Of a stretch of 62,817 nucleotides of DNA, positions 1-62,817 are shown in pieces; the stretch's first letter is position 1; every line of letters begins with the position of its first letter. The notes beneath the pieces were generated by a model. The model was not told the origin of the DNA. It ran no database searches and saw nothing but the letters and a program-made list of their open reading frames with translations. Both the position numbers and the translations under genes were made by a program. This DNA comes from Carcharhinus longimanus (lineage: Eukaryota). The DNA is taken from the NCBI GenBank assembly GCA_030264375.1, contig JASCQW010000105.1, positions 49,203,732-49,266,548 on the forward strand, read 5' to 3'.

Positions 1-93
1 CCTGACGAAGGAGCAGCACTGTGGAAGCTAGTGGCTTTTGTTATCAAATAAACCTGTTGGACTTTAACCTGGTGTTGTGAGACTTCTTGCTGT
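1..93 (+). mobile_element. Penelope-like (PLE) pLTR fragment with degenerate hammerhead ribozyme motif
   Basis: CTGACGA-A-GGAGCAGCACTGT-GGAA-GCTAGTG then CAAATAAACCTGTTGGACTTTAACCTGGTGTTGTGAGACTTCTT; same family at 10633, 13540-13727 and 21568. Confidence 0.7.
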
Positions 94-1494
94 AAAAATC
101 TCACTGTGGCAATTTGAGAATTTGAATTCAGTTTAAAGAAATTAAGATGAAACTAAGAAACTAGTTGCATTGTTGTAAAAACCCATCTAGATCCCTGATG
201 TCTCTTATTTATTTGTATGAATCTAATCACACACCAATATAGTTGATTCTGATTGATCCATTTAGTTGCATTTAAAACTAGAGAAACTCCTAAAGAAGAC
301 CCACAATCACTTTCTCAGGACAGCTAGAGATGGACAACAAACATCAACTTTTCCAGTAGCAACCACATTTTAAAAATACATTTAAATAATATTACACTTA
401 TAATTAGGTATCAAGGTAAAGGCATTGCATTTTTCAAATCATTAACAGTACAAGCAAGATGACAGAGACATATTAAAATATTAACATGTACCCATTTGCA
501 GGAAACATATATTACCAGCATAATTCAACTTTGCATAAGGTCAAAAGCATCAACATTTAAGATGAGTGTTTAGTCAGCAGTTATTTCTGGCATGTTTTCT
601 AAGTGTGGATTGTAGACTTGTGACACAGCCTGCAATTTTATCTGAACAATAGCTATGATCCACTTCATTAATGTAAAGTCATCTAGTGACATCTAAATTT
701 AATCTTGATATGACATTATGATTTGTTATCTTTGATCCAATTGAAAGCAGTGAACAGGTAGTCATCTTCAAAATAGCAATTCTCCCTCTTTCCTTGAATT
801 TGCAGTGGCTATATTAAGCCAAGTTGATGGACTTAAAACATATAGGATAATCATAGCTTTTTTCATTTAATTGCTTACAGAAACAATTTACAGCTCTAAA
901 AATTACATGTTAACATATAAATGATCACATAACAAAACTAAACATGTAAAGACAAAAGAAATAATAAGCCTGAATCAAAGAAAGAAATGCTCTTTTAGGG
1001 GTTGAAATTATATGTAGACTAAAAGTAAAATACTCGCTGAGCGATTCACTGCTCATATTCATATCTTTTGTTTCATAGGGTTCTTGTTGTTGCTGAGAAG
1101 GCAAAATTGGGGAATGTTATCAGTGAGAGTCATAACATCACCTCAGGACTCTTGACAGCGTTATCTGTATGACAAATGAGCCGTAAAAGTGGAACACAAG
1201 AGAAAAGGCAATGTTACTCTTTTTGAAAAGATCACATAAACTAGACACAATTCTTAAAGTTAGACCATCACCGCACTGCAAATTAAGAGGAGGTTTCATA
1301 TAAAATTGTTTCTGGGAGAATCTGAAGAAGAATGGGCGAAGTGAAGTGATTCTTGAAAATAGTTTGGTGAAAATAAACAGTTTTGTATCGTACATTGTGA
1401 AGGTAAACAGGATCTCATTTTCTTGAAGAAGCTCCATAGCAATTCTGCATGGAAATCATGGGGCTGATAATAGTGGAGCAATGCTGGAAATCCG

Positions 1495-1522
1495 CCCCCC
1501 CCCCCTCCCTCCCCCCCTCCGC
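1495..1522. repeat. C-rich low-complexity run
   Basis: Poly-C / CCCT run. Confidence 0.8.
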
Positions 1523-2019
1523 CGACTATTAGCTGTTTAATGGATTTGCTAATAAGTTTGAGATAATAGGAGTAACATCTCCATTAAAATAGAATTCATC
1601 AAGATGTCATATGAATTCTTCCAGTCAAAGCATTTGTCCAGCCTTATTGCTAATTTTTAATCTTAGATTTTCTGTAGTAATTCCTGCTTGCTAGTTAGGT
1701 AAATAACAATTGCAACGTTTTCTTCCATATAACTATAATACAGAGGCTTGCAGCTTCATGGGTGCCAGTCAGCTTCTGAGAAGTTTCTGGAACAGAAACC
1801 TGAGCTCACCATGGTGATTCCCCACCCAGCTCCCTGAATGGTTCCCTGGGTCATATTCTGAATCCTTAATGGGACAACCACCACAATTTCCACTGCAACT
1901 ATCCAAATCTTTTATGATGAACTATCTGGTCACTAATAGAAAGTTGTTTTTTTTTACCTACTATGAAGCTCAGTTAAAATTATTCTGGAATTATCAGCAC
2001 CGAAACAGAATTATATTCA

Positions 2020-2425
2020 TAGATACCTTATCATGTCTCTTGCAAGTACCCCCAAATACATTTTATGTAACATATTGCATTGAAATGTAGTCATTGTAAC
2101 AATGGAGGCCAATATGTCAGTAAATTCCCAAACAGTAAGTAACCTCAAAACATAAAGATTTGAATAGTTTGCTTTACTTGATTGAGGGAGAAATATTGAA
2201 CAACATTTTGCGAAGAGAATTATTTGACTCTTTTTCAGGTAATACTTAGGGATTCTTAACTTCCACTTGAGCTATACCGGGCAGGTGCTCAGAATCTTGA
2301 GTCATACATCTCATCTGATGCACAGTGTGTCTGACAATGTGCCATTTCTGCACTGGAATTTCATCTGAAATTAGGTACTAGGGCTTGAAATCATTACCTA
2401 CTGTCTCAGAGGAAAGTGTTATCAA
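2020..2425 (-). mobile_element. Old DeuSINE-like SINE (SacSINE1/AmnSINE1 superfamily), degenerate
   Basis: Reverse-strand motifs TGATTGAGGGAGAAATATTG, ACATCTCATCTGA, TCTGACAATG, GGGCTTGAA resemble the Deu domain and a tRNA-like head. Confidence 0.5.
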
Positions 2426-2659
2426 AAGAGTCTAGCTTATACCTTGGGGGGAGACTTTAATCTACTCCACCCAGGGAGAATAGAGCTGAGGGACCTTTTA
2501 AAATGGAACTGCCTGTTTTGCTGACAGCCGTTTTAAGTGCTAACTGCAGATCAGAGGCACGTGCAACTGATGATGCAGGCCTCAACCTTATGCAGATGAC
2601 TGTCGCATTGTATCAATAAATCAGCATCACTCATCAGAGTGACATGCGTCAGTAACATT

Positions 2660-2845
2660 AGAGGTTTTCTCTTTTGATGAACTGTTAAGGTCAGACCCAG
2701 CTTGTCAGTTCAATTGGATAATGATGATTCAATTTGCAGAAGTGTAAAAAATCCTACTGGATATTCTCTGAGCCAATAAATGAGCATTTGGTCATTTACC
2801 TAATCACTATAAAATTGCTGCTGTTTGTGACTAAATAGCAACAAT
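2660..2845 (+). mobile_element. Degenerate DeuSINE-like fragment
   Basis: TTTTGATGAACTGTTAAGG...GGTCATT...AAATTGCTGCTG resembles the Deu core. Confidence 0.35.
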
Positions 2846-3456
2846 TTAAAATCAATGTCCCAGATCTTCCCATCCGTAAGAAGTGAGCTTTCCATCGTGA
2901 CTGTGATTTAATCTGCTCATTCGCCATGCTGCATGGGAGCCGTCATATCTTCATGTTGAGGCTACAGGTTGAATCCAGACATGAACATGTCACAAGGTCA
3001 AGAGAGGGGCAGAGTTCCAGTGAGGTCACATTACTTTTTGTTATCACTGCAGATTCAGGTCCACTTTCAGATCATTGATGGTTTTTCAGTGGACCTATCA
3101 ACCTCTGAAACTACAGAGCCTCCTTCCTCACCCTCTGACAATGTTCACCCCTCCCTCCCCCATCTCGGTGGTTAACTTTATAGTATTAGCCATCGAGTGG
3201 TGGCCATTTTTGATCTGTGTCTTCACATTTTTAAATCAAGTGTACTTTAAACAGTTCAATATGTCTGTGATGAGTTAGTGAAATTGTAGATACGTCTCAT
3301 TCCGTTACAATTTCCTGTCATTGTGACAGAAGTATAAAATCTTTCTGTGTAAGTTCTCTGCATGTGCACACGACAGGGTCCTCAGGATCTCTAGGCACAT
3401 CAGCGACTCACACTGGGTTGTCGCTTTCTTTATTGGAACATGCAGGGCATTGTCTT

Positions 3457-3792
3457 ATCATAGAATCCCTACAGTGCAGAAGGTTGTCATTTGGCCTATC
3501 AGGGCTGCAAGTCTGCACTGAATCTCTAAAGAGCATCTTATCTAGACTTCCCTCCCCTTCACCCCCACCCTATCTCCATAACCCAGTGCATTTACCATCG
3601 TTAATCCAGCTAACTTACACACTAGGGACAATTTAGTAGAACAAATCTACCTAATCTACTGATTTTTGAACGGTGGAAGGAAACAGGAGCACCAGGAGGA
3701 AACCCATGCAGACACAAGGAGAACGTGCAAACTACACATGGACGATAACCTAGTATCAAACCTGATGCTGTGAGGCCAGCCACTGTGCCATC
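3457..3792 (-). mobile_element. HE1-type V-SINE
   Basis: CATAGAATCCCTACAGTGCAGAAG tail, GGAGCACCAGGAGGAAACCCATGCAGACAC V-domain, CCACTGTGCC head. Confidence 0.85.
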
Positions 3793-4119
3793 AATATGTC
3801 TCAATGTAGCTCTCTGAGATATGTTGACATTGATATAATTATTTGATTTCATTTTTCTTGCTATTGAATATTTTTACATTTTTATTTATCACCATATGAG
3901 TATATTGTGCACACCAAGCTGAAAGAAAGATATCATGCATAACCTAACCAGACAATATTTATCTCACCCCTGAGTTATTTGACTAGCTGATACAGGAGGG
4001 AAAACTGGAACAGAATACTCATGAGAACAATTTGCAAATATAGCCTGCTCAAAGATAAGCTGTCAAAAGGACAGATGGACTGAAGTGGGCATGGCAATAC
4101 AGGAACTGGTTTAGCATTG

Positions 4120-4415
4120 GAAGAACAAAAGAAAGGTTCGTATGTTGTCCAGTCTTGATTCTCAAGCAATGGCGTAGATGTAAGTTGAGGAAAACCAAAG
4201 GGTGTTGGCAATCTGGAACTTACTGCTTGAAAGGATGGTAGAGACATGAACGCTCACAACACTTAGGAAGTATTTAGATGAGCACTTGAAATGCTATAGC
4301 ATACAAGGCTACGTGCCAAGTGCTTGATAATGGGATCAGAATAGAATGGTGCTTGATAGCTGGCACAGCCATGATAGGCTGAAAGGCTTCTTTCTGTGCT
4401 GTAAACTCCATGGCT
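4120..4415 (+). mobile_element. CR1/HER1 LINE 3' end
   Basis: ATCTGGAACT...TTTAGATGAGCACTTGAA...GGCTGAAAGGC...TGTGCTGTA, a typical CR1 ORF2 end and 3' UTR. Confidence 0.7.
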
Positions 4416-5699
4416 TTATGAATGGTGAAAGTTAATGCCAAAAAGAGAGACAGGAACAAGGGAGCCAGGAAATGTCTTGCACTGCAGGAGTTATTCATAA
4501 TGATCACCTCTGGCAGATTAGCATTCAGGACATAAAACATGCGTGGGTGTCAAAAGTAAATGCACATGAACTGCGATTTGTTTCAAAGGGCAAACACTTG
4601 AAATTCATCAAGATTTTCATCATTATTTCAGAATTTTGCCTCTTTGGGAAGAAATGAAGAAATCAGGAACAAAGCGGCATAATCTACAACATCTGCGGAC
4701 AAGAAAGTCACCTTGAAAATCATCTAAGCTCCTTCCTTCTTTCCTATTTTAATCTGATCAGAAAGAAGCTGAGAGATAGGAAAAAGTAAAATTATAGTTT
4801 ATGATCTTAGCGAACTGCACTGTATTTTCACATTTCATGTTAAAATTATATACTTTTTCTGTCCCATGTGTTTGTGCATTGATATAAAATAGAAATAAAC
4901 ATTCATTTGCTGAACACTTTCTGATCTGGGGTTAATCTAAGGATATCTGTAATAACAATAATGTCTTCCGTTATTACTGGAATGGCAGTAAGTGAAAAAT
5001 GTTAACTTTATTAGGTCCCGTTATTGGTGCAGGATATTGTGAGTTTGGCCAAAGATTTGGGTATCATCACAAAGGTAGTTTCAATGGTAAGGATACCATT
5101 TGCTGCTAAAAATGGTGTTTGTGCATGCAAGCAGACTTCCAGCCTGGTCCATGCTGGACAGCATCTTGATAAGGGCAATAGCATAGGCATCAGGAAATTG
5201 GAGCAGGAATATGTAAAATAGACAGGTTGGGATGTCATCTGTTGTGTACTGTTGATTAGATGCCGGTGCTGTTATTTTTGGTCTTGCTGCTCCAGCTAAC
5301 GCCCTCTCTTTACACAGGCAGATGGACATGCATTTAACATCAGTAAAACTTACTGTGCCCTGCACCACTAAATAGCGATATTTTAAGGGAGTCATCGACA
5401 ACTTGCAGATTCATTTTGATTCATCTCTACTGATTTTGTTTGGGTTTGTGTAAGTGCATGGTAGTTTGAAGAGTTGTTGAAGTTGGCAGAGAATGGAGCT
5501 GCATCTGGAGAAGAGTCTGGTTGTGTCTACAAAGATTCTGATCAGACCATTTGATGTCAGTCATGGCTTCCATAGTTGCATTCACCCTTTGACTTCACAT
5601 GGGCTGGGGAGGGGGGGTGTGATGAAGTAAAGGCAACAAAGAAGAGTACAAACTGCTCAACAAGGATGGGAGAGATGTGGAGTGGGAGTGGGAGGGGGT

Positions 5700-6050
5700 G
5701 GGGGAAAGATACTCAGCTGGAAATCTTAACTATCTCGGATTTTCTAGGAGCACTTCTCTCACCTTCATCTAAAAGAGGGTCAGTCTGTGTATCATTTGCC
5801 CTTTACAAAGAAGGCACTCACAGATCTCGGTTGCCTTCCAAGTAGACTTGCAACATATGAGATGGGCAAGGACGATGCTGCCAATGGCTATGATAGAGAC
5901 TGGCCTTGTATTTCTTTTCACTGGGGTCTTTCCAGGCTGGAACCAGCGATATATCCTAACATTCCTCAGTTTACCGCAAACAGATTCTTCAGAGAGCTGA
6001 TAGGTGCTCTTCAATCAGAAAATGAGAATTCATTGTGTGCTTTTTATGAT
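5700..6050 (+). pseudogene. PIF/Harbinger transposase N-terminal relic
   Basis: Frameshifted HLPFTKKALTDL ... LPMAM ... FTGVF(Q) resembles the HARBI1-family N-terminus. Confidence 0.5.
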
Positions 6051-6829
6051 CTTCGTAAAGACCAATAACTTATTAAAAATAAATAAATCCCCATAATGCC
6101 AATAGTGTGAAAACTGATGGACAGAATATCACTTTTTAAACCTTTTACTGTAACAAACCAACTAAAATCAGGATATGTTAAACAGTAATTAACTGGCAAA
6201 TGATATAAAAAGTTAACTTTCAATTTAAATAATTGATTCACTAAAGATATGACCCGTGATTACAAACACTTGCATTAATTCTCTCAAAATTGTGACCCCA
6301 TATACAATCACTGTCTTTCCAACTTAGCCTCTTTAATGTCTGCAAAGATATTGCTTTGGCCACTTGCTCTCAGTCAAGAGTTTTACCATTGCAATCACCC
6401 TTGGACGTCAGCATGAGAGATGATGATATCTCACATATTCCTCAATTGATTTGACCCTCAAGTCACGTTCACCAGCAGCTGTTTTCAAACCAAAGTCCCC
6501 AGTCTTGTTGACACCAAGACATTTCTACAAATCCTCTCTCACTCAAGTTATGACAGTCCTGAAGCCATGGAATACTCAGAGGCCTGTTTCTCTCCAGCCC
6601 TATTAAATGGTTCAATTGACTCTGGCAAAACTGAAACAGCAGCAGTGGGAATTGTTTAATCCACAATTGCCTGCTCGCCATGCTTCAGCCCTCTGACCTT
6701 TCCTACTGTTTAACACGCACAACAAGACAGTCCCCATTCTATTCAGACAACCCTGCTTCAACACCAAGATTTGGTTTGAACTGCAGGTTCTGTTTTGAAC
6801 TGTCTATCATGAGTCAGGCTGGTAGCAAT

Positions 6830-7600
6830 TAGCTTTCCGTTTACCCTTTTCTTCTGAGCTTTTCATCCCCATGGAAACCTTAGATCACAGGGCTATTTAT
6901 TGGAGTGTATCTGTCTGCTAGGAAATTCACTTACACCCCTTTCAGAATACATGCTAGTTTCAATTTGGTTTTAAAGAGGACATTGCATTAAAAGAAAATC
7001 CCACAGCACATGGATCATCACAGTTCCCCGAATAGAGAGAAACAGGCAGAGCATACATGCGGTTTTGCCAGGGTACTGAACTTTCCCATAGTGCAGAGAA
7101 CCATCAATTGCAAACACATGCTTTTGCAGGCAGCACACCACAACGTTGACATGTGCCATAACTGCAAAGTTTACCACTCATTGAATCTGAAGTTGGTGTA
7201 TGACTATACTTAGCACATCAAGCTGGTAAATGCCCATTATTCTCACAACTGTGATGCTACTTTCATTCTCTGACAGTGCACTTATCTCTGAACCACCATA
7301 CTAAAGGGTGACTGGCAGCAAAAGCTATCTGACTTACACCTGGCTTGTGTCTCTAATCCGCATCCCATGTGGCTAGCAATATAAAATGGGACTCATACAT
7401 GAAACGTCATAGAACAGCCTATGGAATCGCTGATGAAATCCTTCTGCTGTCTAGACAGCTAAGGCAAAAGAGCCTTATACTCACAAGAATACTTGTCCTG
7501 ATTCATGATGTCTGCTATGTCCTTCACACTTTGACTCTGAAGGCACAACCCTTGCCACTCGGCATATGTCAAGCAAGTCTGCAGATGGAGGAGTAAGCAG
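6830..7600 (+). pseudogene. PIF/Harbinger (HARBI1-like) DDE transposase relic
   Basis: ORF 7010-7213 GFARVLNFPIVQRTINCKHM...NCKVYHSLNLKLVYD matches family motifs FPxVQGAIDCTH / NRKGYHSLNVQLVCD; degenerate downstream HDAFIL-, KGY-WL- and IEQ..FRCLD-like motifs. Confidence 0.75.
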
Positions 7601-8051
7601 AAGGGGGAAAGGAGAAGGAGGAAGTGAGGAGAAAGAGAAAGGGGTTGGGAGGGAAGAGACACTTGGCATATCGCTGTGTCAGCCAGGCCATTGGTGATTG
7701 CCTTGTTCCACTATAGTTCTCATAAACACCTCAATCCCCATTGTACAAAGGCACACTCTTCACTATCTCCCTGACATGAACAATTAAAGTGCCTTTCTGC
7801 CACAACATTGAAACAAAGCCATCACAAAACAATGATTCCAAACCAACTTTGTGAAATAAGCTCTCCAATCGGATAATTGTCCCTATGCATTCCCTCATCT
7901 TGTGCTGCCTTTGACTGGCCTCATGCTCCAACGCAGCACCTCTGCTCCCAGTTCATGATGCGCTATATTTCTGCAATTTGAAGGTAACTCAATTGTTCCT
8001 TTGCAGAATTTTACATGTTTCTGGCTGGCTTCACCACTGAGAAAATAGAAT

Positions 8052-8212
8052 AGAACTTACATTGATATAGCACCTTTCACAGTTTCAGGAAATCGCAAAG
8101 CATTTTACAGCCAATGCAATACTTTTGAAAAGCAGTCACTGTTGTAATGTAAGAAACACAACTACTTTGTGCACAGAAAGATTCCAGACAGCATGAGGTA
8201 AATGACCAGATC
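8052..8212 (-). mobile_element. DeuSINE/L2-tail SINE 3' fragment
   Basis: AACTTACATTGATATAGCACCTTT...CAAAGCATTTTACAGCCAATG...GTCACTGTTGTAATGTA. Confidence 0.6.
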
Positions 8213-9139
8213 CAGATCATGGTCTAGAAATTGAACCCCATCATATTGGGCTGCTTCTAGTAATTTTCCATGAGTAGGCTATGACTGCTGAGAATGTGCA
8301 GCTGTGTATATGCCACAACACTGCAGTCTGCAGGAAGGATGTGCTTAATTACAAAGTACAGTAAAACAAGCATGCAAAGTCACAACCAAATGCATGCAAT
8401 GTCTGCAAATATGGCTCTCCACTCCCTGTGACTGTGGGATTGTCCCTATACACTCAGTTCCCACACTCAAGATGACCTCCAGTCTTTAAATTTTCTTTGA
8501 GGAGTAACTTTTTTTCTGTATTCTATACATAAGAATGCTATCCTGTACCAAAATGTACAAAGGAGTACAAATGAGATTCATTTTGAGGTACATGTCTTGT
8601 ACGCCTGTCGTCCATTTGGTGAGTTTATAACGAATGCTTACCCTACTCCTCAGCCTCAGATTGTGTTGAGATGCTCTCTGAGGAGCAATTATAACAGGAT
8701 GGAGGTCACAACCCTGTGAGAGATGGAGTCACATCTAGTAATGTATTGGCAGTCAGGGCTCACTCTCTGGATTTTCTTTAATCTTTTGAGGAATTAGGAC
8801 GATATCCAAACCCCTTGTGGTATGTCACCTGATTGCTAGGCACCCCAAAAAGGAGATGAGAGCAGTGTGTGGAATATTTTCAATGTGGTTTCACAAGTCT
8901 TTTCAACCGATTTTTCTGTCAAACCCAATAAAGATAGACTGCTGTAACTGGGTGTTACAGCAGTCTGTAACTGGGGAACTCAATGATTCCAATGCTCGTG
9001 ATGGAATGTTATTATTCATTCATTACCTTACTGCTTTGGGCCTGCAGTTGCTATGAAACTGTGAACTTCTTTATAGTAGTTGCAAGTGTGTGTTGCTACA
9101 GGTACACTGTTAACAATGTCAGCAGTCAGTTTTTTAAAA

Positions 9140-9515
9140 ATTAATTTACAAGATGTGGGCAGCCCTGACCTGACCAACATTTATTCTCATCCCAATTGCC
9201 CTTCAGAAAGTGGTGATGAGCTGCCTTTTCAAACCATTGCAGTCTCTGATATATAGTGGCACCCACTGTGCTGTTAGGGAGGGAATTCCAGGATTTTGAC
9301 CCAGCGACAGTGAAAGAACAGCGATATTTTTCCAAGTCAGAATGGTGAGTGACTTGGAGGGGTACATCTAGAAGGTCGCGTTCTTAAATATCTGTTGCTC
9401 TTGTCCTTTTAGATTGCAGCGATCGTGGTTTTGGAAGGTTCTCCCAAAGGAATCTTGGTGAGTTTCTGCAGTGCACCTTGCAAATGGTACACGCAGCTGC
9501 CACTGTTCATTGGTG
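9140..9515 (-). mobile_element. CR1/L2-group LINE 3' fragment
   Basis: Minus ORF SFTVAGSKSWNSLPNSTVG...LQWFEKAAHHHFLKG; related fragment at 33060-33380. Confidence 0.75.
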
Positions 9516-10306
9516 GTGAATCATTTCCACCACTAAAGTCATCAGTGCTGCATTCATCGTTCTGGAACCCTCTCTTGGCTATTGTATTCAGTTCACCATC
9601 GTGTATTTGCAGCAATATTCTTCAGTGCAGTTACCCTTTGAGACAGTTAACCTACTTTTAAGAGGGGCAGATGGGCTGCTTCGTGTGGTTCCTGAACAGA
9701 CTAAGCGCAGGCGACACACACGACCACTTAGCCAGTTACTATAATCCTCTGGATGTATCAAATTTGCAAGCTTCATACCTTGATGTGAACAGACACAGAC
9801 AGGTCACACATGGCAACCATCCCCATGCAGAAAAGAGTGTAAGCCAATTGCTAGCTCAATGTACGCCCCTTTAGAGTAACAAGCTGCAGCTATGTTCCAC
9901 AATTTCTTCCAAGTGTGTTTTAAAGAGTCTTTTTGTTAGAAAACGAAGGTTTGGGCACCATACAACCCAGAGAAGCTTGCTGCATGAACATCTGCAGGAT
10001 TATCCTTGATCTTTTCTCCAATCACCCATCCTGAACGTTACTATTTTTTATTTGGATTATTGCACGTTCAGATTGACCTTCTGCAGCTATTCATAATAAT
10101 CAGCATATTTTATCATTGGCTTACTATTTAGTTGATTAGAATTGTAATAAAATTGTAAGACCATTAATATATCCATCAAGGATCTCAATTTGTACCAAAA
10201 TGGAGGTTGCTGTTCTCAAGTTCAATGTAATCAGACACACACTTTGCCTCAACAGTCCCACTTGTCATTTGGATCAACTCTGATTCAGTTCAAGTTTTAG
10301 TTTGTC

Positions 10307-10749
10307 AATCTTTTTGACTAAACAAATAAACTAAATCAAATTCACTGAGGGACAAATAAAAAGGGAAATCCCCAAAAAGAAGTGAACCGCCTGAACCTAA
10401 AAACAAATCAGAAAGGAAACTTAAAACATTAAACCAAAATGTGATTAAAGGGGTCACTAATACACCCCAGCTCCTGCGGTGCCCAACGAGCACAGAAGGC
10501 CTCAATGGAGCGCTGGACACCACATGGTCCAGGGATACCCGGCTACAAATGTAGCCATGGTAGAGGGGCAGGCAGTCGGGCTGGACAACCCCCTTGGTCA
10601 CCCACTGCCTGGGCCTGTTGATGGCAAGTTTGCTACAAATAAACCTGTTGGACTTTAAGCTGGTGTTGTGAGACTTCTTTCTGTTTTACTCCAGTCCAAT
10701 GCCTCTTCTCCACATGATGGCAAGTTTGGCCAGGCCCAGCAACAGGTTG
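10307..10749 (-). mobile_element. 5'-truncated Tx1-clade LINE 3' end with 15-bp TSD
   Basis: LLLGLAKLAINR..Q..GVVQPDCLPLYHGY, homologous to 45394-45714; AAGTTTTAGTTTGTC duplicated at 10292-10306 and 10750-10764. Confidence 0.8.
10633..10714 (+). mobile_element. Penelope-like terminal fragment nested in Tx1, 14-bp TSD
   Basis: CAAATAAACCTGTTGGACTTTAAGCTGGTGTTGTGAGACTTC...TCTCCACA flanked by TGATGGCAAGTTTG at 10619-10632 and 10715-10728. Confidence 0.75.
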
Positions 10750-11794
10750 AAGTTTTAGTTTGTCCATGCATGCATTGATACGTGTAACATCCTAATAATT
10801 AATACTCATTGGCTAGTGAGTGAAGGAATCTACTGACACCACACGGCAATGCCAATTTTTCATTTTTAAAACACAATGAAGAATGTATTGTGCTGGACTA
10901 TTTCTCTTTTCTTAGGTCTCATGTTTTAATAATGCTTTATCAAGTACAAAAGCAGGTGTAGCTTGCTCATAACCTCAGGAATGATAGAACTGGTGCCAAC
11001 CTCACTTCAACAGCAATGCTAGCATAGACTGAATCTGGGACAATCGCCCTTTAATTCAGTGCAAACAGATGCTTATCGCATGGGTGAGAGAGTTTTCTAC
11101 ATGGGTGACTGGATCTATTTGGCATGTGCACAGAATATAACCCCTCCAGCTATCAAACATACAAATATTAACGAGCTATCCATTGCACTAATAGCAGCAT
11201 GTTATTGAGCACCCTGTGGAAGGAATACAGGATGCAACTCTTCAAAAACAACACTACCATAATCTACATCATTAATAAGAAGTGTTATAATACTGTGGTG
11301 ATTTAAATATTTGACTTCCCTAGGTTTGCGATGCAACTTAACATCTTTTATCATTCATCTTTGCACCAGGAACTTGCAACAATCGAGCTGATGCTATTTC
11401 TAGATTTCCTTTTCCAAGAATGTTAATAACATTTCCAATCCTCTGAGACTGCTATAAATGAGATTGTAACTATTGGTTACCAGGGCACATGTCTGCAGGA
11501 TTTGTGTTTTTTTTATTCTCACAAATTACTGGTTTCCACACAGAATAAGGCCCAGAGCTCAGAGAGTGACAGTGAGACCTGCTTGCAGCATTAGCCAGAT
11601 GCATAAATCAGTCCCATACACTGAAATACTGCACTTGTGCAAACAGGGAACAGCGCTCCAATCCTGATCTCAATTGCTGAATCATGAATTCACAGGACTC
11701 GATTTTCATCTATTTTTCAATTGGGAGAATATTCCACCTTCCGTTGTAATTTGTGTCTCGAACAACATTGTGAAAATGTGTGGTTTTCAAATGT

Positions 11795-12872
11795 GCCCAT
11801 TATGGAAATAGTCTGTTGCTAGTTGCGATGGCAATATAAATGAAAGGTATTACTCTTGAGGGACTATAGAAACAGAGAGACCTGAGGGAATATGTGCACA
11901 AATTGTTGAAGGAAGCAGGGCAGATTGCGAAAGCAGTTAAAAAGGCAGAGGGATTTCTGTATTTTATTAATAAAGACACAAAGTACAAAAGGAAAGAAGT
12001 TGCAAGAGTTTTTTTAAACTCTAATTCAGCCTCAATTGCAACATTAGGCAGGATTTTCAATTGTGGGTTGGAAACCCAGCTACAGGTTTAGCTCTGGGTC
12101 ATGACCCCGCAGGGGGTGTTCCCAGCAGACCCACCTGGAATTTAAAGAGTCAAACCAATTAATCAAGGAGCAGCTGGCAATGGGAGGGCCACCAGCACTG
12201 GCTATCTCCACTGCTGACTGGATATTTCAGTAGGCGTGGAATTTACCAATAATTGGCTGAAATTGGCAGTCTGCTGCTTCCTGGAAGGCAGTTATTCCAG
12301 CTCTGAGCTTCCCACATTGGAAATAGCTTATTGTTGGGATTGTGGTAGGAAAACAATACACGGCCAATAGTGTAAGATTGTACACCTGATCGCAGCTCCA
12401 ACACATTTATAAATCCATGTCCTAGTGTCCAATTCTGGGTGGCACACTTTTGGCAGTAGAGAGAACATGAAAAAGGGACTTACAAGAATGTTTTCAGAGT
12501 TGAGAATTACATGGATAGATTGGAGAAGCTGGGGTCCTCTTTAATGAAGACAAGATTGCGAGGAAATTTGATTAAAGTGTTCAACGTCATGGGGGATAAA
12601 ATAGATTGAGGCAAAACTATTCTCATTGGCTGAATGGCCAAGAAGCAGAGGACAGTGATTGATTGGAATTTGAAATGCACTATCTGAGAGAGAATGATGG
12701 AAACAAATCCATTCAGGCTTTTCAAAAGGAATTGGACAGTATGATATGGGAAAAGATTTGCAGAACCGCAGCTGTAAGATGGGGAATGGGACTCACTCTT
12801 TCAGAGGGCCAGAATGGATACAAGGAGCCAAATAGCCTCCTTTCGTGCCATAACTATTCTCTGATTGTATGA
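11795..12872 (+). mobile_element. Degenerate CR1 ORF2 3' part, interrupted at about 12045-12410
   Basis: QRDLREYVHK..AVKKA..FINKDTKYK; later VQFW, RLEKLG and a CR1-type 3' UTR. Confidence 0.7.
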
Positions 12873-13539
12873 GATAGATTACACAATTACCATACAGCTA
12901 AAATAATGATCTTTTAATACTCCTCAAGCAATTAAGAAGCCACTTAACCAATTCTGAAATCCAAATATATGTTAATCCAGCTGGAGAGTGCTCAGTGTAT
13001 GCAGTAATGGTTTAATTGTAATAGAAGAAAACCCAGGTTACTAACTAATCCCTTTATATGCTCGCAATCACATTCTGGAGTATATGCATTTTTGCTGGGA
13101 TAGGTCATCCTTTAAATTATCTAAGGAGGTAATACACATGGCAATTCACCACTGAAACAAACACTGAGTTAATTACTCAGAAGACCTGGGAGCTTACATG
13201 ACTTTAAGCAGAAGCAAGGTATGAATATTAATGTTATGTAGCAGCACAGGTATGAACATGACAGAATAGACTCATTGTTAAAGATTATATACAAAAAATA
13301 TTGTGTCAACACAGAACTATTAGCAAAGATATGGCTAATAGGTAGTAGTGGGAGTGAAAATAGCAAGGTTACACAAATTACAAGAGACATTCCATGATGG
13401 AAAAAGAATTCTGTGCATTAATCACCAAGTCTGAATTCACACCTCTCTAATATTTAGAGACAAACCTTGCATATACAGAAGGTTTCTGTATGTACCAAGC
13501 TATGGGCTCTGACATAAAACAATACCGGGAAGAAATGAA

Positions 13540-13727
13540 GTGGAGATGCCAGTGTTGGATTGGAGTGGGCACAGCAAGAAGTCTCAGAACACCAGATTAA
13601 AGTCCAACACATTTATTTGGAATCACAAGCTTTCGGAGCAGTGCTGATGATGAAGGAGCAGTGCTCCAAAAGCTCATTATTGCAAATAAACCTGCTGGAC
13701 TTTAAGCTGGTGTTGTGAGACTTCTTA
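13540..13727. mobile_element. Inverted pair of Penelope-like pLTR fragments with hammerhead motif halves
   Basis: 13576-13645 is approximately the reverse complement of 13655-13726. Confidence 0.75.
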
Positions 13728-13851
13728 ATACAGGACAATGCAATCTTTGATTTATTCAAGAGGGAGAATTTGGTGATGTTAAATCCGGAAGGGGTGTAGC
13801 TGTGTTGAAACTTTTCACGCAAATCATATATTCTATGATTTGCAGACACCA

Positions 13852-13976
13852 CAGCTGAAATTCTCTAGCCATTCACAGCCCACCGTTGCAGCCAGTGAGA
13901 ATAGAGAATTTGGATCTCTGTTCACTGTAGCGGCTCAGAGAATCCCAGCTGCGGACGAGGTCGTATAACCCAGCTG
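13852..13976 (+). mobile_element. Short MITE (probably Harbinger-derived)
   Basis: CAGCTGAAATTCTC...GAGAATCCCAGCTG inverted ends; internal GAGAATAGAGAATTTGG shared with 44839 and 53998. Confidence 0.55.
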
Positions 13977-14064
13977 TTGTAACTAAATGCCCATACATAT
14001 TAGCATAATCTACACTGCTGACGAAGTACCTAACTCACAATCGTCCTGTACAACAAAACTGTTA

Positions 14065-16010
14065 CATAGAAATATAGAAAACAGGTGAGAAGTAAGCCAT
14101 TTGGCCCTTCGAGCCTGTGCCATGATTCAATATGATTATGGTTGATTATGCACTTTCAGTATCCTACTCCCGTTTTCTCTCCATATCCCTTGATCCCTTT
14201 AGCCAAAAGGGCCTCGTCCAGCTCCCTCTCAAACACATCTAACGAACTGGCCCCAATAGCTTTCTGTGGTAGAGAATTCACAACTCTCTGAGTGAAGAAG
14301 TTCTTCCTCATCTCAGCCCTGAATAGTTTACTCCTTATTCTTAGACTGTGACCCTTAGTTCTGGACTTCCCCAACATTGGGAACATTTTTCCCTCATCTA
14401 GCCTGTCCAGTCCCATCAAAATTTTATATGTTTCTATGAGATCCCCTTTCATTCTTCTAAATTCCAGTGAGTACAAGTCCGGTTGATCCAGTCCCTCTTC
14501 ATATGTCAATTCTGCCATTCCAGGAATCAGTCTGGTGAACCTCTGCTGGATTCCCTCAATAGCAAACATGTCCTTCCTCAGACTAGGAGACCAAAACTGC
14601 ACACTGTGCTCAAGGTGTGACCTCACCAATGCCCTGTATAACTGCAGCAAGGCATCCTTACTCCTGTACTCAGGTCCTTTTTCTATGAAGGCCTGCATCC
14701 ATTATCTTTCCTCACTGCCTACTAATCTTGCATACCAACCTTCAGCAACTGTTCCACCATGACACCCATGGTGTCCCCTTTTCCTAAACTGCCCCTGTTC
14801 CTATACTGCCATAATTCAGACAANNNNNNNNNNNNNNNNNNNNNNNNNNNNNNNNNNNNNNNNNNNNNNNNNNNNNNNNNNNNNNNNNNNNNNNNNNNNN
14901 NNNNNNNNNNNNNNNNNNNNNNNTTCTATGAAGGCCTGCATCCATTATCTTTCCTCACTGCCTACTAAACTTGCATACCAACCTTCAGCAACTGTTCCAC
15001 CATGACACCCATGGTGTCCCCTTTTCCTAAACTGCCCCTTTTCCTAAACTGCCATAATTCAGACAATAATCTTCCTTCCTGTTTTTGCCATCAAAGTGGA
15101 TAACGTCACATTTATCCACGTCATATTGCATTTGCCAGGTATTTGCCCACTCAGCCAACCTGTCCAAATCACCCTGCAGCTTCTTAGCATCCTCCTCACA
15201 GCACACATGGCCACTCAGTTTAGTGTTGTCTGCAAATTTGGAGATACTGCACTCAATTCCTTCATCTAAATAATTAACATATGTTGTGAGTAGCTGGAAT
15301 TCCAGCACTGAACCCTGCGGTTCCCCACTAGTTACTGCCTGCCACTCTGAAAAGGAGCATCTATTCCCACTCTCTACTTCCAATCTACCAACCAGTTCTC
15401 TATCCACATTACTCCCAATACCATGAGCTTTAATTTTGCTCACTAATCTCTTGTGTGGAACCTTGTCAACAGCCTCTTGCTAGTCAGATAGAAAACATCC
15501 ACTGGTTCACCCTTGTTTACTCTACTGGTCACATCCTCAAAAAGTACGATTTCCCTTTGGTGAATCCATGCTGACTTGGGCCGATCCTGTCACTGCTTTC
15601 CAAATGCTCAGTTATTACATCTTTAATAAAACTCCCATCCTTTTCCCCAGCACCAATGTCAGGCTAACCAGCCTATAATTTCCCATTTCCTCTCTCCCTC
15701 TTTTTTAAAAAACTGGGGTTACATTAATGAGCCTCTAATCCATTGGAACTCTTCTGTTGGAAAATGATCACCACTGTGTCCACAGAGCATCATGCCCTGG
15801 AGACTTATCAGATTTTAATCCCAGCAATTTTCCCAAGACAATTTCATGACTAATAAGAATTTCTTCGATTTCCTTCTTCATGCTAGACCCTCTGTCCCCT
15901 AGTATTTCCGGAAGGTTATTTGTGTCGTCCTTATTGAATTCAGATCCAAAGTATTTGTTCAGCTGATCTGCCATCTCTCTGTTGCCCATTATGATGGATA
16001 ATTCCAATGG
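14065..16010 (-). mobile_element. CR1 (HER1-like) LINE, 5'-truncated, ORF2 RT disrupted
   Basis: VTSGEPQGSVL, ISKFADNTKL, LQGDLDRLAEWANTWQM, LYRALVRSHLE..VQFWSP; (TTTCTAT)-type tail; KSDKSPGHD upstream. Confidence 0.92.
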
Positions 16011-16139
16011 ACAATTAGCTTTCATTGGAAATCAATCATAGACTTCAGGTGGTTCCAATTGTCTTAGCAGAATATTCACCCAGGAAAAGTTGGAAGAATT
16101 GAGATGGTTTATAACTACTGGTTAACTATTATGCAGAAT

Positions 16140-16622
16140 CCCCCTGCCCTGACAACCCACTGGACCTCCCAAATCATTGCAGTCGCACCCTGACTATCTT
16201 CCTGATTACCCCCCATACCTGCAACTACCTTCCCAGCCACCTGATTAGCCCCCATTCCTCACCTACCTTGCTGACCCCAAGTAAACCCTCCTCAACTCCT
16301 GACTGTGCTCAATTACCTCCCAACTCTGTCACCCCCACGACTCTCAATCCCTGTCTCCGACTATTCCCTCCTGGCTAACTACTAACTCTCCCCAACCCAT
16401 GACTGCCCTCAACTACCTCCCAACCCCACAACCCTCAACTATCCTCAACCACCCTCCCTGAGTACCCCAACCCTCCCACTGAACACTTGACCCAACTTAA
16501 CCCCTTCATTGACTGCCCAACACCCCAACTTATCCTGTCCCGCTCTTGATACCCCTGACCACATCCCCTGACCCCCTCCTTTACATCCCATCCTACCGAC
16601 TTACCTTCTCCCTGGCTCCTCA
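16140..16622. repeat. C-rich degenerate minisatellite-like tract
   Basis: Recurrent AACTACCTCCC, CCTGACT and ACCCC units. Confidence 0.6.
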
Positions 16623-17149
16623 AAGTGCCTAGGACTTTTAAACTTACCTAGGGCCATACAAAATGAGCACAACTTTTCTTTTCCAGAGGGCTGGTAAAGC
16701 CTAGGAAGAGTTGTTAGGCCTATTGTGTGCCAGGAATGCAAGATTCACGTTCAATAGGCTGACTCTTTTGATCTCAGAAGTGTTTGGTGATGTATTTGCA
16801 TGGGCCCCCTTAATGATTTGAAAATTCCGGCAATGAAGATAATGCATTTCATGTCTTGTCACCTCGCAAATCTGTGCCTATCATTCTTGAAATTCCATGT
16901 TTGATTTTATTTCCAATTAGATTTCCTCCCATGCTACAGCACTGAGACTGTCCCATAAAGTCACAGTAAGACATCCTTTGTGCCTTTAATAATGGTGTAT
17001 TATCTTCTACAATCTCCCTCCGCAGCCTTTGACATAGTTAGCCATACCATCTGTCTCCCGTACCTTCACTTGAGATTGGTTAAATTGTTACACATTTCAC
17101 CACTGCACACAACCATGCACAAGAGTTCCACAGTGATTTTTAACAATCT

Positions 17150-18250
17150 CAGTTAGATAGGTCTGGCATTCTCTGGGAATTTCTCTTGACCTCAGGAAGC
17201 TAGATGATGAGAACAAGTTGTATCGCCATGAGAAGAGGCACATCAATGTATATCTGAGCCAGTCTTCCCTAACCTGTTATTACCTGAAAAGGCAGTCTGC
17301 GTAGATGACATGGCAGTTACCATAGCACATCCAGGAGATCTGCCATCACCAGCCATGCTTTATCAAGTATCGGGGGTGGGGGTGNNNNNNNNNNNNNNNN
17401 NNNNNNNNNNNNNNNNNNNNNNNNNNNNNNAAGCATAAACTTCAACCTAGATGGAGATGGCGACATTTACCACTACTTTGAACTTCAACGCAACAAGCTT
17501 CCTTAAGGTTATACTGGGTGAGGTTTGGTACACCATTCAGCCTGCAATATTGTTGAGTTCACAGTTTATCCAATGGAGATCTACATGAGCGGCCTCAGTG
17601 CTTTTCAGGCTGGCCATATTCCTGAGGGTGCAAAACCGTATTGGCGCAAGCCATGTGACCATATGGGGGTCCTTTCAACTATCATTTTGATTCTATGAAT
17701 AGGAAAGGGATCATCAGCACCACATTGTTTTGAAGATGGATTCAGCAGTGGCTATGCTGGCGTGACGCCAGGTATTCCAGGAGCTGCCATGATGCATTTA
17801 TCTTACAGATTTGACTGCCTGCACTATTTAATGAGACATCTGGATTAGCCAGATGGATCCTGAGGGACCTGGGGATGCCCGCTTCAGCTGTGCTCATCAC
17901 ACTAGTCTAAATCAAAGAACTACAGATCAAAGAAAATATGAGGCACACTTCCCAAAAGGACCCAAACATTCTAAATCATAGACATACTTAAGCAACTAAT
18001 TCAGGACTTGGATTAGCTCATGAGGGTATCCTTTCGTACAGGCCTGGAAAGATCAATAAAATATTAATAGTTGAGTTGGATGACATACAGTTAGATTCTC
18101 AGAAGAGGAGGCACCAAACAGCAGGTGGAAGCAGAGGGTCAGGCATACCATAAGGAGGACAATGATAAGCCCAAGGCTGAAGATTTGCCAGCTGCACTAG
18201 AACTGCAACAAGGGAACAAATACATCACTGTCTGATAGACAACAATTTCA
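17150..18250 (+). pseudogene. PIF/Harbinger transposase relic
   Basis: Degenerate motifs in order: FLRVQ..SHV, FMNRKG (TTCTATGAATAGGAAAGGG), PGSCHDAFIL-like (CCAGGAGCTGCCATGATGCATTTATCTTAC), WILRD.G; E/Q-rich tail. Confidence 0.7.
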
Positions 18251-19510
18251 ATTAAAACTCAAAGTCACCCCAGCATTGCTGAGTACATGTCTCCAGTGAA
18301 CTGATGCACCAAACTCCTTATCCACCATTATCCTCCATTTAACCTCAGTCACCATGCACTGATATCCATTCATCTCCAGAATCAGACATCTTAACCTAAC
18401 ACAGATAAAATCTCTAGACAAGGTGGGAATGCAATTTAGATAATTTATTAATCAATGACACTTGGCATGCTATAAATCTTTTCCCCTCTCAATGCCCTGT
18501 GTCCAGTTAAGCCTTTCTTTTCTGGATACTAACCGAGTGGAATGAGGAAGTGAGGTGGCTGGCTAATGGAAGTCACCCAGCAACTCCTTGTTTGGACGAG
18601 GGTTTTTTTTTACCTTGGTCTGTTGGATAATAAGTGGCTCAGTGGCTGCTGATGTCACACTCCATATTTTCATAGCTGCTGCTGCCCCCTTATTCTATTT
18701 CTTAACACAGGCCACTTGAATGGGACAGCAGAGTTGTATGGATTTTGAACTCTTCCAGGTAAGCTTATTCATGCTTATTTCTGCCATGCCATGCCATGAT
18801 GTACCTTCAGCATAGCCTGTGATATGCATATGGACATACAACAAGCCTGCCTGCACAGGGTGCATTGAGGCCCCCTCTCAAACAATTGCTCAATTGGGCA
18901 GGAAAAATGTATTGACAATGTTTCAACAATGTCAGGTTAAAAATTCCTGACAACATACAGAATGTCCTTGAAATCTCCGTTGAGAAAGTCTCCTCTGCAG
19001 TTAAACTCTGGAAGTGTAGGTAGCAAGAGCATTTGTTATAGTACCTCTGCGCTACTATGTAAGTGACAGTAGGCATTGCTTTTCAGAACAATAAACCTGA
19101 AGCCGCTTAAGTAAAGGATCTCACCCTTTGTTTCACAGCTGGTTAAATGGATATTATAGTGCATGAAGTGGATGCAGTGGTTTGATGATTACCATGTTTG
19201 AAAATCCATTGTACTTTGTCCATGCAATGGCTTAGTCAAAACTGCAATGATCATAAGTCATAAAAGATAAAGGCCACTTTACAGCTAATCATAGTGCCAC
19301 ACTGATGGTAAAGTTTGTTTGCAGGTCAGAAGGCAACATATGGTACAAGTTGTGCTACTGCTTCCCTGATAAGTCAAAGCCCACTCACAACCTGTTGAAG
19401 AATTCAGGTTAGAAGAACACCTCTGTTGATATTTACAGGTGGAAGGGTGATGGTGAGTTGCAAATTCACCAATCTAACCTCTCTGTTGCTTCTCCTCATC
19501 TTCCTCAGAC

Positions 19511-19622
19511 AATGTTTCCTCTGGGTGTTCCAGTTTCCTCCTGCACATTTAAAAAATGTGCAGGTTAGGTTGATTAGCCATGCTAAATTACCCTTAGCAT
19601 CAAGGGGGCCAGCAGAGTAAAT
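19511..19622 (+). mobile_element. HE1-type SINE internal fragment
   Basis: TTTCCTCTGGGTGTTCCAGTTTCCTCC...CAGGTTAGGTTGATTAGCCATGCTAAATT. Confidence 0.75.
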
Positions 19623-19849
19623 CTATCTCCCTCCATTCTCACTGGCAGCGGTCGTGGGTCATAAAACACCAGCAAGTCCTGTCTTTGATTTTAAAGGTTA
19701 TAAAAGTACGTTATATGACTGCTCATAGTTGATATTACATGAGATGCAAACCAAATCAATTTCTTCCAATACTGCATGTTGTTCACTACATTTACAATTA
19801 TAATTAATATTTATAAGAGTCATTACATGTCAAACATAACCTAAGGTGT

Positions 19850-20150
19850 TTTGCCCAGTTTTCAGCCTGTTGGAATATGATGTCTGAAAAGCCTTAGATG
19901 ATGGCCTTTCTTCTTTGTACCATTGTGGCAGCTGTTCCAAGCTTTAGTGTGTGCCTCAGAACATAGTCCTCAACGTTGGAATGTGCCAGTCTGCAAAAGT
20001 AGATCGTGGACATCTCATTGCGCTGGAAGACCACCATGTTTCAGGCAGAGCCAAGAGTGTCTTTCACCAAGTTGGTAGTTCTTCAGCTGCAATTGATGTT
20101 TGTTTTGATGTGCTTCTCTGGGACTGCTCGTACAGCAGAGTCCCACATTA
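19850..20150 (-). mobile_element. Tx1-clade LINE ORF2 C-terminal fragment
   Basis: Paralogous to 20500-20780 (TAGTCCT..TTGGAA.GTGCCAGTCTGCAA, AGAGTGTCTTTCA). Confidence 0.6.
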
Positions 20151-21567
20151 TAGATAGAGCTACTCGCCAAAAACCATGGCACTTTATGGATTCATTGCAA
20201 TTGTTTTTGCAAAAGTATACTTTCTCTATAGTTTATTTGAAAGAACGTTACAAACATTCAAAATTGCCATCACATAATGTGTAGCAATATTCAGGTTCTT
20301 TACATACATTGTGTCGTGCTCTGAGGTGCTTCAATCCAGTCAAAGAAACATTACGGGTATTCCAAATGGTGCAAAGATATTTAAGGTTGTCTACTCAGAA
20401 CATGTTGCATCCCAAGGTCCTTCAATACAGCTGAGACACATGTAATATTCACTGTATACTTTCAGTGATTCATTCAGACTGAGGGGGTTCCATTCCCTTC
20501 AGTTCACTGTAGCTGAAAGGTTTTAGACAGTGACCTTCTCCCACTTCCCCTCTGCAACAACTGCCCCAAGTTTTAGTGTGTTGCTCAGCAGATAGTCCTG
20601 AGCTTTGGAACGTGCCAGTCTGCAACACCCAGCCCAGGACAGCTTCTTGTACTGGAAGGCCAACAAGTTTTGGGTAGACCCAAAAGAGTCTTTCATCGAG
20701 TTGATGATCCTCCAAGAGCAGCTGATGTTTGACTCAGAGTGCGTCCCTGGGAACAGCCCATAGAGCACCGAGTCCTGTGTCACAGAGCTGCTCAGGATGA
20801 AACTCAGCAAAAACCACCCCATCTCTCTCCAGATCTTTTTGCAAAGGCACATTCTGCAAGATGATGGACACCAATCTCTTCCCGAACACAATCACCTCAA
20901 GGGCAAAGTTCAGGTGCGGTGAGATTCTGGGCATTTACGGGGAGGCTTTCACCTGAGTGCCTCCATTGCCTGGCATCATCACACAACTTATGCCAAAATT
21001 TTTCCTGATGGACTCAGCAAATACAACGCACAAACAGGAGAGGAGAGAGAGAATATCCCTGCCTGATTCCAGATTTAATTAGAAAGCTTTCTGATTCCCA
21101 CCTGTTAATTGAAACCGTGCTAATGATCTTTGTGTAGAGCAGTTGGATCCAATTTCAGATTCCCTCCCCAAACCCCATTTTGGAGAGCGTATCCATCATG
21201 TAGTTATGCGATATTCTGTCAAAGACCTTCCCCTGGCTCAGGCTGATGAGGCAGATGTCCACTCTCTGTCTTGCACATAGGCATATATACCCCTGAATAG
21301 CGCAAGGCTCTCAGAAATCTTCCTGTCAGAAAAAGAGCAGCTCTGATCTGGGAGGATCACCAACTCCGAGGAGACTTGACCCAATTGGTGAGGCAATGGA
21401 CACAATTTTATAGTCCACATTCAACAGTCATCAATCTCTAATTTCTTCCCTTTTCCCCTTCTGCTTATAGATGAGGTTAATGATGCCTTTCCTCAAGGAT
21501 TCTGACATGCTCCCAGCCAGAAGCACATGTTCAGACACTCCCAGCAGATCTGGGCTAATCCAATCCA

Positions 21568-21669
21568 GTAAGAAGTCTCACAACACCAGGTTAAAGCACA
21601 AAACACACAGGTTTATTTGGTAGCAAACGCCACTAGCTTTCGGAGTGCTGCTCCTTCGTCACTCACCTG
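21568..21669 (-). mobile_element. Penelope-like pLTR fragment with near-intact hammerhead core
   Basis: Minus strand reads GTGACGA-A-GGAG-CAGCA-CTCC-GAAA-GCTAGTG then CAAATAAACCTG. Confidence 0.75.
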
Positions 21670-22314
21670 GCTCTCCAACCTTTGTAATCCCTTCTGAGTC
21701 CCTCAGTGCTTTCTGGGGTCAACAAATCAGCTTCCACATTCCCCTCTAGTCCTCCTGTGGGTGGCAGTCGGTCAGTAGAAGGCAGTGGTCAGTAAAGAAC
21801 ACCAGCTTGATGTTGGTGGATCTGACTGTGAAAGCTCGGGACACAAGCAGGAATTCTATTCTGGAGCAGAAAGACCCGTCTGACCGAGGCCAGGTATATC
21901 CAGCCAGCGCTCCATCTGCAAGGTTGCTGAAGATGTTGCACAGCTAGGCATCCTTTACTGCTTCCATTAGGATGGCACATCCAGTCTGCTGTCAGCTCCG
22001 CTGGATTGTCCTGCCGCATCAATGCTGTAGTTGAAGTTACTGCCCAGGATGACCGGCCTGGAAGTGGCCAGCAACAGTGGAAGCTGCTGAAGGACTGCCA
22101 GCTGCTTGCCACTCTGGGACGGGGTATATACATCAATTCATCAGACTGCAGCATTCCTGTACAGACCGACTGCAATGAAAGAGTGCCCTCCCACCACCTC
22201 AAATTTGGAAATGGNNNNNNNNNNNNNNNNNNNNNNNNNNNNNNNNNNNNNNNNNNNNNNNNNNNNNNNNNNNNNNNNNNNNNNNNNNNNNNNNNNNNNN
22301 NNNNNNNNNNNNNN

Positions 22315-22488
22315 GATTGGCTGTGCTGAAATTGCCCCTTAGTGTCCTGAGATGTGTAGGTTAGAGAGATTAGTGAGTAAAATATGTAGGGATATGGAAG
22401 TAGGTCCTGGGTGGGATTGTGGTTGGTGCAGACTTGGTGGGCCGAATGGCCTCTTCCTGCACTGTAGGATTTCTAAGATTCTATGATT
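22315..22488 (+). mobile_element. HE1-type SINE 3' half
   Basis: AAATTGCCCCTTAGTGTC...GGCCGAATGGCCTC...GCACTGTAGGATTTCTA. Confidence 0.85.
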
Positions 22489-23087
22489 CACAAACCGCCC
22501 CATCCTGGCAGAATATCCAGGGAATGCAAGTCATTTCCTCCTGACCAAAGTGATGGTCCCTGGGCCCACTGATGTGACCAATGCCTAAGGTGCAGTATTG
22601 CACACTTTTGCAGGAACAGCAGGCTGGCTTTGACCTTGGCACAATAACTAAGATAGACACACATTGCATAGTGAATTTAACATTATAGACATTAACGGAA
22701 GAGACCTTTACCTTCATTTTAACATGTTTTGTCACTTGCCTTTGACAGTTCCAGTCCTTTGGGCAGCTCCTGTTGTTTCCCTTTGGATGGGCTGAGGAAA
22801 CTGTCCTGAAACTCCCCACGAGGACTGCTTCATCCAGATGCTGTCCCTTCGTCTATTGAAACAGTCTCTTCTGTCCATCATCCTCCTCCCGGATAGGTGC
22901 TTCTCCTGATTTCCTGGAGCTAGAATGTGCTGGTCCCCTCACTCTGGAGTTGGAGTTAGGATGTGCCAGTCACTTAGTTATTTCTGATGCTTCAGAGCTC
23001 AGGCGTCTCCCCCTCCAACTCCCTAGAGTTCTGCCATTTCTTCTGGAGATGCCCATTTTCATCCACATCCAAAGTGCAGCCAACCTC

Positions 23088-23434
23088 GTCATAAAATCAT
23101 AGAATCCCTACACAGCAGAAGAGGCCATTCAGTCCACTGAGTTTGCACTAACAGATCATCGTACCCAGGCCCTCTTCCCCGTGCTATCCCCATAACCCTG
23201 TGCATTTCCCATGGCTAATCCCTCTAACCTACACATCTTGGGACACTAAGGGGCATTTTAGCAGAGCCAATCCACCTAATCTGCACATCTTTGGAGGGAA
23301 TTGGAGCACTCAGAGGAAACGCACGCAGGCACAAGGAGAACGTGCAAACTCCACACAGTCACCCAAGGCCAGGATTAAACCTGGGTCCCTGAGAGGGACC
23401 TGAGAGGCAGTTGTGCTAACCACTGTGCCACCGT
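23088..23434 (-). mobile_element. HE1-type V-SINE
   Basis: Head (GCTAACCACTGTGCCACCG), V-domain and CATAGAATCCCTAC tail. Confidence 0.88.
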
Positions 23435-24176
23435 AAGTATCTCTTGCTGCTCAGTTGCGGAGGATGTGGGGGGAGTGGTGGCATTGTCCTTTTCCACCTT
23501 CTTCCAGCTTCTCCTTACCAGCTGCCAATCCCCCACTAAATGGATTCTCTTCCATTGGTTCTGTCAGCTGAGAGATTAGGGAGTGGGGAGAGGGAAAGCT
23601 CAGGTTGCAGAGGTGGTGATGTTGTTGCTTTGCATTCTGCTGCCACCCTCTTTCCGTTCCCTTTGTCTTCCATTTTGTACTCCTTTCTCCCACTGTGCTG
23701 GCTGGAGCTTCACTGGCTGGAGGTTTGCACATCTTCTTGGCAGTAGTCAGACTGGCTGTTTCTGTTGGGCCATCCTTGGCTTTCACTGCCTGTGTGTAAT
23801 TAAGGCTGTGTATTAAGGTTTTGACGAGATGATCTGCTCTGTCACACAGATTGCAGCACTTATTCTGCCTGTAGTCCTTTGTCTAATGCTCTTCCTGCTT
23901 GCAGGTGAGAGTGCCGCAGTTGGCCACTACACAGCCTGATTTTCCACAGGAGCGACAAACTGTGGACTAGCTGGCACAGGTGAGGTAGTCATGGTTTCCC
24001 CGATTACAAAGATGGAGGGAGGGTGGAGGATTATTCCCTTACCATTGGTCTTCAGTGTCACCTTGAACTGTCGTTTGTGGTCTAGATTCCAAAGACACCC
24101 TTAACTCTGAGCAGTTGCCAACCTTGTCAACATACAAGGCAAGGAATGTGAGCAGATCTGTGACCTGCACATGCGA

Positions 24177-24482
24177 GGGCAGAACGGTGGCATAGTGGTT
24201 AGAACTGCTGCCTCACATCACCAGAGACCTGGGTTCAATTCCCAGCTTAGGTCACTGTGTGGAACCTGTGCTTTCTCCCGATGTGTGCAGATTTCCTCCG
24301 CTTGCTCCAGTTTCTTCCCACAGTCCAAAAGTCATGCTGGTTAGGTGTATTGGCCTTGCTAAATTCTTTCTCAGTGTCTCCGAACAGGTGCCGGAATGTG
24401 GCATCCAGGGGATTTTCAAAGTAATTTCACTGCAGTGTTAATGTAAGCCTACTTGTGACACTAATAAATAAACTTCAAACTT
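24177..24482 (+). mobile_element. V-SINE with HE1 head and alternative 3' tail
   Basis: GGTGGCATAGTGGTTAG A-box, GGGTTCAATTCC B-box; tail CTACTTGTGACACTAATAAA. Confidence 0.8.
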
Positions 24483-26678
24483 GTGCGTGTTGTAGAGGTG
24501 CAATCACCACATGGCCCTGTTGAGATGGCAGCATAAAGACAGGCTCTGCTTTGAGGATTCTCAGATGTGGGAGGTCTTCCTTCTCAACAAACACTTTCAG
24601 GAACTTGATGCAGGAAGGAGTACTCTTGAAGGTCACATCAAAGTATCTAATGCTGGGGAAGTGCTGCCATCAGTAGACATCAGCAGCTTCAACTCAGAAA
24701 AATCCTCTTAATGAAGAAGGCATGGTTGAAGAGTATACCTCCTTCCTGCTACCCTGATTTGGGGCTCTGTTGGTTGCAACCATTACCTCTTCCCAGTAAA
24801 GAGAACAAGCAACCACCAAAAAGCCTCCAACATCATGCGCAAGAGACCAAGAAGCTTCCCCTCCACCCCTCCATAAAATAAAGGAACCTCATGGGAGTCA
24901 AACCTACTAAACAGGTTGGCTGAAACCGTACCACCTGCCGATTCTGGAGCAGCAAGGTTCCCAGAATGGAAATCTCCATTGGCCTAGGATGAGAATTTAT
25001 GATCTCGCAAGGCTGTAAAATCCCATCTATTATCTCTACACTTGGTTATAGCTCCTGGATGAAGCTGGTTTCACCTCTGCCGGCTAAGTACAGGTTCATT
25101 GCAATAATCAAGAGGTAGCTGGGGAAGTTCCTGAAGGAGGCTCATATTGCTGTCTGCAAAAAGTAGGTGAGAACCTTAGGCAATGTGCCTCACGGTCATT
25201 GTTGTCCCCTGAAACTTGATTATGAATGCCTTCAGGAGCCAGAGAAGAATTTGGTGACATTATTTTCTTTTTATATTGAATTGGCCTCAGGCTTTTTAAT
25301 TTTTTTTACTCTCCCAGAAGATCCTGTGGCTGCTCATGGGTATGTTGCGATATGTTGCTTAGTTGCAATACAGCTGAATGGAACAGACTTGGTGAAGCAG
25401 CTGGTCTTTTTCATGTGTTTGTGTTTGTTAGCACTTTCTGGGAACTTTACACTACTTTTTATTCCCAGCCACTTCTTGTTAAGATAAGTGAAGACAGGAG
25501 CATCAGCAAGATGGTTACTTTGAAATGTGGTCCCTTCGTTTTAAGCAGGAATTTGTGTTATTTACAAATAGCTGCAAAGGCAATTTTCACTGCACCCGTC
25601 ACATTTACTTGTCACATATTCAAATCAAACCAGATAATAGTTTAAAATGTCAAGAATCAGGTGTGATTATAAATACACCTTACTAGAAGCATCCCAGAAT
25701 ATAAACTATTATAATAATTACTTTACCTGTTTTGTCGAGTGTAAATGAAATAGGGCCTTTTTCATTACTGAAGACTGTGATATACATATTACATTTAAAA
25801 TCAATCTGTTCAAATCGCCACATTAATGACTGATGAAATGTAATAATGCTGATTGACTTGAAAAGGATGAAAAAATGACTCATCATGCAGACTATCGTTT
25901 AGTACTAATAATCATTTTCTTTTGAACTTTACTACATCTTACTTGCAGTACATGTCTTTAGTGTGTGATGGAGCTGTTTTTCAGCAGATCCGCTATCTGA
26001 GCTTTAATTTGATATGTATGAAATGTTAATTACAGTGTTTTTGCCACAGTTCAGTCACACGCACTTTTAATTGTGCAATTTACATACAATTATGATGCCA
26101 CAGCTGTTGGTATGCTGTAATCTTTCTAGAAGGTTGCATTCTCGAAGTTCCAGTTAAATGTCTATTTTACATGTGTGACAGTTATATAACGGAATGGTAT
26201 ACTTGAATATTAATAATTACATAACGGGAATAGTATTCTCCTAATGAATGCAGTGAAAAATCACATTGGACTGTGCTGTAGTCAATGTGACAAGCATGCA
26301 TTCAATATTGTGTCATTCTGGAAGCCTAGTGGGAGATTAATACCATGTAGGAGTGAATGTGATAAGTCACTGCAGAGAGATGGAACAGGACATAATCTAA
26401 AACCAGTTTAATACTGGAAAAGGTCGCTGGAATCAGAAAAAAAATCAAATTCAACTGCAACCCTTGTACTATTCCACAAACCATGCCGTTTGTTTATAGA
26501 TGTGTGTCTGGCAACTGCTTTGACTGATTTTTCAGCATCAGTCTGTTCCTGGCTACAGATTACACACACATCTGTGAATGATCATGTATTTTGTGGAGCT
26601 GAAAATCCCATGTTAGCAGGCTCCAAGGATGAGGGAGAGTAGGAGGAGAGGGGTGGGAGGGTGGGGGAGACAGGCCGG

Positions 26679-26681
<3 letters not shown>

Positions 26682-26746
<65 letters not shown>
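26682..26746. repeat. (GT)n microsatellite
   Basis: Perfect GT run of about 32 units. Confidence 0.97.
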
Positions 26747-26747
<1 letters not shown>

Positions 26748-26991
26748 AGTCCCCATCCTTGTGAAACCTAGTCTCCAATTGTCTCAGCTATCCCTTTCAC
26801 TGGATAGAGATCTTTCTCCATCACGTTAGCCGCTCAGGCTCCCCCCACATTAAAAGAACCCATGCACCTTCCACCTGCTCAAAATTAATTTCGGGACCTG
26901 GAGTATTAGGATTTTTAGGGGTAACTGCAGCAGCAACAGATTTGAACATCACACCACAGTCATGCCCAGGAACTCCTACGCCCTGAATGAG

Positions 26992-27175
26992 ACATAGAAT
27001 CATAAAATTATAGAATCCGTACAATGCAAAGGGAGGCCATTCAGCCTATCAAATCTGCACTGACCACAATCCCACACAGGCCCTATTCCCATAACCCCAC
27101 ATATTTATTCTGCTAATCGCCTTACACTGTGCTCAGTTTAGCATGGCTAATCAATCTAGCCCGCACATCTCTAGA
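26992..27175 (-). mobile_element. HE1-type SINE 3' fragment
   Basis: CATAGAATC tail, GGAGGCCATTCAGCC, TTTAGCATGGCTAATCAATCTA. Confidence 0.8.
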
Positions 27176-27394
27176 CATGGTGGACAAGAGAAGATCAGCT
27201 CAAGGAACAAGATGGTTTCATCTGGAAAGCTAAATCTGAAGGCGAATGGCCCAACTCCACAGGGTTGACTTCACTATATATAAAAAAATAGTTTACCATC
27301 TCAGCGAACCACTTTGTGGAATAAACGAACACCTTATAATTCTTCAGCCTCCATGACTTGGAAACAGTACACCACAATGGTTAATGCATATGTC

Positions 27395-29845
27395 CCACGC
27401 TAGATGCAACAGATGACTTCAAGGGAGAATTCTATTCCAGTCTTGATCATTTGATGTCCCAGATCCTAAAGGAGACAAACTGATCCTTCTTGGTGACTCC
27501 AGTGACAGAATTGGAAAGGCATATTGGCAAGGAAGGTGTAGGGAAAGCTAACACCAATGGAGTCCATTTTTGGACAAAATGTCTAGAACATGGTCTGATG
27601 ATAATCAGCACCCCATTTTGCCAGAGAGACAAATGGAAGACCTAATCATGGCAACATCCTCACTCTAGACATTGGCAGCTGCTTAACTTGCCATTGCCTG
27701 AGTAAGGGCTCACAAGGATATTCTCATCACCCATGCCATGACAGGAGCCAACACCTGAGACTCAGTCCTCAATAATTAATACCCTCAACCACATTCCACA
27801 GCATGTTCTGCGTCACCATCTCAGCATAACCCCAGCTTGACATGAAGTTCAAAAGACCATCCGACAGCCAAGGACCAATAAGGATGCCGATGCTGATGGA
27901 ATGCCCATCAAAATACTAAAATATAATGGAGAAGTAGTCAAAGTGGAAAGCATGCCAATAAGATGCATTAATCATGGCCATCCTCAAAAAAAGAAGACAT
28001 GCCTGACTGTGGTAACTAGAGAAGCCATCCCTGTCCACCATGGGAAAGGTCATCATAGAATTCGACATAGAATCTCTACAGTGCAGAAGGAGGGCCCATT
28101 GAGCCTGCACCGACAACAATCCCACCCAGGCCCTATCCCCAAAACCCCACATATTTACCCTGCTAATCCCTCTAACATACACATCCTGAAACACTAAGGG
28201 GCAATTTAGCATGGCCAATCAATCTAACCTGCACATCTTTAGACTGTGGGTGGAAATTGGAGCACCCAAAGGAAATCCACACAGACATGTGGAAAATGTG
28301 CAAACTCCACACAGACAGTGACCCAAGCCGGGAATTGGACTCAGGTCCTTGGAGCTGTGAGGCAGCAGTGCTAACCATTGTGCCACCGTGCCATCATTGT
28401 GGGAGTCCTTTTCAATCGCCTTCTAGAGTCACAATGCCAATTCAGTCATCAAGAAGCATAGTCTTCACAACAAGGCCAAATCCAAGAAAAATGCAGAGCA
28501 ACAGCAACCTCTATCTGTGGCTTTCTTTTTGTCCTCAAATCCTTTGACTCCGGCAATCAGGAGGGACTATGAAGTGTCCTCAAATTTGGCTGCCCACAGA
28601 AATTCATCACCATTTTCCTCCACCTGCAGCACAATGACATGCAAGTGATGAGATCCTTACCAATGGATCAGTCATCAGCCACAAACCCAATACAAGTGCT
28701 ATTTGAGGTTAAGCAAGGCTGTGTCATTGCACCACTGATCTTTTCAATTCTCTTCTTCGCAACACTCCACTCCACCTCCATAATGCTCCCTAATGGACCA
28801 CAGCTACTCTATAGGATGAGTAGGAAATTATTCAACCTATACCACACTCAGTCCAGAACCAAGCTCTCCCTAACCTTTATCATTGAGCTGCAGTACGTCG
28901 ATGATGCTTGCATAAACGTACATTCAAGAGACCAAGCTCTAACCTACCGTTCACACATTCATGGAGGTTTATAAAAGAGTGGATCTTAGGCTAAACATCT
29001 GGAAGACAAAGGTTCACTACCAGCCTGCTCCCATTGCGCATTACTATCACACCCCACCCTGCTCCCCTCCAGCTATCTAGGTCCACAGTGAACCATTGGA
29101 CAACATGGATCATTTCTTAAATCTTGGAAGCCTCTTCTCAGCAATAGTGAAATTCAGCATTGCCTCCAGTATTGTAGCACAACCTTCGGCTGACTGAGGA
29201 ATACAGTGTCTGATAACAAAGACCTGAAATCTAACACCAGCTCATGGTCTACAGTGTTACCGTATTACCTGCCCCCCTGTACGTATCAAAGATATGGAAA
29301 ATGTACAGCAGACACCTTAACTCCCTGGAGAAATTTCACCATTGATGCCTCCATGAGTCCTGTAAATTAAATGGCAGGATAGGCACTTCAAGTGTCCTCT
29401 CTCTAATGCATCCTCAGAATTGAGGCACTGGTTATTGTTGATCAGCTACGTTGGGTGAGCCACACCATCCACATGTCTGACACAAGATTCCCAGTTTCAT
29501 CACAGCAAGCAGTTATCAGGAGAACATTTCAGAGATGCCCTCAAAGTCCCCCAGAAAAAATGCAACATCCCCACTGATATGTTGGAATCTCTTGCTCGAC
29601 ACTACCCAAACCGACAAAGGTACCAACCTTTGAATATCTCCCTCAGGCCCAGGTAGAAGCCAAGTGCAAACAGCAGAAGGAGTGTATCAAAATCCGAGCA
29701 CCCCACCCATCTGTCCTAAACACTACCTGCCCCACCTGTGGCAGAGTGTGTGGACCCAGCATTGGAGGTTTTAATCACCTCAGGACCCATAAGCCCAGAG
29801 TGGAAGAAAGTTATCTTCAATTCCAAGGGACTGGCTGAGAGTGTC
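27395..29845 (+). mobile_element. RTE-clade LINE, degenerate (EN, RT, C-terminal zinc finger)
   Basis: EGVGKANTNG..KCLEHGL, SWQHPHSRHW (EN); VKQGCVIAPLIF, ELQYVDDA (RT); TTCPTCGRVC..HLRTH at the end. Confidence 0.88.
28052..28392 (-). mobile_element. HE1-type V-SINE inserted in RTE
   Basis: Complete head, V-domain and tail in reverse orientation. Confidence 0.9.
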
Positions 29846-30779
29846 TCAGACCTCACAGGCAGAAGGAAACAAGGGTTTTCAATTGCTTAGACAAATTGGT
29901 ATATTAATTTATCTTTATATTTGTTTAACTTGATACATTTCTGATTGTCTTTTCGAAATGTACATACTTGCTATTTTAATAAATGTTGAAGAAGGTATGC
30001 CCTTCTATAGCACAGTAGATAATTGCATTGTTATTTCAAAGACTAATTAAAGCTATTCACCTGTGGTGCTTACGGAGAGTAATATAAGAAGTCTTTTTGT
30101 CTAACTGCCTCCCATGCTCTTTCCTATTTTTGCTGTTGTTCTCTCTGTCTTTGTTTCTCTTTCTTTCTGAATGCCTTTAATGTATTTCTCATTGTGCTGT
30201 CCATTTGTTTTGCTGTGTGCCTTGCAAAAGTCTCAGAATATGACCTTCAGACATCTACATTTACAGATGTGCCAAATTTCTATTTCTAATTCATTTTGAA
30301 GACCAGGGTATAGTAAAACCTCTCAGATCGTCAATAAAGGAAATGTTTTCTCCTGGGCTAGAGGCTAGTTGGGCAATCGCACTTACCAGGAAACTAAGGG
30401 AGGAGGTCTGACACATTTTAATGATGACATGTTATGGTTGACATAATCTGGTCACTTTCAAGTGCTAAAAACAGCAATCCTATCACATCTCAATCTGTTT
30501 TTTTTTGAGCCAGAGCATGTCTCATTTACGTAATCACTTATCATAATCTAGTCATTTCAAACTCTCAATCAATTTTGCATGTCCACTTCCATGTCCTCAG
30601 AATAGCAGCAACATTGTTTTTACAATCACATCTGTACCCAGTTTCCTAAATGCAGTTGTATCAATGATAGGCAGGAATACCTTAATATTTGGACTCATTA
30701 TTAATAAACTCCAAAATGTGATTTTTTTTTACACACTACCACTGAACATTTATTATTTTTCACAATGGAGAATGGCGGG

Positions 30780-31620
30780 CAATGGTCTTTCCCAAGGGTC
30801 TGTGCTCCGTAAGGATCCATTGCTAAAATCTCTGCTTTTTTGATATATATAAAATATCATATAAATTATTCTGGTATTGGAATACCCAATAACATTTCAA
30901 AATTTGCCAATGACCCCTCACTTAGAAAAATAGCAAATATGAAGATGATTCAAATTAACTGTGACAGGGCAATGGACAGGCAATTAGAAGATAGAGTTTA
31001 ACACGGAAGTGTGAGAGGAAGTGTTTTGGAAGAAGAGATAATGAAAGGCACTATAGATTTAATGGTGCAGTTCTAAAGAGTATACAGAGACAGAAGAACT
31101 TGGGGATCGATGTGTATATCTATAAGACAGATTGGGAGAGTGATTAACAAAGCCTATGGGATCCTTGGCTTCATAAATAGAAGAACTGAGTACAAAAATA
31201 GGGTAGTTATGATGAACCTTTACAGACTTTTGGTTAGATCACCATGAATGTATTGAGGGCAGTTCTAGTCGTCCGGTTCTGGAAAGAAGTGAGAATCCTA
31301 AAAAGAGTGCAAAGGAGATTGACCAGATAGGGATTACAGCTATCCAGTTAGGCTAGGAAACTGGGGTTATTCTTCTTCAAGCGAAGAGGTATTTGGGGAG
31401 AGTTGGTAGAGGTGGACAAGGTTATGACAAGTTTGGATAAAGGTGACAACGAAAATCTATTCCCATTCGCTGACTGGTACAAGAGCTATTGGAAATAGCT
31501 TTAAGAAGTTAGGTAAGAAATATGGGGCAGGGGGTGAATGTGAAGAAGAACTATTCTACACAGCAAATAGTAATGGACCTGTTGTGTGAAATGACCTCCC
31601 TCGATGTCGCAAATAGCTCC
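30780..31620 (+). mobile_element. Old CR1 ORF2 RT fragment
   Basis: GLSQGSVL, ISKFAND, QKNLG, KAYGILGFINRRTEYK, KRVQRRLT. Confidence 0.75.
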
Positions 31621-33059
31621 ATGACATAAAACTTACTCCTTCTAGTAATCACATTCTGGACTCTTTTTAACTTACATCTTCGGGAAGAAAGTTCTTCAAA
31701 TTCCATTCTACATTATTCATCAGTTTGCTTTCCATGGTAAAACATTCCAATTCTGAGCAGCAACAATTATTTTTTTCATCACTATCTATACTTTACCTTA
31801 TTATCTTCTATCCATTGTGCCAGCAGATTTTGTTTTCCACAACCTACGCGCCAGATTCTGTGGTAAACCATTTCCTTTGCCTCTAATCTGTTCGATGGGA
31901 TAGGAACTCCCATTGAACAATTCAGTGTGCCCTATCCTTGCACAATGAATGCCTATATATCAATGCCAATGAGCATTAATAACCCCAATCTGCCAAGATT
32001 TCAAAATTGAATCTATTATCTAGTTACTTCCTTAAAGTAACAGAAATATTTATTGTCAATTACTTACTTTTTTATAACCACCATGCATCCAGTTACTATA
32101 GAAACTCTTGGGTCAAAATTAAAACAGGAGACTTACTAATGATGTGTTATATAAGAAATTTACCTTCAAAGCGATTGAAATTTTCCGGACTGCACCTCCA
32201 ATGAGTCACTATGGCTGGTTGAATAGTCCATGAGAAGGTGATTGGCAGCGAGTGGCACATAAAATCCAGTTTACTTGGATTGCCAAAAATAGCCTGTGAG
32301 TAATGCCTTGTACAGCTGGAAGCTAATTTCCCTAAACTAGCTTCCTTTGGGCATGTAAAGAAAAATGGCTAGACAGTTAACCTGCAGAAAGAATGAACCA
32401 TTTTCACCTAGAAATGATGATAGATTCAGACATGATTTTGTTTAATAGCATTATTCCATCTGAAATACCTTTGTCCCTATTCTAACATTCCAGTATACTA
32501 TCAACTATCTCGGTTTTTGAAAGATGATTTTTCTATCAGAAATAATATTGCAGTGCAGTTTTGCTTTGATGTAATCGTGTGTTTGATTTTTATACTTGAA
32601 CTCGTCTATGTTACCATGGCTAACAATCCTTTGATGACTTTATTAAGACACACTCATATTAAAGGGACCATTGTGTCCTGATTGTATAATGCATTTTACT
32701 TAAACTGTCATACTCTTTGAAAGATAGCTGAGAATGAGAGATTTACCATTTGTATAGAGGTTACAGGATGTGTGGGAGTGATTTGCAAGGAAGTAATTCC
32801 GCGGAGACATTCAGATGATATAAAGGCTGATTTTGTGGCCATGCTCCCAGTACTCAAATGTACACCTACACTAATTACTGACAGCCTGACCTGATTGGAT
32901 TTGATAGGGTCACATCATTTACAGAATTGCTGCATGGTTTTCTGTGAGCAATTCTGTGGCCGTTGTATCTGTGTGACAAGGATTTGGATAGGAAAGAGTA
33001 GAGCAGTTTTAAAAGCAACGTTTACATTTTGCAGGTTAACTTCATGATTTGACATGATT

Positions 33060-33380
33060 GGAGGAGCTCCCTGAACTCCACATATCTGCAAAGAGACCTA
33101 TAGGAGTGGGTGACTGAGATAAAGCAATATTTGGAACAGAGGCGAGGTTGTACAGGTAATAGACTTGGAAGGTACTGTTGAAGGAGCCTTGGTGAGTTGC
33201 TGCAGAGCACTTTGTAAGTGCAAACCCCTACTATTGGGTGCCAAAAATTGAGGGAGTGAATGTTCAAGGTGGGATTGAGTGCCGAACAAGTGGATTACTT
33301 TGTTTTGGATTTTGTCCAGTTTCTTCAATGTTGTTGGAGCTGCTCTTCAACTCTTGTCCAGGTAGGTGGAAAGTAGTTGA
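33060..33380 (-). mobile_element. CR1/L2-group LINE fragment
   Basis: KKLDKIQNKVIHL..., CSNSPRLLQQYLP; same family as 9140-9515. Confidence 0.7.
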
Positions 33381-34064
33381 TCAAATTTCAGGTCCAAATC
33401 AAACAGCCCACAATATATGTGTTGCTGCCCAGCACACCTAATTCTTCAAATGATTGAAGTTCCACACAACCTTTAAAGTATCCTCAATGCTCTTTGGCAA
33501 ACTATGGTGCAGAAATTATTCGGAAGTTAAACTAAAAATAAGAAACACTGCATTACTTCTGAAGTTCACAAGAACATAAAATTTGTTTGTGCTTCACACT
33601 GATATTGAATTCTGCCAATGCTTTCTTTCTGCTTGGTAATTGCCTGTGAAATATCAGCAAAAGTGAGATCTGTCTATGAGTAACATTCTGACAGCTGACA
33701 CATTTATTTCATGATTTTTTTCCAAATTTTAGTTTGATGATGATGCAGCCAAAATGGAGAGTTCAGCAACAATTGTACAGTTATTCACTATGTTTGTATT
33801 CAACATCAGAATGGAGAAGCAGTTGCAGTCAAAAGTAGTCCCATAATACTCGTCCCTGCTCTTTTCCGTGCCTCCACTGAAAACAAGTGAGGAGCCCTTT
33901 CTTGCAGCTGATCTTTTTTCCTTTAGATGGAATCCTTCCGCCTGGAAACAGACATCAATGGCAGCATCAGTGTGCATAGCAGAATGACCAAACTGACATC
34001 AGTTTAGGCAGATATGAAAGGGGTCAAGTTCTTGGATGTTACAACACACTACTCTAATGTAAGT

Positions 34065-34330
34065 TGGAGGACACTATCACACCTTGCTTCCCAACTGTAG
34101 GTTAGTAAATACTGTTCCACCACTTTATACCGTTGCATTATAATTGACACTGTTAAACTAGACTACATCTTTGTGGTATAGTAGACATTATTACACTATG
34201 ATTACTACACTTTTGTAGGTTAGTGGACAATATTCCACCATGCTTCACCATTGTGGACATTGTTACATCATGCTACGTTTCTGCGGGTTAATAGACATTG
34301 TTATACTGCACTTCACCATTGTGGAGGTAC
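34065..34330. repeat. Degenerate tandem repeat of about 40 bp
   Basis: Recurrent GACATT(G/A)TTA(C/T)AC...CTTCACCATTGTGG / TGTAGGTTAGT units. Confidence 0.55.
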
Positions 34331-34499
34331 TTCTTCCTTTTGAAGACAAGTGTCTACTACAAGGTAAGAATAGTTCTGTATTTATTTTAAGTCCACTGTT
34401 TCAAATCCAGGGACAAAGTCAGCTGTGTGCCCTGGATCAAGGTGATTATTTCTTTGTGTTGATCACCTTCACGAGCTCCTGGAATCCCTAGAACGTGAC

Positions 34500-34900
34500 C
34501 TCAAACCTCCTTTCCCTGGGTTGTATACATAAACACCTTTCCAAGTATGTTTAACATTTCACAGCAGCCTTGTCTTTACAGTCTCCATTTTACAAGGCAG
34601 GCTATCATGGAGTTGCATCATTTGCTGCAGAATGACCTGCGGCTCACATCTAGATCAGAGACTGCTGTCTGTATACAAGTGAAGTTGCCACAGCATGAAG
34701 TGTTTATCCCAACAGATCCTTCTAAACCACCCTAGGCAACATTCACCACTTCAAGCAGTTTGCATTTCACACATGCATCAAGCATATGTCAAATAATATA
34801 TTTGCAAGAGGCAATGCGTTCATCATTTCCCCTGTGAAAAAGAGGCATGTTGGACAGTTTTTGATTGGAGTTTGGGTTTCCTTAAGTGCAGGACATCATT
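34500..34900 (+). pseudogene. PIF/Harbinger transposase N-terminal relic
   Basis: FNISQQPCLYSLHFTRQAIMELHHLLQNDL resembles HARBI1-family LRFTKxAVxELCxLLQxDL. Confidence 0.65.
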
Positions 34901-37084
34901 CTTGCCATTAATATGTACATTACAATTCCTCATATCAGCCCCACTGCTTATGATCTGGCCAACATTTACTGTTCAACCATCATCACTTAAAATAAATACT
35001 TGGTCATTAACTCTTTGTGAGACCCTTCTATGTGCAAACTGGGTGTTGTGTGCCGATTTTATAACAGTGACTGCAGTTTAATTTGCTGAAAGCACTTTGG
35101 GACATCCTAAAGTTGTGGCATGCAAGCAATATTTAAATTTGTCTTTCTTTTTTGCTTAGGGTGCAGAAAGGGAATGCACTCAATTAATTTCAAGGTGGTG
35201 CCTGATACCTTAACCATGATAAAGCTTGTCACAATTGTATCAATGACTGGTGTATCTTTTGCTGGAGTCACTGCAAAGTCATTTCTTTTTGATATGGTGC
35301 TTGCTGTCACTTGGGCAGTCATGCGATGACACAGTTATCACTACCACAGATTTGAGTGCCAAATTGATGATCCTGTTAAAGCACATGTGCCATTGTTTGA
35401 GGGCATCCACTTACCATCTCCTCATCTGTCTGAACACAGAACAGTTAGTATCGATGGAGTCTCAGAATCACATTCTGATGATAGGTAATGATAATTCCCT
35501 TTGTGCAATTATATATTGGAACCTCAGTTCCTCAGCAATAACTACAACCACCAAACACTGACCTCTTTTCTCCCCTTTCCATTTTTTGAACCGATTTCAA
35601 TAGGTGGTACAAATAATGCCAACATTACTACAGTCAGATGAATGGTCCATTTGTCCTTTCTACCTTTGTTGCATCACTTTTTCTTCATACGTTTATTGCC
35701 ACAATTAGTAAAGGCAGAAGTTAATGCACCAACAGCTTTGGCTGTGGATATTGTTTCTGTAGCACCGCAGGATACTTTCCATGCTGTCAGCTGCTTCAGG
35801 TGAGGACCGCGCGGTGTACCAGGTTGAAAAGGGCATCCTCTGTGCATGTCAGAAGCATCAAATTTGGCACTATGCTTACATTACACAGCCCTGGTTGAGA
35901 TTTTCCTGGAAATGGGCACAGGCCGATAGAGGGGGTGGTGGTGGTGGGTAGGGNNNNNNNNNNNNNNNNNNNNNNNNNNNNNNNNNNNNNNNNNNNNNNN
36001 NNNNNNNNNNNNNNNNNNNNNNNNNNNNNNNNNNNNNNNNNNNNNNNNNNNNNNNNNNNNNNNNNNNNNNNNNNNNNNNNNNNNNNNNNNNNNNNNNNNN
36101 NNNNNNNNNNNNNNNNNNNNNNNNNNNNNNNNNNNNNNNNNNNNNNNNNNNNNNNNNNNNNNNNNNNNNNNNNNNNNNNNNNNNNNNNNNNNNNNNNNNN
36201 NNNNNNNNNNNNNNNNNNNNNNNNNNNNNNNNNNNNNNNNNNNNNNNNNNNNNNNNNNNNNNNNNNNNNNNNNNNNNNNNNNNNNNNNNNNNNNNNNNNN
36301 NNNNNNNNNNNNNNNNNNNNNNNNNNNNNNNNNNNNNNNNNNNNNNNNNNNNNNNNNNNNNNNNNNNNNNNNNNNNNNNNNNNNNNNNNNNNNNNNNNNN
36401 NNNNNNNNNNNNNNNNNNNNNNNNNNNNNNNNNNNNNNNNNNNNNNNNNNNNNNNNNNNNNNNNNNNNNNNNNNNNNNNNNNNNNNNNNNNNNNNNNNNN
36501 NNNNNNNNNNNNNNNNNNNNNNNNNNNNNNNNNNNNNNNNNNNNNNNNNNNNNNNNNNNNNNNNNNNNNNNNNNNNNNNNNNNNNNNNNNNNNNNNNNNN
36601 NNNNNNNNNNNNNNNNNNNNNNNNNNNNNNNNNNNNNNNNNNNNNNNNNNNNNNNNNNNNNNNNNNNNNNNNNNNNNNNNNNNNNNNNNNNNNNNNNNNN
36701 NNNNNNNNNNNNNNNNNNNNNNNNNNNNNNNNNNNNNNNNNNNNNNNNNNNNNNNNNNNNNNNNNNNNNNNNNNNNNNNNNNNNNNNNNNNNNNNNNNNN
36801 NNNNNNNNNNNNNNNNNNNNNNNNNNNNNNNNNNNNNNNNNNNNNNNNNNNNNNNNNNNNNNNNNNNNNNNNNNNNNNNNNNNNNNNNNNNNNNNNNNNN
36901 NNNNNNNNNNNNNNNNNNNNNNNNNNNNTTTGTGAGGGAAAAGAATCAAGGGTACTGGGTCCCACATTTGCTGACCAAATCTCTGATCTGCCTGCCCTGC
37001 CAACTACTTAGTAATTCAAAGACCAAGGTGCTATTTTTAAAGGCTGTACCTTTAAGGAATTCACCCTCGAATGCCTCCCACAAG

Positions 37085-37165
37085 AGGTCAAACTCTACAC
37101 AGACAGTGATCTAAGCCAGGAATTGAACCTGGGTCCCTGGCACCGTGAAACAGCAATGCCACCCC
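37085..37165 (-). mobile_element. HE1-type SINE head fragment
   Basis: AAACTCTACACAGACAGTGATCTAAGCCAGGAATTGAACCTGGGTCCCTGG. Confidence 0.75.
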
Positions 37166-38337
37166 AAACTGGAGTAGTCCTGGTTGTTACTTTTAAGGAA
37201 TTCATGGAAACAAGGACTATGCCTGAGGATTGGAAAGAAAGAAAAAAATCTTAGCTGAAAAGAAATAGTTCGGGGGGTCAACCTGCTGTCCATTGTGGAG
37301 AAAATGCTGGAATTCCCTTCCTGGTCTGAATGAAGGTGGAGTGAATCTTTAGCTAGTATTGCCAGATTTGAGTCAAAAGCCAAAAAAATTCCAGCAAGTG
37401 CAGCTCTGGCTCTGAATTCTGAGTTGATATCCAGTGGAATATTTGCATCTGGTTGACTGTATGTGTCATGGGAGCCCAAAAACAAATCTAGGATTCATCA
37501 CTCTCTCAGTTGGTATAAGGATGGTTATAGATGTAGGCGTGTTCATGTAATAGTCTGTCAGACTGCTAATCAACCTGCGAATGCTTACACCACTATACAA
37601 TATTTTCCAAGGGAAGCACATGAAAGTATGAAAACAACAATGAGTTGAGGTGGTTTTGCAGTGATTTGTGCATGTTGTCAGAGCCTATCCAAATGCACAT
37701 GACTCTAGCAAGAGGGCCAAGCTCAGGGGTGCACGCAGTGTATTTAAATCTCGCTCCACTGCTCTTCCTCTGAGCTAGAATATAGTCAGTTTGACCCAAA
37801 TGTGCTCCAACAGTTAATTCAACAGCTTTCTATAAGACAACAGCTAAAGTTCAAAAGGGATGGAGATATGGAAGATAGCTGGAGAAAGAAAATGGAGATC
37901 AAGTACAATGGCTTACCACAGAGGTGAAACCATATCATCACAGCAAATAGTCCAATTATCCAAATCTGCAATCAACCTTCTGCCCTATGAAAGAGTTATT
38001 TTATAGCTTATGGGACAACTTGAACACTGGAGGTGTGCCAAAGATACACTGAATTTAGATTGTGAATTTAACCTTGATAATGCAATCTTGATTATTGAAT
38101 TTTATTATGGTGTACATTGATGCTGAGACCCAGCTGAGTAAGACATGACAATACTAATAATTGAACGCATTATTCTCGTAATAATTTAAATTATATTGAT
38201 TAATTTTAAGTATTTTAAGTATTATTTTACTGTTTTCTCTGACATTGAATTTTATGATGGTACTAGCCATATATCATTGATGAGTCAAATAAAGTAACAT
38301 TAGTAATACAGCTATGCTTCAGGATGTCACATGTATC

Positions 38338-38649
38338 AGGGCGGCACAGTGGTTAACACTGCTGCCTCACAGCTCCAGGGATCTGGGTTTGATTCTTGGC
38401 TTGGGTTTGCACATTCTCTCTGTGTCTGCATGGGTTTGCTCCAGGTGCTCCAGTTTCCTCCCACAGTCCAAAAATGTGAGGGTTAGGTGCATTGGCCATG
38501 CTAAATTGCCCCTTACTGGCCTGGGATGCATAGGTTAGAAGGATTAGTGGGGTAAATATACGGGGTTATGGGGATAGAGCCTGGATGTGATTGTTGTTGG
38601 TGCAGACTTGATGGGCTGAATGGCCCCCTTCTGCACTGTAGGGTTTCTA
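38338..38649 (+). mobile_element. HE1-type V-SINE
   Basis: GGCACAGTGGTTAACACTGCTGCCTCACAG head through GGGCTGAATGGCC...GCACTGTAGGG tail. Confidence 0.88.
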
Positions 38650-38799
38650 TAAAGATGTGACTCAGTCTTGCTTATAAGCTTCAAACATATAAAACTCGCA
38701 TGCAACTTAGTTTTGTATTGTGACCCTGCTATTGACAAGTTTACTCATTGGTAGGAGCTGGAGGTGGTGCGGGGTCATTTTCAAATTAACTGGAGGCCA

Positions 38800-38985
38800 A
38801 TAATTATCCTTTGAGTTACTGCTTGTGTAGTTAGTCTTAAGAAGGGAGTTCTATTCCCCAAGAGAGAAGAACTTGTCGCTGTGGCAAAGAAGATGTGGTC
38901 AGAGATGGCTGAAGGAATGAACAGCATGAAGGTAGCGTTCCATATCTGGATTCAGGTAATGTTTTAATCAACTAAGCAGTATAGG
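38800..38985 (+). pseudogene. Possible Harbinger Myb/SANT-domain gene relic
   Basis: Degenerate ..GVLFP...KKMWSEMAEGMNS....WIQ. Confidence 0.45.
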
Positions 38986-39165
38986 GAAGATAAGCACAAT
39001 TGAAATGGCACCTCCATCCTGCTCTGCATCCCAACTCACTCTGTCCTATCATGTGTAATCCATCACTTACACCCAAAAACACTTTTCGCTTCAAGGCATT
39101 TCCACACATCCCCTCAGATCCAACCATCATTGCCATTCATCCCAATATTCAGATGATGTGATATA

Positions 39166-39470
39166 GGGTGGCAAGGTGGCACAAAGGTTAGCACTGCTGC
39201 CTCACAGCATCAGGGACTTGGGTTCGATTCCCAGTTTGGGTCATTGTTTGTGTGGAGTCTGTATGTTGTCATTGTGTCTACGTGGGTTTCGTCTGGGTTT
39301 CCTCCCATGGTCCAAAAAATGTGCTGTTTCGATGTATTAGCCATGCTAAATTCTTCCTCAGTGTACCTGGACAGGCACTTAGGAGAGGCACGAGGGAATT
39401 TTCACAGTAACTTCATTGCATTAATATAAGTGTACTTGTGACACTAATAAATGAAATTTAAATTTAAACT
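39166..39470 (+). mobile_element. V-SINE with HE1 head and alternative 3' tail
   Basis: Same subfamily as 24177-24482; ends TACTTGTGACACTAATAAA. Confidence 0.8.
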
Positions 39471-41002
39471 TTTATATCACCTCATTCAGCTCACTGAATT
39501 CTCAGTACACATCCTCAGGAGACACTGTCAAATGTCTCCTCAAACGTATGCCTGTGCTACTTGTGATGCAGCTATCTGAAAGTCACCCTCACCAAATGCA
39601 CCACTTGCCATACAAGATCTTAGATCTGTTGTGACCCCTTGCAGGAAAAGAGAGTGCAAAATGCAAGAGAGAGAGAGAGCATTGAAGGTACCAAGGTTCA
39701 GAGTTCACTTCTGCCTACAATCGACATTGCATAAACGAATAAGTCATGCTGACTTGATTTCAGAACTGAATGAAATTTGATCACATTAATCATGTGATAT
39801 TTCCACGACTAAATCATCTCTATTCCTCTTCTCCTCCAGGGCCAACATGTGAACAACAGCTTGTTCCCTTGGTGGATGGTGTTCCTCAGAGAAGCTGCTT
39901 CCATCGGAATATACATCACCACATGACAAAATCTTACAGCTACCAACTCCAATACAGGCACTTGGCTGGATTTTGGTAAGAGAGTTTTATGGGATCTCAG
40001 GTGGTGAATGACAGTTCATAAATGAGAATGAACAGAGAGTGGCAGTAAGGACAGATATGGAGAGTTGTAGAGTGAACGGTCTTCCAAACTCTGCTCAGCT
40101 GGACAGAGATGCTGACCCGCAGGGGCCACCAATGTAAAGGAGAATGATTGAGGCTGAGCGATAAATGTGCAATGCATTGAAAGAGCTTTCAGGCAAAATT
40201 TGCACCGTAGCACAAAGGAAGGAGGAGTCCTTGTGAATTGATGTTGCAGGCCATTGCAAAGCTAGCTTCCATGGGTAGAGAGACCTTCTCCATGGATCTT
40301 GAATTGTTGCACTCTAATCAATCTGTGCATCCCCTAAACAGCAGACATGTAAATTATGGATGCTAATATTCCTATCATTTTAAACAGAATGACGGACGTG
40401 ATGGCTTGATAAGGTGTCACTAAATGCCCCCAGCTACTGTTCCACAGAGAGGTAAGAGGGATATACCTCTGTCCCAAGAGAGGGATGGTGGTGAAAGGGA
40501 ACATGGACGTAAAAATTTCATTCAATGTATTTCGACAATTCAGCCATCATTTTTCTTCAGCCAATATCCAGCAAGCTGCCTCCTCTCCCAATTTCCAATC
40601 TGATCCATGACAGATGCAAGTGGATCAGTCTTTGGCAGAGGACTCACAGGCTCCAACATCCAGAGATTGTTGGCCGTGTACAACTCAGGAATGACAGCAG
40701 GGATCAGTGTGTCCAGCCTCTACTTCTGCTGAAGCTGAAGAGCATGTAAATGGGGGAGAGAAACAAAGGGAAAAGCTTTGTAGCTTACTGAGGTTATTTA
40801 CATTGGGTACATCTTAAGTTTATTAATTTTGTTTATTTAGTCACATAACATTCATTACTTTGTGTCACTTTTGCCATTCACTGTTCTTGGAGGGTATGGA
40901 CTCAAGTTGACTGGTGATGAATGTGAAAACATGGATTGACAGAGACCAAAAGGTTCATGTGCAATGGATGGGTGATTGGTTACAGGATTATTTTGCATCA
41001 GT

Positions 41003-41178
41003 GGGTGACACAGTGGCACAGTGCTGAGCACTGTTGCCTCACAGCGCCAGGGACCCGGGTTCAATTCCTGGCTTGGGTCACTGTGTGTTTGGAGTTTGCA
41101 CATTCTTCCCGTGGCTGCATGGGTTTCCTCCAGATGTTCCAGTTTCCTCCCACGGTCCAAAGATGAGCATGTTAGGTT
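41003..41178 (+). mobile_element. HE1-type V-SINE 5' half
   Basis: GTGGCACAGTG..GCACTGTTGCCTCACAGCGCCAGGGACCCGGGTTCAATTCC. Confidence 0.85.
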
Positions 41179-41509
41179 TTACTTCACAGGTGATTCAGTC
41201 CGCCAAGTGGCATACACGCGGTGGGTCGTGCAATGGCTGCTCTTGGATGTTGCTTCGAGAGTTGCCCAGTGCTTCACGTCGTTAGTGTATGCTTAAACTG
41301 GACCACCTGACCGGCAACATGACAGCTCAGTGACTATCACTGTTTGCTGTGCAGATACATGGATTTGGGCTGGTGTCTGCNNNNNNNNNNNNNNNNNNNN
41401 NNNNNNNNNNNNNNNNNNNNNNNNNNNNNNNNNNNNNNNNNNNNNNNNNNNNNNNNNNNNNNNNNNNNNNNNNNNNNNNNGCTGTGCAGATACATGGATT
41501 TGGGCTGGT

Positions 41510-41920
41510 GTCTGCGGGAGTTTGCACATTCTCCCCGTGATTGCGTGGGTTTTCTCTAGGTGCTCCGATTTCTTCCCACATCCAAAAAAACGTGCTCTTA
41601 GGCTGATTGGTGTAACAAATTGCCCCTAAATTAGTCTCCCCTCAATCTTCACCAATAGGTGTAGACATAGGTATGGGTAGAGGAAGGCACTCATAATGTT
41701 AAAATGGCGGCGTGGGCTCGTTGGGCTGAAGGGCCTGTTTCCCATGCTGTGTTGTTCTTTGTTCTTTGTTCTTTGATACGCCATATAAAATTGATCTTAG
41801 TGTCGGGGGGTAGCAGGGTAAATATGTGGAGTTGTGGGAATAGAGCCTGGGTGGGATTCTGGTCAGTGTGGACTCGATGGGCTGAATGGTCTCCTCCTGC
41901 ACTGTGGGGATTCCATGAAC
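41510..41920 (+). mobile_element. Composite of V-SINE fragments and CR1-type tails
   Basis: GGAGTTTGCACATTCTCCCCGTG V-domain; tails GGGCTGAAGGGCCTGTT..(GTTCTTT)n and GGCTGAATGG..GCACTGTGGGG. Confidence 0.7.
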
Positions 41921-42214
41921 ATCCTATGGTGATTCTAAGTGAGGCTGGTGGGAATGAAGTGGTGGGTGTACAATAATTATTTTGATCCATCATGAGTAAC
42001 TAAATGAATTATATAGCTATTATGATATCCCTGGTATCCCAAGCAGCAATTTATTGGGGTTGCATTTTCACCTTCCATTTCAGCATTCTTCTCTCTATTG
42101 AAAATCTGCTCAGTTGAAGAGTACTGAGTAACCTATTTTTTCCTGTATTTGTATTTCTCAATACTACACTATCATGTGCAGAACACAGCACCATGATTAT
42201 TAATTATCCTAGGG

Positions 42215-42400
42215 ATCCTTGCTGGATTATCTACGAAACACACCTTGAGAATACTGGTGGCTTGCTTAGTGGTGGTCATATGTCTCTCGACACAATTTCC
42301 TTGATGTTTATTGCTGGAGTTCCTCAGAGATGTCAGCAGTCAGGTTGTCCATGGGTATCCTTCATCTCCTAGTAATAACCACTTAATCCTGGTTTCCCCT
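42215..42400 (-). pseudogene. PIF/Harbinger transposase C-terminal relic
   Basis: Minus strand WLLLGDEGYPWTT*LLTSLRN...ILKVCF matches GDKGYP..WLxTP..LKxRF. Confidence 0.65.
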
Positions 42401-43744
42401 TTCATGCTGGCTCCATGGAACTTCTGTGGGGTAAAAACAGCCAAGAAAAAGTGCTCTAGCTTGACAAACTAAAATGGTGATCTACAGAGTTGCACCAGAT
42501 TGCTTTTAGAGGTCAGGGAGAAATTTCACAGAACATTATACTCACAAAGGTTTATTTGTGAACAGTAAGTCTCCTTCGGGAGATTTGTAGGGCATGACAG
42601 ACAAATTGTAAAGGGACTATGGAAGGAACATGCTTTATTAGCTTCTCACCATTCCATCCCTTCTTAAGTTCACAACAATTTCATGTTTCCACAACAAATT
42701 CTTTGGATGAGCACTGCCACGATTGAAAGGAACTGCAATTAAGGCTGAAATAGCACAACCTGAAAGAAGTGTCTTTTTGATTTGTGCGCATATAGCATTA
42801 TGGCTCCTTTTCGTTTTTCTTACTGTTGAATTATCTTACATGAAAGCAGTAGAATCTTTCAAGCACATAAGCTCTTTCTTTCTTTCGGAATGAGCAGAAG
42901 AGTATTAGAAAATATAATAGGAGGGTAATAGTCCCTTAAATATTGGCATTGTGTGCAGTCATTCTTCAATAATTCTGCTCTCTGAAATGGAAATTTCAGC
43001 ATCTGAGTCTGGTGGAAGCCAAGTTATCAGCCAAATAAAATATCAAAATTATGTTGCTTAACCACATGGTACAATATTTCTGTGTCAACTTATCACTTGT
43101 GCTCAACGTTCAAATTAAGTTTTCTGATTTTTAATTACTTCTGGAATTCAAACAGATAACATTAAAGCCGTGCATTTGTAATGCATTACAACTCTGCACC
43201 TGAGATGATGCCTTGAGGTCATTAGCAACTTCAGAAAATATTGGAATTGTCAAGGATTAGCCATGGAAGTGACAGTAAGATAGTAACAAATTATATTAAA
43301 ACAGTTCTGATTATTTTGATAATTTTATGTATTAGGGAACACAGTGGAAATCAAGCTTCATATCAAAATGCGGAGTTGGGGAGGACGGGAGCAACTACAA
43401 TAAATTGGGAAAATCCAATATATTGAAAACTCTCTAGCCTGGAACTCTACCTTTTGGTTATACCAGTTGTCTGGAATTTATTTGAGGAGGTCTAAGTAAA
43501 TCATGGACTCGTCACTTGATTGTTTGTGTGTTGCAACAGATTGAAAAGGCACAGGCTCACCTGATCTATGGAATCACGGGACATCATAAGCTGAGTTGCT
43601 CTGTAAACTCACACTAGGTTTTCCTGCACTGTACGGTAACCCTCCATCACCTATCATTGTTTACACTCAGTTTATTTGCTGTGATACCTTTGAGCAGGCA
43701 CAAACATTCCCTGGCTACAGATATCTTTCATTTTTAAACCGTCA

Positions 43745-44730
43745 ACATGGTGTGTAAGAAAACAGCAGCAAAATATGAACATGTTATTGTTTACAATATT
43801 GGAAAATGTAGAAATGATAAAGAAAGTAGGTAAGAGTGCTTCAGTGAAAAGATTTTGTGAGGTATATTGTGTGGGTGTCTCAACAGTTTATAACATCAAG
43901 AAGCAGCATGAAAAAACTATTCAAATTATCTACTAAAAGTGACATTGTTAAAGGAATTAGTAAGGATACGACACAGTATAGGGTTAAGTCTTGATAATAT
44001 GCTGTGTGAATGGTTCTGGCAACACTGTCGTGAGGTAATCCTGATGCGTAGGGCAATGCTTATGGAAAAGGCCAATTAATTTCATACTGATTTGCGAATG
44101 AGTTCTCTGTTTGAGCACTCTGAAGGTTGGCTATAAAAGTTTAAATATAAGCTTGGGATTAATTTCGAAGCTGCCATTTAAAGGCTGCTAGTGTGCAAAC
44201 TTCTGTTAATAGAGCGGTTACAAACTGGTATGAACTGAATTTGTAAAGTTAATGGAGGATAAGCAACTTAGTCTTGAACAGACATACAATATGAACAAGA
44301 AGGGTATTTTTCTGGAGGTATTTGCCACACATACGCTTGCTGGTGCAGAGGAGAGATTGGTGCGTAGTTGGAAAGAATCAAAATAAGGTGACCGTGCTCA
44401 CATTTGCAAATGATGCTGGATCACAGAAGTGTAAACTCTTGGTTATTGATAAAAGTGCAAAGTCTCATGGTTTTCAAAGGCTTTGCAAGGTCACTAAATA
44501 TATGCGAGTCATCCTGGACTTCACAAGCAATTTNNNNNNNNNNNNNNNNNNCCCTCAGTTCGTGCACACTGTTGTAAATTGGGATTGGTTGGGGATTGCA
44601 AAATTGTGCTTCCTTTGGACAATTGTTCAGCTCACCACACCCCTCCCCCACCCCTCTCCACTTCCATCGAACAAGTAGATGCTGACAATGAATTCTCTAC
44701 ATATTTATCCCTCCTATTGCACATTTCAAT
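43745..44730 (+). pseudogene. Tigger/pogo (CENP-B/Jerky-like) transposase relic
   Basis: HTH: VEMIKKV..SVKRFCEVYCVGVSTVYNIKKQ; LDNMLCEWF..SEGWL; DDE_1 region EQTYNMNKKGIF, VTVLTFANDAGSQKCKLLVIDKSAK, LDNCSAH. Confidence 0.82.
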
Positions 44731-44838
44731 TCAGGCCAGAGAATTGTTGCATCATTAAAATGCCACAGCAGAAACAGATTTTTGCTCCGGTACTAGTCAT
44801 TTCAATTCTTTTAGAAGGCTTTCATTGTCAAAGATGTT

Positions 44839-44974
44839 GGCTGGAATTTTCCAGTCTGGTACACCATGCTACTGCTACCAACGGGAACAGAAAATTTGGT
44901 GCACAGTCAAATCTCCATTCACAGCAGCAGGACTGGAGAATTATAGCCACAAGCGAGACTGGAGAATTCCAACC
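44839..44974 (+). mobile_element. MITE with 14-bp imperfect TIRs
   Basis: GGCTGGAATTTTCC ... GGAGAATTCCAACC. Confidence 0.7.
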
Positions 44975-45021
44975 ATTATTTGGAGTACAGCAAATACACG
45001 TGTCAGTTTCACGGTGAGAAC

Positions 45022-46189
45022 TGTTGCAAAGTTGAGTTTATGAAGTGGGGATTTGATGTTGATAAAGATGTAAAAATTGCTGGAGGGGAAAAGACCTTGC
45101 AGGACCCCTTTAAAAGCTGGTGTTTGTTTTAGTGCTTAGAGGTTTAAAATACAAAGTACACACAGAGTCAAAGCTGAAACATTTGTATCAAAAAGTCAAG
45201 CAATAACCTTAACAAGACAACCTGTTTTTTTCAAATTTTGCCCAATCAATTTAAAGCAGGCACTCAGGGTCTTTCGGGTCAAACCAAGTAGACAATCTCA
45301 AATTACATTAGGACAAAGTAAAAGGGGCGGCTCCCCAAAAGGAAGGGGAACAGCCCGAACAAAAACAAAAATACAAAGGAAACTTAAGACACATCAAATC
45401 AAAATGTGATCGTCGGGGCCTATAATGCACCTCAGCCCCTGCGGTGCCCAGCGGGCACGGAAGGCGTCAACTGTGCCCGCGGACACCGCATGCTCCCTCT
45501 CCAGGGACACCTGGCCGCGAACGTAACCGCAGTAGAGGGGCAGACAGTCAGGATGGACAGCCCCCCCGATCGCCCGCTGCCTGGACCTACTGATGGCGCA
45601 TCTGGCCAGGCCCAGGAGTAGGTTCACGAGGAGGTCGGCATCCCTCCCCTCCCCTCTCCGCACCAGGAGTCCGTAGATTAGGAACGTGGGACTAAAGTGC
45701 AAACAAAACGTCAATAAAAGGTGTCTGAGAAAAAAGCAGGCACTCAGGAACTGTCAGCTTCAGATATCTCTTAAGAGAATGTACCATCTAACCAGTGAAA
45801 GGTACCAAATCAGAAAGAGCTTACAGAGAAATCACCCAAGAAAATCCAGAAGGTTCCAAATGATACAAAACCTAATTGTAAATTTTTTGAGAGTGACTAA
45901 ATTCTATTTTTTTGTTTATGGATGGGCATTGCATTTATTTGAACAACATTCCAGTAGAATCTTATTTTATTCTGTATGTTACTTGTTTAGTTAAAGTCCC
46001 CTATTAGTTAAATCAATAAATTGTTAAGTGTTCATTTTAAAGTGAGTGTCAGGTATTTCAGTTAGTTAACCAGTAGACATTACTGAAGAACAGTCCACGC
46101 ACACTTTTAACAGATTACGAGGTGAGGTATCCCTCTTTAGGGGACTCAGCGTTACCTCTCAAAAGGGGGATAACCTCCGCAGTGTAACA
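45022..46189 (+). mobile_element. Solo LTR (Gypsy-type), 4-bp TSD
   Basis: Starts TGTTGCA, ends TGTAACA; GAAC at 45018-45021 and 46190-46193; AATAAA near 46015. Confidence 0.65.
45269..45732 (-). mobile_element. CpG-rich 5'-truncated Tx1-clade LINE 3' end, 16-bp TSD
   Basis: Open frame FSPTFLIYG...DLLVNLLLGLARCAISRSRQ; AAAGCAGGCACTCAGG at 45253-45268 and 45733-45748. Confidence 0.85.
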
Positions 46190-46286
46190 GAACCTTGCAA
46201 CATGCATGGCATAAATTGTCCCTTGTTACTAAGTTTAATAATGAGGGCATGGGAAACCCAGGGAAAGGAATTTCAAAAAGCAAGAT

Positions 46287-47128
46287 TGTAATCCTGCGAG
46301 GTGGACCATTATTGAACCTGTCTGAGTGGGAGTGACTTTTGAAAATAATTACAAGGTGAGATTTTCAAATGTGGGGATTGTAAAACCTTGTGAGAAAGAT
46401 AAAGTTTCAGTGACATTGGCTGGCTCACAACATGACAAACATCTGGGTGAGTTGTTAAGACATCCATGAAATCTGTGTTGGTTACACCTGTCATTTATTG
46501 AGAAATGGTCTGTGCATGTCAGAGAGAGAAGAAAATGATTTTAAGATCTCTGAGAATAAAAAATACAAGGCTCTTGCAATATAATTAGATGAATAATCAA
46601 TTGGAAGATTCAATTAAGTGATCAGTTTCACCAAGGTGCTACTGGAAGACTGAGTTTAAGGATCTCACTTGTTTGCTCTGCAGTTAAATAAACAGGTTCT
46701 GAATATCTCTGGGAGAAATATGTGTCGAGTGAGGAGCATCAAGTGAATGCTCAGGAAACTTACCAGAACAAAGCCATTTGCAGCTGTGCCAGTCCCAAGC
46801 GAGAAGACTTACATGTCAGGCTAGTGGTAACTCTGCACTTGTTTATGTGTCTGTAAAAGTATTGCTGGGGTAAAGAAATAGTCAGAATTTGAATCACCTT
46901 CATGTGTTTGTATATCGATCTTTCCAACCTTTTTGTCTGGTACGATAGCGTTCATTTCTCTTGTTTAAAAAATATTTGACTCTTTCTATTAAATGTTCAC
47001 CAGCAGGCTCCTATGAATTTGTTCAGTAACTTTCCTCCATGGTTTCTAAAATCAAGTCAATTTCTATCAAGCCAGGTTTCACTCCGGAATGTGACTTGTC
47101 TAGTATTAACAGCAGCTGGGATCATAAT
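46287..47128 (+). mobile_element. Possible second solo LTR
   Basis: TGTAA start, GGGATCATAATA end resembling Gypsy U5 ends, ATTAAA upstream; no TSD found. Confidence 0.35.
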
Positions 47129-47569
47129 AGCTACATTGACAATTTAAAGTGAAAATTACCTCTTTATCTGAAGTATTATTTGCTTGTTAGTTTTTAATGT
47201 AAAAGCATTAAAAAGTGAAATATTTCCTTTGATTAGTTCCATTGATATTGTAGGGATTCGTTATTTGTGTTCCTGGGGGTCGTCTTTCTTATGGTTCTTA
47301 CTACATGCATATTGTGTATATGCATGCTGTGTACAGGTGCATGGGTTGCCAACCAAAGTCATGAACCATGCAGTCAGCAGAGTGTCTTTGTTACCAAGTC
47401 TCCACCCTTTGGTTTCCTGTGGTGGCTGAAATACAGCTGACACAGCAGATGGCCACAGAATAAAGGCATCATGACTGCTGTCAGGATAGCAGACATTAAA
47501 CTGCATGGTGTGCTACCTATCACTATACATCAATTACACATTGAGGGAATGGAATCATCTTTGTTTCCA

Positions 47570-47812
47570 GCATGTGGTTGGATTGACAAGGATGACTAAT
47601 TCTCTTCTACAGAAAACAGGGGAGGCAGAGTCATTGAATATATTCAAGGCTGAGCAAGAGAGATTTTTGATCAACGAGGGGATTAAAAGCTATGGGGTAC
47701 AGGCAGGAAAGCGGAGTGGAGGCCACAATCAGTTCAGCCATGATCTTATCAAATGCAGGTTTGATGGGCTGGATGGCCTACTCCTGCTTCTATTTCTCAT
47801 GATCCCATGATC
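47570..47812 (+). mobile_element. CR1 LINE 3' end
   Basis: EAESLNIFKAEQERFL..GIKSYG; GATGGCCTACTCCTGCTTCTATTTC tail. Confidence 0.8.
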
Positions 47813-48889
47813 TGATGTAAAGGATATGGAAGGTTCAACTCTATTACACCTACTTCATACCCTTTGTCCACCCACCAACCACTGTCCCCTCACCGCTCAG
47901 CCCCCACTCTCAGCCAGAAGCTGAAATGCAGCCTCTTCTCTCAATAGCACAGATCCAGATGGTGTGCACTCATTAACAAGTTTTGAAATCTGGATGGTGC
48001 TGTCCAATATCATCTCAGCAGTTAGGGCAAAACTCGACACAGGTTACCTGTATTTTGCTCAAGCCACAGGAGCTGCACCATGTAGGAATGGTAGGAGAAA
48101 GAAGAGGAAAGTCTTGTATTTACATCAGGGTATGCATAGATGTCTTGGAGAAAACATAGTAACTTGCCTTCTTGGTTTTTTGTTTCTAAATCTGAAGACG
48201 TGAATTGATGGACACTAGTAGGGTATGCGCCATGGATGATTGGGACAGCTTTGTGAGAGTGAGATTTGGAGAAGAGATGGTTGTTACATGGGTTGAATGA
48301 TGGTAGCTGACTGAAGCGTACCATTATGACGAAACCTTTGGGCATCCCAGGCAGCAGAGTAAGTGGCTGGTGCTACGTTGGGGTGGCCATTCTCTTCTTC
48401 CTTTCCTTTCATGAATTCCTCTTCCTTATTCTTAACTGATAGAAATCAAATATCACTAGTAGCCAGTGGAATGTCCACATTACACCATAAATAGGAAATG
48501 CAGTATCAGATTATAACAGTTAAAGAGAGTAAAATGTAGGACAAAATAAAGAAATGGAACCAATGTGTCAAGCCAAAGTATTGCATCTAATAAAGACACC
48601 TGGACACAAATTTAGCTCAGTGGCTGGGTTTCTATCTTAACACCTACCTTGCAATCCATTGTCTTGACCTGGAAAATATCATAGAAGCTTAAATGTTCTC
48701 CACTATACAATTTATGGTGACAAAGCAGAAACAGAATGATTCTTGTATATGTGAGAAAGGGTTGCTATTGACTTAGTGAAAAAAACTGAGTAGCAAGTAT
48801 AACACAAAAGGGTGTGATTGATTTGTCTAAATCTGTTGTTCTGCAACTACATAATTGGAACAAAGAAGTTCAATATTTGTAGGAACTAT

Positions 48890-48964
48890 GATGTATGTAT
48901 ATGTATTTTTATATATATATATCTATATATATATATAGATATATATGTATACGTATAATTATAT
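48890..48964. repeat. Imperfect (TA)n microsatellite
   Basis: TATA run with interruptions. Confidence 0.85.
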
Positions 48965-50479
48965 TGGAGTTTGGACAGCCCCTTTAAGAGTAAGGGTCAG
49001 GTGAACTCTGCGCTATTAGCTCTGCCCAGGGTGATATCCTATGGATAAACCTGACTCTGTGCAAATCTTCAATAAACAGCTCCCACTATTGAAATATTCA
49101 AGCTTTCCTCATGATTCTTTATGCTCTTTAGTCCACCCAGGGCATACATAATAGGAACAAAAGCTGGTTGGCACAATGGAAATACGTCAGCTCCAATAAT
49201 ATATGTTTAATAGTTTTTATTTGATGAAATTATGTCAATATCATGTGCACCAAATTCAGTTAATCTTATTTGGTTTCAAATTATTTTAATATATAAACAC
49301 ACAGATTGGCGGAGAACCAGTAAAAAAAAAATGTACTGCATTCATTCCCCTTCTGTGTCACAATAGCAAGAAAGACAAAATGTAAATGGATTGTAATATA
49401 TTTTAATAGAAAAATGTCCCTCTGTGCACACACACAACTCCATTGTCTCTGGCCTGTTATTAGTTTCCCACAATTGTCACAGCTGGTGAGCAATGACTGC
49501 AGTTTGAGTGTTGTGCAGCAAGATGAAGAGGGGATTGCAAACGGAACTGAAGGATCAAATTCAAGAAGAAAGGTATTGAAGGATTAACTAAATGTTTTTT
49601 AGAGCAATACAAAGAGCATTGGGAAATTCTTTTGGAATTTAAAGTGTATGCAGCCATTGAAAATGTGAACATTGAAATTATAGAAATGTGTCTGTAAGTG
49701 GGTGATACACAGAAGGTGGAATTAGAATTGTTTCATGCTGATAGACCTTGGAAATTACATGGAAAATGTTATCTGAATTGTAAATTGAAGTTTCCTTTTG
49801 TTCCTATCAATCTACGATTTTGAAACTCAATTTTAATTCTTCTCAAAGTATTGGTTCCTGTTGTGAGGTAAATTCGGTAATGCTGTACTGTTAGTGTGGA
49901 GCCTCACTAGATGAAACCATGAGTTGTAGACGTGTCTCTTATCACTGTTGTGATAATTCCATTGCCTGAGTTCCCAAGGCTCTGTGCAGTGACTACTGCA
50001 TCACTGAATTAACTCTGTGGTTAGTGGACAGCAGTACTTGATGCTTCAGGCACCTCATGTAGATAACCATACTTTATATGTGAGTTTAGACCTCAATGCT
50101 CCTATATCTTATGGGTCTTATGTCAGCTGACATTTGTCTATGAAGGCCTCCACATCAAATCCATATCCAATGGAGTCTTGATCAAATGGTGCATTTGTAA
50201 TTGGTCAAACTGCACATCAAACGTTTCAACCATATCTGATTGCTGAGAGGTAGGGAATGTACTGAAATGCTGGAGCCTCCACTATCTATTGTGACAGAGA
50301 AATTCACTGCTTCTATCATTCAGCTACAGAGGCTAATGTTGATTCCACAGGGGTAACCAGCATCTGCCCTTATATCATTGAAGAATGCCATGTGGACACT
50401 GTGGGTAGCTGCCTGCAGGGCTGTCTGCTCTGGAGAACCAATATACATCTACATAGCACCAGCATAAGTGCAACTCTGA

Positions 50480-50535
50480 TGGCACAGTGGCACAGTGGTT
50501 AGCACTGCTGCTTCACGTGACCAGGGACCCAGGTT
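50480..50535 (+). mobile_element. HE1 SINE tRNA-derived head only
   Basis: GGCACAGTGGCACAGTGGTTAGCACTGCTGC...GGTTTGATTC. Confidence 0.75.
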
Positions 50536-52199
50536 TGATTCTCAGCTTGGGTCACAAAACAAATATATGGAAGAAAGTTGACTCAAGGAAGTCAAAAAGC
50601 CTGCAGTGTTCTGGATTTATTTCCGTCCCACTGGTGTTTTTGTATCAAGAGTGAAGGATCTTGATTACCCTTTCACTGGTTTGAAGGAATTGTCAATGAT
50701 TGGGCTAATGCATTTTGTTCGTACCTGAGTTACATTTGCCACTGGCTTAGCACTGTTCTTTGTGAAATCATCTCTGTAATTAGACATTACCCGGGATAAC
50801 ACATGCCAATGTTTGGGACTAGGTGACTCAGTGTTGTAAATGTGAGGAAAGCTTTTTGTGATATTCTTAAGGAACGTAGCTTTGCTCCCAATAATTAAAC
50901 ATGAAACTGGACAGGATATGGGGTGGCGAGAAGCAGAATTAGAAAGAGAAGCTGTGAAGGGCACAGCAGTAGAAGATAGATAGTTGAAGAGAGGTAACAA
51001 GTATTAATTATGAAAATATATGAAACATTGAGACAGCATTATCTACAAATTGTACAGTAAAGTAGCAAATAATAATAGGTAAGACAGTTTTCCTAATATC
51101 TGTGCGGTTTCTCTATTCACTTCAATATAGAAGATAATATTAGCAGCATTTCTACTGTAGCTCTGAACCGAGATTGGTTCGTTCATCCCCAGCGTGAATG
51201 TGAACAATTATTCAATGATTCTGACTCCCCCTTGTCAGCCCCAAGATTTGTTGCTGCTGTAGCTAAGACTTGCTACATTTTTGCAGTGTATTCACATCCC
51301 ATTCATTGCATTTAATGAGGCACTATCATTTATTTCACCATTACTAATGTTCATGTTCTGAAGCTTGTTTCGAAATCCATTCGATCGATGACAGAACGTG
51401 CCCCTTGTGTCTCTTCTCAATGTGCGGCATCATGCATTATTAAACAAACAACTTCATTTGATCGCATTTGGAAATTTGTACGCTCTGCAAACTGTAGATA
51501 TATTTTCTACAACTTTACTGGATTAGTGAAGTAATAGGTATTTTCAAACAAAGCATGAAAAAATTGGTTCTGTAGTGTTGCTGCAGCTGGCACTAGTAAA
51601 GTCAGAATCTCTGGAGTGGGGAGCGCAGTGCTTATAGTTGCTTGTGGCAGGCTTGTGAAGGGTGCTCATGTGGAGCGCTGTGTGTGCACCAGAATTTTTC
51701 CAACTAGCCAGATAGTGTCATGAAATAGCCCTTATGTCACTCACTGACAAATATGCTTTTTGTTGCAGAGGGAGTCCCCACTGGCGTTATTTAAACAGCT
51801 AGGCATCCAATTTGCAGGTGAGGTGACTTACACTAACTATTGCTCTTGCAAAATTTGTGGAAGTATCATGGGGCATTTTTAGGGGTGCTGTGGTGAGTTA
51901 CTAGATTTTACACCTGGAAAGCAGAAGAGTAGAAAGAGTAGCAGAAGCTGCAAGAGGCATGGGAGTTGCAACCGCAATGCCTCTCGGACAATGGGAGCTG
52001 GAGCAGTGGCTGCAGAGAGAGCAAGCTTTGTGCTTTGGGGAATGGAAGAGATTAAGACAGTTCATCACTCCAGATGAGCTGTCCATCAGCAACTTAGTTC
52101 CCATCAGACGGATCCTTTCACTACCATTCCTCGCCACTATGCTCTCAAAGCCAAGGGACAAGCCTTTCTAATGGCACTCACATCCCACAAAAGAATGAA

Positions 52200-53320
52200 A
52201 AAAAAAAATCCTAGTTTAACTTGCAGCTATCCAGTCATGGTCAGAAAATCATCTACAATGGCTTTTCTTCTCACTCCCACGCCATCATCTCTGGCATTCC
52301 CCAAGGATCTATTCTTAAGCCTCTTTTTTTCTCATCTGCATGTTGCTTCCCTGCAGCATCATCTGAAATGCTGGCATCAGTTTCCATAAATATGCTGACA
52401 ATATCCAGCACTTTGCCAATTTCCTTGATCCCTTTTCCATTGCTAAGTTGCCAGACTGCTTGTCCGTCATCCAGTACTGAATGAGCAGAAGTTTTTCCCA
52501 ACAAAATATTGGGAAAAGCAAGCCACTGTCTCTAATCCCCTTCACAAACTTTGTCCCCTAATCATTGACTCCACGTTTCTCCCTGGGAACTGTCTCAGAT
52601 TGATTCAGATTCTTTGTAATCTTGGTGTTATATTTGTCCTTGAGATGAGCTACCTAACATATATATATTATCTCTAAAACTGTCTATTCCTTCTTCTGCA
52701 TCATTCCCTGACTGACCTTGTCTCAACTTTACATCTGCTTAAGCTCTCACCCATGCCTTTGTCACCTCTAGATTTGATTATCTCAATGGGCAGTGTTCCA
52801 CATTCTGTCAAAGTAAATTTGATGTCATTTAAAACACTGCTGTGTGGGTTTTACACAGCACCAAGTCCTGTTTGTACATCATCTTTGGGCACACTGATCT
52901 ATAAGTAACACCTTAATTTTAAAATCTTCATCCTTATTTTCAGATCTCGATGGCATTGTACACCAGCTCCAATTTCTGCAATTTTTGAAGCCCCACAATC
53001 TCCTGAAATTGTTGTGCTCACAAATTTTAATCCATTGAGCAACCCTGATTTTCATTCACCATCACTGATAGCCTGGCCCTTAGCTGCCTAACCACAATGC
53101 TGTAGAATTCCCTTCCTAAACCTCACTGTCTCTCTTTCACACATTCCTTTTTCAAGATGTTCCTTAAAGCTGACCCCTTTGTCTATAGAAACTTGGGCAT
53201 TGGAGCCACTATCTCTTTCAGTGTCTTGGTGTCCAAATTTGCTCCATGATGTAACTGTGAAGCAGCTTGGAAATTTTAAGCACGTGATAGGAACTATATA
53301 AATTAAAGTTGTTATTGTTA
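52200..53320 (+). mobile_element. L2-clade LINE 3' part, degenerate
   Basis: SGIPQGSILKPLF, NLGVIF, LTHAFVTSRFDY, FKILIL; tail CTATATAAATTAAAGTTGTTATTG. Confidence 0.82.
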
Positions 53321-53419
53321 CGTATCCCAACTTTCCATTCATCTGTGATGTCCCATTACAATGTACTCTCGGCCACCATCCTACAAAAAGCAATGAATAA
53401 AAATTTTCCCCAACCTTCT

Positions 53420-53975
53420 TTGATTTGATTTATTATTGTCAATGTATTAGCATACAGTGAAAAGTATTGTTTCTTGCATGCTGTACAGATAAAGCATACT
53501 GTTCGTAGAGAAGGAAACGAGAGTACAGAGTGTAATGTTACAGTTATAGCTAGGGTGTAGAGAAGGATCTACTTAATGCTAGGTAAGTCCATTCAAAAGT
53601 CTAATGGCAGCAGGGAAGAAGCTGTACTTGAGTCCATTGGTATGTGACCTCAGGCTTTTGTATCTTTTTCCCAATAGAGGAAGGTGGAAGACAGAATGTC
53701 TGGGGTGCATGCATTCCTTCATTATGCAGGCTGCTTTGCCGAGGCAGCCGGAAGTATAGACAGAGTCAATGGGTGGGAGGCTGGTTTGCATGAAGGGACT
53801 GGGCTACGTTCATGACCTTTTGTAGTTTCTTGTGGTCTTGGGCAGAGCAGGAGCCATACCAAGCTATGATACAACCAGAAAGAACGCTTTCTATGGTGCA
53901 GCTGTACAAGTTGGTGAGAGTTATAGCTGACATGCCAAATTTCCTTAGTCTTCTGAGAAAGTAGAGGCGTTGTCA
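53420..53975 (-). mobile_element. Rex1/Babar LINE 3' end
   Basis: CLGKAACIMK..HPRHSVFHL..GKRYKSLRSHTNGLKYSFFPAAIRLLN; (AAATC)n tail. Confidence 0.85.
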
Positions 53976-53997
53976 AACCAAATATGCAAAGGCGCAG

Positions 53998-54130
53998 GCT
54001 GGCATTCTCTAACCTTGCCTTCAGAGGGATTCTTTGGTCCCGCTGCTATGAATGGAGTTTTGGCTGAGTGCCACATTCTCCGTTCTCATTGGCAGTGATA
54101 GTGGGGTATACGAGACTGAAGAATTTTAGC
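53998..54130 (-). mobile_element. MITE, same family as 44839-44974
   Basis: GCTGGCATTCTC ... GAAGAATTTTAGC ends; internal ATTCTCCGTTCTC. Confidence 0.55.
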
Positions 54131-56091
54131 ACAGTCAAAATGAATTATTCACCACTGTGCATGTTTACTTGGTGCCTCTTTTTCGTTTGCATTTGCCAGT
54201 CTTACCACCCCCTAAGTGATGCTACCCCAGTGGATGCAGCAAGACTGACAGAAGGCCATTGACATTCACTGGCGAAGAATGCAGTTGGTCTTGCAGGACA
54301 ATGTTGAACAGCTCTGGACTTTGGACAGCGCCATCCAAGCATGTAAGGCAACAGTCTGGGCTGATGAATAACAACAGCATTACTGGAGCAGCAGTGGGTG
54401 GAGCATGACTCTGTCATCCTGAGAAACAATAGGTATGTGCTCCATGTTTTCACTGTCACCACGGGGTGACACATCAACAATTCCAGTGATCCATTGCAGA
54501 ACAAATTGCTGGACTGCTGTGACAGCCTGCATACCAGTTGTAGCACTGAGATCCATTGACAGCAGCCTGAACCTGTGTGGTAGCGACGGATCTCATCATC
54601 TCTGTCTGAGCCTCCACTGTAGCACTGAGTCTTTGAGTGGCTTCCAGCTGTGCTGTCATGAAGGCTGAGTCAGGATGGCTGAGTCTGCAAGTGCTATCGT
54701 GGAGTTAGCTGCTACTGCCATAGCTGAAAGGATGGACCCCCCCCAAGCTCTGTGCGATTCCCTCTGCCAAACTGCAGTCACTTTTCTCCATTCTCCCAAA
54801 CAATGACTTGTGTTGCAAATCGATTGTAATTGACTCAAGGAAAATGAAAATCAACAGTTTCTTTCATAAGCAGCTAATCTGCAATATCGGTTTTACACCA
54901 GGATAGGTTGTTGAAGATCTAATCCTAGAGACTGGAGGAAATGCTCCCCTAACATGACAAAATCTTTTGAAAGCAGGAAGATAGCAAAGAGATGTTTTTA
55001 AATGAAGAGACAGGGAACTGAATTTGTACAGAAAATCTCCCATCTTTCTTCTGCTTGGAATGAGGTACAGCTCAATTTAAGGTACCTGGACATCTTGTTT
55101 ACAAGAATGTTTTTTGTTCATATTTAAAGCGACTGCACAGGTAGAGCAGTTTCTAGAATTTATAGAAAATGTTCATACCATTTGATCTCTATTTGTGAAT
55201 AATGAGGTGTTCAGCTTGGAAGAACACCTTGGAAGAACAATTAACAGGGTAATGTGCAAAGATGACATTCAAAGCTATTAATTTAATGCCTCAGTGCACT
55301 TTGTACATGGTCTACAGAAGTAAGTGACAAGGAAAGGGGATGAAGTAACTGAATCTCCAGCAGGTCCTCATCCTTCTCAGGTTAACAGGGAGGTGTAAGT
55401 GTGCTTTGCAAGGGAAGAGGAGCTGTTACCTTCCACATCTGGATGCTCCTCTTAAGGCACTCCTGCTGTTGACACTGTCTGTCAACCCCTCTCCAGTAGC
55501 TGTGATGCTAACTGAGTGTCCAGCACCTGAGAAAGATGCTCTCAATAGACCTTCAGGCAGATAGGAGACAGCTGCAAAAGTAATCCCAGAACTGGATACA
55601 GCAAGATCAATGGCCAGCCACCTGTCCAGCTAAAAATGGCCGTGCCTTCTAGAAGCAGTCGGAAGCACATTCAGAAGAACATCTCAATGCACCGAGTTCA
55701 CAAGTGACTTGGCACTTGTTAAGATCTGATTGGTTAGTTTCAATCAATGTATTTCACAGTTACTGACTTTGATTTGTTGCTGCTTTGTCAGATGTCACCT
55801 CTACCTCCACACCTTCAGTGGGTTGTGAGTGTAAGGGAGACTGGCTTTGTTCAGCTCCTCAGTTGTCAGTGTCCATGGAGAGGCTGGGTGCTAGATGATT
55901 ATGTGTGAGATGAAGGAGGCAAACTTCAATCATTGAAAGGGTATCAGTGTTGCAGGAATTTGGTGTAAATGAGATCGGCTTAAGTCTCCCTTACCCATGC
56001 CTCAATCCCCTTTACCTCTGCTGAAAGGGGCTCACCAACCTGACCAGCCACTTCTGGTCCTCATTGGATGTGGAGTGTCAGTCAGCTATAA

Positions 56092-57240
56092 GAGGATAAG
56101 ACCGTAAAATGGAGAAGCAGAAGTAGGCCATTCGGCCCATTGAGTCTGCTGTGTCATTTAATAACATCATTACTGATCTGATATAGTAGTCTGGTTGTAT
56201 TGCAGCTTAGTATGTCTCCTGCTCTATCCAAGACCACAAAAAATACAAAGTCTTGTGAACGAAGCCCAGTCCATCATGCAAACCAGCCCCCCTTCCACTG
56301 ACTCTGTCTACACTTCCCACTGCCTCAGAAAAGCAACCAGCATAATCAAGAACCCCATGCACTCGGGACATACTCTCTTCCACCTTCTTCCATCAGGAAA
56401 AAGAGTCTGAGGACATGTACCAACCGACTCAAGAACAACTTCTTCCCCACTGCCAGCAGACTTTCAATTGGACCTACCTCATATTAAGTTGACCCTTCTC
56501 TACACCCTACTTGTGACTGTAACACTGCATTCTGTACTTTCTACTTTCCTTCTCTATAAGTGGTATGGTTTGTCTATATAGCGCACAAGAAACAATACTT
56601 TTCATTGCACACTAATACATGTGACAATATTAAATCAAATCAAATCTCCACTTTCCTGCCTTATCTTGATAACCCTTGCTCCCCTTTCTGATTAAAAATC
56701 TGTCTATCTCAGCCTTGAACATACTTAATGACCCAACCTGTACAACCTGTTGTGGTAAAGAATTCCACAGATTCACTATCCTTTGAGAGAAACAATTCCT
56801 CCTTATCTCTGTCTTAAATGGAAGGTCACCTTACTCTGTTCCAGACTCTCCCACAAGGGGAAACAATTTCTCAGCATTTACCCTGTCAATCCCCTTGAGA
56901 ATCCTATATGTCTCAATAGGGTCATTTTGTATTCTTCTAAACTCTGATGAGTTAAACTCTGATCCGTGGATAGNNNNNNNNNNNNNNNNNNNNNNNNNNN
57001 NNNNNNNNNNNNNNNNNNNNNNNNNNNNNNNNNNNNNNNNNNNNNNNNNNNNNNNNNNNNNNNNNNNNNNNNNGTTTTACTGGTCGGCGCAACATCGTGG
57101 GCCGAAGGGCCTGTTCTGCGCTGTAATGTTCTATGTTCTATGTTCTATGAGTACAGGCCCAACTTTATCATCCTCTTTTCATAAGAAAATCCCTGCCTAC
57201 CCAGGATCAACATAGTGAACCTTTTCTGGACTGCCTCTAA
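56092..57240 (-). mobile_element. CR1 LINE 3' end interrupted by Rex and CR1-tail insertions
   Basis: GCAGAAGTAGGCCATTCGGCCC tail; resumes at 56645 (GAATTCCACAGATTCAC) and 57148. Confidence 0.78.
56190..56646 (+). mobile_element. Rex1/Babar LINE 3' end nested in CR1
   Basis: VYTSHCLRKATSIIKNPMHSGHTLFHLLPSGKR; AAATCAAATCAAATC tail. Confidence 0.85.
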
Positions 57241-57249
57241 AGCCAGAAA

Positions 57250-57570
57250 GGGGACCTGGAAAAGCTGTGGCATAGGAACTGTTGAAATATGTGAATGTCA
57301 GAGGCACACACCTACACAATGTGCTCTGAGTGGTCACAGACCAGTTGAAATGTTTATGGAATGGAATCCTTTCCTGTTGATGAAGGATCCTGGTTGCTTC
57401 AATGGAGCCTTGATGCCACATGCATGCACCAGGGGGAATCCAGCAATGAATCTCTGTCTGGCTGTCAGGGTCCGCCAGGACTGCGCATAGTTACCTACTC
57501 TCTTAAACAAGGTATTGGTCACTGACTTGATGCAGAGGTGAGCTACTGCCTGGCCGACCCCACTCATGTT
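57250..57570 (-). pseudogene. PIF/Harbinger transposase relic
   Basis: IAGFPLVH...IKAP..QPGSFINRKGFHSINI. Confidence 0.78.
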
Positions 57571-57696
57571 CCCAGTGGATTCCTAGGAAGAAATGGATAT
57601 GTAAAAATTCAGTTTAATGTCAATCCTAAATTCAACAGGCATTGGGTGTCCACTGAGGTCTATGGGTCACAGCTAATCCTGCATATGAGTTGATGA

Positions 57697-57993
57697 CAGT
57701 GCTGCCTCACAGCGCCAGGGACACAGGTTTGATTCCCAGCTTTGGTCACTGTCTGTGTGGAGTTTGCACATTCTCCTCGTGTCTGCGAAGGTTTTCTCCA
57801 GGTGCTCCGTCTGCCTCCCACAGTCACAAGACTTGTGGGTTAGGTTGATTGGCCATTCTAAGTTGACCCCAGTTTTGAGGGGATTAGCAGGGTAAACATG
57901 TGGGGCTACAGGGATAGGGTGGAATTGTTGTCAGCGCAGGTCCAATAGGCCAAATGGCCTCCTTCTGTACTGTAGGAATTCTATGATTCTATG
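57697..57993 (+). mobile_element. HE1-type V-SINE
   Basis: GCTGCCTCACAGCGCCAGGGAC head, V-domain, ATTCTATGATTCTATGA tail. Confidence 0.88.
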
Positions 57994-58979
57994 ACAGCCT
58001 CCCATGACAGCCAAAGTCTTCATTAACATTGGTGCTCTGTCATCTGCAGGTAATGAGGCAAGTCCAATACTTTCTCAGTCACAGACTCTTCTTGCTATGC
58101 CTGCCTGCTGCTGACCTCCTACGCACCCTTCTGCAGCTTGCCCAGCCAGGGACAGGCCTCCTTGGTACTCCTGCTGTTGCTTGGTGCCTTCAGTTCCTGA
58201 TCCTCCCTCTCTTTGCACAGCTTTTCCTCCCCACGTTTGTCCAGGACACCAGGTATATGAATTCCATGATTGTTCTCCCCCTGTCTCGTGAGCTGCTCTT
58301 GGATCAATCTTCTCTGGAGCCCTGCCTCTGTGCTCCCGTTTGAACCCGTGACAATGAGTCCCTTGCTGAAAGCCCAGTCACACAATTAGCTCCCACTGCT
58401 GCTGTAAGCCCACCAGCTGACGAAACTCCCACACTTACAGGCCTATCATTGTAGGCCAACAATAGTCTCAACTGCCCTTTCTCCCACATCAGGTCAACCC
58501 TGAATCAAGAAAATACATCAATATGGCTGACTTTTGGAGGTGGTTCTGAGGCCTCAGTTTGATGTCACCTGCTTTAACTTGTCAGAGATCTGGTAGCCAT
58601 TGCCTCCATGCACCACTTATTAGATGCCAAATTCTGCATTAAATATTTGAACTATTGTCTATTTACTCAGTGAGCTTCATTGTCTTTCCAGTATGTCATG
58701 GTGGCACTGCCATCCTGGAGCTTTCTTACTACTGGTTAAATGTGGAAGATGCCACATCAGCGTCTTGATCCAACGTGTTTCCTTCCAATCTTTTGCTGTC
58801 CTGCCTTGTATCCCTCCAAACCAAGTGCTGCTCACCTCATTAATTATGCAGCTAGCAGTTTTGACACCAAAGCAGGCTGGAAGTCACTTGCCCTGCCGCC
58901 ATATGTAAAAGGCACAGACATTCATTCATGCATAGCATCAGGGCTCCACAACACCGAAATGTCCTCTGGGATGCAGCAG

Positions 58980-59145
58980 ACATGGCCCCAAGGCTCAGCA
59001 ATGCCTCATTGGAGACCCTCCTCTGGACCGTAGGGGACAGGAGAGACACACTATTTCTCACAGATGGGAAGAGCAGGAGGCCTACCCGACTCATCACGCT
59101 GGCCTGGGAGGAGGTTGCCAGGAAGGTCAATGTCAGGGTGCAGGA
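58980..59145 (+). pseudogene. Harbinger-associated Myb/SANT DNA-binding domain relic
   Basis: APRLSNASLETLL..V..RRDTLF..DGK..P......AWEEVARKVN, typical of MSANTD-like Harbinger ORFs. Confidence 0.7.
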
Positions 59146-59844
59146 AATGAAAGAATGTCCTGATCCATGAAACCAGGGTAAGATAATCCGCCCACTTGCA
59201 TTAAGATTGGAGTGACCAGGTTGGAGGCAGGTTAGGGTTAGGTTTGACATTTTTTAAGTTTTCATATCTTTCCCTGCCTAAACTTACGTGTTAAAATTCA
59301 ATGAGCAGTTATGCAGGATTAGAAATCCTACTCCTGCCCCCCATCCAACACCCGCTCAACACGCCACCCTGTCATTTATTTCCCTATTAAAGTGGCCTTT
59401 AGCAAATCATGATGTATGACTCAATCAGTGTAAATTCTCTTTGTAGGTTTTAATTGTTCCTGGTCACAATTCCTCTGTCAGACTCTCAATGACATTCTCT
59501 AAGAATCCCCAGATTGATAACTTGGATTAATCAGTGGCCCCCTATTCAAATCCCCCCTTTCCTTATTTACATGTTTGCTTTTATCAAACAAACAAATAAA
59601 ATTATTTATAAAATAATTATATTAATAGCTAATTATCTAAACCTTGACAAATGATACATTTGGCTAAGTAAGGTTATCTGCCAGACTGTACATAGCATAC
59701 TGATTAACGTTTAAAGATATTGCAGTATAACTACAGCATAGCAAAATTTGTCTGGTAATTACATACACTTAGGTTTAATAAGAATATTGAGCAACTGAGA
59801 AAAAGGAAAGATTTGCAGTTATAGTAACAATTTCAGAATGCCCC

Positions 59845-60238
59845 TGTTGGAGTGAAATCGAAATTAAAGAACACAAAATGGTTACCCTGGCACAAAAGCA
59901 GGACCAAAACAATGAGTTTTGATAACGAGATCAGCCATTGATGGGGACATACTCTATGTATAACGATGTGGTAACTATCAATGTCCGTATTTGTCTATGT
60001 ATAACGATGTGCTAACAATCGATGCCCATACTTGTCCTCTTAACATATAATGATGTGCTAACAGCTAATATCCGTACTGTCCATTATCTAAAATGTATGA
60101 AAGATGCTCAACTACCATTGTAAAGTTGAGAAGGTGACTGCACACACTGCGGAGAGCCCAGTGCTTCTCCCAAAGCTTTGTCCGATAAAACTGTGTGTTG
60201 AATCTCCAAGTATGACTCCAAGTGGCGATTTTCCCACA
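59845..60238 (+). repeat. 5' LTR (394 bp)
   Basis: TGTTGGAG...TTCCCACA imperfect inverted termini (TG...CA), followed closely by the PBS; TATA-like TATGAAAG near 60097 and GATAAA at 60184. Confidence 0.75.
59952..60082 (+). repeat. Three tandem 41-45 bp repeats in U3
   Basis: TATAA(C/T)GATGTG(G/C)TAAC...(C)C(G/A)TA(T/C)T three times. Confidence 0.85.
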
Positions 60239-60244
60239 AAAAAT

Positions 60245-60263
60245 TGGCATAGTCGGGCAAGAT
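60245..60263 (+). promoter_or_regulatory. Primer-binding site complementary to tRNA-Ser
   Basis: TGGCATAGTCGGGCAAGAT vs TGGCGTAGTCGGCAGGAT (reverse complement of the vertebrate tRNA-Ser 3' end): two substitutions and one extra G. Confidence 0.85.
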
Positions 60264-60270
60264 CTCACTG

Positions 60271-60279
60271 CTGGTGAGT
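60271..60279 (+). promoter_or_regulatory. Putative major splice donor
   Basis: CTG|GTGAGT just after the PBS. Confidence 0.6.
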
Positions 60280-60869
60280 TGGATCGGTTGGCCTCGATTG
60301 GCGAAGTGGGGTAGAGATCATTGAATCTGTGGGAGTCAGACTGAGTCAACAATGCAGTTTAAAATGGGTAAAAATTAGGGGAATTTATGGTATAGAAATA
60401 AGTATTCATTGTTAATGATATAGAAATAAGCATTGACTGTTACTTGTGCTGATCGACTAAAGGACAAGGAAGTGCCTGTCTCAAACTTACAGCCTTAGAC
60501 CAGTTGTTAAGAGGAGAAATCTCCCATACGAAGGTCAGGACCCTGAAGTGGGTGTAGAGGCACAAGAGCACTTAGGATCTTGAAGTCCAAGTGGCAAAGG
60601 TCATTTAACATCAAACTCTGTAGTGGTGAACAAACGTAGAGTTTGCCACCTGTTTGCATGAAAGTGTGTATAGTTGTGTACTTGTCTAAATCACATTGTA
60701 AAGTGGTGCAGAAAAGGAGCTGATCACTTTGACCTAGAGCCGGACTCCAGTGGAGAAAACACATTGCCGAGGAGATAATCGTGGCCATGAGTATAAATAG
60801 AAACCCAAACGGTGGAGAAAACATGTTGCTAAGGAAGTAATCGAGGCTGGGGGTAGTGAAGTCTGTGAG

Positions 60870-61840
60870 ATGGCAGATAGAGAAACTAAGTGGGGACCTG
60901 CAGGTTCTCTCAATGATAAATATACGACAGACAGACACGTGTTAATTAAGAAGATGGAAAGGGATGGCTGGGATGTTTCTCAGGCCTTAGAACAACAGAG
61001 AAAGTGGGTAGATGGAGAGAAGAGAGACAAAACAAAAAAGGCAGGGGTAATATTAGTACGTCAATTAGCGGGACTAATTGAACTAGTCGGCGCCTCCACT
61101 AAAAGGTGAAGCGAGGATAAGGATAAGATTAAAAAATTTGGAATCCAGAGTAAGGGAATTGGAGAAAAGGAATTGAGTATTAGAGGAGAATCAATAAGGA
61201 AGGGAAACTCTTCCTTTGCCCTCTTATGAGTCCACACAACAGGGACCAACCACCCCTCTACAGGATGGGGAAGCGCTAGAACAAATGCTCCTACTAATTG
61301 GAGCAGAATCACAACGACCAAGCAACAAAAAGGGGGAAGGAGCTTCTCAATATGGGGAACGGTTTTTCCAAGTATACCAGGAATGCTCAGGGCAGGGAAA
61401 CCGAGGCAGCGGGAATCGAGCTTTCATCCAGGCATTCAAGGATGGGCTCTCCAGCGCTTGCCAAACCATCCTAAAAATGGGAGTGATCATGTCCCAGGAT
61501 TATAATGAACTAGTGGAATGGGCTAGTGACGTACAGGGGGCAGGGAGAGAAATCTCAGACGAGGATAAGACAGGAAAGTGTAGCTGCCTATGGTAGCGGG
61601 AGCAGAACTAAGCCCCAACTGATCTGTCACAATTACGGCCGACAAGGGCACTTTGCAAAGGAGTGCTGGGTCCCAAGGAAAGGAAACAAATTTGAAAACA
61701 GTGGGTGACATTGTAATTACTGTAATAAAAGTAGATACCCGGAAGCAATATGTTGGGACAAATATGGGAAACCCCCACCCCGATCCATGTCCACAGCAGA
61801 ATCAGAGGAACCAAGGAACCTCCGAGGTCAGCAAGACTGA
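60870..61840 (+). pseudogene. gag: Retroviral gag (frameshifts and stops)
   Basis: GAGATGG start; coiled coil IKNLESRVRELEKRN; MHR-like GEGASQYGERFFQVY; knuckles CHNYGRQGHFAKEC and CNYCNKSRYPEAIC; ends CAA GAC TGA. Confidence 0.85.
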
Positions 61841-62740
61841 GGGCCTGCAGCCCCCATTCACAAGGAATAAGTAGGAGGGAAGGATCTATGTGTCTGCACT
61901 AGTAGGGGACAAGTAATGTGAGATGTTGGTGGACACAGGAGCATCCATATCTGTCACTGACCTTCACGTACCCACTACAAGTAAGATGATTTATTTAACA
62001 TGGATAGGAGGGAACAAAACACCCACCTACCTGAGTGATACCATGTTAGCAGAAATAAATAATTTGTATATACCTATGAGATTCTATGTATGTAAAAATA
62101 ATGAGGGTACAATAATAGGGAATGATTTAATGAAGGAGCATGTCATTTTGATTGACGGTGGGAAGGGACAATTAATCTCGCCAAAACGGGATGGCCATAA
62201 AACCGGAATAGAAAAGCTCACAAGTCACCTCAAAACTATCAAGATGGCCACAGCCACCACCAGAGACTGGCGACGAGAAACAGAGGGGTTTGGAGCTATC
62301 TGTGCCTCCATTCCCAGGGTATGGGCCAAAACAAAATTAGACACTGGCCTAACCAAAACTGACTTGATAAAAGCTGCCCGGACCGGAGCATAAGCCCCAC
62401 CAACAATACCCGATAAAATCGGAAGCAAAGGCAGCTGTAGTAGAACGAGTTAAAGGGTTAGTGGAGAAAGGAATCCTGAGGGAAACTACGAGTACCACTA
62501 ACTCCCCAACCTGGCCAGTGAGCAAACCCAATGGAAGTTACAGGCTCACGATAGACTATACCGGCCTCAATAACATCACATCCAAATTGCACCCTATTGT
62601 AGCAAGCCCCTCAATAATCCTGGATGGATTGACTCTGGAGCGTAAAATCTTTACCATATTGGATATAACCAATGGATTCTGGTCCCTACTTTGGATCCCA
62701 AATCCCAAGACAAATTTGCATTTACAGTGGGAGGCAAACA
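61841..62740 (+). pseudogene. pol: Retroviral pro-pol: aspartic protease and N-terminal half of RT
   Basis: MLVDTGAS, IIGNDLM; QQYPI..EA, NSPTWPVSKPNGSYRLTIDY..LN, FTILDITNGFWS, then frameshifted LDPKSQDKFAFTVGGKQ. Confidence 0.92.
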
Positions 62741-62817
62741 GACGAGATCATGCAGCTGAATGCATGGTTGAGGGATTGGTGTAGGGTAGAGGGCTTTACT
62801 TTTGTGGATCACTGGGA
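62741..62817 (+). mobile_element. Start of a CR1 insertion (ORF1 SGNH esterase region) interrupting the ERV RT
   Basis: EIMQLNAWLRDWCRVEGFTFVDHW matches the CR1 ORF1 esterase motif LNxWLxxWCxxxGFxFxDHW. Confidence 0.75.

Follow-up and report, generated by a model that had tools for sequence, protein, structure and literature searches.

Decayed copies of a minimal type I hammerhead motif and their probable origin from a Penelope-like retrotransposon in Carcharhinus longimanus

Motif copies in the window

We examined a 62,817-nt stretch of the Carcharhinus longimanus genome (the window) for copies of a minimal type I hammerhead motif and the pLTR sequence around it (Table 1). A pattern search allowing up to 3 mismatches gave two matches, at 13647-13674 (+) and 21635-21662 (-), and none in each of 100 shuffled sequences. 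The copy at 2-33 lies above 3 mismatches, yet it is 87% identical over 93 nt to a genomic pLTR at a locus designated L158. Sequence and pattern search together bear out the motif at all three places named in the first-pass annotation, and reading the sequences confirms that each of these copies carries at least one core lesion.

Table 1. Coordinates of pLTR remnants and associated features in the window
Feature	Position	Strand	Detail or basis
pLTR remnant, 'long' subfamily, without tail	1..93	+	sequence; L158 pLTR comparison
Core CUGACGA 2-8, bulged A 9, stem II 10-14/18-22 (damaged)	copy 1..93	+	sequence
GGAA in place of GAAA 23-26, AGCU 26-29, H17=A 30, stem I 3' strand 31-33	copy 1..93	+	
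pLTR remnant with 39-nt tail, without ribozyme	10633..10715	+	5' end ~10 nt downstream of ribozyme cut site
13-bp target-site duplication around 10633-10715	left 10620..10632, right 10716-10728	+	
Inverted arm with tail, without CUGANGA	13538..13645	-	keeps stem II 3' strand, GAAA, AGCU-U, GUG
Direct arm without tail, no stem I	13647..13727	+	lesions C3>A, G12>A, G1.1>A
pLTR remnant, 'long' subfamily, without tail	21566..21662	-	GAAA-AGCU-A-GUG intact
10-nt in-place inversion of the segment with stem I 5' strand and C3	21660..21669	+	sequence

In copy 1-93, whose stem I 5' strand falls outside the window, the lesions read from the remaining sequence are A13>G and two stem II pairs broken at the 3' strand base. 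The site at 13624-13675 had been described as a motif on both strands. The motif is present there, but as two truncated head-to-head copies and not as one two-sided ribozyme, because the - arm (13645 down to ~13538) begins within stem II and lacks CUGANGA. Folded together, the two arms form a single extended hairpin (-90.2 kcal/mol, z -8.4), which would bury the motif. An MIR845-like Rfam match at 13611-13691 corresponds to this hairpin. In the copy at 21566-21662 the loop-closing stem II pair is broken and C3 is lost (C3>G), as first reported; the stem I 5' strand, reported missing, is present but flipped, reading CACTCACCTG on the + strand at 21660-21669. Any target-site duplication flanking the 13538-13727 and 21566-21669 copies is degenerate at best.

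The family member at 10633-10715, the fifth in the window, was absent from the earlier annotation. An empty site for this insertion is seen in a paralogous host repeat at 45590-45615.

No single window copy has a complete min-HHR core. The damage comprises truncation, CpG decay and inversion, and the sequences predict copies that lack catalytic activity and cannot cleave RNA. Cleavage as dimers is inapplicable to them because they are damaged, and lie kilobases apart or on opposite strands. An Rfam scan of the window, which presents only these damaged copies, returned 16 matches at E<=10 and none to a hammerhead family. A tblastn search of the window gave no PLE ORF remnant, and no tandem pLTR array was found there.

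The genomic family and its host element

The exact motif pattern has 2,575 matches in the genome (none for a reversed-pattern control), and a 32-mer downstream of it has 17,036 exact matches (control also 0). The motif has the architecture of a minimal type I hammerhead: CUGAYGA-A, a 5-bp stem II, GAAA, a palindromic AGCU and a 3-4-bp stem I. In an alignment of 98 copies whose members were not chosen by the core pattern, C3 U4 G5 A6 N7 G8 A9, G12 A13 A14 A15.1 and U16.1 H17 are the majority letters, and the core is fully intact in 38 copies. G12 is altered in 28 of the 98 and G8 in 15, both at CpG, compared with 2-8 for other core sites. Median pairwise identity is 85.5% among 33 copies. The family consensus, checked for loss of the core or stems, retains CUGANGA, GAAA, UH, stem II and a CAC/GTG stem I.

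Stem II of the family contains G10.1-C11.1 and shows covariation. Its fourth pair is G-C in 72 of the 98 copies, A-U in 12, A-C in 6, G-U in 5 and another combination in 3 (Fisher p 1.5e-7); by hand count among the genome matches listed, the A variant has U as its partner in 61 of 100 rows, the G variant in 6 of 100. The length, loop and pairs of stem II differ between subfamilies while the core is fixed, and the covariation goes back to a small number of subfamily-level events rather than to many independent changes. Stem I pairs as C-G (80/97 copies), A-U (82/96) and C-G (93/96) with a variable fourth pair, and shows no clear compensatory change in the aligned copies. The palindromic 15.1-16.1 segment, AGCU in the majority, would permit a dimer helix III. 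The minimum free energy structure of intact copies consists of stems I and II in 3/3 cases, and the monomer folds are no more stable than those of shuffled sequences (z 0.05 to -1.1). Under a nearest-neighbour cofold model, which leaves core contacts out of its energies, the double hammerhead reaches -18.9/-19.3 kcal/mol versus -28.7/-32.8 kcal/mol for the more stable stem II duplex.

The motif is linked to an RT-zinc-linker-GIY-YIG ORF, whose stop codon precedes it by ~250 nt and whose start codon follows it by ~126 nt (counted from C3). The motif is present (<=4 edits) 520-560 nt downstream in 20 of 30 loci found with an endonuclease fragment, a set that takes in the query's own locus as one of the positives. 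At L158 the order is inverted stub, pLTR, ORF, pLTR, and the ORF is colinear for RT, thumb and EN, with frameshifts. An RVT_1 match for the protein (E 1e-4) is below the cut-off; homologues carry RVT_1 and PF26215, and GIY-YIG (PF01541) in 2/15. The closest homologues are annotated shark proteins with 79-87% identity, and intact homologues of 881-882 aa have 50-58% identity. Across eight aligned sequences CX4CxxC, VVY...YIG and R are invariant, as are C205, C210, C213, C248 and C252, and two histidines are present in most. A Pfam search with this genome's endonuclease fragments gave no direct GIY-YIG match, and a PDB sequence search gave 0 matches. None of the copies examined showed an intact ORF; the long 'open frames' returned by the protein search consisted of N runs (2/6 fetched loci were ORF-listed).

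Judged from these sequence features, the host of the motif is an autonomous-type, ORF-bearing EN+ Penelope-like element, and appears Neptune-like, with the clade placed by motifs. Motif copies were also checked for flanks unrelated to a PLE ORF, which was not the case. The proposed Penelope link is upheld by ORF-linked loci, L158 and protein homologues, all of which tie the motif to RT plus GIY-YIG ORFs. Since the consensus keeps its core and stems and has this link, the sequence gives no grounds for rejecting a Penelope-borne hammerhead. The suggestion of a separate non-autonomous retroposon family did not survive: the same pLTR flanks the ORF at L158, and the window lacks a tandem array. The window copies are short insertion remnants and not members of such a family because the motif sits in the pLTR of an ORF-bearing element. 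They are very probably decayed pLTR remnants of an abundant Penelope-like retrotransposon with a minimal type I hammerhead motif, predicted to be dead.

Copy ends and the integrating RNA

We mapped 5' ends with a 39-reference method and leave-one-out simulations; sequencing-run contigs were used for element boundaries only. Among 90 randomly anchored copies, 81 are shorter than ~200 nt and lack the ORF, and an inverted partner was found for 38. About half of copies form head-to-head pairs, with junctions that vary from copy to copy. The 3' ends of 212/266 copies fall in two bins, at sites 39 nt apart, and the 39-nt tail is on one arm only in 42/46 head-to-head pairs. Target-site duplications flank copies; the 8-9-nt matches in our survey, which had no control, may be chance. 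The 5' ends cluster at the ribozyme 5' edge (62/160 at -28 to -42) versus 7/160 at +1 to -2 of the cut site. This cluster peaks at -28, -33 and -36 and spans 15 nt, more than a single start site predicts; it adjoins a TATA/Inr-like motif pair and was not reproduced by a uniform-truncation simulation. No excess of 5' ends was found at G1.1, the expected cleavage footprint, where the hazard is 0.013 per nt versus ~0.01 nearby.

The 5'-end distribution and the one-armed tails suggest integration from uncleaved RNA. The element RNP would nick AT-rich DNA, and reverse transcription would begin at either of two internal RNA positions, 60-100 nt 3' of the cut site, with each DNA end using one of them. 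Synthesis of cDNA would go back through the ribozyme and stop mostly at its 5' edge, which is probably the transcript 5' end. Because inserted copies cross the cut site without an excess of ends there, the templates had likely escaped cleavage or been re-ligated. In active ancestors, selection would have acted on the structure of the motif, whose cleavage, in dimers or assisted by the element protein, was likely weak; decay after insertion would be neutral, with CpG sites changing first. A more specific form of this proposal, which we offer tentatively and hold to be doubtful, is that the stubs are fossils of in vivo Penelope integration, made by reverse transcription from two leader sites of a pLTR-promoted transcript, one per target strand, with run-off at a start just upstream of the hammerhead.

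The 5'-end cluster could instead arise in the same element at integration, through cDNA snap-back or annealing at the quasi-palindrome TCA-CC-TGA on the border of the ribozyme or through RT fall-off at that point, unlinked to transcription start. We consider this a serious possibility, somewhat short of an even chance. Eight copies end at -28, most of them behind an inverted GTGAG stub (compare the window inversion at 21660-21669), the arms share a subfamily class in 22/27 pairs versus 34% expected, and palindromes at inverted junctions were interpreted as self-priming in the part of PMC3846280 available to us. However, copies for which no inverted partner was detected show the cluster as often (16/34) as paired copies do (42/92), and TATA-like and Inr-like motifs lie at the matching distance. 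In addition, 5/27 pairs differ in class, clearly so at locus L155, for which a single cDNA would be insufficient unless mutation followed.

The absence of a pile of ends at the cut site also speaks against another origin, in which the copies would be a non-autonomous, ribozyme-bearing retroposon in its own right (retrozyme- or SINE-like) that replicates via its own cleaved circular RNA. The small size and lack of an ORF of most anchored copies, their target-site duplications and their clustered 5' ends, as expected of a defined unit, would fit such a retroposon, and tandem non-LTR retrozymes are reported in a chondrichthyan in the available part of 10.64898/2026.07.22.740005. We nevertheless find it very unlikely, given one sense ribozyme per insertion with no tandem array in the window, the same subfamily variants on ORF-linked copies and head-to-head junctions that are not shared. 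It is scarcely credible that the motif was never a ribozyme and is a hairpin formed by chance between flanks resembling a hammerhead: all 11 invariant letters of the core fit the published min-HHR, as do the bulged A, G10.1-C11.1 and the palindromic 15.2-16.2, the pLTR location is as in other PLEs, and the core stays fixed across subfamilies that differ in stem II, although the Rfam result for the window and the weak folding z-scores would agree with a chance hairpin, and in decayed copies the non-CpG core is conserved no better than the downstream tail.

Relation to known elements and significance

The motif is ordinary for Penelope-like elements: hammerheads of this kind are already known, and minimal hammerheads in vertebrate PLE pLTRs have been published (PMC4209133, available sections). 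With the min-HHR of metazoan PLE pLTRs, as described in those sections (Cervera and De la Pena 2014), it shares the core, the extra nucleotide between 9 and 10.1, G10.1-C11.1, the palindromic 15.2-16.2, a short stem I, the pLTR location, and thousands of dispersed single copies in several covarying subfamilies. In the shark motif, stem II is 5 bp long with a loop of 3 nt, and stem I is 3-4 bp long; the corresponding lengths in the S. mansoni min-HHR are 7-8 and 4-5 bp. The main-text parts and one supplement of that paper make no mention of sharks.

The features in common with EN+ PLEs of the Neptune clade, according to the part of PMC8557442 available, are a single ~880-aa ORF, RT, a CX2-5CxxC linker, a C-terminal GIY-YIG with CCHH, partial tandem pLTRs, an adjacent inverted copy and a 30-40-bp tail on one end. 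A second parallel is PAc (Poseidon) of Anolis carolinensis (Frangieh et al. 2024, PMC11167929), in which two internal RT start sites also define the tail, synthesis extends both DNA strands, the main template is uncleaved RNA and the ribozyme site shows no RNA ends; for the shark element, the RNA and template features are those suggested by genomic copy ends. Unlike the shark element, PAc belongs to the Penelope/Poseidon clade, which has no zinc linker, and its ORF starts inside the ribozyme and its reverse transcription within the ORF, whereas in the shark element the ribozyme and both start sites precede the start codon. Non-LTR retrozymes (10.64898/2026.07.22.740005, available part) likewise have a type I hammerhead and are pLTR-related and non-coding, but form tandem repeats with a ribozyme per unit, whereas the shark copies are single or head-to-head.

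New here are the pile of 5' ends at the ribozyme 5' edge, not the cut site, and the one-armed tails in head-to-head pairs. At least 17,000 shark copies provide a large natural sample for end-mapping statistics on cleavage of the integrating RNA, and the subfamily variants are natural ribozyme mutants for assay. The sample bears on the role of PLE hammerheads and the origin of pLTRs, inverted copies and the one-sided tail (PMC8557442, in part; PMC11167929). If the stubs are indeed fossils of run-off integration, tens of thousands of them would be complete 'leader copies' and not random truncations, and from the missing cut-site ends it would follow that integrating RNPs keep the ribozyme silent. 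Dividing the number of G1.1 ends by that of start-site ends would then give a genome-encoded gauge of in vivo cleavage in any PLE-bearing genome.

Hammerhead copies in the window

The window holds minimal type I hammerhead motifs of a Penelope-like element (PLE) whose link to an ORF is real, whose local copies are predicted to be dead, and whose kind is already known. The accessible text of PMC4209133 reports minimal hammerheads in PLE terminal repeats (pLTRs), single motifs scattered by the thousand through coelacanth and Xenopus, and minimal PLE hammerheads that do not cleave as monomers and cleave weakly as dimers; that of 10.64898/2026.07.22.740005 describes one chondrichthyan with tandem retrozymes as well as PLEs. 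In the literature searched on Penelope/Neptune elements, sharks, hammerheads and pLTR truncation, the shark family is undescribed, and the end-mapping argument (truncated pLTR copies against the cleavage site) has no match; Repbase, Dfam, subscription journals and figures lay outside this scope and may hold the family.

Read directly, the sequence contains the motif at all three places named in the first-pass annotation, and a pattern search of the window (at most 3 mismatches) gave 2 matches versus 0 in 100 shuffles. The site at 13538-13727, annotated at 13624-13675 on both strands, consists of two truncated copies in head-to-head arrangement. This pair folds as a single extended hairpin (z -8.4; none of 200 shuffles equally stable), which accounts for a weak microRNA-like Rfam match; the Rfam scan of the window returned 16 matches, none of them a hammerhead. 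The core lesions that had been claimed are present, with at least one essential core base missing or changed in every window copy, and on folding none of the three forms stems I and II together. No PLE ORF remnant was found in the window. Several further copies whose end lies at -28 from the ribozyme cut site have a GTGAG stub in front that resembles the 10-nt inversion at 21660-21669.

Features of the window
Position	Strand	Feature	Remarks
2-33		Ribozyme copy	More degenerate, yet inside a 93-nt stretch 87% identical to a genomic terminal repeat
10633-10715		Fifth family copy, a stub without ribozyme	Within another repeat; flanked by 13-bp direct repeats
10620-10728		This stub with its target-site duplication	13 bp, perfect
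45590-45615		Empty site for this insertion	Paralogous repeat copy
13538-13727	- and +	Two truncated copies, head-to-head pair	
14156-14701	-	181-aa open frame	Presumably resembles C-terminal part of CR1/L2-type LINE ORF2
21660-21669		In-place inversion	Segment upstream of core
34049-34325		Degenerate array	38-42-nt units
24176, 38330, 39165, 41002, 50476, 57670		tRNA-like SINE family, many copies, plus inverted ones	Taken by us to be HE1

The family and its ORF-bearing element

The exact 28-nt motif pattern has 2,575 matches in the 2.68-Gb genome and a 32-mer adjoining the motif has 17,036 exact matches (reversed controls, 0 for each). From 284 distinct copies in the fetched loci we kept the 98 that span the motif, without selecting on the core pattern; because selection was by BLAST similarity, strongly decayed copies are under-represented. 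Their majority sequence, CAC-CUGAYGA-A-GGAGC-AGC-GCUCC-GAAAGCU-H-GUG, retains the core and the stem I CAC/GTG pairing of the consensus proposed from the window. The core is intact in 38 of the 98, and its lesions pile up on CpG guanines (G12, 28; G8, 15; other sites, 2-8). Non-CpG core sites are conserved no better than the tail, a 39-nt extension at the distal 3' end, a pattern that neutral decay of inserted copies would predict. The 33 long copies compared have a median identity of 85.5%.

A GIY-YIG-like frame lies upstream of one motif copy, and the motif (at most 4 edits) occurs 520-560 nt downstream in 20 of the 30 loci returned by a search with that frame, one being the query locus. Reverse transcriptase (RT) motifs were met on walking upstream (for Pfam RVT_1, an E of about 1e-4 that falls short of the cut-off). 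The complete layout, with both pLTRs, is found at locus L158 (G000:C27, minus strand): an inverted stub, a pLTR with ribozyme and tail, a ~2.65 kb frameshifted ORF and a second pLTR. These loci bear out the suggested link to a Penelope-like RT and GIY-YIG ORF. A second locus, L094, has its start codon 126 nt from C3, and its frame is similar to the N-terminal end of an intact homologue of 881 aa. Among 15 homologues of more than 600 aa, annotated shark proteins come closest (79-87% identity), which suggests a shark as the host; RVT_1 was detected in 7 of the 15, PF26215 in 9 and GIY-YIG in 2, and a protein atlas returned GIY-YIG/HTH_animal clusters at 0.96. Neither the CX4CxxC linker nor the GIY-YIG residues vary across 8 sequences, which by the description in the accessible text of PMC8557442 would place the element in the Neptune clade. 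Several annotated shark gene isoforms (P0006, P0008, P0010, P0011, P0012 and P0016) hold 74-87% identical pieces of the protein, either exonised fragments or annotation artefacts.

Ribozyme structure

Stem II pair 4 covaries among the 98 copies (G-C 72, A-U 12, A-C 6, G-U 5, other 3), and hand counts of listed rows gave 61 with U opposite among 100 of 996 for the A variant, against 6 among 100 of 3,885 for the G variant, a covariation that reflects one or few subfamily events, so that p-values overstate independence. Further subfamilies differ in loop size and additional pairs around an unchanged core. Minor ones with altered stem II and the same core (loci L193/L194, L063, L064, L042, L046 and L055) have 5-nt or 7-nt loops, a G-rich 4-bp stem or a U-A closing pair, and are natural variants usable in an assay. 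Stem I has 3-4 pairs, in which no compensatory change stands out. Stems I and II both form when three intact copies are folded, at a stability not above shuffles. For two copies, in a model that ignores core contacts, two hammerheads paired via the AGCU palindrome reach -18.9 and -19.3 kcal/mol versus -28.7 and -32.8 kcal/mol for the competing duplex.

Copy ends and integration

Among 266 copies with readable flank, 98 3' ends fall in one 10-nt bin and 114 lie at or past a second site 39 nt further. These two ends are the PLE tail, tied to two internal RT start sites in the accessible text of PMC11167929, where the Anolis ribozyme is protein-assisted and dispensable for in vitro insertion. In contigs of four other organisms, among the matches listed, the distal end appears in 4/4 runs and the proximal in 3/4, and element boundaries agree with those of this genome. 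The pLTR stretch is present in contigs of nine organisms from ten studies (sequencing runs X1-X23). An inverted partner accompanies 38 of 90 anchored copies; of 46 head-to-head pairs with readable flanks, a few of which may be nested neighbours, 42 carry the tail on one arm, 3 on both and 1 on neither.

For 5' ends, 160 of 234 copies were kept after excluding protein-anchored loci and flanks containing N. With both arms of a pair, as well as a duplicated locus, included although not independent, 62 ends lie at -28 to -42 from the cut site, 60 at +14 to -27, 15 at -43 to -99 and 23 beyond; no excess was found at the cut site (7/160 at +1 to -2). The hazard per nt is 0.063 within the cluster versus about 0.01 elsewhere. 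Simulated uniform truncation placed 115/714 and 132/714 calls in the cluster bin, where 95 and 109 truly belong, which indicates little mapping bias. The cluster is equally frequent in unpaired (16/34) and paired (42/92) copies. A TATA-like box precedes an initiator-like A at -35 by 29-30 nt in 26 of 77 long copies, and 35 of the 77 match both expressions. In accessible text, a rotifer element has TATA plus Inr within its pLTR (PMC3846280), and Drosophila Penelope starts transcription inside its pLTR (PMC2377424).

From the cluster, the few cut-site ends, and the TATA/initiator-like pair with these precedents, we tentatively infer that most stubs might be run-off cDNAs, a possibility to which we give rather less than even weight. 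Synthesis would begin at an internal start on the element RNA and, for most stubs, continue until the 5' end of an uncleaved transcript. Three observations count against run-off: the cluster is broad, peaking at -28, -33 and -36; many -28 ends bear an inverted stub, which fits snap-back at a quasi-palindrome; and in 22 of 27 pairs the two arms belong to one subfamily class. A re-ligated circular RNA template would also yield no ends at the cut site.

At L155 and L220, two central pairs, the head-to-head arms apparently come from different subfamilies; if true, this would need two RNA templates per insertion.

Follow-up and report, generated by a model that had tools for sequence, protein, structure and literature searches.

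A retroviral 5' half lies at the end of a 62,817-nucleotide stretch of the Carcharhinus longimanus genome, here called the window. It runs from the LTR through the primer-binding site (PBS), leader, gag and protease to about the middle of the reverse transcriptase (RT). The question is which kind of retrovirus it belonged to. The original prediction saw a mosaic of lineage features and proposed a deep-branching, possibly uncharacterised lineage with a class III or loki-type RT. Our data indicate, with a probability of about 0.85, that the sequence is what remains of the 5' half of a single copy of a multicopy endogenous retrovirus, decayed and truncated at its 3' end, and that the RT of this retrovirus groups with the snakehead-like retroviruses (clade Huo, class III).

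Anatomy of the window copy

The features are listed in Table 1. It was found by copy comparison and by Pfam and PDB matches that the predicted leader, gag, DTGA protease and N-terminal RT half are all present. The predicted start of the LTR held, and its length, given as 394 bp, was corrected by comparison with other copies. The window LTR is internally deleted, about 190 nt being gone relative to the family LTR of about 590 bp, and it contains three 41-nt tandem units (59953-60080). Its PBS differs from the complement of the tRNA-Ser(AGA) 3' end by two substitutions and one extra base. The gag gene carries stops at 61107 and 61706, frameshifts and a deletion of about 370 nt near 61283 relative to other copies; position 2 is not glycine, and late-domain-like and MHR-like motifs are present. 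The protease matches Pfam RVP (E 8e-4). The RT matches RVT_1 (E 0.009) and RT structures in the PDB down to E 3e-13, where foamy RT comes first with 53 bits vs 48 bits for MLV, a small margin.

Table 1. Features of the window copy, and the loci of the second env family in the same genome
Feature	Position	Strand	Basis or remark
5' LTR	59845..60241	+	397 bp; boundary from alignment to other copies
PBS for tRNA-Ser(AGA), 3-nt spacer after LTR	60245..60263	+	Host tRNA-Ser(AGA) genes; 23-copy PBS table
Predicted major splice donor (motif match only), ~60274	60271..60279	+	Sequence
Leader, ~600 nt, common to family copies	60264..60869	+	Copy comparison
gag, broken	60870..61840	+	Homologous to the gag-pol of Heterodontus, P0157 (E 2e-15)
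Zinc knuckle 1, degenerate in window copy	61625..61666	+	zf-CCHC match in a sister copy
Zinc knuckle 2, degenerate in window copy	61712..61753	+	27-copy junction alignment
gag TGA stop, predicted readthrough site	61838..61840	+	In frame with pro in modal copy
Protease (DTGA 61932-61943) and linker	61841..62370	+	Frameshift near 61863, plus stops
RT N-terminal half, ends before YxDD	62371..62741	+	Frameshifts near 62390 and 62690
Young LINE insertion, ORF1 piece, outside provirus	62742..62817	+	Multicopy search and ORF context
Second env loci	L059:6714-7526, L060, L061, L062, L079, L081, L082, L083

The provirus is interrupted by a young, high-copy LINE, named CR1 from its motifs, an identification that we assume. 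A search with the LINE piece gave 123 candidate places, of which the 40 scored were 89-100% identical; its 24-aa ORF1 fragment had no Pfam match. Beyond the LINE comes an assembly gap of 2.4 kb, and no continuation of the provirus was seen within the 30 kb of downstream sequence covered. The downstream extension that had been proposed as a check was answered in sister copies, in which YVDD, RNase H, integrase, env, polypurine tract and target duplications were found. The window copy is dead, with deletions, stops, frameshifts, a LINE insertion and a missing 3' half. By itself it is an ordinary dead fragment, and the filovirus-like env that makes the family of interest sits outside the window. 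Elsewhere in the window, at 24176-57917, 34049-34325 and 36001-37000, there are numerous scattered SINE-like repeats, a 38-nt tandem array and a gap of Ns.

The family in the host genome

A search of the shark's own genome for further copies, which had been suggested as a check, turned up 614 candidate places with the LTR as query and 195 with pro/RT, numbers far above chance; 40 were scored in each case. The best 40 of the 195 pro/RT places, window excluded, are 79-88% identical to the window copy. The family is one of hundreds of copies in this genome. Intact LTRs measure about 590 bp and end in inverted repeats of 5 bp, and the internal region spans about 7.9 kb. The domain order in sister copies is PR-RT-tether-RNase H-IN-env followed by the polypurine tract, and the RT carries YVDD; dUTPase gave no match in the family copies. 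In sister locus L027 the env stop lies about 60 nt upstream of the 3' LTR, which leaves no room for 3' accessory genes.

The possibility that the family is an env-less Ty3/Gypsy retrotransposon is hardly credible. There is a general RT similarity (Ty3 RT, E 0.0015), but env is colinear with pol in many sister copies, a tether and second RNase H, a retroviral trait, are present, and the RT falls outside Gypsy in the tree. The expectation of an env-bearing retrovirus was borne out. The features by which Retroviridae are recognised are found in the sister copies, the window copy being without its 3' half.

Target duplications were surveyed in 16 elements with both flanks; three of 20 LTR loci had been dropped for want of one end, and four were 3' LTRs. 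An exact 4-bp duplication flanks nine of the 16 (one could be 5 bp), three of four bp are duplicated in one, and none in the remaining six. In eight proviruses the two LTRs are separated by K2P distances of 0.025-0.24, most of them 0.09-0.16. The family is old by this measure and undated in years, as shark rates are uncertain and the distances between LTRs are made larger both by CpG decay and by errors in the assembly.

The prediction of tRNA-Ser priming was upheld, as the family PBS pairs with the 3' ends of the host's own tRNA-Ser(AGA) genes. One extra PBS base relative to this tRNA is seen in 15 of 23 copies, and an exact-pattern search found no host tRNA-Ser variant that accounts for it. 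It was also observed that L029, L033, L023, L030 and L015/L016 each hold two tandem internal regions about 15-20% apart; these are either tandem proviruses or assembly artefacts.

The gag-pro junction

Of 32 matches across the junction, 27 were full and were aligned; the five partial ones were dropped. A TGA stands at one shared gag-end site in 26 of the 27 copies. The codon that follows is CGG in ten copies, TGG in six and CAG in three, and TGG and CAG are probably CpG-decay products of CGG. The distance from knuckle to stop is a multiple of three in 15/27 copies and that from stop to DTG in 17/27, and the modal distances put gag, stop and protease in one frame. Against this, the frame is lost across the junction in 10 to 12 of the 27. 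The predicted readthrough junction is thus supported by sequence at the family level. The two zinc knuckles also hold for the family, both being intact in 7/27 copies, but in the window copy itself they are degenerate. A TAG at 61872 was considered as a readthrough site and rejected, since it is private to the window copy (1/27).

UGA-CGG is a type II readthrough context, and viruses using it need a 3' structure (PMC13517186). A search for stable RNA structure 3' of the TGA found none, with a mean z of -0.3 and 2/27 copies below -1.5, a result that counts against such readthrough; the copies are decayed, and pseudoknots fall outside the model. For fish and frog retroviruses the available text of this 2026 review gives the readthrough sites UAG-GGC, UGA-AGA, UGA-CGA and UGA-AGU, and UGA-CGG is absent among the retroviral sites given there (PMC13517186).

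Phylogenetic placement

The RT tree contained 64 rows, for which 62 of 329 RT rows were picked by hand; an earlier tree had been made after thinning out 121 of 237 rows. Row identities were anchored on alignments in the supplements of PMC7947760 and PMC10435555, by which P0010 stands for SnRV, P0112 for a turtle ERV, and P0148 and P0215 for RTs of loki type; P0012 serves as stand-in for CmiERV1 by shared motifs. Foamy, ERV-L, ERV-S and class II elements, which have no rows in the tree, were compared by motifs.

In the 64-row tree the retroviruses form a clade (100/100) that includes the family, while lokiretroviruses (100/99) and class I (100/99) form clades that exclude it. The family joins proteins of Mustelus and Heterodontus and one further protein at 99/98, and these group with teleost elements at 98/95. 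In the integrase tree the nearest neighbour of the family is unchanged, and lokiretroviruses again stand apart (100/100). To a family copy, RT identity is 84% for Mustelus asterias XP_078069418, 61% for the further database protein, and 49% each for Heterodontus francisci XP_067870587 and Pimephales elements; to SnRV it is 38%, hardly different from the 36-38% found with loki, epsilon and gamma rows. The nearest of these relatives point to a shark as the likely host. Judged by its sequence, the family is inside Retroviridae, outside Gypsy, loki and gamma/epsilon, and within the snakehead-like (clade Huo, class III) grade, neither basal nor loki-type. The class III part of the original RT assignment is therefore retained. 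The loki part is withdrawn, and so is the deep branching, because the family nests with teleost elements.

It is very improbable that the family belongs to the lokiretroviruses or to some other lineage branching off as sister to the retroviruses as a whole. The NSPxWPVxKP and DIxNGFW motifs are common to the family and loki RTs, as is the dual RNase H, but these motifs occur in SnRV and foamy RTs too, the loki rows keep to a clade of their own in both trees, and the family env resembles GP2 and retroviral TM with no F-protein match.

Membership of class I was rejected on the exclusion of the family from that clade. The idea that the family is a separate lineage between the SnRV-like elements and class I (gamma/epsilon), with teleost relatives and the same workings, is rather unlikely but deserves weighing. 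In the free RT trees the SnRV-like rows are a grade and not a clade, and the family joins class I (93 in the earlier tree, 88/94 in the 64-row tree) more closely than SnRV; class I-like traits of the family are also its 4-bp duplication, its YVDD, its pair of knuckles and its readthrough junction. Against this, support for the link is below the significance mark, a forced clade of the family with SnRV and CmiERV1-like rows is not rejected (AU p 0.33, foamy, ERV-L/S and class II rows being absent), and CmiERV lineage I has the same PBS and RT motifs as the family; it should be noted here that key references are missing from the trees. We retain the placement in the snakehead-like grade.

On motifs, a canonical foamy identity was rejected, in agreement with the original prediction. 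Foamy viruses have no CCHC knuckle, no MHR and a pol with its own start (PMC8278194, PMC1224870, as far as the available text goes), and the family has two knuckles, an MHR-like motif and an in-frame stop. An ERV-L/XtERV-S identity was rejected likewise, as such elements have YIDD, a dUTPase, no knuckle and a 5-bp duplication, and the family has YVDD, no dUTPase match, knuckles and 4 bp.

Cartilaginous-fish retroviruses are reported as not basal in any clade (Xu 2018, PMC6001957), and 2,843 clade III RT loci have been counted across six chondrichthyan genomes (Blanco-Melo 2024), in the parts of these papers available to us. The element is one more lineage within this known diversity. Scans of viral contigs and metagenomes for relatives gave nothing useful. 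A cluster of database proteins around P0154 consists of a Pol-like protein of 941 aa whose catalytic motifs have decayed and whose length is near-constant across raptors; it may represent a class III pol that has been domesticated.

Comparison with known elements

The closest described system is CmiERV lineage I of the elephant shark, which Han (2015, PMC4422223) groups, through CmiERV1, with SnRV. By eye, and within the available text, it shares with the family the tRNA-Ser PBS after a 3-nt spacer, an in-frame TGA-C gag-pro junction, the NSPxWPVxKP and LDIxNGFWS motifs, a simple genome and a cartilaginous-fish host (PMC4422223). XtERV-S of Xenopus (Yedavalli 2021, PMC8278194) has, in its available description, a tRNA-Ser(AGA/TGA) PBS and an in-frame TGA, and it pairs a pol of class III with an env of gamma type, with an internal fusion peptide and an HR1 glycan. 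Identity of the family with CmiERV lineage I, or with an ERV-L/XtERV-S type element, is nevertheless very improbable, although the Ser PBS and in-frame TGA are the same. CmiERV1 has one knuckle and not two, a longer LTR of about 830 bp, a CX6CC env in place of the family's CX6C with a cysteine-flanked loop, and an RT about half identical by eye (PMC4422223, available text), and its stand-in P0012 falls in another clade. XtERV-S differs in its YIDD, dUTPase, lack of knuckles, 5-bp duplication, CX6CC and fusion peptide without cysteine flanks (PMC8278194, available text).

SnRV and clade Huo (Xu 2018, PMC6001957) resemble the family in RT motifs, YVDD, readthrough strategy and position in a grade outside class I, as far as that text is available. 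SnRV differs in having UAG-GGC and one knuckle, and in its Pol the RNase H and integrase are separated by a long insert, which is missing in the family. This insert (P0010, about residues 770-940) shows two H-x-T/S-like motifs and no Pfam match, and is a putative 2H phosphoesterase. Lokiretroviruses (Wang and Han 2021, PMC7947760) share the dual RNase H and some RT motifs, but they form a separate clade and have an F-like env, and the available text reports none from cartilaginous fish. The Heterodontus protein (P0157) has a homologous gag with two knuckles, and together with the Mustelus protein (P0060) and the Pimephales elements it belongs to the undescribed relatives in the database.

The features read as a mosaic are real, but they are largely a known package, because Ser priming, the in-frame UGA and the RT motifs already occur in CmiERV lineage I, and Ser priming and UGA in XtERV-S. 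To this package the family adds a TGA gag end, with TGA-CGG as its commonest form, two knuckles and a filovirus-like env. It is distinct from CmiERV lineage I and XtERV-S and apparently undescribed, as had been suspected; no published description was found in the open-access literature, a search that left Repbase, Dfam and subscription journals aside.

The envelope

The window copy has neither env nor 3' LTR of its own, and its env would have been that of its sister copies. A search of the genome for env gave 681 candidates, of which 150 were scored, giving 153 matches. The TM of sister copies matches the Pfam Ebola-like HR1-HR2 domain (E 8e-9), and its best PDB matches are filovirus GP2 (E 3e-12, vs 2e-5 for syncytin-2). 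A profile of seven natural fragments gave 72 bits for filovirus GP2, 41 for CAS virus, 35 for syncytin-2 and 19 for ASLV, a ranking that covers solved structures only, of which few in the PDB are retroviral TMs. Core-only PDB entries keep the same order (Ebola core, 50 bits).

Two cysteines flank an internal hydrophobic fusion loop (18/21 and 17/17 copies), and a disulfide between them would close the loop. A glycan site lies at the start of HR1 in 13/14 copies. The TM motif is CX6C and the third cysteine of CX6CC occurs in 0/22 copies, so that the usual SU-TM disulfide is likely absent. A canonical furin site was not seen at the cleavage site of the family env. A Mononegavirales F-like fold had been raised as something to check; the Pfam and PDB searches returned GP2 and TM matches and none to the F protein (PF00523), which speaks against it. 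AlphaFold models of two env fragments were poor (pLDDT 37 and 41), Foldseek on one of them was uninformative, and a phage search with env gave no match.

From the features observed for priming, readthrough, packaging and entry we infer how the virus probably worked. Reverse transcription would be primed on tRNA-Ser(AGA), Gag-Pol would be made through readthrough of the in-frame UGA, for which UGA-CGG, a type II context, is the commonest setting, RNA would be packaged with two CCHC knuckles, and integration would leave a 4-bp duplication. Entry would proceed via a class I fusion protein whose TM has a putative disulfide-bounded internal fusion loop, as in filovirus GP2 and alpharetrovirus TM.

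It has already been published that some cartilaginous-fish retroviral elements carry filovirus-like ectodomains (Nino Barreat and Katzourakis 2024, PMC11521997), with 14 loci listed in Amblyraja, Scyliorhinus, Chiloscyllium, Rhincodon and Leucoraja; they were placed as sister to ebola-, cueva-, marburg- and dianloviruses with a modest posterior of 0.83. Those elements, compared with the family by description only, likewise have an Env ectodomain with filovirus GP2 as best viral match; the available text gives no analysis of RT clade, primer, readthrough, fusion loop or cysteines. What is added here is that a defined retroviral backbone and at least 150 env loci, datable in principle, are now tied to the shark filovirus-like envelopes, so that the origin of the filovirus glycoprotein becomes easier to test.

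A second env family was found in the same genome, with eight matches at E 1e-30 and a TM 31-38% identical to that of the main env. It has canonical furin sites and the same cysteine-flanked loop, and it matches Sudan virus GP2 (E 9e-15) across cleavage site, loop and HR1. Three of the eight loci have an integrase upstream of this env, and class I rows are its closest matches (98/93 in the tree for two of them). A second env beside class I integrases suggests env exchange between retroviral classes. It is possible, and we offer it tentatively, that among retroviruses the shark env lineage stands nearest to the mammalian filovirus GP2 and is its likely source, that it already had the complete cysteine-bounded loop, and that it moved between class III and class I backbones within sharks. 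If this is true, a single genome records both the donor type of filovirus GP2 and its mobility. One second-env locus, L063:447-1145 (the same as L079), has CX6CC and a different C-terminal half, and looks like a recombinant of a filovirus-like TM with a canonical gamma-type TM.
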